A stretch of 59,819 nt of DNA from an uncultured Deferribacteres bacterium (GTDB lineage: Bacteria; Zhuqueibacterota; JdFR-76; BMS3Abin05), in the NCBI GenBank assembly GCA_964568545.1, contig CAZMRE010000002.1, positions 1-59,819 of the forward strand, written 5' to 3'. The position numbers and the translations under genes are program-made. The notes below the pieces were generated by a model that had not been told where the DNA came from, searched no databases, and saw only the letters and a list, made by a program, of their open reading frames with translations. Positions within the stretch are counted from its first letter, which is position 1; the number at the start of each line of letters is the position of its first letter. Of this stretch, positions 1 to 59,819 are shown piece after piece.

Positions 1-529
1 AATTGATTGTATTAATCGTCAAATTAATAATCATCGTAACGCGCGTATCCCCGGCGGCCCTCATAATTCCCATTGCCACAAAGTTTGTCAAAATCAGGGG
101 GGAAAAGAGGGCGATAATTCGTAAATATTGAATACCCGATTGTTGTGCGATACGCTCTTTTTCCCGAATGATTGTGAATAAGGTCGTCGCTCCAAAATAC
201 CAGATAATGGCAACAAGAATAGCCATAACGATCCCGATCATCAGCGCCTGTCCAAAGATATGGTTGGCTTCCCAGTTTTCGCCTGCCCCGAGATGACGGT
301 TGATGATGATGGAACTTCCGACAATGAAAGTGAGAAAGATTGTGAAAAAAAGAATAATCACTTGAATGGCCATTCCAACACCGGCAAAAGCGGCTGCTGA
401 CAGGTGGCCAATCAAAATGGCTTCAATTGTCCACATGATCGTTTGCGATGACAGGTCAATCACAGCCGGAAGCGAGGTTTTCAGGATGTCCCTGAGCGGA
501 GAATGTCTTCTCTTTAAAATAGAGGCCAT
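1..529 (-). CDS. MATE family efflux transporter, N-terminal portion (the rest of the gene lies beyond the window start)
   Basis: Absent from the ORF track because there is no stop in the window. Reverse-strand ATG at 529 reads MASILKRRHSPLRDILKTSLPAVIDLSSQTIMWTIEAILIGHLSAAAFAGVGMAIQV... followed by further hydrophobic helices. This is the typical MATE/NorM N-terminal pattern. Confidence 0.7.
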   Translation of the reverse strand, partial: MASILKRRHSPLRDILKTSLPAVIDLSSQTIMWTIEAILIGHLSAAAFAGVGMAIQVIILFFTIFLTFIVGSSIIINRHLGAGENWEANHIFGQALMIGIVMAILVAIIWYFGATTLFTIIREKERIAQQSGIQYLRIIALFSPLILTNFVAMGIMRAAGDTRVTMIINLTINTIN

Positions 530-646
530 TTTATTTGTATCTATATTAAGCCAATCCCCCATTATGAGTGGGGGATCGGTTTAACTGATTGGTTTCAATT
601 AATAAGCCAAACAAATTATATTCTCTGAGTTTGCAGAGTGTACCAA

Positions 647-1957
647 CTAATCTTCGTAATAATCAAGACCCAGATGTGTAATTTGTTCTTCGCCCATGAG
701 ATAGCGAAGGGTGTTTTTCAATTTCATTGATTGAATAAACAAATCGTGTTCCGGATACAAACCGGGTTTGGTAATTGGGCTTTTGAAATAAAAAGACAGC
801 CATTCCTGAATGCCCTTCATCCCTGCGCGCTGGGCTAAATCCATGAAAAGAACTAGATCAAGAACGATTGGGGCAGCCAGAATGCTATCGCGGCATAGGA
901 AATCAATCTTGATTTGCATGGGATATCCCAGCCATCCGAAAATGTCAATATTATCCCAACCTTCTTTATTGTCACCACGAGGCGGGTAATAGTTGATTCG
1001 AACCTTGTGGTAATAGTTTTTGTAAAGTTCAGGATAAACGTCCGGTTGGAGAATGTAATCCAGAACCGAGAGCTTGCTTTCTTCCTTTGTTTTAAAGGAA
1101 CCGGGATCGTCCAAAACCTCACCATCGCGATTGCCAAGGATGTTTGTTGAAAACCATCCGGAAAGTCCTAACAATCTGGCTTTCAGTCCGGGAGCAATAA
1201 TGGTTTTCATGAGTGTTTGTCCGGTTTTGTAATCCTTTCCCGCAATTGGAACGTTGTTTTCGTTAGCCAGCTGCATAAGAGCTGGAATGTCTGTTGTTAG
1301 ATTGGGAGCACCATTAATAAAAGGGACGCCCATTTTGAGTGCGGCGTATGCGTAAATCATGCTGGGTGCAATGGCCACATGGTTTTCCTTTAATCCCTTC
1401 TCAAAACTATCCAAGTCTTTGTGAATTGTCTGAGGTTTAATGAAAACTTCTGTGCTTCCGCACCAATCCACGACCACGCGATCCAGATTATTTTTTTCTT
1501 TGAAATTGGAAATATCCTCCATCAGCATTTGCGCGTATTCCCATTTGGTCTCGGCTTTTTTGATGTAGGTGCCGTGCAGCCTCTTGACATATTCCTGGTC
1601 AAACACGGCCCTCATCGGCCTGATAGTTTCCAATTCCGGTTTAATCTGATCCAAAAGGCCTTTATCCAGAACTCCTGCATTAACAGCCGATTGGTAGACA
1701 TTGTCCTCAAAAATATCCCATCCGCCAAAGACTAGGTCATCCAAACCGGCGAGTGGGACAAATTCTTTGATTTTGGGAACGCGGTTATCCGTTCGTTTTC
1801 CAAGACGAATGGTGCCCATTTGCGTTAGCGATCCGAATGGCTGGCCGAATCCCTTGCGAATAGCAATCACACCTGCGATAAATGTTGTACCTACGGCACC
1901 CATTCCGGGCAATAAAACCCCTAATTTCCCCCGGGGTTCTTTAATATTTTTCTTCAA
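647..1957 (-). CDS. ino1: myo-inositol-1-phosphate synthase (inositol-3-phosphate synthase)
   Basis: Track ORF 647..2023. It has the GKLGVLLPGMGAVGTTFIAG nucleotide-binding N-terminus, plus FINGAPNLT and STNILGNRDG motifs of the bacterial/archaeal MIPS family. Start placed at TTG 1957 because AAGGAG lies 7 nt upstream and there is no overlap with panD. ATG 2011 is the alternative. Confidence 0.85.
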   Translation of the reverse strand: MKKNIKEPRGKLGVLLPGMGAVGTTFIAGVIAIRKGFGQPFGSLTQMGTIRLGKRTDNRVPKIKEFVPLAGLDDLVFGGWDIFEDNVYQSAVNAGVLDKGLLDQIKPELETIRPMRAVFDQEYVKRLHGTYIKKAETKWEYAQMLMEDISNFKEKNNLDRVVVDWCGSTEVFIKPQTIHKDLDSFEKGLKENHVAIAPSMIYAYAALKMGVPFINGAPNLTTDIPALMQLANENNVPIAGKDYKTGQTLMKTIIAPGLKARLLGLSGWFSTNILGNRDGEVLDDPGSFKTKEESKLSVLDYILQPDVYPELYKNYYHKVRINYYPPRGDNKEGWDNIDIFGWLGYPMQIKIDFLCRDSILAAPIVLDLVLFMDLAQRAGMKGIQEWLSFYFKSPITKPGLYPEHDLFIQSMKLKNTLRYLMGEEQITHLGLDYYED

Positions 1958-1973
1958 AGTATTTCTCCTTTCT

Positions 1974-2336
1974 TTAATCAGATGTCTTTGAAATAATGTG
2001 ATTTTTTTCATCAACCAGAACAACGGTTGGACGCAATGTTTTTGCTTCTTCTTCCGTCATTACAGCGTATGAGATGATAATCAGATAATCGCCCAACTGA
2101 GCCATTCGAGCGATAGCTCCATTTAGTCCGATTTTTCCGGATCCCCGTGCGCCTTCAATGACGTAAGTTTCTCCCCGTTGTCCAGTGTTAATGTTTAAAA
2201 CTTGGACTTTTTCATTGGGCAGCAAATGGGCGGCATCCATAAGATCCCGATCGATCGTAATGCTACCCTCGTAATTCAGGTCAACTTCGTTGACTACAGC
2301 TCGGTGGATTTTTGATTTGTACATATGATACAGCAT
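1974..2336 (-). CDS. panD: aspartate 1-decarboxylase
   Basis: [23 protein letters not shown] contains the Gly-Ser self-processing site of pyruvoyl PanD. ATG 2336 is preceded by AGGTGA. The track start at 2345 is a GTG. Confidence 0.9.
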
Positions 2337-2353
2337 TTTGATCACCTACTTTT

Positions 2354-3028
2354 TTAATCAATCTGATCAAGGTTGTTAATTTTTTCGTTTTTTTTCCCAT
2401 TTTCCTGGGCCCAGATATAATAGATGCGCTGGATTGCCGTAATATTTGCAAAAATTGCGATAAAAACAATTCCTGCGATGAATACATATTCGTGAATGAG
2501 AGCCGTAATTCCAAGCGTAACAATGCGCTCGGGACGCTGCATAATACCAACTTTACAGGAGAATCCCAGGCCCTCGGCGCGAGCGCGAACGTAACTAACC
2601 ATAATAGAACCACCAAGGGCAATAAAGACTGCAATTGAAGCCAACATGTGATTGGAAACAATAAAAAAATAGGCAATGCCGAAAAATACAATCACTTCGG
2701 AATAGCGGTCGAGGGTGGAATCGTAAAGTGCACCAAATTTTGTAACCTGGCCGGTTGCTCTGGCAACACGACCGTCAAAAATGTCAAAAATTCCTGCGAA
2801 AAGTAGCAAGGCGCCCCCTGCGCGAAGTGAACCCGCCCCAAAAAAATAGGCTGCAAAAAGACTAACGATAAAGCCAATAGTTGTAAAAGTGTTCGGATTT
2901 ACTTGCGCTTTGATGAAAATGTCAATAATCGGTTGAATAATCTTTACAAAACTATCCTTAATCCAATCAGGAAGAATAACGATTCTAAGTTTTTTCTTTT
3001 CAGCATGTTCCAATAGCCTATTCCTCAT
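2354..3028 (-). CDS. CDP-alcohol phosphatidyltransferase family protein (candidate phosphatidylinositol-phosphate synthase)
   Basis: Complete D-G-x2-A-R-x8-G-x3-D-x3-D motif (DIFDGRVARATGQVTKFGALYDSTLDRYSE) in a multi-pass membrane protein. The inositol specificity is inferred only from the ino1 gene in the same operon. Confidence 0.8.
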   Translation of the reverse strand: MRNRLLEHAEKKKLRIVILPDWIKDSFVKIIQPIIDIFIKAQVNPNTFTTIGFIVSLFAAYFFGAGSLRAGGALLLFAGIFDIFDGRVARATGQVTKFGALYDSTLDRYSEVIVFFGIAYFFIVSNHMLASIAVFIALGGSIMVSYVRARAEGLGFSCKVGIMQRPERIVTLGITALIHEYVFIAGIVFIAIFANITAIQRIYYIWAQENGKKNEKINNLDQID

Positions 3029-3711
3029 TTCGTGAGATTTGAGTTTCCTTCAATCATCAAGACGATTTCGCCCTTCAGTTTTTTGTCGGCAATTCTTTCC
3101 AGTACGTCGGAAAGGCTACCGCGAATAAACTCCTCAAACTTTTTTGTTAATTCACGAGCAATCACAATGCGGCGATCTCCAAAATGATCCAAAATATCCT
3201 TCAGCGTTCGTTGAATCCGATGAGGGGATTCGTATAAAACAATGGTACGCTCTTCTTGTGCCAATTGGCTTAGCCGCGTTTTTCGCCCCTTTTTGAGAGG
3301 CAAAAATCCTTCAAAAACAAACCGGTGCGTAGAGAGCCCGGACGCAATTAATCCGGCAATAAATGCCGCTGGTCCGGGAACCGGAACAATTGTGACACCC
3401 GCCTGAATCGCGCGTATCACAAGGTAGTAAGCCGGATCGGAAATGCCCGGCGTTCCCGCATCGGTTACCAATGCAAGCGATTTCCCCTGTGACAAAAAAT
3501 CAAGGAGCTCAGGTGTTTTTTTTATCTGATTATACGAATAAAAACTTGTTGTTGGTGTAAAAATTTCATAGCGATTCAAGAGAATCTTAGTTTTGCGGGT
3601 ATCCTCAGCAGCAATAAGATCGACTTCCTTTAAAATGCGCAACGCCCTAAGCGTGATGTCCTCCAGATTGCCGATTGGCGTGCTTACCAAATAGAGAATA
3701 CCCGCACCCAT
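3025..3711 (-). CDS. rsmI: 16S rRNA (cytidine1402-2'-O)-methyltransferase
   Basis: GILYLVSTPIGNLEDITLRALRILKEVDLIAAEDTR tetrapyrrole-methylase-fold N-terminus typical of RsmI. 4-nt overlap with the downstream gene. Confidence 0.9.
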   Translation of the reverse strand: MGAGILYLVSTPIGNLEDITLRALRILKEVDLIAAEDTRKTKILLNRYEIFTPTTSFYSYNQIKKTPELLDFLSQGKSLALVTDAGTPGISDPAYYLVIRAIQAGVTIVPVPGPAAFIAGLIASGLSTHRFVFEGFLPLKKGRKTRLSQLAQEERTIVLYESPHRIQRTLKDILDHFGDRRIVIARELTKKFEEFIRGSLSDVLERIADKKLKGEIVLMIEGNSNLTK

Positions 3712-3714
3712 AAA

Positions 3715-5037
3715 TTAAAGCGATTTTATCACCGACCGAAGTATTGAAAACCCCTGGTCGATTTCATTCTTTTGAATGTTCAAAGGCGGCCTGAAACGAA
3801 TAGAATCGTGGCCGCTTTTCAGAACAATTACCTTATTTTCGTGAGCTCGTGTAAAGACCTGGTCGCGAACAGCTTCGTTCGGAAGCGTGAACGCCGCAAA
3901 AAGCCCCTTTGCCCGTACGTTGCTGATCAATTCAGGAAATTCATCTTCAAGAGCCTGAATGTGGTCGAAAAAATACGTGCCCATTTTTGCGGCATGATCT
4001 ACCAGATTTTCTTCAGCAATGATTTCGAAATATCGCTGAGAACGAACCATATCCGTCAAATTTCCACCCCAGGTGGAATTAATACGACTGGATTCGCTGA
4101 AGACGTTGTTTTCAACTTCATCGATACGATCAGTTGCCAAAATTCCGCAGACCTGCGTTTTTTTGCCAAAAGCCATAATGTCTGGATGAACACCGAAATG
4201 TTCGTGTGCCCACATTTTTCCTGTCAGGCCAACGCCGGTTTGAATTTCATCAAAAATCAGGAGGATTTCATTTTCGTCGGCAATTTTGCGCAATTGTTGA
4301 AAAAACTCAGGCCGGAAGTGGTTATCTCCACCTTCACCTTGAATCGGTTCGATAATAATGGCTGCAATGTCGTCGGGATTGTTCCGTATTGCCTCTCTAA
4401 TTTGTCGGATGCTCTCGTCCTCCGCGGCTTTCACTTGCTCCAGGCGTTCAATTGTTAAAGGGAAAGTTATTTTGGGATTCAGAACTCTAGGCCAATTAAA
4501 TTTGGTGAAGTACTGAGTCTTCCTCGGATCGGCTGTATTCGTTAGGGAAAGCGTGTACCCGCTCCTGCCGTGAAAGGCTTCCTTAAAATGGATAATCTGA
4601 TGTCCCTTTTCCTCTTTATAGCCCTTCGCAAAATTTTTCCGAACCTTCCAATCAAAAGCCGCTTTCAGGGCATTCTCCACAGCAAGCGCACCGCCATCAA
4701 TAAAAAATACGTGTTTAAAGTAATCCGGAACGGCCGTTTCAAAAAAGGTTTCCACAAATTCTGCCATTTCAACCGTGTAAAAATCAGAATTCGAGGGTTT
4801 TTGAATAGATGCCCGCACCAATTTTTGTTTGAATTCATCTGTTGTCATTTTGGGATGGTTAAATCCCAGGGGATTTGTCGCAAAGAAACTAAAAAAATCC
4901 AGATATTCCGACCCATCCCTGGCATCCACCATATAACTGCCATGACTTTTTTCCAAATCTATTACAATGTCGAAACCATCGACTAACATGTATTTACTGA
5001 GTACACTAAGTACTTCGTCTGGTTTTACGTGTATCAT
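3715..5037 (-). CDS. class-III PLP aminotransferase, L-lysine 6-transaminase-like
   Basis: N-terminus VLSKYMLVDGFDIVIDLEKSHGSYMVDARDG, DEIQTGVGLTG, and the PLP-lysine context AFGKKTQVCG resemble lysine epsilon-aminotransferases. The substrate is inferred. Confidence 0.7.
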   Translation of the reverse strand: MIHVKPDEVLSVLSKYMLVDGFDIVIDLEKSHGSYMVDARDGSEYLDFFSFFATNPLGFNHPKMTTDEFKQKLVRASIQKPSNSDFYTVEMAEFVETFFETAVPDYFKHVFFIDGGALAVENALKAAFDWKVRKNFAKGYKEEKGHQIIHFKEAFHGRSGYTLSLTNTADPRKTQYFTKFNWPRVLNPKITFPLTIERLEQVKAAEDESIRQIREAIRNNPDDIAAIIIEPIQGEGGDNHFRPEFFQQLRKIADENEILLIFDEIQTGVGLTGKMWAHEHFGVHPDIMAFGKKTQVCGILATDRIDEVENNVFSESSRINSTWGGNLTDMVRSQRYFEIIAEENLVDHAAKMGTYFFDHIQALEDEFPELISNVRAKGLFAAFTLPNEAVRDQVFTRAHENKVIVLKSGHDSIRFRPPLNIQKNEIDQGFSILRSVIKSL

Positions 5038-5105
5038 TCCAACTCCTTTCTCTCTGTGACCCTTTCCAATTTACAATGTGCGATTTTTGAAACGCATCAA
5101 GTTTT

Positions 5106-6596
5106 TTATTGACGATTGTCAATCTGAGCGCGTTGTAATTTTCCGCTAAAATCCACATAAATTGTTTTTATCTCTGAAAAGAAATCGTACACTGCCCAAC
5201 CACCTTCTCGATGGCCGTTTCCAGTTTCTTTTACGCCGCCAAATGGCATGTGACATTCGGCACCGATCGTCGGCCCATTAATGTAGGTGATACCTGCCTG
5301 AATGTCACGCATGGCCTTGTACGCCAGATTGATGTCCTGTGTATAGATTGAAGACGAAAGCCCGTACACCACGCCGTTAATGACATTGATTGCTTCATCG
5401 AAATCCTTTACCTTGATGACTGACAGGACAGGGCCAAAAATTTCTTCCTGGGCAATTCTCATTTCGGGTTTAACATCTACAAAAATGGTCGGCTTATAGA
5501 AAAACCCTTTCTTAAGATCGCCTTCCTCGGCATATTCGCCGCCTAGCAGCAGGGTTGCACCTTCTTTTTTGCCGATTTCCACGTATCCGTGAATCTTTTC
5601 CCTAGCAGCGGCGTTAATAACCGGCCCGACATCAACGGATTCATCAAGGCCATTTCCCAGTTTCAATTTGGAAGCGCTTTCAACCAGCATGTCGATAAAC
5701 TTCTCATAAACCTTTTCGTGCACAATGAGACGGCTGGTGGCAGTGCACCGCTGACCGGTTGTGCCAAATGCTCCCCATAAAACACCTTCGAGAGCGAGGT
5801 GCAAGTTGGCATCGTCCATTACGATTTGTGCGTTTTTGCCGCCCAACTCGAGGGATACGCGCTTTAAATCCTTGCCTGCCTTCTGTGAAATAATTTTGCC
5901 GACGGCGGACGAACCTGTAAATGAAATTAGGTTAATATCCGGATGTTCAACAATTGGGATACCTACCCCATTGCCGGTTCCATGAACAATATTGATGGCC
6001 TGCGGTGGAACGCCTGCATCCAGGAAAATTTCCACCAGTTTGGTTGCTGTTGCCGGGGTGTCGCTCGCAGGTTTGAAAACAACGGTATTACCCGTGAGGA
6101 GTGCCGGAAATATTTTCCAGCTTGGAATGGCCATTGGAAAATTCCAGGGTGAAATAACGCCCGCAACGCCAATTGGAATGCGCATGGTCATATTGAATTT
6201 ATTGGGCAATTCAGAAGGAACTGTGTGTCCAAAGAGTCTGCGGCCCTCGCCAAAAGCATAGTAGGCGGTATCGATGCCTTCCTGCGTGTCCCCACGTGTC
6301 TCCGCAATGACCTTTCCCATTTCGCGCGTCATCAGGCGTGAGATTTCTTCTTTTCGCTCAACCATAATGTCGCCTGCCTTTTTCATGATTTCACCCCGCA
6401 CCGGGGCGGGTACCAGGCGCCATTCGTCAAAAGCCTTTCTGGCCGCTTTTACAGCACGATCGACATCCTCTTTCGCGGATTTTGGAAAAATGCCTACAAT
6501 TTCATCCCAATTGGCGGGATTGTGATCTTCAAACGTTTCACCCGATTTAGCATCTACCCATTCACCATTGATAAAATTTTTGTAAATGTCAGCCAT
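5106..6596 (-). CDS. NAD(P)-dependent aldehyde dehydrogenase
   Basis: ELGGKNAQIVMDDA and GQRCTATSRLIV (catalytic Cys) motifs. Start moved to ATG 6596 (MADIYKNFINGEWV), which has GGAGGC just upstream. The track's 28-aa extension has no support. Confidence 0.85.
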   Translation of the reverse strand: MADIYKNFINGEWVDAKSGETFEDHNPANWDEIVGIFPKSAKEDVDRAVKAARKAFDEWRLVPAPVRGEIMKKAGDIMVERKEEISRLMTREMGKVIAETRGDTQEGIDTAYYAFGEGRRLFGHTVPSELPNKFNMTMRIPIGVAGVISPWNFPMAIPSWKIFPALLTGNTVVFKPASDTPATATKLVEIFLDAGVPPQAINIVHGTGNGVGIPIVEHPDINLISFTGSSAVGKIISQKAGKDLKRVSLELGGKNAQIVMDDANLHLALEGVLWGAFGTTGQRCTATSRLIVHEKVYEKFIDMLVESASKLKLGNGLDESVDVGPVINAAAREKIHGYVEIGKKEGATLLLGGEYAEEGDLKKGFFYKPTIFVDVKPEMRIAQEEIFGPVLSVIKVKDFDEAINVINGVVYGLSSSIYTQDINLAYKAMRDIQAGITYINGPTIGAECHMPFGGVKETGNGHREGGWAVYDFFSEIKTIYVDFSGKLQRAQIDNRQ

Positions 6597-6805
6597 TGTT
6601 GCCTCCATTAATATTAGTATATTAGAAGATTCTATGAAAAAAGTTCTCTCTCCGTAATGATCGGATTTGAGATCCCCCAATGGTGGCCCCGTCTTATGCG
6701 CTTTTTCACAGATGATGGGGAGTAAGATTCTAATTTTAAACCTATTAATGATAGCAAAAATTCTTTAAAATGTCAAGTTAATTACATCTAAGTTTGGAGT
6801 GGAAA

Positions 6806-6836
6806 ATAAAAAAGCCAACGAGGATCTCGTTGGCTT
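6806..6836 (-). terminator. rho-independent terminator after the 124-aa gene
   Basis: GCCAACGAG-GATC-CTCGTTGGC hairpin (6814-6834). On the minus strand it is followed by a T7 run (A run 6807-6813 on the plus strand). Confidence 0.6.
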
Positions 6837-6867
6837 TTCGTGGTGGGCAGGAAGCGACGCGAGGAAT

Positions 6868-7242
6868 TCAATCCCCCATATTAGCCCCTAAAAATGCTTG
6901 AATAATCTGTCTTAAATCTACAATTCCTTTTAAATAGGATTTTCTTTCTAATGGAATCGAGCCGTATCGATCAAAGAATTCCCCAAGATAAATAAATTTG
7001 CCGTTGCCGTTTTTACTGAGCAAATCAGTTGTTAATTTGATCGCTGTATTTTGCAATTCCCTTTCATTAAAATAGGTATTTTGAGATTTCTTAACTGCCT
7101 GGATTGCATTAAATTTTAATTGGGCTAAAAAGATCTTGTAAATTGTATCAATCCATAGAAGAAAATCGGGTGTCCCCAATGGGTGATCTGCGAATTGGCC
7201 GGTAACTCCCCACTTTTGGTTGAAACGATTTGTTGATAACAT
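6868..7242 (-). CDS. hypothetical protein (124 aa)
   Basis: Clean ORF with its own terminator. No motif recognised. Confidence 0.5.
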   Translation of the reverse strand: MLSTNRFNQKWGVTGQFADHPLGTPDFLLWIDTIYKIFLAQLKFNAIQAVKKSQNTYFNERELQNTAIKLTTDLLSKNGNGKFIYLGEFFDRYGSIPLERKSYLKGIVDLRQIIQAFLGANMGD

Positions 7243-7553
7243 TACAAAGCCTCGAGCATTAGTTCTTTTTATTCATTTATACTACAAGTTTTATGCCAGA
7301 AAAGGATTATTTGTGAATTGGATGAATTATAGCTAATAATATTAACAAGATAGCAGCGGTTTGAAATAGTTTTTTGTTACTTTTCGAGGAAAGAATGTGT
7401 AATCTTTTTGCAACAAAAAGCCCTTTTTTGTCAGCAAAAAAAGACAAAAATTGGGCCGCTTATTTTTTTTATCGGAGCATTTAAGGTGAAAATAGGAAAA
7501 ATTCAAGTGTTTTTGATAACTTAACGCAACTTGAAACTCTGGCCTAAGGCGGA

Positions 7554-8930
7554 TTAGGCTTTCATAAGCCCGTAAATTTGAATTTTTTTGTACAGATAGG
7601 TGCGGGCGATTTTCAGGTCCTGTGCTGATTTTGCAACATTCCAATCATTTTTTTCCAGAGTTTTGCTGATAAGATCTTTTTCGAAAGCCTCCTTTGCCTC
7701 TTTTAGCCCTTTGTTTAACTTGTGACTGGTGTGTGCCTTTTCATTTGCGTCGGGAAGCTTTGTTTTCCGTTCCCAGACAACCATAAGCTCTTCTTTTGAT
7801 ATAATTTGGGAAGAAGTCATAATGACAAGTTTTTCTATCAGATTCCTTAGCTCTCTTACATTGCCCGGCCATGAATACCGCATAAGTGAATGAATGGCAT
7901 CCGATTCAAGACTTTTCAGGGGAATTGAATATTTTCTGGAAAAAAAACGGAAGAAATGTTTGACCAAAATGGGAATATCGCTTATTCGTGATCGGAGAGG
8001 CGGAGTATGAATGGTGACAACATTGAGACGGTAGTAGAGATCTTCCCGAAAATTGCCTGCTTTCATTTCTTCGTTTAAATTTTTATTAGTTGCCGCAATA
8101 ATCCTTGTGTCCACCTGAATGGATTGAGTAGAGCCGATTTTCTGAATGACACCCTCTTCAATTGCATGAAGCACTTTTGCCTGTGCGTCGAGGCTCATAT
8201 CGCCAATTTCATCCAGGAAAATGGTGCCTCCATTTGCGCGCAAGAATTTTCCCTTGTGCTCGTTTGCAGCGCCCGTAAATGCACCCTTTACATGACCAAA
8301 TAATTCATTTTCGATGAGATTGGCAGGAATTGCCGCACAATTAACCTCGATAAAGGGTCCGCTGGCTCGGTTACTTTTTCGGTGAATGGCACGGGCCACC
8401 AGTTCCTTTCCCGTGCCATTTTCACCCAAAATCAATACGCGGCTATTGGTTTTTGCAACAAGAACAATACTCTCTTTAAGCGTTTGGATTTCCTGACTTT
8501 CTCCAACAAGGATTTCCTGAATGTCCGCCTTTTTTCGAAGCTCAATGTTTTCAACAATGAGCCGTTTTCGTTCCAAGCAGTTCTTAATGGCAAGCAGCAT
8601 TCGTTCATTTGGAAATGGACGGATAAGATAATCGTATGCCCCCAGGCGCATGGCTTGAATGATTTCTTCTGTATTGTCGCTATCGGACATCATGATTACA
8701 TCAACTGGAATGCCGTTATTTCGAATACTTCTGAGCACTGTGGTTCCATTACCGTTGCTGATTCCGGTTGAAAGCATTAGAATATCGACCGATTGCCCAT
8801 GCAAGAAGTCGATCAGGTCATGAGGGTCCGAGTAGGAAAAAATGATAAAACCCTCTGCTTCAAGGAAATTCTTTAGTTGCGCTTGATAAGCCGGGTTGTC
8901 TTCGCCAACTAATATGACTTCCCCTGCCAT
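7554..8930 (-). CDS. sigma-54-dependent transcriptional activator (NtrC/Fis family) with a degenerate receiver domain
   Basis: AAA+ core GENGTGKELVARAIH, the sigma-54 contact loop GAFTGA, and a C-terminal Fis-type HTH (NVAKSAQDLKIARTYLYKKI). The N-terminal CheY-like domain has Ser where the phospho-acceptor Asp is expected. Confidence 0.9.
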   Translation of the reverse strand: MAGEVILVGEDNPAYQAQLKNFLEAEGFIIFSYSDPHDLIDFLHGQSVDILMLSTGISNGNGTTVLRSIRNNGIPVDVIMMSDSDNTEEIIQAMRLGAYDYLIRPFPNERMLLAIKNCLERKRLIVENIELRKKADIQEILVGESQEIQTLKESIVLVAKTNSRVLILGENGTGKELVARAIHRKSNRASGPFIEVNCAAIPANLIENELFGHVKGAFTGAANEHKGKFLRANGGTIFLDEIGDMSLDAQAKVLHAIEEGVIQKIGSTQSIQVDTRIIAATNKNLNEEMKAGNFREDLYYRLNVVTIHTPPLRSRISDIPILVKHFFRFFSRKYSIPLKSLESDAIHSLMRYSWPGNVRELRNLIEKLVIMTSSQIISKEELMVVWERKTKLPDANEKAHTSHKLNKGLKEAKEAFEKDLISKTLEKNDWNVAKSAQDLKIARTYLYKKIQIYGLMKA

Positions 8931-8942
8931 TTGGGTTATCCT

Positions 8943-10376
8943 TTATTTAATGCGTATAAATTCAATCCGCCGGTTTTGTGCACGTCCCGTTTTGGTTGCA
9001 TTGCTTGCAATTGGATCTTCCTCACCATATCCAATTGCTTGAATCCGCTTAGGTTCAATTCCGCGATTTACAAGATACTGCTTTACGGCTTCTGCCCGCT
9101 TTTGAGAAAGATGCAGATTAAAAGCCCGTGAGCCGATACTATCAGTGTATCCGCGTATTTCGACCTCAACATCCGGATTTTGCGCTAGAGATTCATAAAC
9201 AGTATCCAAAATCGAATAAGAATCTGTAGTTAGGGAGGCGCTTCCGCTTTGAAAATGAACCCCTCTTAGAATAATCCGACCGCCCTTATTGAGCATGGAT
9301 TTTGGTTTTTCGTCAGGGCAGCCATCGTCATCGTGGTATCCATTAATGGTTTCAGGGGCATTTGGGCACTTATCGCGCACATCCGGAATGCCGTCCTGGT
9401 CATTGTCGGGGTCTGGGATGCCATCCTTGTCTTGAAAACCATCTAGGTCTTCAGGTTGATTAATCGCTTTATCCAGGGAATCTGGAATCCCATCTTTGTC
9501 ATTATCATAATCGGGGCATCCGTCTGTGTCTTGAAAACCATCTAAGTCTTCTGCCTTATTGGGGCAATGATCCAAGCTATCGGGAATGCCGTCGCCATCA
9601 TTGTCGTAATCCGGTTCGCCGTCATAATCTTCAAAGTTGTCAAAATCCTCCGGGTGCTTGGGGTCTACATCTAACCGGTCTTCAATTCCATCTCCGTCTG
9701 AATCGCGGTGACTGGTACTGTAAAATCGCAATTCAATTCCTGCTTCCGCAATTCCCCGGTTGTCATCAACGGGTCCCCCGTCATAGCTTAAGCCGATTGT
9801 ATCCTCGTTTCCCTTGAATATGTAGTGGAATCTAAAAAAGAGTGATGTTCCGACTTTATCGGAAAAGACTTTCTCTAATCCAAGGCCTGCAACTAATGTG
9901 CCATTAGCAATATCGCCATGCCCAGCAATGGATTTTCCGCGTTCTAGAGAGGATGTGGTATTGGAAATATCTCGAATCTCCCAATCCAAAATACCACCCC
10001 CAATTGAAAAAAAGGGGCGAAACGATTCTTCAGGTAATGGGGTGTACACCAATTGCGTCCAGACAGGCATCAGAAGCGTATGATAATGACTGATATGAGC
10101 AAACTGGGATCCCCCCTTGGAATTTCGCGGGTATACCCACCCATAGGATGTGTTTAGGTCAATAGCCAGCCGACTGGAAAAGCCGTAGCGAACAGACAAA
10201 CCAGCCCATTGTTCTATCGTAGACAGGTCTGCTTGTCCGAGTACCATTTTTACTGGGCCGCCTGTAAAACCTATGCCCCAACGGTGGCTGAGATCCTGAG
10301 AGAATGCAAGCGTTGACATGAGTAAAATCGGGAAAAGAATCAAGCCCATCATTCGCAAAAACGTACGTGCTTTCAT
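8943..10376 (-). CDS. OmpA-family outer membrane protein with thrombospondin type-3 (TSP3) Ca-binding repeats
   Basis: Signal peptide MKARTFLRMMGLILFPILLMSTLAFSQ (start moved to ATG 10376). Repeated DxDxDGxxDxxD units (DSDGDGIEDRLD, DNDGDGIPDSLD, DNDKDGIPDSLD, DNDQDGIPDVRD). C-terminal OmpA_C motif RGYTDSIGSRAFNLHLSQKRAEAV...RRIEF. Confidence 0.85.
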   Translation of the reverse strand: MKARTFLRMMGLILFPILLMSTLAFSQDLSHRWGIGFTGGPVKMVLGQADLSTIEQWAGLSVRYGFSSRLAIDLNTSYGWVYPRNSKGGSQFAHISHYHTLLMPVWTQLVYTPLPEESFRPFFSIGGGILDWEIRDISNTTSSLERGKSIAGHGDIANGTLVAGLGLEKVFSDKVGTSLFFRFHYIFKGNEDTIGLSYDGGPVDDNRGIAEAGIELRFYSTSHRDSDGDGIEDRLDVDPKHPEDFDNFEDYDGEPDYDNDGDGIPDSLDHCPNKAEDLDGFQDTDGCPDYDNDKDGIPDSLDKAINQPEDLDGFQDKDGIPDPDNDQDGIPDVRDKCPNAPETINGYHDDDGCPDEKPKSMLNKGGRIILRGVHFQSGSASLTTDSYSILDTVYESLAQNPDVEVEIRGYTDSIGSRAFNLHLSQKRAEAVKQYLVNRGIEPKRIQAIGYGEEDPIASNATKTGRAQNRRIEFIRIK

Positions 10377-10632
10377 TTTTTTTCTCCCTAATTTGTGAAA
10401 AATTTGATACACGTGTATCATCTATGAACGAAAGAATTGCCCTATATGTGTAATTTAACAAAAAATATGAAATTTATATTTGACATCTGACAAAATTTTT
10501 GTTAATTAATTGTAAGATTCAATAATAAGCTATACCAAATGATACGGATATCCCCAACACGGCAATTTCAGGTACAATAATTGCAGTATTTTCACTCCAG
10601 AATATTAACAATAAATTTTAGGAGGATCCAAA

Positions 10633-11961
10633 ATGAAAACTTTAAACAAAGGTATCCTGTTTTTGGTCATGCTTTTTTTAATTGCAAGTACAAGTTTTGC
10701 TGAAAACCAGAGAAAATATGGCATTGGATTCGATGGCGGTTTTCAGCGAATTCAGGGCGGTTCGCCAATAAATTATTTCAGTGCTGTTTACGGATTATAT
10801 GGCATCTACAATTTGGGTCCCAACTATTCTATCCATGTGCGTGCTAGCTACGGAAAACTGGAAAGCAATAATGGCGGTTATTTTTGGTCTTCCTTAACAC
10901 CTTTGGAAGCCTTCTTTTCTTACAAGTTTATGCGAACACCAAAATTTGAGCCTGCTTTCCATTTTGGTCTGGCGGCTTATCGCTTTACAAACGCAAAGTT
11001 TAAGCCGAAACACTATTATGACGGAGCTATTTTCCCCGGAATTGATATTCAATATTATCCACTACGAAATATATCCGTGCTTTTCTCGGCAGATTATAAA
11101 CTCACAACAGGAAAAGATCTTGACAATGTGTCAACGATCCGGGATGGCTACGCAGTAATTCGGGGCGGTTTAACGTATTATTGGCTAAAAGAATCCAGAA
11201 AGAAACGATTCCAGCCCAAGAGAAAATCTCGTACTACTAGCACTCAAGTTGTGTCAAAGAACAATAAGAAAGCAATTCCCCCCAATCAGCAAGCATCTGC
11301 TGGTAATGAGGAAGATGTATATCTAAAAGTTGTCGAATTGAAATCGACCATTGATAATCTTCAACAAAAATTGAAACAAAAACAGGCACAGATTGACGAA
11401 CTTAAGGTCTTATTGAATATTAAAAAAGATAAAATTGCATTGTTGAATTCAAAAGTTAAGAATTTGCAAGCAAATTCAGCAAGCGGCCAATCCTATTCCT
11501 TAGGCAAAAACGCCCAATTTTCGGGATCCAATACGATGGCGACATCTGCTAAAACTACCAATGCCTCGGCGAATGTAAATTTTAGACGAGCCTATAAAGA
11601 GGCCCTAAATGAATTCAATTCGCGGCAGTACAAAACCGCCATTCGAGATTTTTCTCTCTTAATTCAAACGAATCCGAGCCACCCGCTTGCCAGCAATTGC
11701 CATTATTGGATCGGTGAAAGCTATTATGCGCTAAAAAACTATCAAAAGGCAAAGGAGGCTTTTACTAGCGTTTTATCTTATCAGAAAACCTATAAAAGGC
11801 AGCCGGCACTGTTAATGTTGGGATTATCATATTTAAGAATGGGCAATAAAGAACAAGCCAAAGAACAATTCAGCACACTTATTCGAAAATATCCATCATC
11901 CATCTATGCGAAGAAAGCAAAACGATTTTTGAATAAAATTGAGAGAGTCACAATTTCCTGA
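10633..11961 (+). CDS. outer-membrane beta-barrel / coiled-coil / TPR protein (YbgF/CpoB-like C-terminus)
   Basis: AGGAGG RBS and signal peptide. Aromatic-rich beta-barrel-like N-domain, then a Lys/Gln-rich coiled coil (LQQKLKQKQAQIDELKVLL), then C-terminal TPRs (NCHYWIGESYYALKNYQKAKEAF...). Confidence 0.6.
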   Translation: MKTLNKGILFLVMLFLIASTSFAENQRKYGIGFDGGFQRIQGGSPINYFSAVYGLYGIYNLGPNYSIHVRASYGKLESNNGGYFWSSLTPLEAFFSYKFMRTPKFEPAFHFGLAAYRFTNAKFKPKHYYDGAIFPGIDIQYYPLRNISVLFSADYKLTTGKDLDNVSTIRDGYAVIRGGLTYYWLKESRKKRFQPKRKSRTTSTQVVSKNNKKAIPPNQQASAGNEEDVYLKVVELKSTIDNLQQKLKQKQAQIDELKVLLNIKKDKIALLNSKVKNLQANSASGQSYSLGKNAQFSGSNTMATSAKTTNASANVNFRRAYKEALNEFNSRQYKTAIRDFSLLIQTNPSHPLASNCHYWIGESYYALKNYQKAKEAFTSVLSYQKTYKRQPALLMLGLSYLRMGNKEQAKEQFSTLIRKYPSSIYAKKAKRFLNKIERVTIS

Positions 11962-11984
11962 TCACTAATTCTGTGAAACAATGG

Positions 11985-12019
11985 AGCCTGCCAAGTAATT
12001 ATATCGGCAGGCTTTTTTA
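11985..12019 (+). terminator. rho-independent terminator between convergent genes
   Basis: GCCTGCC-N13-GGCAGGC hairpin followed by TTTTTT. Confidence 0.6.
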
Positions 12020-12025
12020 TTTCGT

Positions 12026-13336
12026 TTAGATGTCTAATTTGTTGGAAAAATAATTCAAAAGTTGTGCGGACGCGATTCGAATTTGTTCCATGCTGTCTCT
12101 GTCGCGAACAGTAACGGTTTGGTCTTCAAGTGTTTGGGAATCTACTGTGACGCAATATGGGGTTCCGATTTCATCCTGACGGCGATATCGACGGCCGATG
12201 GCACCGCTTATATCGTAAAAGGTTTTGTATTTTTTCTGCAGGTCGGCCTGAATTTTTTGAGCGATCTCTGGCATTCCTTCCTTTTTAATCAGCGGGAAAA
12301 CAGCAATTTTGATGGGAGCAATTTTTGGGTTCATTTTCAAAACCACCCGTGTTTCTCCCTTGACTTCCTCTTCCTGATAGGAATCGGAAAGAACGGTTAG
12401 TAAGGTGCGGTCAACGCCTGCTGATGTTTCAATGATGTAAGGAATGTAGCGCTCATGGGTTTGATCATCAAAATAGCGCAAATCTTTTCCGGAGAATTGT
12501 TGGTGTCGGCTCAGATCAAAGTCCGTGCGATTGTGAATGCCCTCCAATTCCTTCCAGCCAAAGGGGAATTCGTACTCGATGTCAAAGGCAGCTTTTGCGT
12601 AGTGAGCCAATTCATCCGGACCATGTTGATGAAAACGCAGTTTTTCGGAGCGAATTCCCAGTTCGCCGTACCAGGCCATTCGAGCGGCTTTCCATTTCGC
12701 AAAAAAGTCTTCGTCTGTACCAGGCTTGACGAAATACTGCATTTCCATCTGTTCAAATTCGCGGGTTCGGAAAATGAAATTGCCCGGCGTGATCTCGTTT
12801 CGAAAAGCCTTTCCGATTTGAGCTATTCCGAAAGGAATTTTTTTGCGGGATGCTTTTTGCACGTTCAGAAAATTGACGTAAATTCCCTGGGCAGTTTCAG
12901 GCCGAAGGTAGATTGTATTTGTTTCGTCTTCAACAGGACCCATAAAAGTTTTGAACATCAAATTAAACTGACGCGCTTCGGTAAGTTCCCCGCCGCAAAC
13001 GGGGCATTTATTGCCTTCAATTTCGTCGGCGCGAAAACGACGCTTGCATTTCTTGCAGTCAACCATGGGGTCTGTAAAATTTTCCACATGCCCGGAAGCC
13101 TTCCAAACAGTGGGATGCATGATGATACTGGCGTCGAGTCCCTCGATATCGTTTCGCCAAAAGACCATTGATCGCCACCAGAATTCCTTAATATTTCGCT
13201 TCAACTCCACGCCGACTGGCCCGTAATCCCAGCAACTGTTAATGCCGCCGTAAATTTCACTGGATTGAAAAACAATGCCGCGCCGCTTGCTGAGGGAGAC
13301 GAGTTTGTCCATCATGTTTCCACTTGATTTTGCCAT
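12026..13336 (-). CDS. glyQS: glycine--tRNA ligase (homodimeric class II type)
   Basis: [36 protein letters not shown] and [25 protein letters not shown] class-II motifs. Confidence 0.9.
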
Positions 13337-13357
13337 TCAGGTAGTACCTCCGAATAT

Positions 13358-14113
13358 TTAGTGTATGGATCGCAAGAAATTAACCGAGCGAAGAATTGCC
13401 AATTCATTAAAATGCATTTTTAAATAATATAATAAAAAATTTTCAATTTCTAAAAAAGTTTTTTTTGAAGCTGTTAGTTTTTCAATATTTTGCCAGGGAT
13501 ATTCTCTTAAAGCCAGAATAAATTTTATTCCATCTACAGACACTGGTAACCCGGAATGCTTGTTTCCTCCACATTTTTCGCAAATATAGCCGCCGCGATC
13601 AAAATCAAAATACACATAATCGCCGGTGGGGGGCTGTCCGCATTTTAGGCAGCGTCTTAGTTTTGGGTGAAATCCACTAATTTCAATAAAGCGAATCAAA
13701 AATGCATTAAAATAATTTCGATAATTTGCACTGCTGTTTATTCCCTCAAATGAGGAAATGATCGTGTGAAATAATCGTGGATTTCCTTCGCCCGGCATCT
13801 GTGTGCGATAAATGATTTCAGCTACAATACTAGCATACGAAAACCGGTTTAAGTCGTCTCTTAAGTGCGAAAAGGCCTTAACCAATTCGGCATTCGATAG
13901 GAACTGAAGTTCCCGTGTTTCCTTAAAATAATAAACGATTCTCAAATAATTTAATCCGTCCAACAAGGCCCCGAATTTACTTTTTGAGCTTCGAACCCCT
14001 TTTGCGATTAATTGGAGTCGGCCGTATTCTTTGGAATAAACGGAAACAATTTTACTGGTTTCTCGAAAGTCGTGTGTTTTAAGAACGATGGCTTCTGATT
14101 TAAGAATCGACAT
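13358..14113 (-). CDS. recO: DNA repair protein RecO
   Basis: OB-fold N-terminus SEAIVLKTHDFRETSKIVSVYSKEYGRLQLIAKG and a Cys4 zinc module (CLKCG...CEKCG). Confidence 0.85.
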   Translation of the reverse strand: MSILKSEAIVLKTHDFRETSKIVSVYSKEYGRLQLIAKGVRSSKSKFGALLDGLNYLRIVYYFKETRELQFLSNAELVKAFSHLRDDLNRFSYASIVAEIIYRTQMPGEGNPRLFHTIISSFEGINSSANYRNYFNAFLIRFIEISGFHPKLRRCLKCGQPPTGDYVYFDFDRGGYICEKCGGNKHSGLPVSVDGIKFILALREYPWQNIEKLTASKKTFLEIENFLLYYLKMHFNELAILRSVNFLRSIH

Positions 14114-14228
14114 TTTTATTTTTTAGAATTAAAGTTTGTGCCTTTTTATGGAAATCCCGCCATTAATGAATTATGGTGATTGTACAAGGAAAGTCTAGCG
14201 TGGCCAAGCCCTAAAAAATAAGTGTCAA

Positions 14229-14333
14229 GGCCACAAAGAATTCACAAAGCTTGCCGCGGAAAAACCAATTTCCCTTTATTCTTTGAATTCTTTGTATCTT
14301 CTTCGAGAACTTTGTGGTGAAAAAAAATTTTTA
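14229..14333. repeat. imperfect inverted repeats built from CACAAAG/CTTTGTG units, ending in A8T5
   Basis: CCACAAAGAATTCACAAAG (14231-14249) is complementary to CTTTGAATTCTTTGT (14281-14295) and to CTTTGTGG (14310-14317). This is followed by TGAAAAAAAATTTTT. Confidence 0.55.
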
Positions 14334-14442
14334 CAGAAAACAAAGACTTAATTGGTACAATTATGATACAAAAACACAAAAAAGCTGTCTATTCTCTTCA
14401 ATTGACTTAAACAATCACCACAATTTATTGCGATGAAATGCA

Positions 14443-15840
14443 TTAGGACATTAATTTAATGAAAATGGTCACCATCGAAAAATAAATCAGCAGCCCGAAG
14501 ATGTCGTTGGACGTTGTAATAAATGGACTTGTGGCAACAGCCGGATCAATTCCGATTTTCTTAAGAAAAAAAGGAATGATCGCACCCATAAATGCTGCAT
14601 TCTCAATAACCACGATCATGGAGATGCCAATCATCATGCCCAATTTTACATCGTGAAGCCAAAGGCTGGAAATCGAAAAAACAAGCGTTGCCAGAATAAT
14701 TCCGTTAAGGAAAGCAACCAAAAATTCATGGTAAAGCCGTTTTCGGGTGTCGATAAGTGCAATTTCACCGGTTGCCAATCCGCGAATAACTACCACAGCC
14801 GCTTGGTTGCCGACGTTTCCACCCACGGCCATTATCAAAGGTACGAAAAAAACAACAGAAATCAAATGAGAAATAGACACCTGAAACCGACTCATCAAAT
14901 AGCCGGAAATAATTTCACCGCCAAAAGCTACCAAAAGCCACGGCAGCCTGGAACGGCTTACTTTGAAAGGGGATGTTTCCGGAATATCGGTTTCGGTAAT
15001 ACCGGCCATCATTGTAATGTCTTCGGATGCTTCATCTTCAATCACATCGATCACATCGTCAATTGTGATGCGACCAACCAGCCGGTCTTTTGAATCCACA
15101 ACCGGTACAGAGACCAGATCGTACTTTTTTACAATTCGAGCAACCTCTTCTTGATCCATGTCCGTGTGGACGGAAATAATATCCGTATCCATAACGTCTT
15201 TTACCCGGGCACCCCGTCGCGAAAGAATTAATTTTTTAAGAGGAATTTCGCCCACCAGACGGCCGTCATTATCAATGGCGTAAACATTGTAGATTTCTTC
15301 AACCTCTTCTGCCTTTTCCCGAATTTCCTGAATGGCTTCGTCCACAGAATCGTCCTGATTAACGGCCACAAATTCCTTGGCCATAATTCCACCGGCCGTT
15401 TCGCTGTGGTGGGCCAACAGCTCCCTGACTTCCTCCTGTTCCTCTTTATTAATTTTCGAAAGAACATTTTCCGCCAGTGGTTCGGGAAGTTCTGAAATAA
15501 TGTCCGTGGCATCGTCCGAATCCATTTCGGTAAGAACTTCCGAAATTTCTTTGGCATTCAAATCCTCAAGAAGTTCGTCGATGAGCGGCTGATCCAATTC
15601 TGACAGGATCTCGGAGGCAATGTCTTTTGGGAGAAGTCTGAAGATGTACCGGCGATCATCCTCATTAAAATAGCGTAAGATCTCCGCAATATCCGCCGGG
15701 TGCAGATTAAGCAGAATGTTGAGAATAAAATGGTCGGCCTTCTGATCGACTAATTCGCGCAAATCGTCGATCGTTTCCCTTAAAGCCTCTTCGCTTAGAA
15801 TTGCGTCGTGTTTAGATGCCTGTTTGACAGTTGTATCCAT
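14443..15840 (-). CDS. mgtE: magnesium transporter MgtE
   Basis: MgtE N-domain (LLNLHPADIAEILRYF), tandem CBS domains, and a C-terminal 5-TM channel (GNVGNQAAVVVIRGLATGEI). Confidence 0.9.
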   Translation of the reverse strand: MDTTVKQASKHDAILSEEALRETIDDLRELVDQKADHFILNILLNLHPADIAEILRYFNEDDRRYIFRLLPKDIASEILSELDQPLIDELLEDLNAKEISEVLTEMDSDDATDIISELPEPLAENVLSKINKEEQEEVRELLAHHSETAGGIMAKEFVAVNQDDSVDEAIQEIREKAEEVEEIYNVYAIDNDGRLVGEIPLKKLILSRRGARVKDVMDTDIISVHTDMDQEEVARIVKKYDLVSVPVVDSKDRLVGRITIDDVIDVIEDEASEDITMMAGITETDIPETSPFKVSRSRLPWLLVAFGGEIISGYLMSRFQVSISHLISVVFFVPLIMAVGGNVGNQAAVVVIRGLATGEIALIDTRKRLYHEFLVAFLNGIILATLVFSISSLWLHDVKLGMMIGISMIVVIENAAFMGAIIPFFLKKIGIDPAVATSPFITTSNDIFGLLIYFSMVTIFIKLMS

Positions 15841-16598
15841 TCGTCTATTGAAACCTCTTCGGGACGTCTGCTGAAATCAAAATCGATTTTTTGCTGAATT
15901 GCCAGCGGAAAAATAGGCTTGAGCGAATTTCGCAAACGCTTACGCCGCTGCCGAAAAGCTGTTTTAATTAATTGCAAGAAATATACATCATTTTTCGGAA
16001 TTTGTTCCCTTTGGGATTTCCATTTTAGCTGCACCAAAGCAGAATCCACACGGGGCCGGGGCCGAAAAACCGCCGAGGGAACTTTAAAAATAAGCCGCAC
16101 ATCGGCAAAGGTTTGAACCCAAATGGACAAAATCCCGTAATCTTTGGTTCGGGGTTTTCCAACCATTCTTTCCGCTACCTCGCGCTGCATCATCAGAGTA
16201 GCGCTGTGTGCAAATTGGCGTTCTTTGATCAGCTTGAAAAGAACAGGACTCGTAATACTGTACGGTAAATTTCCAACCACATGAATTGGTTGCATGCCGA
16301 TTTCCGAGAGCTTCAGCGTTAAAAAATCAGCATGAATGAGAGAAAAATTTGAATGTTTGCCGAAAGTCTCTTTTAAGTAATCGGCATAAAAATTATCTAA
16401 TTCAACGGCTACAACGTGAAACTTTTTGGCCAGTAAAAATTCTGTCAGCATTCCGCGGCCGGGGCCAATCTCCAGTACCGTTTCGCCGGGGCCAGCAGGA
16501 ATGGCCTCCACGATTTTTCGCGCAATATTTGGATCGATTAAAAAATTCTGCCCGAGACTTTTTTTGGCCGCAGGAAAATAGTCCGTTCTCTTAGGCAT
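15795..16598 (-). CDS. rsmA: 16S rRNA (adenine1518/1519-N6)-dimethyltransferase
   Basis: KKSLGQNFLIDPNIARKIV and the SAM motif VLEIGPGRGMLT. The 3' end overlaps the mgtE start by 46 nt. Confidence 0.9.
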   Translation of the reverse strand: MPKRTDYFPAAKKSLGQNFLIDPNIARKIVEAIPAGPGETVLEIGPGRGMLTEFLLAKKFHVVAVELDNFYADYLKETFGKHSNFSLIHADFLTLKLSEIGMQPIHVVGNLPYSITSPVLFKLIKERQFAHSATLMMQREVAERMVGKPRTKDYGILSIWVQTFADVRLIFKVPSAVFRPRPRVDSALVQLKWKSQREQIPKNDVYFLQLIKTAFRQRRKRLRNSLKPIFPLAIQQKIDFDFSRRPEEVSIDEWIQLSNRHLNTTQF

Positions 16599-17364
16599 TT
16601 TTCAGCTTTTGAAATAGCCGATATGCATTCTTTGTTGTCGTTCTTGCGATTTCTTCAAGAGGTACATCTTTCACTTCGCTGAATTTTTCGGCAACGTACC
16701 GAACAAAGGCCGGTTCATTTCGTTTTCCTCGGAAAGGTACCGGCGCAAGAAATGGGGAATCCGTTTCAATCATTAGCTTCGTGAGAGGCAGTTCCCGGAG
16801 CACATTGACAGAGTCGGATTTTTTGAACGTTACCGTTCCGGTAAATGAGATCAGGAAACCGGCCTCCAGAACCCGATGGGCGGTGGCAACACCACTTGAA
16901 AAACAGTGGAAAACCCCGGTAACCAACTCGCATTCTTTCCCCTCCACAATTGGCAAAATATCCGTGTCGGCTTCCCGATTGTGAATAATGACCGGCAAAT
17001 TTGTTTCGTTGGCCAGTTGCAGAAATCGTCGGAATACCTGAATTTGGAGATCTCTCGGGTTGTAGTCTCGATAGTAGTCCAGGCCAATTTCGCCAATCGC
17101 CACAACCTTTGGGTGCGCGGCCCACTCGTAAAATGTCTGGATACGGGTTTCAGAATAATTCTGTGCGTCCTGAGGGTGAATTCCCACGGCGGCATAAACC
17201 TGAGGGTAATGTTCGGCCAAATCAATTGCCAGCCGGCTGCTCTTTTCATCAACGGAAGGCACAATAATTTTGTCTACTCCTTCGGCAACGGCACGCTGAA
17301 TGACCGCGTCGCGATCGGCATCGAAAGATTCAAAATTTAAATGAGCATGGGTATCGATAAACAT
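16591..17364 (-). CDS. tatD: TatD family metal-dependent hydrolase
   Basis: MFIDTHAHLNFESF start (ATG 17364 preferred over the track's 17412). EIGLDYY and HCFSG motifs. Confidence 0.85.
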   Translation of the reverse strand: MFIDTHAHLNFESFDADRDAVIQRAVAEGVDKIIVPSVDEKSSRLAIDLAEHYPQVYAAVGIHPQDAQNYSETRIQTFYEWAAHPKVVAIGEIGLDYYRDYNPRDLQIQVFRRFLQLANETNLPVIIHNREADTDILPIVEGKECELVTGVFHCFSSGVATAHRVLEAGFLISFTGTVTFKKSDSVNVLRELPLTKLMIETDSPFLAPVPFRGKRNEPAFVRYVAEKFSEVKDVPLEEIARTTTKNAYRLFQKLKNA

Positions 17365-17624
17365 TGATGAACCAATATAGTTGTATTCCTTTAGCTTTTC
17401 ATGAAAATGCACGCTTTTTGCACAAACAGAATCATAATGGCTGTTTTTTCGCTAAACTGGCAACCGCAGAGATTTAGAATTCCCTGTTTCCAGATCCCCA
17501 TTATTTTCCGGCAATAAATCTATCTTTACAAAAGCAAAGGGCCATTTGATTTTTAAATTCGTTTCCAGTTGCTTATTTGTTTAAAGATGACAAAAGTCTG
17601 CATTATCCAAATGAACAAAGATTC

Positions 17625-19730
17625 TTATTTGATTTTAGCACCCGGCTCAATGTCTTTATCCACCGTGAGCACCGAAATATAATCACCGGATGAGGCTGCC
17701 AGCAGCATACCGTTGGATTCCACTCCCCGGATGACAGCGGGCTCCAGATTAGCAACGACAATAATTGTTTTCCCGACCAGGCTCTCCGGGGGGTAGGCTT
17801 TTGCAACTCCAGCCACAATTTGGCGGACTTCGGTGCCCAGATCAATTTGCAATTTTACCAGACGGTCAGCATCTTCTACAGCTTCAGCAGTTAAAACCTT
17901 TGCAACCCGTAAATCTATTTTTTTAAATTCGTCAATTGAGAGTTTGTCCATCGATTGTTCCTTTCCAGCCTTTTTTGGTGTTTGAGTCCTTTTTTGGATG
18001 TCCGGCTCAGGTGTTTTTATTGATAGTGCAGCGGGTTCCTGTCCCGTGGCAATGGCAGCCAAACGATCGGATTCCGCTTCAATTACAGAATCTTCGATCT
18101 TTTTGAAGAGAATGGATACGTTGCCCAGGCGGTGTCCCGGGCGCAGGGTTAATTTTGATATATTTTCCCACATCTGGTTGCTCACGGTTCCGGGCAAATT
18201 GAGCATCCGCCAGATTTTTTCCGAAGAAAAGGGAAGAATCGGATGCCACAAAATTGCCAGGGCGCGGCCTAATTCCAGGCAGAGATAAAGCGTGGTTTTG
18301 CATTTTTCAGGATTGTTTCTCCGCGTGTTCCAGGGTTCCTGATCGTTAAAATATTTGTTGGCAAAACGGGATATTTCCATTAATTCGCGTGTGGCTGCCC
18401 GCACTTCGTATTTTTCAAAAAGATTTCCAATTTTCGCCGGTGCCTTTTCTAACTGGGCGATCAAGTCTTCGTCAAGCGAATCAAAGGTCCCCGGGACGGG
18501 TACTCTGCCATTGAAATACCGCTCCACGAAGGAAAGGGTTCGGTTGACGAAGTTTCCAAGAATATCTGCCAGTTCGTTGTTGTTGCGGTTTTGAAATTCT
18601 TTCCACGAAAAATCAGCGTCTTTTGATTCTGGGGCATTGGCGGCCAGTGTGTACCGAAGTGGATCGGGAGGGAATTTTTTCAAATAATCATCCAGCCAAA
18701 CAGCGTAATTTTTGCTCGTGGAAAGTTTTCGTCCCTCCAAATTTAAAAATTCGTTGGCAGGAATATCGGTGGGAAGAATGTACTCACCCCGCCCCATGAG
18801 CATGGCTGGCCAGACAATGGCATGGAAAACAATGTTATCCTTTCCAATGAAATGTACCAATTTGGTTTTCGGATCGAGCCAATAGTCCTTCCATCGGTCC
18901 GGGTGGCCAATTTTCTGAGCCCATTCCTTTGTTGAAGAGATATACCCGATTGGTGCCTCAAACCAGACGTAGAGCACCTTCCCTTCGTGATTTTTGAGCG
19001 GAACCGGAACACCCCAATCCAGGTCGCGCGTAACGGCGCGATCCTCTAACCCTTCCTGGAACCAGCCGTAGCAAAAATTTTTGACGTTGTCCTTCCAATT
19101 TTTTTTGGACATGATCCACGCTCTAATCTGATCCTGGAATCGTGCCAAGGGCAGGAACCAGTGAGTGGTCTTTTTTAGGATGGGCGTGGTTCCACACACC
19201 GCGCACTTAGGGTTAATGAGCTGGGTGGGCTCCAGCCATTTTCCGCATTTTTCGCACTGGTCACCCCTTGCTTCCGGATTTCCGCAGTACGGGCAGGTGC
19301 CTATCACATAACGATCAGCTAAAAATCGCTTGCACTTGGGACAGTAAAATTGTTCTGTGGTGTGCGTAACCAGCAGTTTTTTCCGGTACAATCGCAAGAA
19401 AAACTCCTGTGCGGTGCGGTGGTGGATTTTGAGAGACGTACGCGAAAAATTGTCAAAATGAATCCCAAATTTTTCAAAATGCACCCTGTGGTTTTCGTGG
19501 TAGTAATCGACTATATCTTGAGGTGTAGTTCCCTGTTTTTCGGCCGCAATCGTGATGGGAACACCGTGTTCATCTGTCCCGCAAATAAAAAGGACGTCAT
19601 TTTTATTTAATTTTTGGTAGCGTACATAAATGTCGGCAGGCAGGTAGGCTCCGGCAAGATGTCCCAGATGAATAGGGCCGTTGGCATACGGAAGTGCACT
19701 GGTAACCAGGATCTTTTTATTTTCACTCAT
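17625..19730 (-). CDS. metG: methionine--tRNA ligase with C-terminal tRNA-binding domain
   Basis: HLGH (PIHLGHLAG) and KLSTS (KMSKS-type) signatures and a Cys-rich zinc knuckle. C-terminal EMAP/Trbp111-like domain DLRVAKVLTAEAVEDADRLVKLQIDLG. Confidence 0.95.
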   Translation of the reverse strand: MSENKKILVTSALPYANGPIHLGHLAGAYLPADIYVRYQKLNKNDVLFICGTDEHGVPITIAAEKQGTTPQDIVDYYHENHRVHFEKFGIHFDNFSRTSLKIHHRTAQEFFLRLYRKKLLVTHTTEQFYCPKCKRFLADRYVIGTCPYCGNPEARGDQCEKCGKWLEPTQLINPKCAVCGTTPILKKTTHWFLPLARFQDQIRAWIMSKKNWKDNVKNFCYGWFQEGLEDRAVTRDLDWGVPVPLKNHEGKVLYVWFEAPIGYISSTKEWAQKIGHPDRWKDYWLDPKTKLVHFIGKDNIVFHAIVWPAMLMGRGEYILPTDIPANEFLNLEGRKLSTSKNYAVWLDDYLKKFPPDPLRYTLAANAPESKDADFSWKEFQNRNNNELADILGNFVNRTLSFVERYFNGRVPVPGTFDSLDEDLIAQLEKAPAKIGNLFEKYEVRAATRELMEISRFANKYFNDQEPWNTRRNNPEKCKTTLYLCLELGRALAILWHPILPFSSEKIWRMLNLPGTVSNQMWENISKLTLRPGHRLGNVSILFKKIEDSVIEAESDRLAAIATGQEPAALSIKTPEPDIQKRTQTPKKAGKEQSMDKLSIDEFKKIDLRVAKVLTAEAVEDADRLVKLQIDLGTEVRQIVAGVAKAYPPESLVGKTIIVVANLEPAVIRGVESNGMLLAASSGDYISVLTVDKDIEPGAKIK

Positions 19731-20608
19731 GAAACAACCTTTTTGCCCTTGTTTGATCGGCGGTTCTTGGAATTCTTTTTTTCGCTCTGATGTTTCCCTT
19801 GAAGAATGAGGTTTGTAATTTCGTCCAGACTGTATCGGGTAACACCTTCGCCATTCAATCGCAAGTAAACTTCTTCCTTCAGGATGTCAATCCGTTCCAC
19901 CGTTCCTAAGCCGTCTGGTGTATTGATTCGGCTTCCCACATCCGGAAACCGCTGATTGGCTTCCTGGTAAAAATCCCGTTCAAAGCGTAAACAGCATTTG
20001 AGACGACCGCAAACACCGGATAATTTTGTGGGATTGAGCGGCAGATTTTGTTCTTTGGCGTGCTGTGTGGTGATCGGGTCAAATTCGTGTAAAAAGCTGG
20101 TACAGCACAATTGGCGACCGCAGGGCCCGTACCCGCCCAGTCGTCTGGCCTCATCCCGAACGCCAATTTGTCGAAGTTCGATGCGTGTTCGATAAATGGA
20201 AGCGAGGTCTTTGACCAATTCGCGGAAATCGACACGCTTGTCTGCGGTGAAATAAAAGGTTAACTTGTTTCGATCGAATTGGTATTCCACGTCCACAAGT
20301 TTCATCTGCAGTTGGTGCTCGGTGATTTTCACTTTGCACATTTCGAAGGCATCTCTTTCCAGGGCACGATTATCCGCGTAGTGCTGTAAATCGGTTTCGT
20401 TTGGCTTTCGTAAGATCTTACGAAGGTTGGATTCATCCTCGATTCCCTTCAAGGAAGCCAGAATTCCGACCTGCAGGATAATTCCCAGATCTTCGCCTCG
20501 GTCTGCCTCAACGATGGCATAATCGCCCACACGAAAGGGGTATTGAAGAGGATTATTGAAATATTCTTTGCGATTTCCCTTAAACCCAATTTCCAGAATT
20601 TGACTCAT
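19727..20608 (-). CDS. ricT: PSP1 domain protein (RicT/YaaT-like)
   Basis: FRVGDYAIVEADRGEDLGIILQV N-terminus and a Cys-rich C-region (CGRQLCCTSF, CGRLKCCLRFE) typical of the PSP1/RicT family. Confidence 0.8.
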   Translation of the reverse strand: MSQILEIGFKGNRKEYFNNPLQYPFRVGDYAIVEADRGEDLGIILQVGILASLKGIEDESNLRKILRKPNETDLQHYADNRALERDAFEMCKVKITEHQLQMKLVDVEYQFDRNKLTFYFTADKRVDFRELVKDLASIYRTRIELRQIGVRDEARRLGGYGPCGRQLCCTSFLHEFDPITTQHAKEQNLPLNPTKLSGVCGRLKCCLRFERDFYQEANQRFPDVGSRINTPDGLGTVERIDILKEEVYLRLNGEGVTRYSLDEITNLILQGKHQSEKKNSKNRRSNKGKKVVS

Positions 20609-21067
20609 TTATGCACACCTCACTCACATACTCGAAAAATTGATATCTATTGCGTTTTCTTAAAATTGGGCGGGGATGAGGCCTTTTAAATTTAGCATGG
20701 AAAAGAACAAGAAAGAAAAATCACATAAAAAAATTGTAAAAAGCCACTAACTTGCCTTCCGGTGCAAAATCGGAATTTTTTTGGCAATTGGTGTCAATAA
20801 TCAATCTTATTGGCGAAAATCTAAAAATGTAACAGATAAATTATGGTCGCCTTTTTACAATTAGAAATAAATTTATGTTAATTTTTTCGCAATCAGACCT
20901 CATTCAACCCAATTTCTCACGCATTCCGCACGCCCGGCGGGTGAAAATTGAGAATTACATTTTTTTGTTCAGAAATAGCCGATTCTGTTTTGCAAAAGAT
21001 TCTTCATCTACCGTTTCGTTCTCTGCACTTTTTGGCAGATGTCGGAATGTGGAATCTTAGAAAATCC

Positions 21068-22162
21068 TTAGGATCTTAACACAAGCTGCTTTTTAAAAAG
21101 CAGCATAAAATCAATTAAAATTAAATTAATATAAATATTTTTATCTATTAAATCAATAAGTTTTTCCACGCCCGAAATGGCTGTCTCAAGGTTTTGATCT
21201 TCCAACAAAATGGCTAATTTTTGAATATCATCCATGCGGTCAAAATTTGTAAGCACCGTTCCCCAATTGGGATTGTTAAATCTTAGCTGCTGAAAAATCA
21301 GTACATCTCTCAGCCACAGAAGCGCCAGCAGAAAAAAATCTTTGATGAGCGATTTGTTTCTGCCCGAGGCTAATTTTTCAACAAAAGAAAACCGCTCCAC
21401 ATCGTCAGAAGATGCTGCAACGACGAGCGACTGAAGTGCCAGGTCTCGAAGGGCCTGGTAGTCCTCCTGAAGGAGGATCATCGCCTTGCGAAAGTTTCCT
21501 TGGGCCAAGCGAGAAACGACCTCTGCCTGTGCGTCGTCAATTCCTCGTCTCACAAGTTTAGCTCGAATATCATTGGCCGACAGGGGTGAAAATTTTATGA
21601 TTTGACATCGGGAAATAATTGTGGGCAGTAACTGGTTGAGTCTCGACGTCGTCAAAATAAGAACTGTTTTTTCCGGTGGTTCTTCCAAAAGTTTTAAAAT
21701 CGAATTTGCAGCCTGTTCAGTCATGCGATCCGCTTCGGATATCAGAATGACCCGATAGTTTGCGCTGTAAATTTTTAGCGAAACGAACTGCTTTAGCTCC
21801 CGCGTGTTGTCAATCAGAATTTTAGCCATGCTGTTTTTTGCCAGCGGGAAATAGGGGTCTTTTGCCTTCAGCTTCAATTTTTGAGAGAAATCCTTCTCCT
21901 GCTCTTTGGAGGATGTGGGGTAAATCAGGCGAAAATCAGGGTGCGTAAGTGCACCAAATTGGCGGCAATTGCTGCAAACGTCACAGGGCACTGTTGTTTT
22001 GCTGAGGCAATTGATGGCTTTGGCAAATTCAATGGCCATGGCGTCTTTTCCGACGCCCTCCGGCCCGTAGAAAATGTACGATTTGGACAAACGCCCCGTG
22101 TTCAGAATTTTGCGGATCATTTCCTTTACATTTTTTTGTCCGATAATTCGGTCGAAACTCAT
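21068..22162 (-). CDS. holB: DNA polymerase III subunit delta-prime
   Basis: Clamp-loader AAA+ N-terminus IIGQKNVKEMI...YIFYGPEGVGKDAMA, a zinc module CDVCSNCRQF, and a SRC motif (ISRCQ). Confidence 0.8.
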   Translation of the reverse strand: MSFDRIIGQKNVKEMIRKILNTGRLSKSYIFYGPEGVGKDAMAIEFAKAINCLSKTTVPCDVCSNCRQFGALTHPDFRLIYPTSSKEQEKDFSQKLKLKAKDPYFPLAKNSMAKILIDNTRELKQFVSLKIYSANYRVILISEADRMTEQAANSILKLLEEPPEKTVLILTTSRLNQLLPTIISRCQIIKFSPLSANDIRAKLVRRGIDDAQAEVVSRLAQGNFRKAMILLQEDYQALRDLALQSLVVAASSDDVERFSFVEKLASGRNKSLIKDFFLLALLWLRDVLIFQQLRFNNPNWGTVLTNFDRMDDIQKLAILLEDQNLETAISGVEKLIDLIDKNIYINLILIDFMLLFKKQLVLRS

Positions 22163-22173
22163 AGGAATCCCTT

Positions 22174-23370
22174 CTAACCCCTTTTTCTCAACCAGATTTC
22201 CGGGTTAATGATTTTAGTGTTTTTCCAGATTTCAAAATGAAGCATGGCTCCCGAAAGGGACCCGGAATTTCCCACTTTTCCAATTTTCTCACCTTGACGC
22301 ACTTTTTGGCCGGGTACAACATCAATTTCGGAAAGATGGGCATAGACCGTGTAGTAGCCTCCGTAATGATCGATAATAAGAATATTCCCCCGGCCGCGCT
22401 GCCAGGTAATCGCCGTAACGATGCCGTCGGCAGCAGAGCGCACGGGTGTACCGAAAGGCGCCCGAATATCGACGCCGATATTTTCCTGAACGGTGTGGAG
22501 CTTTTTATTCCGCACGCGTCCATAATGATTAATAATTTTTCCCCGTGTTGGCCAGGGGAGTCTGCCTCTGAGAGCAGCAAAATGACTGACCTCCGTGCGC
22601 CGGCTGGCAGTGGCCGCTCGTGTTTTTTCTTTTGATCGAATAAGTGATTTGATAGCAGCTTCGGCTTCTTGATATTCCTTGAGCTTTTGCGCGTAAACTT
22701 TCTTGTCGTTTCTGATTTTTCTTAAAAGTCTTTTTCGTTTGTTTTGCTGAATTGAAAGATTGCGCTGTTCCTTTTTCTTTTCCGTAATCAACGCCTTCTG
22801 CCGCTTCCAGCTTTTCCGAAGTAAATCGGCTTGCGTGGCAATTTCTTCCTTTTGCCTCTTGAGTGTCTGAATCCGGAGCCTGTCCGCCTTCATAATGCGC
22901 TTTCGGTATTTCAGCCAGACTAAGGCCTGGTTGAGTGATTTTGCCGAGAGCAGGATTTCCAAATCCAGTAGAGGACCTTCTTTGTAGTACCGAACCGCGC
23001 GGCGAGAGTAATCGTTCTTCAAAAGCTGGTAATCCGACGACAGTTTTAGCAGCTCTTTATTTTGCAGGAAGATTCGATTCCGCTGCTTCACTTCTTCAAC
23101 GGAAAGTTTTCGCAAAAGGGAACGGATCAGATCCATTTCCCGCTCAGTACGCGCAAGCTGTTCGAGGGTCGATGTCTCCTTTTTCTTCGAGGATCGGTAT
23201 TTTTGGCGATATTTTTGGATTTCTTTTCTAATTGAATGCAGTTTTTTCTGCTGCGTTTTTGAAGAAACCTTTTGCGCATACGCAGGCGGAAAAAATTGGA
23301 TCCACTGGAAAAATAAACCGAGTAATAGAAGAATTAACAAATAATTTGGAGATTCTTGTTTTTTTATCAT
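22174..23370 (-). CDS. EnvC-like coiled-coil protein with degenerate LytM (M23) domain
   Basis: Long Lys/Arg/Glu coiled coil followed by an M23 fold (GVDIRAPFGTPVRSAADGIV...YAHLSEI...GNSGSLSGAMLHFEIW). The HxxxD His is Asn (NIGVD) and the first His of HxH is Met (MLH), as in non-catalytic amidase activators. Confidence 0.8.
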   Translation of the reverse strand: MIKKQESPNYLLILLLLGLFFQWIQFFPPAYAQKVSSKTQQKKLHSIRKEIQKYRQKYRSSKKKETSTLEQLARTEREMDLIRSLLRKLSVEEVKQRNRIFLQNKELLKLSSDYQLLKNDYSRRAVRYYKEGPLLDLEILLSAKSLNQALVWLKYRKRIMKADRLRIQTLKRQKEEIATQADLLRKSWKRQKALITEKKKEQRNLSIQQNKRKRLLRKIRNDKKVYAQKLKEYQEAEAAIKSLIRSKEKTRAATASRRTEVSHFAALRGRLPWPTRGKIINHYGRVRNKKLHTVQENIGVDIRAPFGTPVRSAADGIVTAITWQRGRGNILIIDHYGGYYTVYAHLSEIDVVPGQKVRQGEKIGKVGNSGSLSGAMLHFEIWKNTKIINPEIWLRKRG

Positions 23371-23562
23371 ACCCTGGTTTTCAATCGTTGATGAATTAAT
23401 GGCTGCCGGAGGCTTTTAACCTGCATCATTCATAAATTATTGCCGTGATGACCCTAACTCACTAAGATTATTACATTAACAATAATTCGTTAATTGAAAT
23501 TCTGTTTAGTTTACCTATTTTTTGCTTCAATGAAAATTTACATATCTTTATGTTTATTAAAG

Positions 23563-23600
23563 GCTTGTACCTTTGTGTCTTTGCAGCTAAAAAATTTTTC
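23563..23600. repeat. CTTTGTG-type intergenic element ending in A6T5
   Basis: TACCTTTGTGTCTTTGCAGCTAAAAAATTTTTCG. It shares the CTTTGTG...A-run/T-run layout of 14310-14333. Confidence 0.4.
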
Positions 23601-23691
23601 GTTTTAAGACACTGATTTCAATTTCTTAAAAAATAATAGAAAACGTGTCAAAAAGCAACTGAAAAGAATAGACATTCGGTCAAAATTTTAC

Positions 23692-23720
23692 TTGACAAAA
23701 TGCTAAATTTTTCGTAAAAT
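23692..23720 (+). promoter_or_regulatory. sigma-70-like promoter for the 23817 gene
   Basis: TTGACA (23692-23697), a 17-nt spacer, then TAAAAT (23715-23720), about 95 nt upstream of the ATG. Confidence 0.45.
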
Positions 23721-23816
23721 CTAACATTACGAAAATCAAATGCTTACTTTGAGGAAATGGTCATTAACAGTGATTAACCAGAGAGTCGACGGCTGATTAA
23801 AAACGAAGGAGGAAAA

Positions 23817-25019
23817 ATGGTTAAGCTTCACTTTAATTACAAGGATTTGTTCCGGTCGGCACGGCTGGCGTTTAGTATTCAGCGCGTGTGGATTAATTTT
23901 GTTGGGTTGGTCATTGGTTTTCTGTCGTACGATATTTTAACGTATGTCAGTTTTTTGACTGCCGGCAAAGGCTTTGTCCCAATGTGGGAACGTTTCGGAT
24001 TGTTTCCCTGCCTTTTCGGGCTGGGCGGCCCGTGGTATAGTTGGGTGATTTTCTGGATTGGCGTGCTCCTGCTTGTGGCAATTGTTCTTCTAACAAACAC
24101 GGCAGTTTCCAGAGCCGTTTATATGAATTTGAAGGGTGAAACGTTTTACACCTGGAAAGAAGCGTTTGGATTTTCCCTGAAGCGCTGGGGTTCAACATTG
24201 GCCGCGCCTACAGCAATTATTGGGATTATTCTGTTTTTTGCCATTGGTGCCATTATTATGGGATTGCTGGGACGCATCCCCTACGTGGGAGAGCTCGGAA
24301 CGGCTCTAATGACCCTCTTTTACATGGGTTCGGCGCTGTTTGTCTTTTTCCTGATTTTGGTTTTGATCGTTGCGTTATTTTTCGTTCCTTCCATTATTGC
24401 AACGACAAATGAGGATGCCTTTGAAGCGGTTTTCCAGTCATTCTCAATTTCCACCGGTCAACCCTGGCGGATTATCGGCTACGGAATTGTTGTTTTTGTG
24501 GTTGAGGTTCTGGGATTTGTTATTTTGGCATGGGCTGTTAAAGAGGCATTTCTGATTTTTAATTTCCTCTTTGTTGTTGGAATGGGCCATAAATTCCTTG
24601 ATTTAATGAATAATGGATTGGCGCTGGTGCAAAGCTGGGTGTATCCAACTCTCAATTGGATTCAATATGCCTTTGGCGATTTCTCCCGCTATTTCTATTT
24701 TGCCCGTGATTTTGTACCAAAAGATGTGCCCGTAGTGATGGAAATTTCTGCATGGATCTTCGCCATTTCTATGCTTGCCGTGGGAGGTCTGGTTGTGGCT
24801 TACGCAGAAGCCGTTGGCAATTCTGGAATGACGTTGATGTATCTGGTGATGCGTAAGCATCAGGATGATGAGAATCTCCTTGAGAGAAAAGAAGAGGAAG
24901 AGGAAGAGGAAGAAGAAGAAACCTCCGAAGAGGCCAAAACCGAAGAACCAACTGAAGGTGAAAAATCTGAGGAAAAGGACAAGCCTTCGGAAGAAAATGA
25001 AGAGAAAAAAGACGAATAA
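23817..25019 (+). CDS. multi-pass membrane protein with acidic poly-Glu C-terminal tail
   Basis: AGGAGG RBS, roughly 8 hydrophobic helices, and a tail ERKEEEEEEEEEETSEEAKTEEPTEGEKSEEKDKPSEENEEKKDE. No family recognised. Confidence 0.6.
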   Translation: MVKLHFNYKDLFRSARLAFSIQRVWINFVGLVIGFLSYDILTYVSFLTAGKGFVPMWERFGLFPCLFGLGGPWYSWVIFWIGVLLLVAIVLLTNTAVSRAVYMNLKGETFYTWKEAFGFSLKRWGSTLAAPTAIIGIILFFAIGAIIMGLLGRIPYVGELGTALMTLFYMGSALFVFFLILVLIVALFFVPSIIATTNEDAFEAVFQSFSISTGQPWRIIGYGIVVFVVEVLGFVILAWAVKEAFLIFNFLFVVGMGHKFLDLMNNGLALVQSWVYPTLNWIQYAFGDFSRYFYFARDFVPKDVPVVMEISAWIFAISMLAVGGLVVAYAEAVGNSGMTLMYLVMRKHQDDENLLERKEEEEEEEEEETSEEAKTEEPTEGEKSEEKDKPSEENEEKKDE

Positions 25020-25046
25020 TTTTAAGCGGTAGATTTTTTCCAAACG

Positions 25047-25082
25047 GGGCGTTGGCAGGTTTTTTGTCAACGCCCTTTTTGT
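25047..25082 (+). terminator. rho-independent terminator
   Basis: GGGCGTTG-N13-CAACGCCC hairpin followed by TTTTT. Confidence 0.65.
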
Positions 25083-25185
25083 AGAAAAAATTATTGAATT
25101 TGTTTTAGGCTGTGCTATTGGTAAAGTCATGTCACAAGGACACCAAATCAATAAGAATATAATTTAAAGTATTAGACAAGAAGAA

Positions 25186-26340
25186 ATGTTGGTGGAACCG
25201 TACACGTATTCGGGAAACACATCCATTCAAGATATTCTTGGAGAGAATATTCTTTACAGGGATTTGAATCCGGTGTCTTCACAATTTCCATCCTTTGACG
25301 AGATTCGCAGAAAACTGGGTCTGGAGCAAAGATTTCCACCGCGAAAGCTTTCGCCAGATTACGCCAGGATCATTCTGGAATACCTAAAATCGAGGGATTT
25401 GAATTTACCACAACAGATTCTCTTTTTTGGAGATACGCCTGGAAATGACGGTGCGGTCGTTCGCAATCTGGAAAAACTCAGCAGTCGGCCGGTCTTTGGC
25501 TTTATCGGCAAAGAAGCGCTGGCGGAAAAAGCAGCACTCTCGTCAGAGCCCCCTCTTTTTCTTGCCAATCGCTGGGAATTAATTCCTGAATTTTTCTCTC
25601 AAATTCAAAAATTGGGTTTTAGCTACGATCGGGAAACGGGGGTGTTGGTTGACATGGACAAAACCCTAATTGGCGCACGCGGACGGAATGATCCAATTAT
25701 CGATCAGGCCAGAATGGAGGGCGTGAAAAAGCTCATCCAGAAAACCCTAAACGAACAGTGGCATGAGGATCATTTTATTCTCATCTATGAAACCTTTAAC
25801 GAACCGGCTTACCATTTTCTAACGGAAGATAATCAGGATTATTTGGCATTTATCTGCTTAATGATTATTGCGGGTGTGTGGAGTTTTGAAGAATTGATTG
25901 AACAGCTTGTTCGAAAAAACATTACTTCCTTTCAAGGGTTCCTGAATCGTACAGCGTCCCTTTTGCAGCGTCGGCCAGTACCGGCAGTTGCCCCTTATTT
26001 TGAAGAGGTTTTTCTGGGAGTGATCAAAGGTGACCCCACGCCTTTCAAATCGTTTCGGCGAATGGAATATCTGGCCACTATCGAGAGAATTGATTTCCTG
26101 CAAAGTGAAAACCCTGCGGAAATTCTTCAATCTGAAATTACACTCACACAGGAAATTGTCGATGTCATTTCTTTCCTGAAAGAAAGGCATTTTGAAACGT
26201 TCTGGTGCATCTCGGACAAGCCCCCTGAAAGCACGTTTCCCACGGCTGACTGGAATCGGAAGGGCTTCCTCCCGCTTCACCAGAAACGGATGAAAATCGT
26301 GGGGAACCCCCTCTTGCCGCGGCTGTTTCGAATGATGTAA
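25186..26340 (+). CDS. hypothetical protein with HAD-superfamily-like motifs
   Basis: VLVDMDKTLIGARG matches HAD motif I (DxDxT). A GDTPGNDG motif-IV-like element lies about 70 aa N-terminal to it. The rest is unrecognised. Confidence 0.45.
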   Translation: MLVEPYTYSGNTSIQDILGENILYRDLNPVSSQFPSFDEIRRKLGLEQRFPPRKLSPDYARIILEYLKSRDLNLPQQILFFGDTPGNDGAVVRNLEKLSSRPVFGFIGKEALAEKAALSSEPPLFLANRWELIPEFFSQIQKLGFSYDRETGVLVDMDKTLIGARGRNDPIIDQARMEGVKKLIQKTLNEQWHEDHFILIYETFNEPAYHFLTEDNQDYLAFICLMIIAGVWSFEELIEQLVRKNITSFQGFLNRTASLLQRRPVPAVAPYFEEVFLGVIKGDPTPFKSFRRMEYLATIERIDFLQSENPAEILQSEITLTQEIVDVISFLKERHFETFWCISDKPPESTFPTADWNRKGFLPLHQKRMKIVGNPLLPRLFRMM

Positions 26341-26679
26341 GCCTTTCCGAACAACCGGCGATACGCATCAACCCAAAATTATTTTGACAGGCTTGTAGGA
26401 TTTTTTGCGCGTCATTTATTTTGCCAATTAACTTTATTGTAAACAATATGTTATATGATCCTATAAATTCCGTCAAACTATTCAAAGGGCGATGAATAGG
26501 ATTATTTTTGGGTATGTGCCTTCTTCTTTTTCTCTTTCTACGATGGCACTTTTCTGTTGATTCTTTCTTTAAAAAATATTAAAATGTATTGCATTGGAAA
26601 CTTTGCCGCTGCAAAAATGTACATAAAAAATGGGGATGAATTTCAAAGAAACTGTTCAAGCGGATGAATTAGGGAAGGA

Positions 26680-27828
26680 GTGAAGATCATGGTTACGATA
26701 GAGCAAGTGGAAGAGTTATTATCATTCAAAGCCGATCCTTTTCTTATGAGCAGTTTGTATTTGAATGTTAATGAAAAGCGATTTTCAAAAAAAGAATGTG
26801 GCATTCAATTAAAAGATTTGATCAAGCAGCGGCGGCAGGACATCAAACATGCGGATGTCAGCCCGGAGATAAAGGCTTCCCTTGAGGAAGATTTTAAGAA
26901 AATACAGCACTATGTGGATCAGGAGTTTTCCGGCAGGGGCGTTCGCTGTCTGGTTATTTTTTCGGCGTCAAAGAAGAATTTTTGGCAGGTTTATCACCTT
27001 CCACAGCCGGTTAAGAGTCGCCTGATTGTAAATGGGGAGGCATACGTACGACCACTCACCACACTTTTGGATGAATACAAGCGCTATTGTACGGTTGTGG
27101 TCAATCGTGATAAAGCGCGTATTTTCGAAGTTTATCTGGGTGAAATTACCGAACACACGGAGATTTTCAATCAAGTGCCGGGCAAGGTACGAATAGCCGG
27201 CTGGTACGGACTTGAAGAACGGAGAATTGAGAGAAATATTGACGATAAGATTCACCGGCATTTCAAGCAGGTGGCAGATGCCACATTGGATTTTTTTAAG
27301 AGAAAGCGATTTGATTGGTTAATTATCGGGGCAAAAAGAGAAAGTCTTTCTGCCTTTGAGGGCCATTTGCATACATACCTGCGCGATCGGATTATTGGCT
27401 GGGCGGATTTGGATCCTGAGACATCACTCCACGAGGCGCTTTTGAAAACTCAGGAAATAGCTCGACGAATGGAGCACGAGGAGGAGACCCGCCTGATTCA
27501 ACGTTTGCTGGACGAGGCGAATTCAAATGGCCTGGGTGTGATTGGGCTGGAAGATACCTTGAAAGCAATCTGGCAGGGACAGGTGAATGTGCTTCTTGTG
27601 AAGGATGATTTATCCGTGCCGGGATTTCTTTGCCCCAAGTGCGGTTACATGAGCACGGAAGAATCTGAGTGTCCGCACGATAAATTAGCTATGACTCCGA
27701 CGCCCGATATTTTGGAAGAAGCCGTGGAGTCGGCCATTTTTCAAAATTGCCAGATTGAACATGTCACAGAGTCGCAGGAACTGGATAATATTGGAGGAAT
27801 CGGTGCGATTCTGCGATTTAAAGTCTGA
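26680..27828 (+). CDS. bacterial eRF1/Pelota-like protein (GGQ-less) with Zn-ribbon insert
   Basis: GTG start with GGGAAGGAG upstream. The RRIERNIDDKIHRHFKQVA helix is positioned like the eRF1/Pelota central domain. The C-terminal domain ends in GGIGAILRFKV, as in the eRF1/Pelota family. CPKCG...ECPH insert. There is no GGQ anywhere in the ORF. Confidence 0.6.
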   Translation: MKIMVTIEQVEELLSFKADPFLMSSLYLNVNEKRFSKKECGIQLKDLIKQRRQDIKHADVSPEIKASLEEDFKKIQHYVDQEFSGRGVRCLVIFSASKKNFWQVYHLPQPVKSRLIVNGEAYVRPLTTLLDEYKRYCTVVVNRDKARIFEVYLGEITEHTEIFNQVPGKVRIAGWYGLEERRIERNIDDKIHRHFKQVADATLDFFKRKRFDWLIIGAKRESLSAFEGHLHTYLRDRIIGWADLDPETSLHEALLKTQEIARRMEHEEETRLIQRLLDEANSNGLGVIGLEDTLKAIWQGQVNVLLVKDDLSVPGFLCPKCGYMSTEESECPHDKLAMTPTPDILEEAVESAIFQNCQIEHVTESQELDNIGGIGAILRFKV

Positions 27829-27922
27829 AAAATCTCACCTGCAAATCTCAGGAAGAACGTGCCATCTCTGTTTTCCGAGGTGGCACATTTTTGTTAATGA
27901 CGATTGAACTAAAGGCTCTCTT

Positions 27923-28948
27923 ATGAATGAATTACGGCGAGACCCCGTTAGTGGACGCTGGACAATTATTCTGACAGGGGAAGAAGTAAAAATAGAGAAT
28001 TTGTTATCTGTATCCCATCCTCCAACGAAACAGCCCAATGAGACCTGCCCCTTTTGTGAAGGAAACGAAAGCCTGACTCCTCCTGAAATATTCGCCATCC
28101 GCAAGCCTGACTCCCGCCCCAATTCTCCTGGATGGAAAATTCGCGTGATTCCCGATCGAAATCCCATTCTTCAAAAACATGGTGATATCGACAACCGCGC
28201 CATGGGGATCTATGATGTTTTAAATGGCATCGGCGCCCACGAAATTTTGATTGAACATCCGCATCATGATATTAATATTCCCGAATTTTCACCTGACCAA
28301 ATGGTGGATGTTTTGAAGACCATGCAGTTCAGAATAAAAGAATTGAAGAAGGATCCCCGATTTCGCTATGTTCTGATTCATAAAAATTACGGTGAAGCCA
28401 CCGGAAATACGTTGAGGCATGCCTACTCCCAAATCTTGGCAACGCCGATTACGCCTCGCCGAATCCGGGATGAGCTGCTCAATGCAAAGGAATATTACGG
28501 CTACAAAGAACGCTGTGTTTTTTGTGATATTGTTGATGAGGAAACTCGTCGCGAAAAACGCATTGTTTTGGACGATGGCAAGTTTGTGGTTTTTGAATCA
28601 TTTGCGGCGGGCCGCCCGTTTGAAACCTGGATTGTTCCCCGATTGCACGAGACTTTTTTTGAGATGAACGGCGAGTTGCCGGCATTGGCTGAAATTTTCA
28701 TTACAATTATGTCAAAAATAAAAAAATTGCTAAATGACCCTTCTTATTTGATTACATTACATAATGGGCCCAATATTGCCGTTTCTGCAAAACGAGGCTA
28801 TTGGAAAACCCTCAAGCATGATTTTCACTGGCACTTCGAAATTGTGCCACGATTGAGGAACCGAAGTAGTTTTGAATTGGGTTCGGGCATTCCCATTAAT
28901 CCGGTTGCTCCGGAGGTTGCTGCCCAACTGCTCCGGGAGAACATGTGA
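27923..28948 (+). CDS. GalT-fold (HIT superfamily) nucleotidyltransferase-like protein with altered active-site motif
   Basis: RRDPVSGRWTII, the zinc knuckle CPFCEGNE, GAHEILIE, and the second-half FHWHFEIVPR all match galactose-1-phosphate uridylyltransferase-type proteins. The HxHxQ motif reads RHAYSQ (codons CAT GCC TAC TCC CAA). Confidence 0.75.
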   Translation: MNELRRDPVSGRWTIILTGEEVKIENLLSVSHPPTKQPNETCPFCEGNESLTPPEIFAIRKPDSRPNSPGWKIRVIPDRNPILQKHGDIDNRAMGIYDVLNGIGAHEILIEHPHHDINIPEFSPDQMVDVLKTMQFRIKELKKDPRFRYVLIHKNYGEATGNTLRHAYSQILATPITPRRIRDELLNAKEYYGYKERCVFCDIVDEETRREKRIVLDDGKFVVFESFAAGRPFETWIVPRLHETFFEMNGELPALAEIFITIMSKIKKLLNDPSYLITLHNGPNIAVSAKRGYWKTLKHDFHWHFEIVPRLRNRSSFELGSGIPINPVAPEVAAQLLRENM

Positions 28949-29415
28949 GAAGTTGTCAGTCCCTTTCCGAGATTGAAAGCGATTCGGGCACATATGTTTT
29001 GTGGTTTGCACTTCGGGAAGAAAAAATTGTAAGCCGCCATTCGGCGCTGGAATGGCATTTTCAAGCGGGGTTGTATTCCTACGTGGGAAGACACAGCCGT
29101 CATTTAAGGGCCCGTGTGAATCGGCACATGCAATCGGAAAAGAAGCGCCGCTGGCATATCGATTGGCTGTTGTCCGGAAAGGATTTTAAGATTCTGGAAA
29201 TCTGGATTTTTGGGAATCACCCGGAGTGGGAATGTAAAATTAATCAGGCTCTGGAAGCGCAAAGTGGCGCAAAAATCCCCGCCCCGGGCTTTGGGGCAAG
29301 CGATTGTACAAGTGGCTGCCGCGCACATTTGGAATGGCATCCTCAAAAAGTGGAGGCTGCCGACTTTCAATTTTCTCCTGACTGTGTGGTGCGCCTGCAC
29401 CCTTCGGTATCTTGA
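28945..29415 (+). CDS. GIY-YIG nuclease superfamily protein (DUF123 / Uri-type endonuclease)
   Basis: GTYVLWF...GLYSYVGRHSRHLRARVNRH...KKRRWHIDWL...GFGASDCTSGCRAHL matches the DUF123 pattern. The GTG start overlaps the upstream stop (GTGA). Confidence 0.7.
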   Translation: MRSCQSLSEIESDSGTYVLWFALREEKIVSRHSALEWHFQAGLYSYVGRHSRHLRARVNRHMQSEKKRRWHIDWLLSGKDFKILEIWIFGNHPEWECKINQALEAQSGAKIPAPGFGASDCTSGCRAHLEWHPQKVEAADFQFSPDCVVRLHPSVS

Positions 29416-29518
29416 CATAAGCGTCAACGTAGGCCGAATTATCATTAGAAATATCTTGTGATGATTAGAATTTTTGAGAAATAAAATAGGAAAAAGCAAT
29501 GAAACTATGGGAGAGTAG

Positions 29519-30082
29519 ATGAATATTTTTCGTGATCGGAATATCGGATGGATTGAGGTCATTTGCGGCCCGATGTACAGCGGGAAAACAGAAGAACTCA
29601 TCCGGCGGTTAAGGCGGGCTCAAATTGCCCGGCAAAAAGTGGCTATTTTTAAGCCAAAGATTGACACACGCTACAGCGATGACCATATTGTTTCGCATAG
29701 CGAGCAGCAATTACCCTCGATGTCTGTTGAAACAGTGGCTGAGATTCGGAAATATGCTGCGGAGGCAGAGGTCATTGGTATTGACGAAGCGCAGTTCTTT
29801 GGAATGGATCTCATTCAATTGTGCCAGGATCTTGCTGACGGCGGAAAACGTGTAATTGTGGCCGGACTGGATCTCGATTATCGCGGCGAGCCCTTTGAAC
29901 CCATTCCTCAATTGCTGGCCGTTGCAGAATACATTACAAAGACATTGGCTATTTGTATGGTTTGCGGGAACCCCGCCAGTCGAACGCAGCGACTAACGAA
30001 AGATGAGGCGCGCGTTGTTGTTGGCGGCCAGGACGTTTATGAAGCCAGGTGTCGAAAGTGTTTTGTCCCACCTAAGAAGTAA
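29519..30082 (+). CDS. tdk: thymidine kinase
   Basis: P-loop [20 protein letters not shown], and a Cys4 zinc lasso (CMVCG...CRKC). Confidence 0.9.
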
Positions 30083-30108
30083 TCACTCGATTGAATGGAG
30101 ACGGCTCT

Positions 30109-31377
30109 ATGGTTGAACGATTAATCAGTTTTGTGGGAATTTTTATTTTATTGGGCATTGCCTGGTTAATGTCGAATAATCGGAAAAAGATTAAATTTCG
30201 AACGGTTTGGGTTGGCATTGGCTTGCAGGTCATCTTTGCTCTGATTATTCTAAAAACAAGGCCTGGTTTGCTTCTGTTCGATTATTCCCGAATCATCATT
30301 GATAAGCTGCTGAGTTTTACAGATTTCGGCTCGGTATTTTTATTTGGTAATCTTTACCGGGCTACTCCGGATATTGCGCGGGAAGTGGGGGGTGGAGGTC
30401 CCTTTCAATTACTGGATGCCTCCACAGGACATTTCGTAAATGTCGGTACCATTTTTGCAATTCACGTGCTGCCGACCATTATTTTCTTTGCTTCCCTAAT
30501 GTCCATTCTATATCACTGGGGAATCATGCAAAAATTTGTGGCGGCCATGGCCTGGATTATGACAAAGGCAATGAAGGTAAGCGGTGCGGAATCACTTTCG
30601 GCGGCTTCGAATATTTTTGTGGGTCAAACGGAAGCGCCTCTGGTCGTCAAACCCTACGTTTCAAGCATGACGATGTCTGAATTGATGGCTGTCATGGTGG
30701 GTGGATTTGCCACCGTTGCCGGGGGAATTATGGCTGCGTATGTTCGTTTTGGAATCGATGCGGGGCATTTGATGGCCGCCAGCGTCATGTCCGCTCCGGC
30801 AGCGCTTGTAATGGCGAAAATCATTTACCCCGAAACAGAAACCCCCGAAACGGCGGACATGGTCAAGGTAAATATCGAAAAGAATACGGAAAATGTGATT
30901 GATGCAGCAGCGCAGGGGGCGGCTGAAGGCTTGCGGTTAGCGTTGAATGTTGGTGCGATGCTTTTGGCTTTTATTGCACTCATCGCTATGATTAACTATG
31001 GGCTTAGCTTTTTGCACACCAGTTTGAAAGAAATTTTCGGCTACATTTTTATGCCCATTTCATTTTTTATGGGTGTTCCTCCCAAGGATTTGGTTAATTT
31101 TGGGAATCTGCTGGGCACAAAAATTTCAATCAATGAATTTGTAGCGTATGTGGAGCTGGGGGCTATTAAAAACCAACTTTCGCCGCGAACGGTGATTATT
31201 GCAACGTACGCTCTGTGTGGATTCGCAAACTTCAGCTCCATTGCTATTCAAATTGGTGGAATTGGTGGGATTGCTCCCAACAGGCGGGGGGATCTGGCAA
31301 AGCTTGGCCTGCGGGCCATGTTCGGTGGGGCGCTGGCATCATGGCTAACTGCGACGATCGCCGGAATGATCATTTAG
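30109..31377 (+). CDS. nupC: NupC/CNT family concentrative nucleoside transporter
   Basis: Polytopic protein with the FVGQTEAPLVVKPY and GFANFSSIAIQIGG motifs of CNT transporters. ATG 30109 with GGAG upstream is preferred over the track's TTG 30091. Confidence 0.85.
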   Translation: MVERLISFVGIFILLGIAWLMSNNRKKIKFRTVWVGIGLQVIFALIILKTRPGLLLFDYSRIIIDKLLSFTDFGSVFLFGNLYRATPDIAREVGGGGPFQLLDASTGHFVNVGTIFAIHVLPTIIFFASLMSILYHWGIMQKFVAAMAWIMTKAMKVSGAESLSAASNIFVGQTEAPLVVKPYVSSMTMSELMAVMVGGFATVAGGIMAAYVRFGIDAGHLMAASVMSAPAALVMAKIIYPETETPETADMVKVNIEKNTENVIDAAAQGAAEGLRLALNVGAMLLAFIALIAMINYGLSFLHTSLKEIFGYIFMPISFFMGVPPKDLVNFGNLLGTKISINEFVAYVELGAIKNQLSPRTVIIATYALCGFANFSSIAIQIGGIGGIAPNRRGDLAKLGLRAMFGGALASWLTATIAGMII

Positions 31378-31466
31378 CGTCTGAACGGAAACACCTAAAG
31401 TGTTGTACAAGCATCTTGCTTGTGTTAGTTGGTTAGTAAAAATGAAGAATTAGCCAGATCAAAATT

Positions 31467-31494
31467 CACAAGCCCGAGGCTTGTGTTGCATTTT
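31467..31494 (+). terminator. candidate terminator downstream of nupC
   Basis: CACAAGCC-CGA-GGCTTGTG hairpin followed by TTGCATTTT. Confidence 0.45.
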
Positions 31495-31658
31495 CGGTCA
31501 GAAAATTTGAGTAAATCATCCCCGAATTTATCTGAGGGAAAGGGAAAGAACGCGCATTGGGTGATTCACGGCAAATCATTCATTACCTTTGGAAGCACCG
31601 GACAGAGTGGAGCCGGACAATTTTTCACCATCTGAAAAAAAAATTAGTCGGAACAGAC

Positions 31659-32498
31659 ATGTCAGATTACAAACGAGAATTGAAAGAAGCGAAGGATTTC
31701 CTGGGAGCGCGGGTACCGAATTTTCCATCAATTGGGATCATTTTGGGCTCGGGATTGGGAAATTTTGCGGAGGAGCTGTCGGATACGATTGAAATTTCCA
31801 CGAAAGACATCCCGAATTACCCGGTTTCAACGGTAAGCGGCCATGCCGGGAAATGGGTGTTTGGAAAGGTTTCCGGAAGCTATGTGCTGGTCATGAAGGG
31901 GCGGGTTCATTTTTATGAGGGATACCCGATGCGCCGCGTGGTTTTCCCAACCCACCTTATGGGAGAAATCGGTATTCAAACCCTGTTGGTAACTAATGCC
32001 TCGGGCGGGGTAAATCCGCTTTTTCGCCCGGGAGACCTGATGCTGATTACCGACCATCTCAATCTATTTTTTGCGAATCCGTTGATCGGAAAACAGGAAT
32101 CGGAATTTGGGCCGCGATTCCCTGACATGTCCCATCCGTACGATCCTGCTCTAATGGCTCTTGCGGAAAGAGTGGCGGCGGAAGAAAAAATCTACTTACA
32201 AAAGGGCGTGCTGGTTGGGAGCCGAGGGCCCACCTACGAAACCGCGGCGGAAATCCGAATGTATCAACGGTTGGGCGGAGACGCCGCAACGATGTCCACC
32301 GTGCCGGAGGTGATTGCCGCCAATCACAGGGGAATGCGGGTGTTGGGAATTTCCTGCATTACCAATCTGGCAACCGGCCTTTCGGCTCAGCCCCTTTCAC
32401 ACAAAGAGGTAACCCTTGTGGCCGATCAGGTAAAGGAAAAATTTCATCGTCTGGTAAAAGCGATTCTCGAAGCACTGCCAAATGAAAACCGGAGGTAG
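31659..32498 (+). CDS. punA: purine nucleoside phosphorylase (trimeric PNP-I type)
   Basis: IGIILGSGLGNFAEEL, LVTNASGG and DAATMSTVPEVIAA motifs. Start moved to ATG 31659 (MSDYKRELKEAKDFL). The 34-aa track extension looks non-coding. Confidence 0.9.
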   Translation: MSDYKRELKEAKDFLGARVPNFPSIGIILGSGLGNFAEELSDTIEISTKDIPNYPVSTVSGHAGKWVFGKVSGSYVLVMKGRVHFYEGYPMRRVVFPTHLMGEIGIQTLLVTNASGGVNPLFRPGDLMLITDHLNLFFANPLIGKQESEFGPRFPDMSHPYDPALMALAERVAAEEKIYLQKGVLVGSRGPTYETAAEIRMYQRLGGDAATMSTVPEVIAANHRGMRVLGISCITNLATGLSAQPLSHKEVTLVADQVKEKFHRLVKAILEALPNENRR

Positions 32499-32499
32499 C

Positions 32500-34170
32500 A
32501 TGCAAAAGATTGTTGAATGTGTACCCAATTTTAGCGAAGGACGTGACCCGTCCGTGATAGACGCGATTGCCGAAGAGATTCGATCGACGGAAGGGGCGAT
32601 GCTGCTGGATGTTGATCCGGGAAAGGCGACCAATCGCACGGTGTACACATTTATCGGATCGCCGGAGTCCGTGGTTGAAGCGGCTTTTCGGGCGATCAAA
32701 AAGGCGTCTGAGCTGATTGACATGCAGAAGCAGAAGGGAGAACACCCCCGAATCGGCGCGGCAGATGTGGTTCCGTTCGTGCCGGTTTCAGGCGTGACTA
32801 TGGAAGAGTGCGTAGGGTTGGCTCACGATCTGGGGAAACGGGTAGGTGAAGAGCTCAAAATTCCCGTCTATTTGTACGAAGAAGCGGCCACCCAGCCCGA
32901 GCGGAGAAATCTGGCGGTAATTCGCAAAGGAGAATACGAAGCCCTTCCGGAAAAGCTGAAAGATCCAAATTGGAAACCCGACTACGGACCGGCAGTATTC
33001 AACCCGCGTTCGGGAGCGACTGTGATTGGAGCGCGGGAATTTCTGATTGCCTACAACATTAATCTGAACACGCGCGACCGAAAATTGGCGCAGGAAATTG
33101 CCCTAAATTTGCGGGAATCCGGACGAGCCAAACGCGACGAAAACGGAAATATTATCCGAAATCCCGATGGAACCGCCGTAAAAGTTCCTGGTCGGCTGAA
33201 GGCTCTCAAGGGCGTTGGCTGGTACATTGAGGAATACGGGATCGCACAGGTCTCTTACAATTTGACCAATTACAAAATCACTCCGCCGCACGTTGTTTTT
33301 GAAGAGTCCCAGAAAGAGGCCGAAAGGCTGGGATTGCGTGTCACCGGAAGCGAGCTGGTTGGGTTGATTCCGTTGGAGGCGCTGAAGCAGGCGGGGCGGT
33401 ATTTTCTGGAAAAACAGGGGAAGACGGGCGGCGTCCCGGAAGAAGAAATTATTCACATTGCCGTCAAATCTCTGGGCCTGGATGAATTGACTCCGTTTGA
33501 TCCCGGGCAGAAGGTCATCGAATATCGGTTTCAAGAACGCTTTGGGCCCCTGGTAAAAATGGCGGTGTGGGAATTTGCGAATGAACTGTCGATGGAATCT
33601 CCGACGCCCGGCGGCGGAAGCACAGCCGCGTTGGCGGGGGCGTTGGCGGCGTCTCTTGTGTCGATGGTAGCCAATCTGACGTACGGCAACAAAAAATACA
33701 GGGAGAATTGGGAAGCCGTAAAGCCTCTGGCCGTGCGTGCACAGGAATTGAAAGATGCCCTTTTGAGAGCTGTGGATCGCGACACCGAAGCCTTTAATGC
33801 GGTGATGGATGCCTTTCGGTTACCCAAGAAAACGGAAGAGGATAAAAAGACGCGTGACCAGGCCATTCAGGAAGCCACAAAAGGGGCCACCACTGTTCCT
33901 CTCGAAGTGATGGAATTAGCATTCGAAGCCCTGGAACTGGCAAAAGTGGCGGCTGAAAAGGGAAATGTAAATTCGGTCAGCGATGCCGGAGTGGGTGCCC
34001 TGCTGGCGTTGGCTGCGGTGGAAGGTGGCTACTTGAACGTCAAAATCAATTTGTCCGGGATTCAGGACGAATCCTTTCAATCCGAAACAGAAAAAAAGGC
34101 GGAAGAAATTTTATCGAATGCCAGGCAGCTTAAGGAGGCGGTCTGGAACGATGTGATTAAAAAGATGTAA
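32500..34170 (+). CDS. ftcD: bifunctional glutamate formimidoyltransferase / formimidoyl-THF cyclodeaminase
   Basis: MQKIVECVPNFSEGRD formiminotransferase N-terminus plus a helical C-terminal cyclodeaminase-like domain (SPTPGGGSTAALAGALAASLV). GGAGG RBS. The start lies 1 nt after the PNP stop. Confidence 0.85.
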   Translation: MQKIVECVPNFSEGRDPSVIDAIAEEIRSTEGAMLLDVDPGKATNRTVYTFIGSPESVVEAAFRAIKKASELIDMQKQKGEHPRIGAADVVPFVPVSGVTMEECVGLAHDLGKRVGEELKIPVYLYEEAATQPERRNLAVIRKGEYEALPEKLKDPNWKPDYGPAVFNPRSGATVIGAREFLIAYNINLNTRDRKLAQEIALNLRESGRAKRDENGNIIRNPDGTAVKVPGRLKALKGVGWYIEEYGIAQVSYNLTNYKITPPHVVFEESQKEAERLGLRVTGSELVGLIPLEALKQAGRYFLEKQGKTGGVPEEEIIHIAVKSLGLDELTPFDPGQKVIEYRFQERFGPLVKMAVWEFANELSMESPTPGGGSTAALAGALAASLVSMVANLTYGNKKYRENWEAVKPLAVRAQELKDALLRAVDRDTEAFNAVMDAFRLPKKTEEDKKTRDQAIQEATKGATTVPLEVMELAFEALELAKVAAEKGNVNSVSDAGVGALLALAAVEGGYLNVKINLSGIQDESFQSETEKKAEEILSNARQLKEAVWNDVIKKM

Positions 34171-34234
34171 AAATTTTTTACAGGCTCAAAGACTCCGGAT
34201 TTTTAAGAAGCAAATTTAACGCGGATTGTTTTTA

Positions 34235-35557
34235 ATGGCTGAAATTACCATCAAAAATGCACACATTCTTTCGCTGGCGCCCGACCAGGACGACCCATTT
34301 GAAGGCGATGTGTTTGTAAAAGACGGCAGGATTCAAGCAATCGGAACATCCCTCCCTCCTGTGGGGAAGGTCATCGACGCCAGCGGGCTGATCCTGATGC
34401 CTGGTTTTGTCCAGAGCCACATTCATTTATGCCAGACGCTTTTCAGAAATATGGCCGAAGATTTGGAGCTTCTGGACTGGCTTCGGCAGAAAATCTGGCC
34501 GTTTGAGGCGGCTCACTCGGAGGCGTCACTGCGGGCATCGGCGCGACTGGGTCTGGCGGAGCTTATTTCGGGAGGAACCACGGCTATTTTGGATATGGGC
34601 GCCGTGCGAATGACGGATGTTCTTTTTGAAGAAGCCGAGCACGCAGGGATTCGGGCGAATATCGGCAAAACACTGATGGATGAAGGGGATGGCATTCCGC
34701 GGGCTCTTGTCCAAAATGCCAGGGAAAGCATTGATGACGGATTGCGTCTTTTGAAACGCTGGCGTGGGGCCGGAAATGGCCGCATCGACTTTAATTTTGC
34801 ACCCCGGTTTGCTCTTTCCTGCTCGGAGGATGCGCTGCGAGAGGTGGCGGAAATCTCGGCCGATCGGAAAATCATTATTCACACGCATTCGTCGGAAAAT
34901 CAAAAAGAACTTCAAGAAGTGCGGGCGATCACAGGGAAGCGGAATCTGGAATTTTACCATTCCATTGGCTTGAATCGGTACCATCTTTCCGTGGCCCATT
35001 GTATCTGGTTGGATCCCTCCGAAATGGATATTCTGGCAAGCACAAACATCCACGTTCTTCATTGTCCCTCTTCAAACCTGAAGCTTGGCTCCGGAATTGC
35101 CAGAATCCCCGAAATGTTGGAACGCGATATTCACGTGTCCCTTGGGGCGGATGGGGCTCCCTGTAACAATAATCTGGACATCTTTCAGGAAATGCGGTTG
35201 GCTGGCTTAATCCAGAAGCCGCGCCTGGGTGTGGCCAGTCTGCCTGCAAAAAAGATTGTGCAAATGGCAACCCTTGGCGGGGCGCGTGCCCTGGGATTGG
35301 AACGGGAGATCGGCAGTATTGAAGTCGGAAAGCGGGCAGATCTAATTCTGCTGAATTTGAATCAGGTGCACAGTTTTCCTCCGGAGGATGTGTTTACGAC
35401 GCTTGTTTATTCTGCGCGAGCAACGGACGTTCAAACCGTCATTATTGATGGGGAAGTGGCGATGGAAAATCGCCACTTGCAAACGCTGAATCGGCAAGAG
35501 GTTCTGGCCCGGGCGAAAGAAGAACTGCAAAAGCTGATGGCCCGCGTTAAATTTTAA
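34235..35557 (+). CDS. amidohydrolase-superfamily nucleobase/nucleoside deaminase (MtaD / guanine-deaminase-like)
   Basis: PGFVQSHIHLCQT (HxH metal site), HTHSSEN, HC...SNLKLGSG and GADG motifs of the ATZ/TRZ-MtaD subgroup. Substrate not determinable by eye. Confidence 0.75.
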   Translation: MAEITIKNAHILSLAPDQDDPFEGDVFVKDGRIQAIGTSLPPVGKVIDASGLILMPGFVQSHIHLCQTLFRNMAEDLELLDWLRQKIWPFEAAHSEASLRASARLGLAELISGGTTAILDMGAVRMTDVLFEEAEHAGIRANIGKTLMDEGDGIPRALVQNARESIDDGLRLLKRWRGAGNGRIDFNFAPRFALSCSEDALREVAEISADRKIIIHTHSSENQKELQEVRAITGKRNLEFYHSIGLNRYHLSVAHCIWLDPSEMDILASTNIHVLHCPSSNLKLGSGIARIPEMLERDIHVSLGADGAPCNNNLDIFQEMRLAGLIQKPRLGVASLPAKKIVQMATLGGARALGLEREIGSIEVGKRADLILLNLNQVHSFPPEDVFTTLVYSARATDVQTVIIDGEVAMENRHLQTLNRQEVLARAKEELQKLMARVKF

Positions 35558-35571
35558 CAAATGAGGTAACG

Positions 35572-36099
35572 ATGCGAAATCGAACATTGGTGGCGGTTAT
35601 TTCCACAATTGTAATTATACTTTTGTATGTTTTGGTTCCCAGTCTAAAAAATACCCGAAATCAATCCCGGGGAGACGTGGCTTTTCAATCGGGAAAATGG
35701 GAAAAGGCTGCAAAACTATACAAAAAGGTTCTTTCGTACAATCCCCGATCCGCTAAAGTCCTAACCCGATTGGGTTATTGCTATTTAAAATTGGGAAAGC
35801 GGGACAAAGCCATTACAATTTTTCAACAATCGCTTCAGGTGGATTCCTCACAATTCCGAACGTACCGCTGGCTGGGGGATGCCTTTTTGAAAAAAGAAGC
35901 CTATTCGGAAGCGGGTCAATCATTCAAGGGACTCATTTTGGCCTACCGAAGGCACCACTCCTTAAGTAAGGTGGATGCAGATGATTACCTGTATGCCTTC
36001 GATAAATTGGTGCTGTGCGAATTAAAGCTTCAGGATGATCCTCAGGCCCTGCGGGAGCTCCATGAATTCACAAGCGTGCTCCGAACAAAGGTTCAGTAA
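35572..36099 (+). CDS. membrane-anchored TPR repeat protein
   Basis: N-terminal TM helix, then TPR-like units (WEKAAKLYKKVLSYNPRSAKVLTRLGYCYLKLGKRDKAITIFQQSL). Confidence 0.6.
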   Translation: MRNRTLVAVISTIVIILLYVLVPSLKNTRNQSRGDVAFQSGKWEKAAKLYKKVLSYNPRSAKVLTRLGYCYLKLGKRDKAITIFQQSLQVDSSQFRTYRWLGDAFLKKEAYSEAGQSFKGLILAYRRHHSLSKVDADDYLYAFDKLVLCELKLQDDPQALRELHEFTSVLRTKVQ

Positions 36100-36101
36100 A
36101 G

Positions 36102-36695
36102 GTGCTTCCGATGGACGAATTAATTGTGGCCGTAGGTTCAACCCGTCCGGCAAAAGTACGTGCCGCAAAGGAGGCATTTGAAAGAGTAAAACCCTTGTTA
36201 AGACGCCGGGAGGTGCGACTTCGGTTCGAAATCCGTTCTGTTTCGAGCGATGTTGCCGATATGCCAACCTCTCTGAAGGAACTGATGCTGGGAGCCAAAA
36301 ACCGGGCACAAAATCTCCAAAAATTGGGGATCGAAGCAGACTATTACGTGGGCTTGGAGGGCGGATTTTTTCAGCAAGCAGCAGGGCCAGGTGAACCCGT
36401 TCAGACATTTTTACAGGGCTGGGCGTTTGTAACTAACAGCCAAGCCGAAAGCTTCGGTGCCAGTTATTGTGCGCCGGTTCCGGAAGCGCTGGTTCGGGCT
36501 GTTTATTCCGAGCATCTGGAATTGGGCCAAATTATTGACGAATTTTCCGGCGCACACAACGTGCGCGACAATCAGGGGGCATTTGGCATTTTTACGCGGA
36601 ATTTGCTCAACCGCTCGGATTCATTTCGAACAGCGCTGATCGCAGCCCTGGCGCCTTTTTACAATTCAACTACTTACGCTAATCTTCTCCAGTAA
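36102..36695 (+). CDS. yjjX: inosine/xanthosine triphosphatase (YjjX / DUF84 family)
   Basis: VAVGSTRPAKVRAAKEAF...GAKNRAQNL...YYVGLEGG parallels E. coli YjjX (TTNPAKI...GARNRV...FWVAIEAG). The start is either GTG 36102 or ATG 36111. Confidence 0.7.
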   Translation: MLPMDELIVAVGSTRPAKVRAAKEAFERVKPLLRRREVRLRFEIRSVSSDVADMPTSLKELMLGAKNRAQNLQKLGIEADYYVGLEGGFFQQAAGPGEPVQTFLQGWAFVTNSQAESFGASYCAPVPEALVRAVYSEHLELGQIIDEFSGAHNVRDNQGAFGIFTRNLLNRSDSFRTALIAALAPFYNSTTYANLLQ

Positions 36696-36696
36696 A

Positions 36697-37290
36697 ATGA
36701 AACATCGTACCAATCAATTCGTTTGGAATGTGAAGGCCTTTTTTTACAGGAGATTGCGGTCGTTTTTCGTGTATCGCCGGATCTACGAAGCTGAAATTCG
36801 CCCGTTTAAAAATTGGCTGACCGGAGAATTCCAGTCGAAGAAAACCTACCTCGATCTGGCCGTGGGAAGCGGCGATTCACTCAATATTTATCCGCCGGGC
36901 ACGTTGCTGATGGGGAGCGATTTTTCCCTTTCGATGCTTGGTGTGTTAAAGGCGAAAACAGATATTCCGCTGATTCAGGCGGAAGCAACGGAACTTCCCT
37001 TTCAAAACGGGGCCTTTGCAGGCATTACGGCAATTGGATTGACCGAGTACATTTCGGCGCCGCGGAAACTTTTTTGGGAACTTTCCCGTGTTCTCAGCGA
37101 TCAGGGCTGGCTGGCCATCACCATTTCACAACCCAATTTGCTTAATCTGCTTCGTAATTTCAGTGGGAATCGCCTTCATTATTATTCAATCGGGTTCTTC
37201 TCGCGATTGGCAGCCGAGTACGGATTCCAAATTCTCCATTCAAGCAAAACCCTCTTCCAATGCCAGTTGTTTTTTTCGAAAATAAAATAG
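36697..37290 (+). CDS. class I SAM-dependent methyltransferase
   Basis: YLDLAVGSGDSL (motif I) and ELPFQNGAFAGI (post-II) patterns. Confidence 0.7.
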   Translation: MKHRTNQFVWNVKAFFYRRLRSFFVYRRIYEAEIRPFKNWLTGEFQSKKTYLDLAVGSGDSLNIYPPGTLLMGSDFSLSMLGVLKAKTDIPLIQAEATELPFQNGAFAGITAIGLTEYISAPRKLFWELSRVLSDQGWLAITISQPNLLNLLRNFSGNRLHYYSIGFFSRLAAEYGFQILHSSKTLFQCQLFFSKIK

Positions 37291-37454
37291 ATTTTAATGA
37301 GTCCAGTCTAAAAAGAATACCTCCCACGAATTTCACGAGTTATCACTGATTGATATTATTGATGTTAAAAAAATTATATCCCGTATAATTTGTGCAATTA
37401 ATGGCTTTTAAAATGCGTTCTTTAATAAAAAAACACTTCCATTAAAAAAAGTTC

Positions 37455-37483
37455 TTGACAAGAAATTGGAAAATGTATATATT
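37455..37483 (+). promoter_or_regulatory. sigma-70-like promoter upstream of the LacI-family gene
   Basis: TTGACA (37455-37460), an exact 17-nt spacer, then TATATT (37478-37483). It is immediately followed by the AATCGGTT...AACCGATT inverted repeat. Confidence 0.45.
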
Positions 37484-37647
37484 TAGGTTAATCGGTTTAG
37501 CGCAATCGTTCTATATTAACCGATTTATATTTTCCCATTTCTTCGGAGCTGAATTTATGCAAAACTATTCTTGTCAATTATTTGCAATTCTATATGGTAA
37601 ATTTTGCGTTCGAGTAAAGCTACTTAAAAAACTAAAATGACCTCCTT

Positions 37648-38712
37648 ATGAAAAAAGCAAGTATTAGTCATGTTGCAGAGCGGGCGGGCGTATCGAAAGC
37701 CACGGTTTCACTTGTTCTGAATAACAAGGATAGTGGAATTCGAATTAGTGAGAAGACCCGTCTCAAAGTTTTGAAAGCCGCAAAGGATTTAAATTACCAT
37801 CCCAATTATGGTGCCCGGTTGCTCTCTACCGGCAAATCCTGCGTGATCGGCGTACTGACGCTCAACGAAAATGCTCTTTTCCTCAGTGATTATGACGGCC
37901 GAATTATGAAGGGGATTTCCGCTGTGACCCATGAATCGGGCTACCATATTATGATTCTGGATGAAGAAATTATCAGCAAAAAATCAGCCTCTTTTGGTGG
38001 AAATCTAATTACTGGAAGTTTTTTGGACGGTTTGCTGGTTTTTTCTCCTGATGCAAAAAATCAGCGTTTGACGGAAATTGTGGATACGCTTTCCGATTCA
38101 AAAATTCCCTTTGTTTATATTTGGAGAAAAGGGGCAAATCGGCCGGCTTCGGTGGTAATGGTGAATAATGTGAAGGCAGCTGAGGTTGGAACGGAGTATC
38201 TGATTTCCCTGGGGCATCGGCGCATTGGCTTTATTTCCTTGGGAAAAAATTCCCTCTCCGGCAGAGAAAGACTAAGCGGATACATGCGCGCTCTCAGTAA
38301 AAATCACATTCCTATTGATGAGGAATTGATCAGGCACGATATTTTTCGAAGTTTTGCCCCTGAAAAAATGTCGGATGAAAGTCGTATTTTTGATTTAATG
38401 GATCATCCCGATCCCCCAACAGCCCTTTTTGTGGTGTTTGATCCGCTTGCCATTAGCGTGATGAGGGTGCTTCAGAACAAAGGAATTTCCGTACCGGGAG
38501 ACGTGTCCGTGCTGGGATTTGGAAATGTGATGATGTCTGCCTATTCCAACCCGGCACTTTCAACAATGAATGAGCCTCTGGAAGAATTTGGTCAGCATGC
38601 GGCGCAAATGCTGGTGGAACAGATTGAAAACGAAGAAAAGCAAGCCCCTGTTAAAGAAGTGGTGCTTGATTCAGAATTGATTGTTCGGGAATCCTGTCGA
38701 GCGATTGCCTAA
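37648..38712 (+). CDS. LacI family transcriptional regulator
   Basis: N-terminal HTH ISHVAERAGVSKATVSLVLNNK plus a periplasmic-binding-protein-like sugar-binding core. Confidence 0.9.
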   Translation: MKKASISHVAERAGVSKATVSLVLNNKDSGIRISEKTRLKVLKAAKDLNYHPNYGARLLSTGKSCVIGVLTLNENALFLSDYDGRIMKGISAVTHESGYHIMILDEEIISKKSASFGGNLITGSFLDGLLVFSPDAKNQRLTEIVDTLSDSKIPFVYIWRKGANRPASVVMVNNVKAAEVGTEYLISLGHRRIGFISLGKNSLSGRERLSGYMRALSKNHIPIDEELIRHDIFRSFAPEKMSDESRIFDLMDHPDPPTALFVVFDPLAISVMRVLQNKGISVPGDVSVLGFGNVMMSAYSNPALSTMNEPLEEFGQHAAQMLVEQIENEEKQAPVKEVVLDSELIVRESCRAIA

Positions 38713-38881
38713 AAAAGTAAAGTAAGTTTTTTGTTAATTATTTTAGGGGATGAGGCTCAAAGCAGATTCGCAAGAGTGGCAAAAAACTCAACAGGAATGG
38801 TTTTTATTCGGAAGCTGCGCAATAGAAGCAGTCTGTGTTTCAGCATTTTTTGAATGAATCTTTTTCTGGAAATAAATTTAA

Positions 38882-41800
38882 ATGATGTTCTTTCGGCACA
38901 AATGGCATCTTGCAAAATTCTTTTTTGCTGTTTTTGGAATAAGCTGGGTGGAAGCGTCTGGTTTTTATCCTGCATTTGCGGGAGTTGAAATTATTCGCTC
39001 CAGCGAGAGGCAGTTTGTTTTTCGATATCATCCGACCATCGTGGAAAAACATGTTATGACAGATCAGGGAAAGACACAAACTATTTTAACATTACCTGGC
39101 GGGCAGAAAGAGGTGCTCCAAAAGGGGCTTTTGCTGCCATGCAAACGTTTTTTGGTTGGCATCCCGCCGAATGGCAATGTGTCCCTTCGGGTGGTAAGAT
39201 CGCAATTTTCTCTTAAGAAAGATGTTTTTGTGGAAAAAGGCAAACTTCCGAAAGATGGGAACGAGCACCTTCAAGAGAAAAATTTCGGGCCGATCCCCGT
39301 TCGGCCAGAAACATACACTTCCCGCGTTTTTTACCCGGCTTCAATTGCGCAAGTAACGGAGGTGGGCCACCTTAGGAATCTAAAAATTGCTCAGATTACC
39401 ATTTACCCGATTCAATACAAATTTTCTACTCACACGGCGAGGATTTGTTCTTCCGTACAAATTTCCATGCAGTTTTCCTCTCACACAGTCAGCGACAGAA
39501 AGAGAAATCCGGTTTCCACACCCTTTAGGCAGATTGCTCGATCCCTTTTGCTCAATGGAAAGCAGGCGCAGAACTGGGGCGAAAAACAGATGGTTTTCTC
39601 TAAAACGAAGAGAACTGACTCGTATCGGTACTGGTTCAAGATTCCAATTTTCAGGGAGGGTATGTACAAAATCGGGTACGCGGATTTAAAAAAAACCGGA
39701 TTGGATTCCAGCCAGATTTCGGCCGATCAGCTTCACATCTTTTACGGCGGCGGCAGGGAACTCCCCTGGGATGTGAACGCCCCGGAGCCGCAGCTTCAGG
39801 AAGTGGCTACCTATTTTAAGGATGCCAATCACGATGGGCATTTTGGGAAGCAGGACGAATTAATTTTTTACGGGCAATCCGTAAACGGCTGGGCGTTTTC
39901 GATAATGGACAAACGTTTTCGTCACTACATTAATCACTACGCACGCTGGAATGTGTACTGGCTGGCCATTGGGGGAGATTCGCGCAAACAGATGGCACGG
40001 ATTACAGAAATACCCGCTCAAGCGGAGACCACTCGCACTGCCTGGCGCTATTTTTACAAAGAAGTGGAAAAACTCAATCCTGAAAAATCAGGCATCCAGT
40101 GGTACTGGGATGAATTCTCCGGGAATGAAACCCGAAAATACCCGCTCCTTCTAAGCGGTGTATCTGCTTCAGATTCTTTTGCCTACCGAATTCACTTGAT
40201 CGGGGCATCCTTCAATCACCACAATCTCAAAATTGCATTGAACGGAGAGCCTCTGGCCGATATCGATTTGCCCTACGAGCGTTCGCTGGTGGTTTCGGGG
40301 GGAAGAGCAAGCGGGCTGAAAAACGGCGGCAATATGCTGTCGATTCAGCAGAAATCGACTCTTGGAAGAAAGGACAAATGTCTTCTGGACTGGGTTGAAT
40401 TGAATTACCGAAGCACGCTTCGCGCGGATTCAACCGGATTGGTCTTTTACGCTCCGCTGAGAAACAAAGATGTGACATTTGCACTTTCCGGATTCCAGGC
40501 GGATAGCGTGACCATTTTCGACGTAAGTGACCCATTCAATGTGCGCTACTCTGAAGCTAAAAAAAATTCCCAAAATCCGGGCGAGTGGCTTTTTAGTGAT
40601 CACCTTTCTTTAATCAATCAAAAAAAATATTTTGCCGTTGCGCTTGATCAAATGATTTCTGTAAAAGAAGTGTATCGCGCGGCGAGTCCGGTAAGCGGTT
40701 TGCGGGATGTTCAGAATCGAGCGGATTATTTGATTATTGCTCACGAAAGCCTATTGGGTGCCGATTTGTCCCGTTTGGCATCGCACCGTGCTGACCCGGC
40801 GTTTTGGCCCGGGGGAAAAGACGCGCCCGTTGTGAAAATTGTTCCCGTAAATCAGATTTACAACGCTTTTTCGTGGGGAATCCCGGATCCCACGGCGATT
40901 CGCAATTTTCTGAAATACACCTTTTCTCACTGGACAAAAGCACCGTCGTACGTTCTCTTGGTTGGAAATGCTTGTTACGACATGAAGCAAAATTCGAGTG
41001 CCAGCCCCCCCACGTTGGTGCCTACACACGAAGACGAACTGCGTGTAACCGACGACTGGTTTGCTTTTTTGAACAATGACCGGATTATGGACATGCTGAT
41101 TGGCCGGTTGTCCGTTCAGAATCAGGAAGACCTCCACAATGTGGTGGAAAAAATAATTGAATACGATACGCAGCTTCCACCAGCCCCGTGGCAGGGACGC
41201 GTTCTTCTGGTGGCAGATGACGCTAATTCCCCGACTTACAAGAGTGAGGATATTGCGTTTGGACGAGATACGGAATCGCTTTCGCGGGATTCTGTTTTTT
41301 CAGATTTGTCCATTGAAAAGGTGTACTTGGATGCCTATTCCCAAGATGCTTCGGGAAGAAAGGAAGAAGCAAAACGAGATTTTCTGGCCCAATTGAACAA
41401 GGGAACCGTCTTTGTGAATTTTCTGGGGCACGCAAATCTGGAAGTGTTGACGCACGAAAACATTTTTTACACGCCTCAAGATTTGCCCCTGGTTCAAAAT
41501 GGGCGTCGCTACCCCCTGTTTTTTGCCGGAACCTGCGCTGTGGGGCAGTTTGACTACGATCGCAAACCCTGCATGGCGGAATATCTGACCAATTTGCCCG
41601 AACGTGGAATGATTGCCGCCATTGCTTCTACCCGTTGGACATGGCACAAACTCAATTACGGTGTGAATAAATCCTTTGTGAAAACGCTATTTGACCCTAA
41701 AAATCGGGGCAGGCTTTCCATTGGGGAAGCACTTCTGGCAGCGAAATTGACGTCACGCTACGCAGATCATCGTGAGTTGATTACACTTTTTGGTGATCCG

Positions 41801-42880
41801 GCTTTGCGTCTGGCGTTGCCAACCCGAAATGTGGGCTTGCGAGTTTTACCGGACACGCTTTCACTGCACAAAAGAACCCAGATAATGGCGTCGGTTTCGA
41901 ACAGCCGCATCAAACCGAAAAATTTTAATGGGGAGATTTTTCTGGAATTGCGGGATTCAGGGCAAATACACCACCCAGCGGGTTACAGCTATTTTTTGCC
42001 TGGAGAGATTATTTTTCAGGACACGCTTTTTTCGGAAGATGGAACGGTGCAGGATGATTTTTTTCCAAAAACGATTACATTGTCCGGCGGAAAACTGGGT
42101 CGGCTTTACAGCTTTGCTTGGAACAGAAAGCTTCGGGCTGCCGGTCGACTGGATTCCATTCCAATAAAAAGGGATGTGATTCACTCCTTTTCGGAGATTG
42201 ATTCCACAGGCCCTGAGATTGAAGTTTCCGTGAATCAAAAAAGGATTGAGGATGGAGCGGAAATAACGGTTTTTCCTCATTTTCGGTGTCGGTTCAAACT
42301 GCGGGATACCGTGAGTGGAATTTTGGTTACTAAACCGGAAAACTTCCCGGTGCAGTTTACTGTCAATGGCGATACCACGCTAACGCGCAACCTCACGTCA
42401 CAGCTCATCTGCACGGATTCCACTCGGAGCAACGCAACTGCTGAGATTGACTGTCGGAATTTGCCCCTCGGGGAACAGACGTTTGAGATTACGGCCTGGG
42501 ATCAAGCCTACAATCCTTCCCATTTTGAATGGAAAGGGATGGTGGTTCCGTCAGAATTAAAATTGACCCATGTACTGACTTACCCTAACCCTGCCAGCGA
42601 AAGAACCTATTTTACATTTGATTTGTCTGGTTCGGCGCAGGTAACGGTTAAAATTTATACGCTCTCAGGCCGTTTGATCCAAATGTTTGAGGCTGAGGCT
42701 CAACCGGGTTTCAACCGGATTCCCGGCGAGGGTTGGAATTGTCGCGATCGGGATGGCGATCCGCTGGCCAATGGCGTGTATCTGTACAAAATTGTTGCTC
42801 GCTCGGAATTTTCGGTGTTTCAGACAGGAGCAAAAAAACAATATGCAAGCGCTCTGGGACGTCTGGCTATTTTTAGGTAA
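38882..42880 (+). CDS. peptidase C25 family protein with C-terminal T9SS sorting domain; PorU-like (candidate T9SS C-terminal signal peptidase)
   Basis: Signal peptide. YRYWFKIPIFREGMYKIGYADLKKTGL...IFYGGGRELP pattern seen in PorU/gingipain-type proteins. Catalytic-type His (VNFLGHANLE) and Cys (FFAGTCAVGQFD). C-terminal LTYPNPASERTYFTF...VTVKIYTLSGRLI...NGVYLYKIVA domain (about 42584-42880). The PorU assignment rests on size, architecture and the nearby PorV/PorQ-like gene. Confidence 0.75.
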   Translation: MMFFRHKWHLAKFFFAVFGISWVEASGFYPAFAGVEIIRSSERQFVFRYHPTIVEKHVMTDQGKTQTILTLPGGQKEVLQKGLLLPCKRFLVGIPPNGNVSLRVVRSQFSLKKDVFVEKGKLPKDGNEHLQEKNFGPIPVRPETYTSRVFYPASIAQVTEVGHLRNLKIAQITIYPIQYKFSTHTARICSSVQISMQFSSHTVSDRKRNPVSTPFRQIARSLLLNGKQAQNWGEKQMVFSKTKRTDSYRYWFKIPIFREGMYKIGYADLKKTGLDSSQISADQLHIFYGGGRELPWDVNAPEPQLQEVATYFKDANHDGHFGKQDELIFYGQSVNGWAFSIMDKRFRHYINHYARWNVYWLAIGGDSRKQMARITEIPAQAETTRTAWRYFYKEVEKLNPEKSGIQWYWDEFSGNETRKYPLLLSGVSASDSFAYRIHLIGASFNHHNLKIALNGEPLADIDLPYERSLVVSGGRASGLKNGGNMLSIQQKSTLGRKDKCLLDWVELNYRSTLRADSTGLVFYAPLRNKDVTFALSGFQADSVTIFDVSDPFNVRYSEAKKNSQNPGEWLFSDHLSLINQKKYFAVALDQMISVKEVYRAASPVSGLRDVQNRADYLIIAHESLLGADLSRLASHRADPAFWPGGKDAPVVKIVPVNQIYNAFSWGIPDPTAIRNFLKYTFSHWTKAPSYVLLVGNACYDMKQNSSASPPTLVPTHEDELRVTDDWFAFLNNDRIMDMLIGRLSVQNQEDLHNVVEKIIEYDTQLPPAPWQGRVLLVADDANSPTYKSEDIAFGRDTESLSRDSVFSDLSIEKVYLDAYSQDASGRKEEAKRDFLAQLNKGTVFVNFLGHANLEVLTHENIFYTPQDLPLVQNGRRYPLFFAGTCAVGQFDYDRKPCMAEYLTNLPERGMIAAIASTRWTWHKLNYGVNKSFVKTLFDPKNRGRLSIGEALLAAKLTSRYADHRELITLFGDPALRLALPTRNVGLRVLPDTLSLHKRTQIMASVSNSRIKPKNFNGEIFLELRDSGQIHHPAGYSYFLPGEIIFQDTLFSEDGTVQDDFFPKTITLSGGKLGRLYSFAWNRKLRAAGRLDSIPIKRDVIHSFSEIDSTGPEIEVSVNQKRIEDGAEITVFPHFRCRFKLRDTVSGILVTKPENFPVQFTVNGDTTLTRNLTSQLICTDSTRSNATAEIDCRNLPLGEQTFEITAWDQAYNPSHFEWKGMVVPSELKLTHVLTYPNPASERTYFTFDLSGSAQVTVKIYTLSGRLIQMFEAEAQPGFNRIPGEGWNCRDRDGDPLANGVYLYKIVARSEFSVFQTGAKKQYASALGRLAIFR

Positions 42881-42948
42881 GGAAATAAATTAATGCGTAC
42901 AAATTCATAAATCAAATCTTTTCATACTTAAACTGAAAGGAAAAGCCG

Positions 42949-45900
42949 ATGAAACGGGTGTTCGCTAAAATTGTATTGGCTCTACTTTTCACAATGGGAA
43001 TGCTTCCCCATCTGGCCATTTCCGGCAGTACAGGAAAAATTGTAGGACATGTTGTCGATGCCAAGACCGGAAGTCCCCTGCCCGGTGTAAATGTGATGCT
43101 TGTGGGTACTCGGATGGGAGCGGCTACAGACGCCAACGGTGATTATTTCATCATTAATATTCCCCCGGGAAATTACTCGGTGAAAGCATCGATGATTGGC
43201 TATCAGATTCTTGAAAAGACCGGCGTGATGGTAGAAATTGACCGGACGGTTCGGGTGAATTTTAAATTGAGCCAGTCCGTAATTTCAGGAAAGCCGGTGG
43301 TGGTTACGGCCAAAAAGGAAATTGTTCCAATGGATGTGTCGGCCAGCCAGATTACCATTCAAGGTGAAAAAACGCAGTTAATGCCTGTTAACACGATTCA
43401 AGATGCCATTCGTTTAACGCCCGGCATTTACATTGACGATCAAACAAATTTCATCACCGTGCGAGGCGGCGGAGGCGATCAGGTACTGGTTTTGGTCGAT
43501 GGGGTTTCAATGACCGATAATCTGTTTAACCGGCCGTTTCTTTCAATGAATCGCTCTGCCATTGAGCAGGTTTCCATTCAGACGGGTGGATTTAACGCTG
43601 AATACGGAAACCTGCGTTCTGGTTTGTTTAACATTGTTACTAAAGAGGGCGGCAATCGCTACAATCTGAGTTTGGATTACAAATATCGATTTCCATCATT
43701 AAAATACGAAGGCCCCAAATTATTTACTCCGGGATATAAAGATAACCTGATGTATGGCAGCGATGTTTCCATGGATTCCAGTAGACTACGGCAAATGTTC
43801 CCAAATCCGGAGGATTATTTCATGGGCTGGGTTGCTTTTTCGGAAAACAAAATGATGGATAGCGATTCGTCCAACGATCTTTCTCCTAATCAGCGCCGGC
43901 AATTATGGCTCTGGCGCCACCGGGGATTTCCGCACGGCAACAAACCAGATCATTACCTGGATGCCACGCTGACCGGTCCAATTCCAGGTCGTTCCATTCC
44001 GATTTGGGGCAGTTTTGCCAGACGCACCACATTTCTACTGTCGCATCGCTTTAACAATGTCAAATATGCAGAACCAGCCGTTCGGGATCATTTCTTTGAT
44101 CGGAACTCAATTGTCAAATTGACGACGCACATTACCCCGTCTATGAAGTTGACCCTTTCCGGGATGTTTGCTAAGGAATGGGGAATGGCCAAAGCCGACC
44201 CCCATTATCCTAATGGTCTATTTATCTACCATACCGGTATGGGAAAACGATACGGCGGATGTGAGAATCCTGTGGGGGATTTGACCACGAACATGTTGGA
44301 TATTAATTTTACGCACACGCTTAGCCCGCGAACATTTTATGTAGTGCGGTTGTCTCGCATGCAAACTCACTATCACATTACTCACGGACCCGACCGGGAT
44401 ACCACCAAGATAAAATATATTCCGGCAGATTGGTACACCGTGCAGGGCGACACCCTCAATGTCCCCGGTTATTGGGATTCCAAAACCGGACACTATGTGC
44501 TTCACGACACCACTTTCTACAAGGGTGACAGGGTGTGGTTCCCCGCATCTTCCTACGATGAAACGCCGCACGGCTGGATTATTGGAGGCCAGACGTTTAA
44601 TGACCAGCCCGGAAAGGTTAATCTGGATAATACCAGTATCGATTTTGATTCCTCCAAGGGTTGGACTACCATCTTTAAATTCGATTTAACCAGTCAGGTG
44701 AACAAATATCATCAGATTAAAACCGGACTTTATATGGATATGAGCCGGCTGGATCGGGCGTATCGTGAATTAACCTTCCAGCGAAAAAAACGATTGAGCT
44801 TTTCCTCTCCCCCAAGAAAAGCTGCTGTTTATGTTCAGGACAGGATTGAAGTAAAAGGAATGATTGCCAATGTTGGCCTTCGAGCCGAATACTTTGACGC
44901 CCACGGCAAGGTCTACGAACCGGGGAATCCCTTTTCGCGTGCTTTTGGTCCGGGGTTCTGGGATCGAATTGACGGCGATAGTCTGAAATACGGTCTTAGT
45001 GAGAAGCACTTTTTTATCAGTCCGCGAATAGGAATTTCACATCCAATGACGGCAAACAGCAAGATTTACTTCAACTACGGGCATTTTTATTCGCCTCCAT
45101 TGACATTTCACCTGTACGGTTTTTATAATCGAAGCGATTATGAGTCACAGGCAGAGTTTATCGGAAATCCCAATTTAAAGCCTCCGCGAACGATTGCCTA
45201 TGAACTTGGATTTGATATGGATTTGCATCGAATGTTTCTGATTCACACGGATGTTTTTTACAAGGACGTGACTAATGAAGAAGGAGCTATTTACTACACG
45301 AGTATTGATAAAATAACCAATTACAAAACATGGACCAACAAAAAATATGAGGATATCATCGGATGGGAACTGCGTATCAACAAACGGGTCGGACGGTTCT
45401 TTACCGGTTGGATCCAAACTCAATTTATGGGACAACGGGCCGGTGAGGTTGGCTACCAGCACTTATATGAGCCAGATGATCCCCTCAATGTACCGACCTA
45501 TTCGCGCTTTTCCGTTCCTATTAGCCGACTATGGCGTTGGAAGCCCAGTTTTCAGGGCTATGTAGATGTGCATTCCCCCGAAAATTGGGGGCCTCGTGTT
45601 TTCAAACATTGCATTTTTGCAGGATTTCATGTGAATACCATTATCCATTGGGCAGCCGGTGATAAGTTTACGTGGAACCCGGACAATAAGCCCTTTATCC
45701 GTGACAATCTCCAATGGAAAAATTATTTCCGATCGGATATTTACATGAGCAAGAATTTTACCGTGGGTCGGGTCAACATCAGTCCTTACCTCGATATGCG
45801 AAATCTTTTTGCCCGCAAGATGCTAAATGTGGGAGTTCTGCGAGGCTTAGCTGTTAATCCCGGATCGGAAATTTACAGATACTATGCTTCTCTTAAAAAA

Positions 45901-46029
45901 GGAGATCGCGTAGGCGATTATAAACAATCGTACATTAAATACCCTCACTATAAACCAGGAGAGCCGCTTTACATTCACCAGGGAGGCCCAAAAGAGGTTT
46001 ATATGGGTATTCATATTGAGTTAAAATGA
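42949..46029 (+). CDS. TonB-dependent-receptor-like outer membrane barrel with N-terminal carboxypeptidase-regulatory-like domain
   Basis: Signal peptide. GKIVGHVVDAKTGSPLPGVNVMLVGTRMGAATDANGDYFIINIPPGNYSV (CarboxypepD_reg). Plug motifs VRGGGGDQVLVLVDGVSM and GGFNAEYGNLRSGLFNIVTKEG, followed by about 750 aa of aromatic-rich barrel. It ends in ...HIELK with no terminal aromatic residue. Confidence 0.8.
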   Translation: MKRVFAKIVLALLFTMGMLPHLAISGSTGKIVGHVVDAKTGSPLPGVNVMLVGTRMGAATDANGDYFIINIPPGNYSVKASMIGYQILEKTGVMVEIDRTVRVNFKLSQSVISGKPVVVTAKKEIVPMDVSASQITIQGEKTQLMPVNTIQDAIRLTPGIYIDDQTNFITVRGGGGDQVLVLVDGVSMTDNLFNRPFLSMNRSAIEQVSIQTGGFNAEYGNLRSGLFNIVTKEGGNRYNLSLDYKYRFPSLKYEGPKLFTPGYKDNLMYGSDVSMDSSRLRQMFPNPEDYFMGWVAFSENKMMDSDSSNDLSPNQRRQLWLWRHRGFPHGNKPDHYLDATLTGPIPGRSIPIWGSFARRTTFLLSHRFNNVKYAEPAVRDHFFDRNSIVKLTTHITPSMKLTLSGMFAKEWGMAKADPHYPNGLFIYHTGMGKRYGGCENPVGDLTTNMLDINFTHTLSPRTFYVVRLSRMQTHYHITHGPDRDTTKIKYIPADWYTVQGDTLNVPGYWDSKTGHYVLHDTTFYKGDRVWFPASSYDETPHGWIIGGQTFNDQPGKVNLDNTSIDFDSSKGWTTIFKFDLTSQVNKYHQIKTGLYMDMSRLDRAYRELTFQRKKRLSFSSPPRKAAVYVQDRIEVKGMIANVGLRAEYFDAHGKVYEPGNPFSRAFGPGFWDRIDGDSLKYGLSEKHFFISPRIGISHPMTANSKIYFNYGHFYSPPLTFHLYGFYNRSDYESQAEFIGNPNLKPPRTIAYELGFDMDLHRMFLIHTDVFYKDVTNEEGAIYYTSIDKITNYKTWTNKKYEDIIGWELRINKRVGRFFTGWIQTQFMGQRAGEVGYQHLYEPDDPLNVPTYSRFSVPISRLWRWKPSFQGYVDVHSPENWGPRVFKHCIFAGFHVNTIIHWAAGDKFTWNPDNKPFIRDNLQWKNYFRSDIYMSKNFTVGRVNISPYLDMRNLFARKMLNVGVLRGLAVNPGSEIYRYYASLKKGDRVGDYKQSYIKYPHYKPGEPLYIHQGGPKEVYMGIHIELK

Positions 46030-46133
46030 ACCTTCCATGGCAAGATTGTGCTGCGCAATTCAAAGGAAAGTTATCGTATGTAAAAATACTCGTTCTTTCA
46101 ATAATCAGTGAATCCTTTAGTCGGAGAGTTCTT

Positions 46134-47129
46134 ATGACAATCAAAAAATATTTCATGACAATGGTTTTGGCCCTTTTGATAATGACGTCACTGGCTTTCG
46201 GACAAAGCATTAAGAAAGTAGCCCAAAGCTACATGCCGTTTTTGAGTCTTGAGGTGGGAGCCAGAGCCCAGGCACTTTCGGGTGCATTTATCGCAGTACC
46301 GGGTGATCCGAACAATATCTTTTACAATCCGTCGGGGTTGGCGTACGTCAGAGGGATCAGCTTTTCGCTTTCCCGAACCAATTGGTTTGCTGGTATTGGT
46401 TACGAGGGGGGAGCACTCGCGATGCATTTTGGCGATTGGGGAACATTCGGATTAAGCGTCATAAATATGGATTATGGAACATTTCACCGGACAGAAGTGG
46501 ATGCGCACGCCTGGGAAGGATATACCGAACACGGCACGTTTTCTGTAAGTGAATGGGCCATTGGATTAGCGTATGCCAAACAATTAACCGATCGATTTTC
46601 CTTTGGCGGGCAGGCAAAATATGCTTACCAGGACCTGGGAAGCAGCAGGATCTGGCAGTATTGGGGGACGCAATTTGAGTATTCGGCCAATGTCAAAAAT
46701 GAACAAAAAACAATGGCCTACGATCTGGGCACCTATTATCATACGGGATTTAAAAGCCTGCAAATCGGAATGTACATCAGGAACTTTGCCAATCGACCAC
46801 TTCCCCTAACATTTGGTTTCGGAATGGCCATGTACCTGAATGATCTCTTTTTATCTGAAAATTCGCCTCATCGATTTTTGCTGACCACCGATTTTCTTCA
46901 CCCGAAAGATTATTCCGAACGTTTTAATGTGGGATTGGAATATTCCTTTTACAAAAAAGCTTTTTTGCGATTTGGCTATCGCGGAAATTATGATGAAGAA
47001 AAAATGACATTTGGAGCTGGATATGATCAGCAAATCGGGAATATGAGTTTCGCAATTGATTATACGGCCATTCCGTTTGGCGTATTTGGCTGGGTCCATC
47101 AAATTAGTTTTGGCATGAATTGGCGATAA
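46134..47129 (+). CDS. PorV/PorQ-family outer membrane beta-barrel protein
   Basis: ATG 46134 with GGAGAG RBS and signal peptide MTIKKYFMTMVLALLIMTSLAFGQ. SYMPFLSLEVGARAQALSGAFIAVPGDPNNIFYNPSGLAYV matches the conserved N-terminal block of PorV/PorQ-type proteins. Assigned from memory of the family. Confidence 0.65.
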   Translation: MTIKKYFMTMVLALLIMTSLAFGQSIKKVAQSYMPFLSLEVGARAQALSGAFIAVPGDPNNIFYNPSGLAYVRGISFSLSRTNWFAGIGYEGGALAMHFGDWGTFGLSVINMDYGTFHRTEVDAHAWEGYTEHGTFSVSEWAIGLAYAKQLTDRFSFGGQAKYAYQDLGSSRIWQYWGTQFEYSANVKNEQKTMAYDLGTYYHTGFKSLQIGMYIRNFANRPLPLTFGFGMAMYLNDLFLSENSPHRFLLTTDFLHPKDYSERFNVGLEYSFYKKAFLRFGYRGNYDEEKMTFGAGYDQQIGNMSFAIDYTAIPFGVFGWVHQISFGMNWR

Positions 47130-47205
47130 ACCAGGAATCTAAAATGCCCAAAAATATTTACTCAAAACACGATTAATATAGAGACTTTTAAATGGAGAAT
47201 TGGTG

Positions 47206-49353
47206 ATGAATCGAAAAACGGCCTTTGCATTTTTGATCATTGGATTATTTGTGCTGTCTTTCAATCCAATAAATTCGTACAGCCAAAAGCCAACCCGTTT
47301 TTTGGCTCTTGGTGAATTCTGGCATTATGAGGAGAATGATTTCAGCGGAGGTTGGGAAAGCTCCTGGGTTTGGCCGGGCAACCGCTGGCGGGAAAAAAAC
47401 CCTGGGGAAATCCGTCTGATGGGTCCCAATGCCCGATTGGCTGGGCCGGGACTTGGCGTAAAGGATTGGAAAGACCGACGAAAACGCTTCCATCCGTACT
47501 ACATCTGTTCTTCCAATGCGGGGGAATATCTGCACACGTCCGACGCTTCCTCGGAGCCTTATGGTACGTTTGAAAAAGTATTGCGTGTGCGTCCCCCAGA
47601 TGTATACGTGGACGGCAAATTACAGGGCGCTCGGCATCCCTACGACCGGATCGATCCAACCCTTCCGGTGGACGGCATTATTCACGGGAAGGTTAATTTT
47701 CCTATCGGTGTGACAGCAGACATGACCTGGTATTCCAGCGCCGCCAAGAACGCCGATATGTACATGATTTTGGATGTGACTCTCACTAACTCCGGCAACA
47801 CCAATGCCACGCCCAGAATTGAATTAAGAAACCAAACTCTCCATGGGCTCTGCTGGGCCTACATGCCGGAACCCATGGTTTCCTTTGAAGGGGCTACACA
47901 GAACGCGGCTATCTGGGAAGGAAATAACGATGATTGGGTGGAATATTACGGTGAGAATTACCTGGACTATCTCGGTTCGGGTGATCCGCTGCACCCAGCG
48001 GGTGACCCCACGGCAGATTCCCTGCGTTTGTGGATATTGTGGGATGGGGATAACAACCTGCTTCCCGGTGATGATGTAGGAGACCCCGACCGCAATGTGG
48101 GTTTCGTGGAACAAACACCGGGGCATGGGTATCTTTTTTCGCCGCAATATGTGGGGTGGGGAATTCTCCACGCCGACAAGAGTGTAGATGATAAAACCAA
48201 CGATTTGTCCCAGCCATTCTCCACGGTTTGGCGTCCTGGGACAGTACGCTGGGGCGAAAGTGATTATGACAAGTTGTATCAATTTCTGTTCAGTGGCAAT
48301 CACATGAAGAGTCCGCAGGAAATGGGCTACACCGAGCCCAACGATCCCGAGCATGTGGCTGCTCCCTATGCCTACCTAGGAGTGGGGCCCTATGAGATGC
48401 CATTTGGGAGCAGTGTTCACATTACGATGCTGGTGGTGATTAACGGGCTTTCTCGGGAGAATTGTAGGAAAGTGGGACTGGAGTGGTACAACGCTCATCA
48501 CGGCGGCGAGGGTTTGACCGATGAAGAGAAGGATGCCATTGTGGCGACGGGCAGGGATTCTTTAATGAAATATTACAGTATGGCTTACCGGCGATATTTT
48601 CGGAACATTGCCGAAGGACGGAATCCCTTTGCAGTGCCCAAACCCCCACCGGCGCCGGATTTGTGGGTGGAAGCCGGGAACAAGTGTGTGAAGCTTCATT
48701 GGAGTGATGTGTCCAAAGTTCCGGATCCTGACACCGGTGTGCCTGATTTTGCCGGATATCGAGTGTACCGGTCTCACAGTACGGGACAGCAGGGATTTAG
48801 TGGCAACGAGGGTCCCTACGATCTGATCTGGGAGTGCGGGGGGAAGAGCGGCAATCCGGTGGATACGAGTTTTGTTGATCGCAGTGTTCAGAGAGGGTTT
48901 GCTTACTGGTACTATGTGACAGCCTACGATGACGGGAGTCAGAACTGGGAGGATGGAAAGCCGCTGGAGTCGGGCAAGTACTGGAATATGATGCAGAAGA
49001 ACATGCCGGTTCATCCCTACTACAAGCCGGAGCAGGTAAAAACACTGGACAAGGTGCGGGTGGTACCCAATCCTTACAATTACGCCTCGCGTCCGATGAA
49101 TTTTCCGGATGAGGAGAATAAGATTATGTTTGTGGGATTGCCGCCGAAGTGTACGATTAAGATTTTCACGGTGACAGGGAATCTGGTGAAGACGCTTCAT
49201 CACACAAATGGAACCGGTGAGGAGCCCTGGGATCAATTGACGGAATACAACCAAATTGTGTATTCGGGGGTGTACATCTATGTGATTCAAAGTGACATCG
49301 GTACCACAACTGGAAAGTTTGTGATTGTGCGTGAAGGGGAACAGGTTCAATAA
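47206..49353 (+). CDS. secreted protein of unknown function, paralog A: novel ~470-aa N-domain + FN3 + T9SS-type C-terminal domain
   Basis: Signal peptide. FN3-like PPAPDLWVEAGNKCVKLHWSDV...FAGYRVYRS...FAYWYYVTAYDDG. CTD VRVVPNPYNY...CTIKIFTVTGNLVKTL...SGVYIYVIQ...GKFVIVR (about 49054-49353). ATG 47206 is preferred over TTG 47200. Confidence 0.85.
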   Translation: MNRKTAFAFLIIGLFVLSFNPINSYSQKPTRFLALGEFWHYEENDFSGGWESSWVWPGNRWREKNPGEIRLMGPNARLAGPGLGVKDWKDRRKRFHPYYICSSNAGEYLHTSDASSEPYGTFEKVLRVRPPDVYVDGKLQGARHPYDRIDPTLPVDGIIHGKVNFPIGVTADMTWYSSAAKNADMYMILDVTLTNSGNTNATPRIELRNQTLHGLCWAYMPEPMVSFEGATQNAAIWEGNNDDWVEYYGENYLDYLGSGDPLHPAGDPTADSLRLWILWDGDNNLLPGDDVGDPDRNVGFVEQTPGHGYLFSPQYVGWGILHADKSVDDKTNDLSQPFSTVWRPGTVRWGESDYDKLYQFLFSGNHMKSPQEMGYTEPNDPEHVAAPYAYLGVGPYEMPFGSSVHITMLVVINGLSRENCRKVGLEWYNAHHGGEGLTDEEKDAIVATGRDSLMKYYSMAYRRYFRNIAEGRNPFAVPKPPPAPDLWVEAGNKCVKLHWSDVSKVPDPDTGVPDFAGYRVYRSHSTGQQGFSGNEGPYDLIWECGGKSGNPVDTSFVDRSVQRGFAYWYYVTAYDDGSQNWEDGKPLESGKYWNMMQKNMPVHPYYKPEQVKTLDKVRVVPNPYNYASRPMNFPDEENKIMFVGLPPKCTIKIFTVTGNLVKTLHHTNGTGEEPWDQLTEYNQIVYSGVYIYVIQSDIGTTTGKFVIVREGEQVQ
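47605..47780 (+). repeat. near-identical block 1 shared by the paralogs (partner 49811-49986)
   Basis: 176 nt with a single mismatch (CGG versus CGC), read directly from both copies. Confidence 0.9.
48937..49230 (+). repeat. near-identical block 2 shared by the paralogs (partner 51143-51436)
   Basis: 294 nt with a single mismatch, of which 268 nt (48937-49204 versus 51143-51410) are perfectly identical. It spans the FN3 end, the linker and the first half of the CTD. Confidence 0.9.
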
Positions 49354-49411
49354 ATAGCCTTTTGGAGGAGATTTAGAAACACCTTTTGTGTGATTTTATG
49401 GAGATATAAGA

Positions 49412-51559
49412 ATGTGGAAAGCTGGGAAAATAGGCATCATTTTTTTGGCGATCGCCGCTTTTGGCCTGAATCCTCGGAATACAGTGGCGCAAAAACCGGT
49501 TCGCTACCTGGCTCTGGGAGAGTTCTGGCACTACGAAGAGGATGATTTCAGCGGGGGCTGGGAAACCTCCTGGATCTGGCCCGGCAACCGCTGGCGCGAA
49601 AGAATTCCTGGCGAAATTAAATGTATGGGAACAAACGCTCGCTTGGTGGGCCCTGGCTTCGGTGTAAAGAACTGGAAAGATCGGCGGAAACGCTTTCACC
49701 CATATTATATTTGCTCGTCCAATGCCGGTGAATATCTGCATACTTCTGACGCTTCTTCCGAACCGTACCAGATTTTTGAAAAGGTTTTGCGCGTGCGCCC
49801 CCCAGATGTCTACGTGGACGGCAAATTACAGGGCGCTCGCCATCCCTACGACCGGATCGATCCAACCCTTCCGGTGGACGGCATTATTCACGGGAAGGTT
49901 AATTTTCCTATCGGTGTGACAGCAGACATGACCTGGTATTCCAGCGCCGCCAAGAACGCCGATATGTACATGATTTTGGATGTGACATTGACAAATACGG
50001 GAAATACAAACAGTACGCCGAAAATTGAGTTGCCAAACCAGACGCTGCATGGCCTTTGTTGGGCCTACATGCCCGAGCCTTGCGTGACCTACGAAGGGGC
50101 CAATCAAAACAAGGCAGTGTGGGAAAATAACAATGACGACTGGGTGGAATATTACGGCGAAAATTATGCGGATTACATTGGCTCGGGTGATCCCCTCCAT
50201 CCTGCCGGTGATCCTAATGCCGATTCACTTCGCCTCTGGATCATGTGGGACGGTGACAATAATTTGCTTCCCGGGGATGACGTAGGAGATCCCGATCGCA
50301 ATGTGGGGTATGTGGAACCGACTTCAGGGCACGGCCGGATCCTTTCCCCGGCTTATGTGGGCTGGGGAATTTTGCACGCGGACAAAAGCGTGGATGACGA
50401 GACCAATGACTTGTCCCAGCCGTTTTCCACCGTCTGGCGTCCGGGGACAGTGCGTTGGGGCGAAACCGACTACGACAAGCTCTATCAGTTTCTATTCAGC
50501 GGCGATCACATGAAAAGCCCTCAGGAAATGGGATACACCGAGCCCAATGATCCGGAGCATGTATCGGCACCCTACGCTTACCTGGGGGTGGGACCCTATG
50601 AAATGCCTTTTGGAAGTGACGTGCACATTACGATGCTGGTGGTGATCAATGGATTGTCTCGGGAGAATTGCCGGAAAGTTGGCCTGGAATGGTACAATGC
50701 CCAACACGGAGGCGAGGGACTGACAGATGAAGAAAAGGATGCCCTGGTGGCTACCGGGCGGGATTCGCTGATGAAATATTACAGCATGGCTTATCGCCGG
50801 TACTTTCGGAACATTGCCGAAGGACGGAACCCCTTTGCGGTGCCCAAACCCCCACCGGCACCGGATTTGTGGGTGGAGGCGGGCAACAGGTGCGTAAAAT
50901 TGCACTGGAGTGATGTGTCCAAAGTTCCGGATCCCGATACCGGTGTGCCCGATTTTGCCGGATATCGAGTGTACCGCTCGCACAGCACCAATCTGGCTGG
51001 AGAAAGTGGAAATGAAGGCCCTTATGATCTCATCTATGAAAGTCGGCCAACGGATGGGCACCCCGCGGACACCAGTTTTGTGGATTACGGGGTACAGCGC
51101 GGTTTTGCCTATTGGTATTACGTGACGGCCTTCGATGATGGAAGTCAGAACTGGGAGGATGGAAAGCCGCTGGAGTCGGGCAAGTACTGGAATATGATGC
51201 AGAAGAACATGCCGGTTCATCCCTACTACAAGCCGGAGCAGGTAAAAACACTGGACAAGGTGCGGGTGGTACCCAATCCTTACAATTACGCCTCGCGTCC
51301 GATGAATTTTCCGGATGAGGAGAATAAGATTATGTTTGTGGGATTGCCGCCGAAGTGTACGATTAAGATTTTCACGGTGACAGGGAATCTGGTGAAGACG
51401 CTTCATCACATAAATGGAACCGGTGAGGAGCCCTGGAATCAGCTCACAGAATACAATCAAATTGTATATTCGGGGGTTTATATTTTTACGATTGAGAGCA
51501 ATATTGGAACCGCAACTGGTAAATTCGTCATCGTTAGAAGCGGAGAGGAGGTGAGGTAA
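49412..51559 (+). CDS. secreted protein of unknown function, paralog B (roughly 90 percent identical to paralog A by eye)
   Basis: Same architecture as 47206..49353. CTD at about 51260-51559. Confidence 0.85.
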   Translation: MWKAGKIGIIFLAIAAFGLNPRNTVAQKPVRYLALGEFWHYEEDDFSGGWETSWIWPGNRWRERIPGEIKCMGTNARLVGPGFGVKNWKDRRKRFHPYYICSSNAGEYLHTSDASSEPYQIFEKVLRVRPPDVYVDGKLQGARHPYDRIDPTLPVDGIIHGKVNFPIGVTADMTWYSSAAKNADMYMILDVTLTNTGNTNSTPKIELPNQTLHGLCWAYMPEPCVTYEGANQNKAVWENNNDDWVEYYGENYADYIGSGDPLHPAGDPNADSLRLWIMWDGDNNLLPGDDVGDPDRNVGYVEPTSGHGRILSPAYVGWGILHADKSVDDETNDLSQPFSTVWRPGTVRWGETDYDKLYQFLFSGDHMKSPQEMGYTEPNDPEHVSAPYAYLGVGPYEMPFGSDVHITMLVVINGLSRENCRKVGLEWYNAQHGGEGLTDEEKDALVATGRDSLMKYYSMAYRRYFRNIAEGRNPFAVPKPPPAPDLWVEAGNRCVKLHWSDVSKVPDPDTGVPDFAGYRVYRSHSTNLAGESGNEGPYDLIYESRPTDGHPADTSFVDYGVQRGFAYWYYVTAFDDGSQNWEDGKPLESGKYWNMMQKNMPVHPYYKPEQVKTLDKVRVVPNPYNYASRPMNFPDEENKIMFVGLPPKCTIKIFTVTGNLVKTLHHINGTGEEPWNQLTEYNQIVYSGVYIFTIESNIGTATGKFVIVRSGEEVR

Positions 51560-51675
51560 CACAAAGGGAAAAAACAATCAAACCAAATGAAAGGAGGTGA
51601 TTATTCAAGGATGTTCATTGGGGGAAATCGTAAAAAAATGAAAAAACAATGAACGAACCTTTAAGGAGGGTTACG

Positions 51676-52878
51676 ATGAAACGATTCGTAGTTTTATTAG
51701 CCACCATTGCAATGGCCGTGTTTATGGTATCCAATAGTTTTGCCGGAAACAAGGCTCTAAAAAAGGCCAGTGGTGTAACAGAAATCAAATTGTACACGAA
51801 TGAGAACCCACCTCGGTTTTGGGGTTATGATTCGGTAGGTACAAATCATGCAGCCAATTACCTGGGACAAAAAAAATCATATCCCCATGCCAGCAGTTTG
51901 GTTGTTCGATTTGGAATGAACAATGACATCGTGAATGGCGATACGTGTAATATCTATGTAAGCCATGATGCTGCTATTGGTCCTTACGCCTATTGGCTCC
52001 ATTTTGTTGGTATGCCCAACCCGAGAAATTGGGTGGATATCTATCGTTCCGATACCGAAGGCTATGATCAATATCTGGATGCATCCCACACCCAGCGCGT
52101 GACTTTCTGGATTAAAGCCGACCCCAAATTGGCAGATACATACCCGCTGTTCTTCGTCTGGAGAAGCCAGGAAGTAAATGGCCACGATGCATTCAGTGCC
52201 ATCGCCTGCATCAGGGGAGAAACCATCGTGCGGATTGATCCTTATGGTGATTGGAATGTCGTCCGTTTTCACAAATTCAGTGGAGATTGGCAGTTTGTAT
52301 CTATTCCGTGGACGTTCTTCACCATTCCAACGGCTGATTCTGTACAGGCCATTATCCCGTATAGCTGGGCGGGCGTCCAAACCGATGGAAAATCCTATGG
52401 TCCCGATTTCGATCCGTCAACAATTCGTGTGTACCAATTGGACACCAGAATCGGCGGTGAACCTGACAAAGGAAATTTCCCCTGGCCGGATAGCGGAACA
52501 CCCGAAGGTACTGGAGATTATGGAATTGATGAAATGATTCTGACCCTGAACCCAGGAACAGGCGTCAGTGGGGTGAATGGCGAAAAGACCACCGTTCCGT
52601 TGACCTACGAACTGAAAGATGCCTATCCCAATCCATTCAATCCCAGCACGACCATTGAGTACGGGCTTCCTGTAAGCAATACCGTGAAAATCGTGGTGTA
52701 CAATTCAATGGGACAGAAAGTGAAAACACTGGTTAACAGCTACCAGACACTGGGCACTTACAAAGTGACATGGGACGGCACCAATGATTTTGGCGAAACT
52801 GTTCCAAGCGGCGTTTACTTTTGCAAGATGACGTCCAGCCATTTCAGCGCTGTGAAAAAACTAATGCTGATGAAGTAA
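51676..52878 (+). CDS. secreted beta-sandwich (carbohydrate-binding-module-like) protein with T9SS-type C-terminal domain
   Basis: AAGGAGGG RBS and signal peptide MKRFVVLLATIAMAVFMVSNSFA. WQFVSIPWTFFT...FDPSTIRVYQLD...GDYGIDEMILT resembles CBM11/CIA30-type modules (inference). CTD YPNPFNPSTTIEYGLPVSNTVKIVVYNSMGQKV...SGVYFCKM (about 52605-52878). Confidence 0.8.
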   Translation: MKRFVVLLATIAMAVFMVSNSFAGNKALKKASGVTEIKLYTNENPPRFWGYDSVGTNHAANYLGQKKSYPHASSLVVRFGMNNDIVNGDTCNIYVSHDAAIGPYAYWLHFVGMPNPRNWVDIYRSDTEGYDQYLDASHTQRVTFWIKADPKLADTYPLFFVWRSQEVNGHDAFSAIACIRGETIVRIDPYGDWNVVRFHKFSGDWQFVSIPWTFFTIPTADSVQAIIPYSWAGVQTDGKSYGPDFDPSTIRVYQLDTRIGGEPDKGNFPWPDSGTPEGTGDYGIDEMILTLNPGTGVSGVNGEKTTVPLTYELKDAYPNPFNPSTTIEYGLPVSNTVKIVVYNSMGQKVKTLVNSYQTLGTYKVTWDGTNDFGETVPSGVYFCKMTSSHFSAVKKLMLMK

Positions 52879-52913
52879 AACCAGTGTTGTTTAATTAGTC
52901 GCTAAATTCAGCG

Positions 52914-52963
52914 GGCGCTTCCTTAAGTTTTTTAACCTCTTTGAGGAAGCGCCTGATTTTTTA
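52914..52963 (+). terminator. strong rho-independent terminator closing the 38882-52878 gene string
   Basis: GGCGCTTCC (52914-52922) pairs with GGAAGCGCC (52945-52953), followed by TGATTTTTTA. Confidence 0.7.
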
Positions 52964-53103
52964 TCTGTAAGAAGAAAAAAATAATTTTTTGCTTGCAATT
53001 TTGGAGAAAAAGCATAATTTATGATAACGTTTGCGTAGGCCTATTTAATGGTCGAAATTTTTACAATTAAATTATTTTTATTTAATAAAATGAGGTAGCG
53101 ATT

Positions 53104-56100
53104 ATGTCTGTTCGATTTAGCAGTAATCGTCCGCCGAAAGCATGTTTACACGACGGTCTTGTACAAAAAGCAAAAATGATCTTTGCCCTTTTTATCTGGA
53201 TTTTTTTGTTGGGTGAGGCACAGGGAAGAACTTTTCCTGCTTCCGCTTCTGCTTTGCCTCCCGTTCCGCACGATTACGCGGGCGGCGCCGATTACCAATC
53301 CTACCTTACTTATTCCAAAACTTTTGCTGACACTTTCCTCCGGGCGGCCGTGGACCATTGGGGTCCCAAAAAGACCCCCCTGTTTGTGCAGATGCTGGCG
53401 CTAAAGACCCATGACATCCCAAAAAAATCCGACGACCCCCGCTGGCAAATGGATTACGCCGGGGCCGACTACGTGTATGCCTCCCAGGGAAGTGACCTTT
53501 CCCGAGAAACGTACATGTTGCCGGCACTGATTGAGTTAACCGAAATAACCGGGAATCCCAAATACAAACAGGCGGCGCTGGCCTATTTGCGATTTTACTT
53601 CAAACACTGTCCCAGTCCTACTACGGGACTCTGGCCCTGGGGCGAACACATGAGCTACAATGTGGTCGCCGACAGGATTCACCACTGGCGGGAAGAGCCG
53701 GAAATGTCGCCGGCGCCGTGGGAGCTCTTTTGGCAAATTGACAGCAGCGCCGTGCGAAAGGAGATTGAGGGGTTTTACAAGTACCACACGTACGACAAAA
53801 AAAACACCTTCTTGTTTGATCGCCACGGCAACTATTACACCGGCCTGTTCGACGACATGCGGGTGCGGGGAGCTTACATCAAACACTCCGGCATTTACCT
53901 CTATGGATTTACTTTTCTTTGGACGAAAACCCACAATCCAAAATATCTAAAATGGATGAAAAAAGAGGCTGATCTTTTCTGGAACCGGCGGAATCCCCGA
54001 ACAGGGCTGATTCCCGACGAGGCTAAGGAAACCGAAGGCGTAGTCGCTCAAACGGCCACTTTGACCTATTACTTGCTTCTCTCTTATCAACTGGCACCGG
54101 ATCAGACGTATCTGTTGAAACGGGCGGCTTTCTACATGCGGCATTTTCTCCGGGCAGCCTACAATCCGGAAAACGGTTCCTACTTTGGCGGCGTCCATTT
54201 GAGAACCGGCACGCCCGCGACAGCCTCCCATTTCAGCGTGTGGGGCACCAATAGTCCCGCCGCTTACCTGGGCAAAACAGTGGCACTTTTGTACAAAAAC
54301 ACGGGCGACCCCTTTTTCCTTTGGCACGCTCGGCAAATTGCCCGGATGATTGAGAATACGCCCTTTTCTGAAAATACCTGCGCCGGGGCAATGGGCCAGG
54401 TGATTCACTTCTTTCTAGATCTGTACGACCTGACCGGTGATGGGGCGTACCTTCGCTTTTCGCGGAAAGTGGCTTCAACAGCCATCGACTCCCTTTACAA
54501 TAACGGGCTGTTTAAATACACCTTTCGCAGCTACATCTACAATGCCGGCGGACCCAATGATGGGGACCACACGGGCCACCTTTTCAAAATGCTCCTAAGG
54601 CTTTACAAAATGGAAAAGGGCGTGCCGCTGCACTGGCAGGCACCCGCCATTTGGCACGAATGGAAACGCCCTGTACCCGTGAGGGTGATGGGAAACACTC
54701 CGCTTAAAGGATTGCGGTTGGTGTACATCTTTGGGCACGATCCCGCCGAGCATGTGCTAAAGCCCCAACGGCAGTCGGGGAAAACGGCCTTTTTTGACAT
54801 TCCACTTGAGCCGAAAAAAGAGGGGCTGCTTCGATTTCATTTTAGGTTGAAAAAAGACCGCCAGCACGAGACAGATTCGGCCAATTGGGCCGGTATGGCT
54901 CAGGTGCAAGTGGTGCGCCAGCATGCTGTGCCGGTTATTTCCGATGTCCACTTCCCGCGGGTGGTGCCGGACGTGACACGCATTCCGCTTTCGTTCCGAG
55001 TGGTTTGCCCGGCTGGAATCAAGCAAGCCAGTCTCTTTTACCGGCGCATGCGGGAGCCGGTGCGGGAACAAATGGTCACAAAGCCACTGATAAGTGGCCA
55101 GCAGGTGATGATGTCCATCCCGCCGAAAAACAGCTGTTTCACCGGTTGGACGGATTTCTGGCTCCAGGCCTGGGGGGATCCGGCATTTCCAAGACGCAGT
55201 CAGACGAAGCACTTCCGGGTAATCGCTTCGCAGAAAGCCGAACAAGAGCTTTTGGCTGATCCGAAAAAATGGCAATCACTGGATTTTTCCGCGCTTGGTG
55301 TGCAAATGGAAGTAAAATCGACCCGGAGGACCCCTATTTCCGTGGAAAAAATTCCGGGAGCTCCGGTAACGTTCACAAAAGGGTTGCCGGGAAAAGCCGC
55401 GGCATTTTACCGATTCCGGACAGGGAGGAAGGTCTGGCTGCCCCAGGCGTCTCGTGCAAAGATTCTGGTTGCATCCCGATGGCTGGAACGCTTTGTGGGC
55501 CCAACGCTTCAATTTTACCACGCACAAAAGCGGCATTGGGTACCGGTGTCGTCTCGCTTGTCGGAAGATCAAAAGCAGCTTACGGCCAATCTGCCGGATT
55601 CGGGCCTCTATGCAGTTTCGGGTCTGCCGCGCCAGGTTTGGCGGTGGCCCGCCAGCGATGCCCTTCTCGTGTCGCCTGCTGTGGGGGATTTGGATGGAGA
55701 CGGAAAGTTAGAGGTGATCTTTGCTTCCCGGGATTTTGGACATTTTATGACAGCCCTCCACGCGGATGGAACTGAGTATTGGACCATCGAAAAAGATGGC
55801 GGGTTTTCGTTTCCAGTTCTGGCCGATCTGGACGGCGACGGGCGCCCTGAAGTGATTGTGGGCGACATGGACGGCTACCTTTATGTGTTTAATGGTGACG
55901 GCAGCCTCAAGTGGCGCTACTTTGCCAATAGCGGGGTCAAAACCCCGGCTGTTGGAGATCTGAACGGCGACGGTAAACCGGAGATCGTTTTCGGACTGAA
56001 AAACGGCGACGTGGTGGCTATTTCGAACACAGGGAAAAAGATCTGGCAAACATCGACGGTTCCGCCAGCCAAGCGAAACGCAATCACACTGGCCAACCAG

Positions 56101-56877
56101 GCCTTCGGCGGACATTCCCCGGTGGAAAAAACCATTCCGGCTCTGGCAGACCTGGACGGAGATGGGAAACTGGAAACTCTGATTGCTGGACGAGACAGCC
56201 TGCTCTGGGCTCTGGATTTTCAGGGAAAACCCCTTTGGAAGGTGGCGCTGATCGGGCGACTGGACTACGGCCCCGCCGTGGGCGATCTGGACGGCGATGG
56301 GCAGAAAGAGGTCGTGCTGAACAGCCGTCACGGGGGAGAAAAAGCAAAGGTGTACGCCATCAGCGCAAAGGGAAAAATCCTTTGGTCAGTACCCTGCGAT
56401 GCCTACGGGGACTGGTCGGTTTCGTTGGCGGACGTGACAGGCGACGGCAAGTTGGAAGTGGTGGCCAACGACACGACGCCCGCGCTGAATGTGATTAATT
56501 ACTGCGGGAAGGTGGTGCGCCGGATTCCGCTGCAAAGCTGGAACACGATGACCCCGGCAATCACAGATTTGACGGGAGACGGGAAACCCGATTTTGTGGT
56601 GGCCGGAAACGAGGAGCGCAAGGTGCACGTTCTGGACAATTCCGGGAAGGTGTTGTGGAGCTTTCAGCCTCCCAGCTTTGGCTACGGCGGGGCGAAAGTA
56701 AAGGGCGGCGGCAATGTGGCCATCGCGGATGTAGACGGCGACGGCAAATTGGACATCCTGTTTGGCGATGATGAGAGCTGGTTTTACGACCTTCGCACCC
56801 AGGCCGTGTGCAAACCCTTTGAAATTCGCGTGAACCAGTACCACAACAACGTGGCCCATACGGGGGTGTTTAAATAA
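53104..56877 (+). CDS. 1257-aa secreted protein: helical (alpha/alpha-toroid-like) N-terminal region + 8 FG-GAP/VCBS-type propeller repeats
   Basis: GAGG RBS and a hydrophobic signal-like segment MIFALFIWIFLLGEAQG (an alternative start is ATG 53176). Eight repeats of the form (V/L)(G/A)D(L/V)(D/N/T)GDGKxE(V/I) between about 55680 and 56780, alternating with xGKxLW strands. No T9SS-type C-terminal domain. Confidence 0.8.
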   Translation: MSVRFSSNRPPKACLHDGLVQKAKMIFALFIWIFLLGEAQGRTFPASASALPPVPHDYAGGADYQSYLTYSKTFADTFLRAAVDHWGPKKTPLFVQMLALKTHDIPKKSDDPRWQMDYAGADYVYASQGSDLSRETYMLPALIELTEITGNPKYKQAALAYLRFYFKHCPSPTTGLWPWGEHMSYNVVADRIHHWREEPEMSPAPWELFWQIDSSAVRKEIEGFYKYHTYDKKNTFLFDRHGNYYTGLFDDMRVRGAYIKHSGIYLYGFTFLWTKTHNPKYLKWMKKEADLFWNRRNPRTGLIPDEAKETEGVVAQTATLTYYLLLSYQLAPDQTYLLKRAAFYMRHFLRAAYNPENGSYFGGVHLRTGTPATASHFSVWGTNSPAAYLGKTVALLYKNTGDPFFLWHARQIARMIENTPFSENTCAGAMGQVIHFFLDLYDLTGDGAYLRFSRKVASTAIDSLYNNGLFKYTFRSYIYNAGGPNDGDHTGHLFKMLLRLYKMEKGVPLHWQAPAIWHEWKRPVPVRVMGNTPLKGLRLVYIFGHDPAEHVLKPQRQSGKTAFFDIPLEPKKEGLLRFHFRLKKDRQHETDSANWAGMAQVQVVRQHAVPVISDVHFPRVVPDVTRIPLSFRVVCPAGIKQASLFYRRMREPVREQMVTKPLISGQQVMMSIPPKNSCFTGWTDFWLQAWGDPAFPRRSQTKHFRVIASQKAEQELLADPKKWQSLDFSALGVQMEVKSTRRTPISVEKIPGAPVTFTKGLPGKAAAFYRFRTGRKVWLPQASRAKILVASRWLERFVGPTLQFYHAQKRHWVPVSSRLSEDQKQLTANLPDSGLYAVSGLPRQVWRWPASDALLVSPAVGDLDGDGKLEVIFASRDFGHFMTALHADGTEYWTIEKDGGFSFPVLADLDGDGRPEVIVGDMDGYLYVFNGDGSLKWRYFANSGVKTPAVGDLNGDGKPEIVFGLKNGDVVAISNTGKKIWQTSTVPPAKRNAITLANQAFGGHSPVEKTIPALADLDGDGKLETLIAGRDSLLWALDFQGKPLWKVALIGRLDYGPAVGDLDGDGQKEVVLNSRHGGEKAKVYAISAKGKILWSVPCDAYGDWSVSLADVTGDGKLEVVANDTTPALNVINYCGKVVRRIPLQSWNTMTPAITDLTGDGKPDFVVAGNEERKVHVLDNSGKVLWSFQPPSFGYGGAKVKGGGNVAIADVDGDGKLDILFGDDESWFYDLRTQAVCKPFEIRVNQYHNNVAHTGVFK

Positions 56878-56881
56878 AAAG

Positions 56882-57020
56882 AAGTTGCTCGGTTATTCGG
56901 TTTCTCGGCTGCTCGGTTTGAAAAATAGTTCGCGGGTTCACTCGTTCGCTGATTTAAAAAAACGGTCACTGAGCGTAGTCGAAGTGACCAATGAGATTCT
57001 TCGCTTCGCTCAGAATGACA
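56882..57020 (+). repeat. composite intergenic repeat, copy 1
   Basis: 8-nt periodic tract GCTCGGTT ATTCGGTT TCTCGGCT GCTCGGTT, then A7, then hairpin GGTCACT-N12-AGTGACC (56964-56989), then GAGATTCTTCGCTTCGCTCAGAATGAC. Confidence 0.7.
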
Positions 57021-57134
57021 AAAATATGACATGCGAAGAAGACCGGAAGGATCATCATCGACTTGAGCCGTGGGCAGCGTCGCCCCGGGAAGATGAATTC
57101 GTTAGTAATCTGTTACCAAATTAGAAAAGGCACA

Positions 57135-59603
57135 ATGTTGGAAAAATTGAACCACATTTTTGAAGTCGCCCTTTGCCTTTTGGCCTTGGTGGGAAGTCTG
57201 GGTGTGGTAAAAACTGCTGTGGGTGAGCAGTGGGCTCTCATTCTCGGCAAAAGTGAAATAAACGACGCGGCCGTCAAAGTAGCCGTGTCCGATTTACTTG
57301 AAAGCGCCCGTCAATACGGTATTTCAATTCGGGTGGAAGCAGACGGGGTTCGACCAAGCGGAAATGCTATTTTCGTCGGGGTTCCGGCCCGCAACCAGCA
57401 AGCGCGGAAATACTTTCCCAAGAATAAATTATCCCCGAAAACACTTACCTCAAAGAATGGATTCCAAATTCAAACCGTTCTCGAAAAATCGGACACGTTG
57501 ATTCTGATTTCTGGCGGTTCAATTATGGGAGACGTCAACGGCCTGTACTATTTACGGGATCGGCTGCGGGTTACAAGAAGATTCCCTGTTCTCAATGAAA
57601 CGCGGCAGCCCCTTTTCACAATTGCCTGTAACGTTCAGGCCAAGGGCCTGAAGTCTTTGAAAAAAAATCAAACAGCCCTCTTTCGCAATGCCCTGGCGTA
57701 TGGAATAAATTGGGTTGTTGTCGATAACACGCTCAATCTGGTTCCTTGGAACGCGGAACCGGAAAAAACGCAGAATGAGAAAAATCGCCAGGAAGTAAAA
57801 AAACTAATTCAGCGGGCTCACGCCTTGCACCTCAAATGCTTTACTTACGGCGATGAATTCACCTATCTTCCTTCTTTTCTGCAGGAACTGCACGCCACCT
57901 GTTCGGTGGATGATCCCAACTTCTGGAAAGCCGTTCAGGAAAAATACCGGCGCCTGCTCCGGGCCCTGCCGGAATTGGACGGCGTGGGAATCCGTACGGG
58001 AGAATTGACCCAGGTCTGGGGAAATTACCGCGCGTTCGACGTCATGCACGAAGGGCCATCCTGTCCCTGGACGCTGACCAGGCGCTACCGGACATTTGTG
58101 AAAAAAATTTATGACGTGGTCGTGGGAGAATTCCACAAGCTTTATTACCAACGCACGTGGGGAACTAATCTGAAGGAGCAGCATTCGGATCCGGAGGTTT
58201 TCAAGCGAACCTTTACCAGTGCTATTCCCGTTAAAAATCTGTACCTGGTTCCCAAAATCACAACCGGGGACCAAGGCTGGTTTCAGCCGTTTAATCCCAC
58301 ATTTAATCTGACGCCTCACCATACGCTCGCTGAATTTGAATCGATGGATGTGGGTCAGGATATGTTTCCGACCTTCCCTGCAGCCTATTTTCAAGCCGCT
58401 CTTCAAACGATTGTTGAAGGAACCTCTACAAATGTGCAGGGAATGGCATTTGATATTCCGCCGAAAGATGACTGGGGAAACTGGAACGCTGTTGCTTACA
58501 TCCTGCACCGGCTCAACTGGAACTTGAACGTTGATGTGCACACGCTGGCCCGGGATTTTGCAGCCATTCATTTCGGACCCAAAGCAGCCGACAAAATGGC
58601 AGAAATTTTCTTGCTTACACCCGTGGTCTACAAATACGGTTTGTATCTGGAGCCCATCGCTGCCCGCATGCACCGGCAATTGCCCCAATTGCGTGGAACG
58701 ATTTTCCCTGTGGCCGGTTTTCCTGTTATCGATCACGGGAAGGCACACCTGGAATTCTGGCACCAGATTTACCTGCAGACAAAACCCTGGATGCATGAAA
58801 CCCTCAATTTGTTGGATTATGGTCTTCAAACCGCTCAGAAAATGATAAACCTTTTCCAAGAGGCTAAACCGCTCATTACAGACAAAACACTGGCCGAGGA
58901 TGCTGAAAGAAAAGTTCTCCGAACCGAGGCACTTGTCCAAACGAACAATTTATACGTAAAAACCGCATTTTCGTATTTTGATTTTCTTGAAGATTCCAGC
59001 CCGGAAAACTATTCCCATCTCAAAAAACTGGCTTCTGAACTTTCACTTGCAAAAGTACACTTCGCAGGGTTGAAGGGCAAACCTTACCACTTTTTTGGAA
59101 TTGACCAACTCTTGAAAAACGTAAAAGAAGTTCTGGAAAACAAAGAACAAGCGTTGAATTTTTTGAAGCATGCACCGACCACGGATGGAGTCATGGCGTT
59201 GATTGAGAGACAGGAAGAAGCCCATCGGCACGTTTTGAATCAGTACAGGGGCCAATTGATTAAAATCCTACATTGGAGAGGGCGAGTGGACGGGAAAGAC
59301 ATTTTAGTGGTGAAAGCAAAAACACTCTCGGTTCAGCACGTGCAGTGGGAGCCCATTCAAGACATGCGCACCCGGTTTTACTCGGAATTGCCAGAATCAG
59401 AGATGAGCGTTGTTATTAAGGATATTCATTCGCGGACTCTCCATCCCTTTGTGCTGGAACAGCCCACGGCAGGGAATCACTACACGACCAAGATTTATCT
59501 GGTTGATGCCCCGGGTGGTGGAGACCTGTGGGAACTGGAATTGTACGCGATTAAAAAGTCTCCGAAGCTTTTGGGCCTGTGGCCGACGTGGCAGGGGGAA
59601 TAG
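57135..59603 (+). CDS. putative glycoside hydrolase, distantly GH67 (alpha-glucuronidase)-like
   Basis: ATG 57135 (MLEKLNHIFEVALCLLALVGSLG signal/anchor). N-domain ...ILISGGSIMGDVNGLYYLRDRL. LAYGINWVVVDN, ELDGVGIRTGE and NLYLVPKITTGDQGWFQPFNPTF are reminiscent of GH67 TIM-barrel blocks. Assigned by memory only. Confidence 0.4.
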   Translation: MLEKLNHIFEVALCLLALVGSLGVVKTAVGEQWALILGKSEINDAAVKVAVSDLLESARQYGISIRVEADGVRPSGNAIFVGVPARNQQARKYFPKNKLSPKTLTSKNGFQIQTVLEKSDTLILISGGSIMGDVNGLYYLRDRLRVTRRFPVLNETRQPLFTIACNVQAKGLKSLKKNQTALFRNALAYGINWVVVDNTLNLVPWNAEPEKTQNEKNRQEVKKLIQRAHALHLKCFTYGDEFTYLPSFLQELHATCSVDDPNFWKAVQEKYRRLLRALPELDGVGIRTGELTQVWGNYRAFDVMHEGPSCPWTLTRRYRTFVKKIYDVVVGEFHKLYYQRTWGTNLKEQHSDPEVFKRTFTSAIPVKNLYLVPKITTGDQGWFQPFNPTFNLTPHHTLAEFESMDVGQDMFPTFPAAYFQAALQTIVEGTSTNVQGMAFDIPPKDDWGNWNAVAYILHRLNWNLNVDVHTLARDFAAIHFGPKAADKMAEIFLLTPVVYKYGLYLEPIAARMHRQLPQLRGTIFPVAGFPVIDHGKAHLEFWHQIYLQTKPWMHETLNLLDYGLQTAQKMINLFQEAKPLITDKTLAEDAERKVLRTEALVQTNNLYVKTAFSYFDFLEDSSPENYSHLKKLASELSLAKVHFAGLKGKPYHFFGIDQLLKNVKEVLENKEQALNFLKHAPTTDGVMALIERQEEAHRHVLNQYRGQLIKILHWRGRVDGKDILVVKAKTLSVQHVQWEPIQDMRTRFYSELPESEMSVVIKDIHSRTLHPFVLEQPTAGNHYTTKIYLVDAPGGGDLWELELYAIKKSPKLLGLWPTWQGE

Positions 59604-59605
59604 GA

Positions 59606-59819
59606 AAGTTGTTCCGTTTGTCGGTCACTCGGTTACTCAGTCAAAGATTATTTAGTTTGCTGGTTCGTTTGTTTAAAAAAAGCGGTCGTCGAGTGTTGGC
59701 CGGTGGCGAACGTATCGAGACGACCGAGAAGCCGGCCGCAGAATACAGGAAAAGATGCACTATTCGGTCATTGAGCCCGTCGAAATGACCGGCCTACTGT
59801 TTTCAAAGAGATTCTTCGT
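59606..59819 (+). repeat. composite intergenic repeat, copy 2 (runs off the window end)
   Basis: AGTTGTTCCGTTTGTCGGTCACTCGGTTACTCAGTC, then A7, then two hairpin modules: CGGTCGTC...GACGACCG (59683-59726) and CGGTCATT-N11-AATGACCG (59765-59791). It ends in GAGATTCTTCGT at the window edge. Colinear with copy 1. Confidence 0.7.

Follow-up and report, generated by a model that had tools for sequence, protein, structure and literature searches.

A LacI-headed gene cluster linking a TonB-dependent receptor with a putative T9SS-delivered surface protein and a PorV/PorQ-family barrel in an uncultured Deferribacteres bacterium

Described systems related to the locus

In the SusC/SusD PULs (utilisomes) of Bacteroidota, a TonB-dependent transporter with an N-terminal CarboxypepD_reg-type domain is adjoined by an obligatory surface partner, by more surface proteins, by glycan-active enzymes and by a sugar-type regulator, and the transporter-partner unit is also found tandem-duplicated. 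The same features characterize a module that we describe here from a window (the whole stretch of DNA analysed) of 59,819 nucleotides assigned to an uncultured Deferribacteres bacterium (GCA_964568545.1; CAZMRE010000002.1:1-59819). Unlike SusC/SusD PULs, the module has no SusD, and its TonB-dependent receptor (TBDR) does not belong to the SusC/RagA class (TIGR04056, 60.6 versus 368 bits, with a match to the N-terminal 180 residues only). Its obligatory partner, from an unmodelled family, is a T9SS type-A CTD protein of about 715 aa and not a lipoprotein, and it has a third obligatory gene, encoding a PorV/PorQ-family barrel (34 of 35 loci, see below).

Similar to the PorU-PorV/PorZ-PorQ attachment complex of Porphyromonas gingivalis, the window encodes a C25 sortase with an intact His/Cys dyad and a CTD of its own, together with a PorV/PorQ-family barrel, and its CTD proteins may likewise stay bound to the barrel via an uncleaved CTD. 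The module differs in that the barrel is neither a PorV equivalog (NF033710, 51.7 bits, cut-off 250) nor a PorQ equivalog (NF033711, 79.6 bits, cut-off 220), and in that a TBDR and a LacI-family regulator accompany the set, with most trio-bearing loci lacking the sortase. The ~715-aa proteins also lack the double propeller of PorZ: only the CTD aligns to the PorZ model (NF052228, 28.3 bits, cut-off 260), and the structural model contains no propeller. PorP/SprF barrels (e.g. SprF-SprB) offer another parallel, a small T9SS-family barrel encoded beside cargo that is thought to be held at the surface; in contrast to SprF-SprB, whose cargo carries a type-B CTD, the module has type-A cargo, a barrel of the PorV/PorQ family and a TBDR within the unit. 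An extra pair of PorU-like and PorV-like proteins beside canonical T9SS components is also represented by the putative second pairs PorU2/PorV2 of NCBIfam. The window proteins fail both models (PorU2, NF052324, 198.9 bits, cut-off 450; PorV2, NF052325, 59.3 bits, cut-off 325) and therefore represent a different lineage of paralogs. Lastly, in the BAM complex of Bacteroidota, BamG-BamH places a FadL/PorV-like 14-strand barrel on a larger barrel as a platform for a surface-exposed protein (PMC12578637), a docking that may have its counterpart in the module; BamG-BamH sits on BamA and not on a TBDR, and its partners are lipoproteins. We found no published description of a module of this kind.

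Gene content and conservation of the module

The LacI-family regulator (354 aa; 37648-38712; this and all features below are on the plus strand) matches PF00356 (62.7 bits) and PF13377 (118.3 bits), thus combining an N-terminal LacI HTH with a periplasmic-binding-protein-like effector domain, and reaches no NCBIfam equivalog cut-off. It is followed by eight genes on the same strand, not ten as initially counted: the PorU-class C25 peptidase (1332 aa; 38882-42880), the TBDR (1026 aa; 42949-46029), the 14-strand-type outer-membrane barrel (331 aa; 46134-47129), the paralogs P717 (47200-49353, likely ATG start at 47206) and P715 (49412-51559), a ~400-aa type-A CTD protein (51676-52878; the ORF opens at 51649, with the likely start at 51676) and, past an intrinsic terminator, two larger genes discussed at the end. 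The ORF coordinates and strand of the initial annotation all held, as did its intergenic gaps of 68, 104, 76, 58 and 116 nt once translation is taken to start at the ATGs at 47206 and 51676. The strong terminator it had placed at about 52914 was recovered as well (52913-52965): a 15-bp stem (52913-52955; dG -25.6 kcal/mol, z = -5.7, with none of 200 shuffles equally stable) precedes the U-run UGAUUUUUUAU and ends the gene string that starts with lacI. A simple hairpin scan overlooked this terminator because its loop is long.

The gene set recurs in eleven related loci, with PorU identity down to 36-38%, a permuted gene order and differing flanks, and is no chance juxtaposition. Sufficient flanking sequence is available for 35 non-redundant metagenome loci; 34 of these carry the full trio of TBDR, ~715-aa CTD protein and PorV/PorQ-family barrel, and a TBDR homolog adjoins the P717 family in 34; L143 is the sole such locus where no barrel was detected. 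All 64 distant loci have the trio with no PorU within 10 kb. Judging from these comparisons, the branch nearest the window alone has acquired the PorU paralog, the ~400-aa CTD protein and, in most cases, LacI. The proposal of a self-contained module that pairs a sortase and shuttle with an uptake barrel stands for the conserved set, the missing SusD and the LacI head, and needs revision on two points: the invariant unit is the trio and not the sortase, and a shuttle role for the barrel is less likely (see below). A SusD partner, noted as absent from the cluster, is also absent from the top 25 families found in 110 ORFs that neighbour the distant loci. Sixteen CTD proteins are among these neighbours, alongside GH2, GH63/MGH1/trehalase, ROK, SSF and TIG domains. 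In nine relatives a lacI gene stands at the head of the module or next to it, the TBDR operon is headed by LacI in most close relatives, and tblastn placed LacI homologs beside six of the distant trios.

Our preferred reading, to which we assign about an even chance, is a sugar-responsive, LacI-controlled, SusD-free uptake module whose T9SS-delivered surface partner would probably be held by a cognate barrel. That the trio constitutes an undescribed three-component uptake machine, in which the surface protein keeps its CTD uncleaved and is tethered by it, via the small barrel, to the transporter, we put at somewhat under even. If correct, FCB lineages outside the Bacteroidota and metagenomes (marine, sediment, sludge) would harbour a T9SS-dependent equivalent of SusCD that is not built on a lipoprotein, and the branch closest to the window would have recruited its own LacI-controlled PorU-paralog sortase.

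Members of the trio and the PorU-like sortase

P717 and P715 are 87.6% identical, in line with their description as paralogs. P717 consists of a signal peptide, a ~450-aa beta-rich N-domain, an Fn3 domain (483-579) and the type-A CTD, and matches no Pfam family. Sorting domains had been predicted for four proteins of the cluster, and all four pass the T9SS model TIGR04183 (cut-off 23 bits), namely the PorU-like peptidase (29.3 bits), P717 (25.2), P715 (24.0) and the ~400-aa protein (37.7), and so do 28 of 42 proteins of the P717 family. The AF2 model of P717 (pLDDT 86.5) comprises a large beta-sandwich N-domain, the Fn3 domain and the CTD. The N-domain has 260 cluster representatives among 1.84 billion proteins, and relatives carry from one to at least four to five tandem copies of the family. 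Nine polar residues of the N-domain (R276, D291, H324, D326, D331, D335, Q338, K444 and D453) are invariant across members at 28-30% identity, a pattern less suggestive of a variable glycan binder than of an enzyme or a fixed protein interface. As part of the invariant trio, the ~715-aa proteins are a core component rather than interchangeable cargo.

The small barrel had been called PorV/PorQ-like, and it matches the family model NF033709 well (160.7 bits, cut-off 90), as does each of the 17 module barrels examined, which represent both locus types. The profile finds PorV (6h3i, 5e-19) in the PDB. One of the 17 barrels shows a weak match to TIGR03519 (PorP/SprF) and one to BamG. Since the trio occurs in distant loci without PorU, the barrel more likely belongs with the ~715-aa protein or the TBDR, as a cognate partner, than with the sortase, as its shuttle. 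There is one barrel per trio even in the four loci where trios are duplicated in tandem, which suggests a stoichiometric partner. Cognate PorV-like barrels that retain uncleaved CTDs have already been proposed for the T9SS (PMC10202324).

An alternative explanation, which we consider unlikely, is that the ~715-aa proteins are surface enzymes (e.g. a new polysaccharide-cleaving family) whose products are imported by the TBDR, the barrel being an export shuttle and not a permanent anchor. The canonical system uses PorV as a shuttle (PMC10202324), three to five tandem copies are typical of secreted enzymes, and very divergent members share the cluster of invariant polar residues in the N-domain. 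The fold itself can be read both ways: Foldseek relates it to beta-sandwich domains of glycoside phosphorylases and hydrolases (GH94, GH116, GH31 and GH65), but the matches are weak (TM 0.2-0.27) and fall on non-catalytic N-terminal domains. Against this explanation, no CAZy-linked Pfam family was matched, and a general PorV should suffice for shuttling.

The designation of the large barrel as TBDR-like was borne out by CarboxypepD_reg (PF13620, 71.4 bits), Plug (PF07715, 48.6 bits, cut-off 23.9) and OMP_b-brl_3 (PF14905, 50.2 bits, cut-off 27), each above its cut-off, and a TonB-box-like PVVVTA motif follows the N-terminal domain; TonB dependence is predicted. Because the protein has no close relative among solved structures, sugar import is deduced from context only. 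It also matches none of the substrate-specific TBDR equivalogs, which would fit if it were no nutrient importer and the trio were an outer-membrane assembly or secretion sub-complex, a large plugged barrel with a FadL-like barrel as the platform for a surface protein, comparable to BamA-BamG-BamH; a precedent is known in which a FadL-type barrel provides the attachment platform on a larger one (PMC12578637). We regard this as very unlikely in view of the Plug domain and the TonB-box-like motif, of the LacI regulators and the genes for sugar catabolism and uptake nearby, and of the tandem duplication of trios in the manner of PUL transporter pairs.

The sortase lives up to its description as a PorU-like C25 peptidase (Peptidase_C25, 278.6 bits; NF033707, 575.7 bits, cut-off 420, spanning residues 250-1309 of 1332). 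In an alignment of 18 sequences, His850 of the catalytic dyad is invariant and Cys885 is at least 90% conserved. Module PorU proteins form a clade of their own, with 35-60% identity internally and at most 34% to canonical PorU; orthology with the canonical, PorV-adjacent PorU was not supported. Canonical PorU of Calditrichota is 34-36% identical to that of Ignavibacteria versus 23-29% to module PorU. The labelled members of the branch closest to the window are Calditrichota and KSB1. T9SS core genes were sought in the window and none is present. A canonical PorU was sought in the module-carrying genomes and demonstrated in none, although these genomes presumably encode one as a second PorU.

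That the locus is simply the single housekeeping porU-porV (attachment complex) locus of the genome, with the TBDR, LacI and CTD proteins as uncoupled neighbours, is scarcely credible. In its favour, the sortase scores above the cut-off of the PorU equivalog-domain model, canonical loci normally have porU and porV side by side, and a second PorU is undemonstrated in the same genome. Against it, the barrel scores below the PorV equivalog cut-off, the entire set moves jointly into differing genomic contexts, the module clade is separate from canonical PorU of the same phylum, 64 loci with no PorU nearby retain the TBDR-P717-barrel trio, and the association with LacI is conserved together with the operator.

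Regulation, proposed mechanism and downstream genes

Upstream of lacI lies a promoter (TTGACA, 37455-37460; 17-nt spacer; TATATT, 37478-37483), followed by two CG-centred 12-bp pseudo-palindromes, TTAATCGGTTTA (37488-37499) and TTAACCGATTTA (37516-37527), which are the only perfect matches to TTAAYCGRTTTA in the window. Both are candidate operators to which LacI might bind. The entire promoter-operator block (37455-37527) is kept in three loci including the window, yet LacI identity is only ~60% for the other two (L001 and L002). In the window the candidate operator stands solely in front of lacI and the 169-nt lacI-porU spacer folds moderately (z = -2.35), so read-through from lacI into porU is uncertain.

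Under the uptake-module reading, LacI would repress the promoter of its own gene, and in the presence of an inducer transcription would probably extend from lacI as far as the terminator at 52913, co-transcribing the intervening genes. A substrate, presumably of the oligosaccharide type, would be imported via the TBDR. The ~715-aa proteins would cross the outer membrane through the T9SS of the cell by means of their type-A CTD and be kept at the surface beside the TBDR, most likely because the co-encoded barrel binds this CTD, in the same way as PorQ with PorZ and PorV with PorU; the trio may form a physical complex. At the surface, the ~715-aa proteins may take on the task of the SusD and surface glycan-binding proteins (SGBPs) of Bacteroidota by capturing or pre-processing the substrate. 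The trio would, in the branch closest to the window, have gained the PorU-paralog sortase, which presumably processes or attaches the module's own cargo, and the ~400-aa CTD protein.

The CTD of the ~400-aa protein also matches PF18962 (31.7 bits). The label 'CBM-like' was not upheld for it, as its N-domain finds no Pfam or PDB match even as a 14-sequence profile. Homologs occur in one to three copies in every window-like (type-1) locus that extends far enough downstream and were never detected in the distant (type-2) loci.

The two genes beyond the terminator have no operator. The first encodes a 1257-aa protein with a signal peptide (53104-56877, likely start at 53176) and is a separate transcription unit. 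Its FG-GAP assignment is sound (FG-GAP_3 beta-propeller, 121.7 bits); it has no CTD and contains an alpha/alpha-toroid region that may be partly PL2-like, with a match to Pectate_lyase_2 (PF06917, 52.3 bits, cut-off 26.6) limited to profile positions 32-149 (118 of 491) and one to PDB 6ojk (8e-8) over residues 67-302 (~240 residues). The second encodes an 846-aa protein without a CTD (57063-59603, likely start at 57135), for which the label 'GH67-like' found no support: DUF4838 scores 17.5 bits versus a cut-off of 26.6 over 60 residues, and the PDB and NCBIfam gave no match. Both are loosely recurrent neighbours of the module, the FG-GAP protein having a homolog (32%) upstream and on the opposite strand in L094, and the 846-aa protein having homologs (40%) downstream of the module in L089 and L100.

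Gene content of the LacI-headed cluster

The cluster at 37648-59603 comprised nine + strand genes, a LacI gene and eight others, not the eleven of the initial annotation, which had counted ten genes after LacI. HMM scans upheld most of its protein labels. The LacI regulator (37648-38712; PF00356, PF13377) is followed by a PorU-class C25 peptidase of 1332 aa (38882-42880; NF033707 575.7 bits, cut-off 420; Peptidase_C25 278.6), a 1026-aa TonB-dependent receptor (TBDR) with CarboxypepD_reg, Plug and OMP_b-brl_3 domains and a TonB-box-like motif (PVVVTA) that fell below the SusC/RagA model (60.6 vs 368 bits), and a 331-aa barrel of the PorV/PorQ family (NF033709 161 bits, cut-off 90) that stayed below both equivalog models (PorV 51.7 vs 250 bits; PorQ 79.6 vs 220). 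Next come two tandem proteins of ~715 aa each (P717 and P715, 87.6% identical), whose T9SS sorting domain (CTD) was their sole Pfam match, a ~400-aa protein (CTD~400) in which nothing but the CTD was matched, a 1257-aa FG-GAP protein (FG-GAP_3 121.7 bits) and an 846-aa protein ending at 59603. The N-terminal region of the FG-GAP protein showed partial likeness to a PL2 pectate lyase (PDB 6ojk, 8e-8). Two labels found no support: 'GH67-like' for the 846-aa protein, which had only a sub-threshold DUF4838 match, and 'CBM-like' for CTD~400, for which PDB and Pfam profile searches matched the CTD alone (the AF2 model from its single sequence had a pLDDT of 32).

We confirmed sorting domains in four proteins, the number proposed from the sequence: the sortase, P717, P715 and CTD~400, and no others, passed the type-A model TIGR04183. 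The intergenic distances were also reproduced, given ATG starts at 47206 and 51676. For the barrel gene, the longest ORF opens at an ATG at 46026, which overlaps the TBDR stop codon; the start backed by homologs, with a signal peptide, is 46134 and yields the 104-nt gap originally annotated. Outside the cluster, the window's other 37 kb had housekeeping content with no T9SS core genes, and no Rfam family was found in the window.

Conservation of the trio and of the wider gene set

A scan of JGI and ENA metagenome contigs with aligned ~715-aa family members, followed by tblastn using all window proteins, gave 76 non-redundant loci. Sufficient flank (at least 4.5 kb upstream and at least 1.3 kb downstream) was available for 35 of the 76, and 34 of these 35 had, directly adjacent and on the same strand, both a homolog of the TBDR and a barrel of the PorV/PorQ family. 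The core of the gene set is thus a trio of TBDR, ~715-aa protein and barrel. Twelve loci were window-like (type 1; P717 identity of at least 44%), while 64 were distant (type 2; ~30%), with the order TBDR - P717-like - barrel and sources including deep-ocean, TARA, sediment and activated-sludge contigs; four type-2 loci (L142, L146, L153, L169) carried tandem duplicate trios. The 17 barrels sampled, drawn from the two types, all passed NF033709, and their profile matched the solved PorV structure (5e-19), while TIGR04183 was passed by 28 of 42 P717-family members (E <= 0.001). No PorU or CTD~400 homolog lay within 10 kb in any of the 64 type-2 loci.

Recurrent families among 110 ORFs near type-2 trios included CTD proteins, TIG, GH2, GH63/MGH1/trehalase, ROK kinases and SSF symporters; SusD was outside the 25 commonest. 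LacI homologs adjoined several type-2 trios by tblastn. In about half of the type-2 loci a fourth conserved gene encoded a ~410-aa lipoprotein that joins an IPT/TIG domain to an SGL/NHL-like propeller. This SGBP-like protein has an invariant Cys, and its gene sits either immediately ahead of the TBDR gene or behind the barrel gene (e.g. L118:12873-14069; also L129, L130, L131, L136, L138, L142, L145, L150, L152, L158, L160, L162 and L166). Homology between it and the CTD~400 family was ruled out (hhalign probability 2.8%).

The larger set, in which the trio is accompanied by the PorU-class sortase, CTD~400 and usually LacI (hereafter the module), was conserved among closer relatives. All nearest relatives of the sortase (36-62% identity) had the same neighbours. 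The window order was retained in two loci (L001, L002); five others (L003, L004, L086, L092, L094) had TBDR - barrel - P717 - sortase - CTD~400, and four (L009, L089, L098, L099) had sortase - LacI, further on TBDR - barrel - P717 copies - CTD~400. The flanks were different every time, with varied CAZyme-like genes downstream (GH95, GH42, GH29, PL22-like, DUF4838). The genes of the set therefore travel together, and their juxtaposition is not due to chance. Named carriers were MAGs of Calditrichota, KSB1, Ignavibacteriales and Melioribacteraceae. The contigs of L009 (NOY57659) and L172 (NOY59037) have NCBI protein accessions only 1,378 apart and thus probably belong to one Calditrichota MAG; the two may be a single locus with an assembly break inside the tandem ~715-aa paralogs. 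KSB1-type modules had a PMT_2-like gene after CTD~400 (GT-C type glycosyltransferase, weak match; L088:14071-16089, L089:17961-19907), an arrangement that L100 likely shares; the gene that follows it in L089 and L100 encodes a homolog of the 846-aa protein. No PMT_2-like gene was found in the window.

The ~715-aa family and a proposed SusD-free uptake model

No Pfam or NCBIfam model covers the N-domain of the ~715-aa proteins; a search of 1.84 billion proteins with this domain by itself gave 260 cluster representatives. In a confident AF2 model built from 42 sequences (pLDDT 86.5, pTM 0.84), the signal peptide is followed by an N-domain of ~450 residues, mostly beta in structure and containing a helical hairpin, and then by Fn3, which was also found from sequence, and the CTD. 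An identity as PorZ was ruled out: the proteins match PorZ via the CTD alone and the model has no propeller, so they are not PorZ analogues.

SusCD-type uptake is the accepted model of glycan uptake in Bacteroidota; in their FCB relatives, the coupling of TonB-dependent import to surface capture is far less well understood. The best-supported reading of the window locus is a sugar-regulated, SusD-free uptake module, broadly the PUL-like, T9SS-linked picture of the initial annotation. The TBDR would do the importing, while the ~715-aa protein would be exported via the T9SS and act at the surface next to it, with the co-encoded PorV/PorQ-family barrel as its putative cognate holder. Precedents for such holders are PorQ, PorV and PorP/SprF, which retain PorZ, PorU and type-B cargo, respectively (review PMC10202324), and BamG offers a precedent for a FadL-type barrel that forms a platform on a larger one (PMC12578637). 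Family membership, synteny, the operator block and the terminator are observed, while a physical complex, retention of the CTD, co-transcription, the substrate and the part played by the sortase are inferred. The PL2-like, GH29, GH95 and GH42 neighbours point to pectin fragments, fucosylated glycans and galactans as candidate sugars.

An alternative explanation is that the module is the same and the pair is an enzyme with its shuttle. Invariant polar residues in the ~715-aa family, with a conserved cluster that includes R276, H324, D326, D331, D335 and K444, hold down to 28-30% identity, which is compatible with enzymatic activity or with a fixed interface between proteins. Foldseek searches against the PDB gave only low TM scores (0.2-0.27), the matches being beta-sandwich N-domains, non-catalytic ones, of GH94, GH116, GH31 and GH65 enzymes. 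We also considered a non-import assembly platform.

All components of the uptake module belong to known superfamilies. Our literature search, incomplete in coverage so that an earlier description is possible, returned no account of the obligatory trio, of its wide environmental spread or of a LacI-controlled module-type PorU paralog, and the Caldithrix and Melioribacter genome papers mention neither the trio nor such paralogs. Melioribacter does possess a SusCDE operon, so no general absence of SusD from these phyla is claimed here. If the uptake reading is true, the trio would be a second, testable architecture coupling surface capture to TonB-dependent import, and would give a concrete role to many unassigned PorV/PorQ-family paralogs and to the model-less ~715-aa family. 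The trio is also a simple genomic marker of PUL-like loci where SusD-based PUL predictors find nothing.

The module-linked sortase and its proposed regulation

The window sortase has intact His850 and Cys885. Module-linked PorU proteins shared 35-60% identity among themselves and no more than 34% with any canonical PorU, whereas canonical PorU from Calditrichota MAGs was 34-36% identical to Ignavibacteria PorU vs 23-29% to module PorU. Canonical Calditrichota genes lay in a housekeeping context (L171) or adjoined a PorV-type barrel (L036), and a 32% relative in L084 is followed by a barrel matching the Pfam PorV family. We considered whether the window locus is itself a housekeeping porU-porV locus; the pattern of identity and context indicates a paralogous lineage for module PorU. 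The window proteins also failed the NCBIfam PorU2 and PorV2 models, which are a different lineage. A canonical PorU and the module were not found together in one genome among the assemblies and contigs traced. Canonical Calditrichota matches were traced to different assemblies (GCA_054028755.1; a JGI 3300005096 contig); a module array (P0056, L172) and a canonical PorU (P0155, L091) come from one Guaymas metagenome, with NCBI accessions ~70,000 apart and thus probably from different MAGs. Three Bacteroidota contigs (L008, L060, L061) carry two PorU-class genes in tandem, so PorU duplication is not unique to the module.

The PorU paralog and CTD~400 would be later gains in the branch nearest the window, presumably processing or attaching the module's own cargo on induction, and the module would then exemplify a T9SS sortase paralog under a sugar repressor. 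The TBDR, barrel, paralogs and CTD~400 were 92-95% identical to L002 in protein and 82% in nucleotide sequence, while the sortase (38882-42880) was 52-59% and LacI (37648-38712) 60-62% identical to L002 and L001 (52% and 62%, respectively, to L002). This sharper divergence reflects either much weaker constraint or a replaced left end of the module.

A promoter (TTGACA-17-TATATT) was located 170 nt 5' of lacI, with two CG-centred 12-bp pseudo-palindromes downstream of it, TTAATCGGTTTA and TTAACCGATTTA, the only perfect matches to their pattern in the window. Promoter and candidate operators are kept as a block in L001 and L002, despite LacI being only ~60% identical. No candidate operator preceded any other gene, including porU and the TBDR, FG-GAP and 846-aa genes. 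We confirmed the proposed terminator, a strong hairpin at 52913-52955 (dG -25.6 kcal/mol, z = -5.7) with a U-run behind it, which a simple terminator scan overlooked. The simplest reading would be a single LacI-repressed transcript from lacI to this terminator. Between lacI and porU the 169-nt spacer lacks a clean terminator, yet folds moderately well; its counterpart in L001 is only 24 nt long. The FG-GAP and 846-aa genes lie past the terminator, without an operator. Each is followed by a ~150-nt extragenic element (56878-57015 and 59604-59819, the only two copies in the window) that may be a REP-like or terminator element; it contains CTCGGTT-like repeats, a run of TTTAAAAAAA and a hairpin, CGGTCACTGAGC...GTGACC, and the two copies share the tail CAAWGAGATTCTTCG. 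Elsewhere, and unrelated to the module, 23817-27828 holds two ORFs (400 and 384 aa) without a Pfam family, then a bacterial eRF1-like 'baeRF family 10' protein (26680-27828), a group adjoining a GalT-like/DUF4931 gene and a DUF123 gene.

Follow-up and report, generated by a model that had tools for sequence, protein, structure and literature searches.

A TonB-dependent transporter (T), a barrel of the PorV/PorQ family that we call PorVL (V) and surface proteins of about 715 amino acids that end in a T9SS CTD (P) together make up a cassette of three parts that is found repeatedly in non-Bacteroidota FCB bacteria. On balance, we favor the view that PorVL holds a CTD-bearing, putatively glycan-binding protein at the cell surface by the transporter, in a LacI-linked locus of pectin type, and the cassette probably serves the SusD-free capture and import of polysaccharides. 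SusC/SusD pairs define glycan uptake in Bacteroidota, and to our knowledge many abundant FCB lineages degrade polysaccharides with no obvious SusD. If our view is correct, the cassette would explain the surface capture-and-import machine of these SusD-less lineages, the pairing of a T9SS CTD with a barrel would be a general modular route to surface complexes beyond PorU-PorV and PorZ-PorQ, and the role of the PorV family would widen from core secretion to cargo-specific anchoring. More tentatively, and with slightly less than even confidence, we suggest that the non-Bacteroidota FCB phyla (Calditrichota, KSB1, Marinimicrobia, Ignavibacteria and relatives) possess an undescribed SusD-free polysaccharide module, in which the T9SS exports a glycan-binding protein that a private CTD subtype fastens non-covalently to a dedicated barrel of the PorV/PorQ type, next to a TonB-dependent transporter. 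A full-text literature search found no description of the cassette, and the Melioribacter and Caldithrix genome papers do not mention it.

The locus and its three-part cassette

The window (the whole 59.8-kb stretch of DNA that was analyzed) carries the locus on its + strand. The LacI-family gene at 37648..38712 (Pfam LacI and Peripla_BP_3) is the likely regulator, and a LacI gene also accompanies the cassette in L001, L003, L005, L009, L010, L012 and L169. It is followed by the genes for the sortase PorU (38882..42880), the transporter (42949..46029) and PorVL (46134..47129), all on the + strand and exactly where the original prediction had placed them. The mechanical open reading frame of PorVL spans 46026-47129 (367 amino acids). 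In all homologues the protein, as also called by gene finders, begins with the signal peptide that corresponds to ATG 46134. We place the start there, which gives 331 amino acids, in agreement with the 332 first reported. The gaps between PorU and the transporter (68 nt) and between the transporter and the barrel (104 nt), taken at first to be tight, are moderate. Terminator-like sites were absent from the + strand intergenic gaps in a promoter and terminator scan that, as a whole, did not rise above shuffled expectation and is hence uninformative.

The cassette continues with the surface protein p717 (47206..49353, +) and its tandem paralogue p715 (49412..51559, +; 88% identical by blastp). 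This third obligate member, just downstream of the barrel, lies beyond the part of the window that the first reading covered and was missed by it. Next is p409 (51649..52878, +), a cargo protein of the T9SS that has a FlgD_ig domain and an ordinary CTD of type A (Por_Secre_tail, 31.7 bits; TIGR04183, 37.7 bits) and is conserved in the locus, with homologues in L001, L002, L003, L005 and L013. The protein p1257 (53104..56877, +) is putatively active on pectin or rhamnogalacturonan (Pfam Pectate_lyase_2 plus an FG-GAP/RGL11-like region), and its counterpart is kept after the L001 cassette at 85% identity. Across cassette loci, LacI regulators, CTD proteins, pectate lyase, GH106, GH95 and PcRGLX make up a PUL-like context. 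The association with LacI, T9SS-CTD proteins and the pectate-lyase/FG-GAP protein suggests that the substrate is probably pectin or rhamnogalacturonan.

The 1026-amino-acid transporter has a signal peptide, a CarboxypepD_reg N-terminal domain (residues 31-108; 71 bits), a plug (PF07715, 48.6 bits against a cutoff of 23.9) and a barrel (OMP_b-brl_3, 50 bits), an architecture that had been read correctly from the sequence and that the AF2 fold bears out. In Foldseek comparisons its AF2 model (pLDDT 85.6) matched PqqU, FusA, FrpB, FepA and BtuB with E values of 1e-26 to 1e-21, with target-normalized TM scores of 0.6-0.78 to classical TonB-dependent transporters, which ranked ahead of SusC-like ones. 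Between the N-terminal domain and the plug lies a short strand made by a TonB-box-like VVVTA (residues 116-120), and such a motif, sought with a loose pattern, is present in 103 of 120 transporter homologues. As modeled, the protein is a complete TonB-dependent transporter, TonB-box-like motif included. On the SusC/RagA model TIGR04056 it scored 60.6 bits against a cutoff of 368, over the N-terminal 180 residues only, and a SusD-family Pfam match was found in none of the 36 window ORFs scanned, in line with the original remark that no SusD-like gene follows the receptor. The transporter does end in IELK with no terminal aromatic residue. We considered whether this marks an odd barrel and rejected the idea: close relatives end in IELR, NFDFGK or NFTR and F is the final residue in 85 of 120 family members, so the ending is a subclade quirk.

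The linkage of the three parts was observed from both ends. Seven independent neighborhoods found with the transporter as seed all hold T, V and P, at transporter identities to the window protein from 92% down to 33%, on contigs labeled Calditrichaeota, Marinimicrobia or Ignavibacteriales or not labeled at all. With PorVL as seed, T and P were present in all 33 metagenome loci that extended at least 6.5 kb upstream, a set drawn from motif-seeded scans of uncultured MAGs whose taxonomic labels are unreliable. The gene order was TPV in 24 of these, TPPV in two and TVP in two, and TVPP, TVPPP, VTP, TPPVTP and PTPVPP occurred once each. Even in truncated PorVL loci a cassette gene was still visible in 36 of 47. 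It is extremely improbable that the genes merely share a carbohydrate locus with no functional coupling. Operon-like clusters of outer-membrane genes are common, but nothing specific points to such a coincidence, and the 33/33 linkage persists across PorVL identities of 26-52% and across rearranged gene orders. This linkage upholds one part of the original suggestion that the barrel substitutes for SusD as the receptor's partner: the barrel is a partner of the transporter, but the SusD-like role better fits p717 and p715. Since the barrel is an integral membrane protein, it is likelier an anchor of the CTD proteins than a SusD-like protein itself.

Recent horizontal transfer of the cassette was suspected from the high protein identity of T, V and P between the window and L001 (92-95%, compared to 52% for PorU). 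It was ruled out at the DNA level, where the cassette genes are only 76-82% identical and porU is about 68% identical, a difference that reflects stronger purifying selection on the cassette rather than a recent mosaic.

PorU and the neighboring barrel

The window PorU (1332 amino acids) is a bona fide T9SS sortase of the C25 type. It scored 575.7 bits on NCBIfam NF033707 (cutoff 420), compared to 198.9 of the 450 bits required by the PorU2 model, and has Propeptide_C25 and Peptidase_C25 (278.6 bits) domains and its own T9SS CTD at residues 1234-1306 (TIGR04183, 29.3 bits; cutoff 23). In an alignment with three relatives at 37-52% identity, the GHA (H850) and GTC (C885) motifs are invariant, and these two residues are presumably the catalytic dyad. 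Elsewhere, canonical PorV lies directly downstream of PorU (within 200 nt) in 63 of 80 PorU loci, and PorU-adjacent PorVs scored 174-552 bits on the PorV equivalog NF033710. This synteny is typical, not strictly defining, and in the window the gene after porU is the transporter gene, not porV. The canonical FCB locus, porU-porV followed by an M6-like inactivated metalloprotease (1177 bits on NF052323 for the next gene in L019), has a PorU of the same family, but the PorU of the window clade has lost the canonical porU-porV neighborhood and sits in the cassette locus instead. In a neighbor-joining tree of PorU the window clade is distinct, and its sister L015 keeps PorV directly after PorU.

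Within the window's clade, PorU is found in the cassette locus in 11 of 12 loci but in several positions: upstream, further upstream beyond LacI, or downstream of P (L013 and L169). Among PorVL loci at large it lies within 9 kb in only 2 of 80, and T and V occur together with no PorU in Ignavibacteria, Marinimicrobia, KSB1 and most metagenome loci. The linkage of PorU to the cassette is confined to the window's own Calditrichota-type clade, and PorU is not a core cassette part. A word-indexed PorU search gave 32 matches, none of them from cultured Calditrichota.

The original prediction described the transporter as inserted between porU and porV. It was right that the barrel belongs to the PorV/PorQ family: PorVL scored 160.7 bits on NF033709 (cutoff 90) over model positions 3-326 of 326, and PorV (6h3i_F, E 8e-11) was its sole significant match in a sequence search of the PDB. 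However, PorVL scored 51.1 bits against a cutoff of 250 on the PorV equivalog, over its N-terminal half only, 79 bits against 220 on the PorQ equivalog NF033711 and 58.9 bits against 325 on PorV2 (NF052325), and it had no match to the PorP/SprF model TIGR03519. Cassette barrels as a group scored 51-78 bits on the PorV equivalog, compared to the much higher scores of PorU-adjacent PorVs given above. With our own HMMs, the window barrel scored 538 bits as PorVL and 89 bits as canonical PorV, with a bimodal distribution that split the groups cleanly, although the canonical-PorV HMM was trained on sequences that it later classified and its training set contained one contaminating LacI sequence. 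The window barrel also clusters with the barrels of cassettes in genomes that have relatives carrying canonical PorU-PorV pairs. On these profile scores, PorVL is a distinct subfamily of the PorV/PorQ family, neither PorV nor PorQ, and is not an orthologue of PorV.

We therefore regard it as highly doubtful that the barrel is the organism's PorV, separated from PorU by a transporter that works with the attachment complex. The order PorU-transporter-barrel does recur, in L001 and L009 as well as in the window, canonical PorV is absent from the 59.8-kb window and from every window-clade locus, and, judged by the contig accessions, no genome among 80 PorU loci showed a second PorU locus in a scan seeded by two peptide motifs and covering mostly incomplete MAGs. 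Nevertheless, the barrel falls with the cassette barrels rather than with PorV, T and V are linked with no PorU in almost all loci, and the shifting position of PorU within the clade leaves no fixed PorU-T-V unit. The proposed cooperation of the receptor with the T9SS attachment machinery is likewise not supported.

Surface proteins and the cassette CTD

The AF2 model of p717 (pLDDT 87.4) consists of a large N-terminal beta-supersandwich, three helices, an FN3 domain and a CTD. P proteins have a type I signal peptide with no lipobox, and their build is suggestive of a binding protein. The N-terminal domain of p717 is weakly similar to the N-terminal sandwich domains of GH94/GH65-type enzymes (Foldseek, query-normalized TM 0.2-0.25), and a sequence search of the PDB gave no match beyond the CTD. 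Given the weakness of this carbohydrate-domain similarity, glycan binding is a guess, and p717 could be an enzyme rather than a binding protein.

The CTDs of p717 (25.2 bits) and p715 (24.0 bits) both pass the type A model TIGR04183 (cutoff 23). Further matches of the p717 CTD were to the C-terminal end of the PorZ model (28 bits), to the PorZ structure 5m11 and, by structure, to the CTDs of PorZ and RgpB. On a CTD HMM trained only on 30 distant cassette partners, p717 scored 102 bits and p715 scored 99 bits, compared to 23 bits for p409 and at most 41 (median 18) for all 114 other C-terminal matches; the best-scoring non-cassette CTDs were those of PorU. The distant partners are 700-1590 amino acids long and have nothing in common with p717 beyond the FN3 region and the CTD. 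By these comparisons the cassette has its own CTD subtype, sharply distinct from ordinary CTD cargo.

One interpretation of this subtype is that PorVL is a dedicated shuttle, which collects cassette CTD proteins at the translocon and hands them to PorU, so that the CTD is cleaved, the protein is covalently linked to LPS and binding to PorVL is transient. Such shuttling, with binding of CTD substrates, is documented for PorV (PMC5562754). Passage of the generic type A model makes cleavage by PorU possible, and the presence of PorU in 11 of 12 window-clade loci hints at a closer coupling to the sortase than anchoring needs. We nonetheless consider a shuttle rather unlikely: PorU is rarely near the cassette outside the window clade, the nearest non-cassette relatives of the cassette CTD are the retained CTDs of PorU and PorZ, and ordinary cargo such as p409, which presumably uses general PorV, lacks the subtype.

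Proposed mechanism and known systems

We infer a mechanism for the preferred, anchoring role of PorVL in which P would be exported by the T9SS and its special CTD, on the evidence of the conserved subtype, captured and retained by the co-encoded PorVL. A glycan-binding P would thereby be tethered at the surface next to the transporter, which would import oligosaccharides, probably derived from pectin or rhamnogalacturonan. P would fill the role of SusD and the surface glycan-binding lipoproteins of Bacteroidota PULs, with PorVL in place of the lipid anchor. The processing of ordinary CTD cargo from this locus (p409 and enzymes) probably falls to PorU.

SusC/SusD PULs resemble the cassette in having a CarboxypepD_reg-extended transporter near genes for surface proteins, regulators and polysaccharide enzymes, and in the presumed logic of surface capture followed by TonB-driven import. 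Unlike them, the cassette has no SusD and its transporter is outside the SusC/RagA family, its partner is not a lipoprotein but carries a type I signal peptide and a T9SS CTD, and the cassette has an additional, obligatory PorV-like barrel. In the attachment complex of P. gingivalis, PorV and PorQ are the proposed anchors of PorU and PorZ, respectively (PMC5562754). Like those pairs, the cassette combines genes for a PorV/PorQ-family barrel and a surface protein with a CTD, and the cassette CTD is nearer to those of PorZ and PorU than to cargo CTDs. The cassette differs in that PorVL falls short of both equivalogs, its partner is a variable beta-sandwich/FN3 protein rather than a sortase or A-LPS carrier, and the pair is linked with a TonB-dependent transporter and exists in numerous copies and variants. 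Another precedent is the binding of type B CTD proteins to PorP/SprF-like barrels, as in PorP-PG1035 and SprF-SprB (PMC9143113). These pairs likewise place a dedicated barrel gene, a proposed surface anchor, next to that of its cognate CTD protein, but the cassette barrel is of the PorV/PorQ family, its CTD is type A-like rather than type B and the cassette is coupled to nutrient uptake rather than motility.

PorV-family proteins are homologues of FadL. Alternatively, then, PorVL could act independently of the T9SS, as a FadL-like substrate channel or by supporting the transporter barrel structurally or in its biogenesis, with only an indirect link to the CTD protein. A precedent is BamF, a FadL-family barrel of the Bacteroidetes BAM that packs against BamA and holds surface proteins (bioRxiv 10.1101/2025.01.31.636011). 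BamF is a 14-stranded FadL-like membrane platform, as PorVL would be, with loops that bind a surface protein and a second barrel as its neighbor. However, it belongs to the BAM machine and has lipoprotein partners with no CTD, and the common ground is the FadL-like superfamily. Strict transporter-PorVL linkage would also suit such a role, which we judge distinctly unlikely because the partner's CTD is always special and conserved while its N-terminal part varies, pointing to CTD recognition, and because pectin-type substrates are unlike the hydrophobic ligands of FadL channels. In L006 and L106 one PorVL accompanies two T-P sets, an arrangement that recognition of the CTD by PorVL fits better than a fixed one-to-one dock on the transporter.

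The cassette would serve annotators as a marker for PUL-like loci in non-Bacteroidota FCB phyla, and it carries a warning that a PorV/PorQ-family match adjoining porU need not be porV. At present its parts are labeled "TonB-dependent receptor", "PorV/PorQ family protein" and "T9SS type A sorting domain-containing protein".

Three adjacent outer-membrane genes

Three plus-strand open reading frames (ORFs), separated by gaps of 68 and 104 nt, fill positions 38882-47129 exactly as described in the original prediction. The first (38882-42880) encodes a 1332-aa PorU that scores 575.7 bits against NCBIfam NF033707 (cutoff 420) and carries a C25 peptidase domain, a propeptide and a C-terminal T9SS sorting domain (CTD); its GHA (H850) and GTC (C885) motifs are invariant among relatives. 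The second encodes a 1026-aa TonB-dependent transporter (T) with Pfam matches to CarboxypepD_reg, Plug and barrel, and with a TonB-box-like strand, VVVTA, after the N-terminal domain and before the plug. Foldseek places its AF2 model (pLDDT 85.6) among classical TonB-dependent transporters (E values of 1e-26 to 1e-21), and the protein lies outside SusC/RagA (60.6 bits compared to a cutoff of 368). The IELK ending reported for this protein is present; since 85 of 120 transporter homologues end in F, it is a subclade peculiarity. The third ORF starts at ATG 46134 and encodes a 331-aa barrel (46134-47129). A scan of 36 window ORFs found no SusD-family gene. The ORFs, their families and the missing SusD all agree with the earlier account, and the observation therefore stands.

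A LacI regulator is encoded upstream of PorU. Downstream of the barrel are two tandem paralogues of about 715 aa that share 88% protein identity (p717, 47206-49353, and p715, 49412-51559), a 409-aa CTD protein (p409, 51649-52878), and p1257 (53104-56877), whose 1257 aa include pectate-lyase and FG-GAP/RGL11-like domains. The remaining window genes are housekeeping genes. Two ORFs of about 390 aa without a Pfam match (23817-25019 and 25186-26340) are followed by a bacterial archaeo-eukaryotic release-factor-like protein with baeRF family 10 and eRF1 domain 3 matches (26680-27828).

Conservation of the transporter, barrel and partner genes

The transporter, the barrel (V) and a CTD-bearing partner protein (P), represented in the window by p717 and p715, very probably form an evolutionarily conserved unit, a genuine cassette. 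Inspection of the neighborhoods of transporter homologues revealed the window gene order in a Calditrichaeota MAG (L001, 92% transporter identity), followed at lower identity by PorU, LacI, nucleotidyltransferase, T, V, P, P, P (L005, 47%); T, V, P in a Deferribacteres-labelled MAG with PorU absent within 10 kb (44%); T, P, V with PorU absent from the part of the contig examined (41%); T, P, V in Marinimicrobia (34%); V, T, P in Ignavibacteriales (33%); and T-P-V-TIG-T-P-TIG in a locus from a 1.27-Mb metagenome contig (L006, 326-14395; 33%). In blastp comparisons, all neighbors of about 700 aa at the loci of this survey were homologous to p717 and all those of about 330 aa to the barrel.

Approaching the cassette from the barrel side, a scan of metagenome contigs with an alignment of cassette barrels yielded 80 loci at 26-52% identity. 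Wherever at least 6.5 kb of sequence upstream of the barrel was available (33 loci), the barrel was invariably accompanied by a transporter homologue and a partner with a CTD, in the orders TPV (24 loci), TPPV (2), TVP (2), and TVPP, TVPPP, VTP, TPPVTP and PTPVPP (1 each); part of the cassette was still visible in 36 of the 47 truncated loci. The suggestion that the barrel is the receptor's partner thus survives in modified form, with P as a third member. Partner genes occur in one to three tandem copies in relatives (three in L005 and L090). The family is large, with 161 clusters at 50% identity for an E value threshold of 1e-30, and 1576 at 1e-10. Taxonomic labels of the MAGs are unreliable (for example, the record titles of L009, L010, L012 and L086); contigs that encode a T9SS of the FCB type along with cassette genes have been assigned to Deferribacteres, Actinomycetota, Cytophagia, Alphaproteobacteria and even Methanosarcinaceae. 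In KSB1, Marinimicrobia and Ignavibacteria, cassettes are often followed by a gene for a TIG-domain protein of about 400 aa.

PorU and two kinds of PorV/PorQ-family barrel

The assignment of the barrel as PorV/PorQ-like is confirmed at the family level (160.7 bits, cutoff 90), and the barrel scores below each equivalog cutoff (PorV, 51 of 250 bits; PorQ, 79 of 220; PorV2, 59 of 325). We named the distinct subfamily to which it belongs PorVL. With our own HMMs, scores were cleanly bimodal: with the canonical model, canonical PorVs reached 258-535 bits and cassette barrels 80-113; with the PorVL model, the values were 37-110 and 408-538 bits, respectively. The canonical model was trained on the same sequences that it later classified, and the NCBI PorV equivalog, which gave 174-552 bits for PorU-adjacent PorVs and 51-78 for cassette barrels, serves as the independent check.

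A genome scan with a PorU alignment yielded 80 PorU loci. A canonical PorV directly followed PorU in 63 and was present at a non-adjacent position in one; five, all in the window clade, had cassette genes without a canonical PorV, nine had neither, and in two the contig stopped just past PorU. No genome was repeated among these 80 loci, which came from a motif-seeded scan of mostly incomplete MAGs. The separate scores of PorV and PorVL, together with this census, leave unsupported the original idea that a receptor was inserted into a porU-porV pair; rather, the window PorU adjoins a self-contained cassette whose barrel is of a different PorV/PorQ subfamily.

PorU itself lies outside the conserved unit. 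It was found within 9 kb in only 2 of the 80 barrel loci (L090 and L091), both with the window-clade arrangement. The proposed PorU-transporter-barrel triplet, with PorU directly before T, recurs in L001 and L009 and does not extend to the cassette at large. The window PorU clade includes L001, L005 and L009-L014 in a neighbor-joining tree, and L090, L091 and L169 were added based on PorU similarity and gene arrangement. PorU has a cassette gene in its locus in 11 of the 12 window-clade loci, despite rearrangement: LacI lies between PorU and T in L005, L010, L012, L090 and L091, PorU is two ORFs before T in L014, and it follows P in L013 and L169. Linkage that outlasts rearrangement suggests some selective tie, for example co-regulation or processing of the ordinary CTD cargo of the locus; this tie is clade-specific. 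In L005 (5755-6510), L010 and L012, the ORF between LacI and T encodes a CTP_transf_3/NTP_transf_3-like nucleotidyltransferase of about 250 aa.

PorU diverges much faster than the cassette and evolves unusually fast here. The window PorU is 52-59% identical to those of L001 (5753-9754) and L009 (10001-13999), compared to 92% for the transporter and 93% for PorVL between the window and L001. Recent transfer of the cassette is ruled out as the explanation by DNA identity (about 68% for PorU and 76-82% for the cassette), which indicates differential constraint.

At canonical loci of the Ignavibacteria type, PorU and PorV are followed by a "T9SS-dependent M6-like inactivated metalloprotease" (NF052323, 1177 bits in L019). 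In L019 (13947-21251), as in L015 and L020-L051 (Ignavibacteria/Melioribacteraceae type), a protein of about 1020 aa with matches to a TolB-like propeller and to HExxH-like sequences comes next, which suggests that porU-porV and these downstream genes make up a conserved, extended attachment locus. The PorV-matching ORF directly after PorU is unusually long in L018 (13865-16339) and L066 (13934-16408), at 824 aa, and in L032 (11619-14759), at 1046 aa, and may encode PorV fused to another domain. Tandem or duplicated PorU genes precede a single PorV in L036 (5691-13891), L056 (4982-13606) and L070 (9482-16700).

The partner protein and a proposed anchoring mechanism

The bodies of p717 and p715 lack Pfam domains, and each protein ends in a T9SS CTD. 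Partners from distant cassettes (700-1590 aa) have only an FN3 region and the last 100 or so residues in common with p717. An HMM of the cassette CTD, whose training set was limited to 30 partners of distant cassettes (PorVL at most 34% identical to that of the window), gave 102 bits for p717, 99 for p715 and 23 for p409; 114 other C-terminal matches from the PorU and transporter loci scored at most 41 bits (median 18), with PorU CTDs at the top. P thus carries a cassette-specific CTD. The p717 CTD is also similar to PorZ, matching both the C-terminal end of its model and structure 5m11; surface anchoring has been proposed for two proteins, PorU via PorV and PorZ via PorQ (PMC5562754). At its N-terminus, p717 has a type I signal peptide and lacks a lipobox. 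A confident AF2 model (pLDDT 87.4, pTM 0.84) predicts a large beta-sandwich at about residues 30-415, three helices, FN3 at 486-574 and the CTD at 640-707. Foldseek found weak similarity to N-terminal sandwich domains of the GH94, GH65 and GH15 type (query-normalized TM about 0.2) and further matches to FN3 and CTD.

One plausible mechanism, based on analogy, is that P would be exported by the T9SS and then retained on PorVL through its CTD, which would set its putative substrate-binding domain beside the transporter, much like SusD or the surface glycan-binding lipoproteins of Bacteroidota. Analogues for CTD retention are PorU-PorV and PorZ-PorQ (PMC5562754) and PorP/SprF barrels with type B CTD proteins (PMC9143113). 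PorVL could alternatively be a fixed dock on one transporter; CTD recognition is favored by loci with one PorVL alongside two T-P sets (L006, and L106 at 1244-15250, T-P-P-V-T-P). We regard the chance that PorVL anchoring and glycan capture is the right mechanism as roughly even.

Each component comes from a known family (PorU, TonB-dependent transporters, PorV/PorQ, type A-like CTD), and their combination differs from every known system compared. The cassette resembles a PUL but lacks SusC/SusD, resembles attachment-complex pairs but lacks their functions, and resembles SprF-SprB-type cognate anchoring but uses another barrel family and CTD type. A full-text literature search that included genome papers found no description of it, which, given incomplete coverage, is absence of evidence only. 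BamF provides a precedent for a FadL-family barrel holding surface proteins beside another barrel (bioRxiv 10.1101/2025.01.31.636011).

Enzymes encoded at the loci, pectate lyase/RGL11-like in the window and GH106, GH95, PcRGLX and PL22 in relatives, point to pectin or rhamnogalacturonan use, which the window-orthologous cassette probably serves under LacI control, judging from gene content. At the end of the window locus, an 846-aa ORF (57063-59603) with no Pfam or NCBIfam match may be another uncharacterized component, or an enzyme, of this polysaccharide locus.
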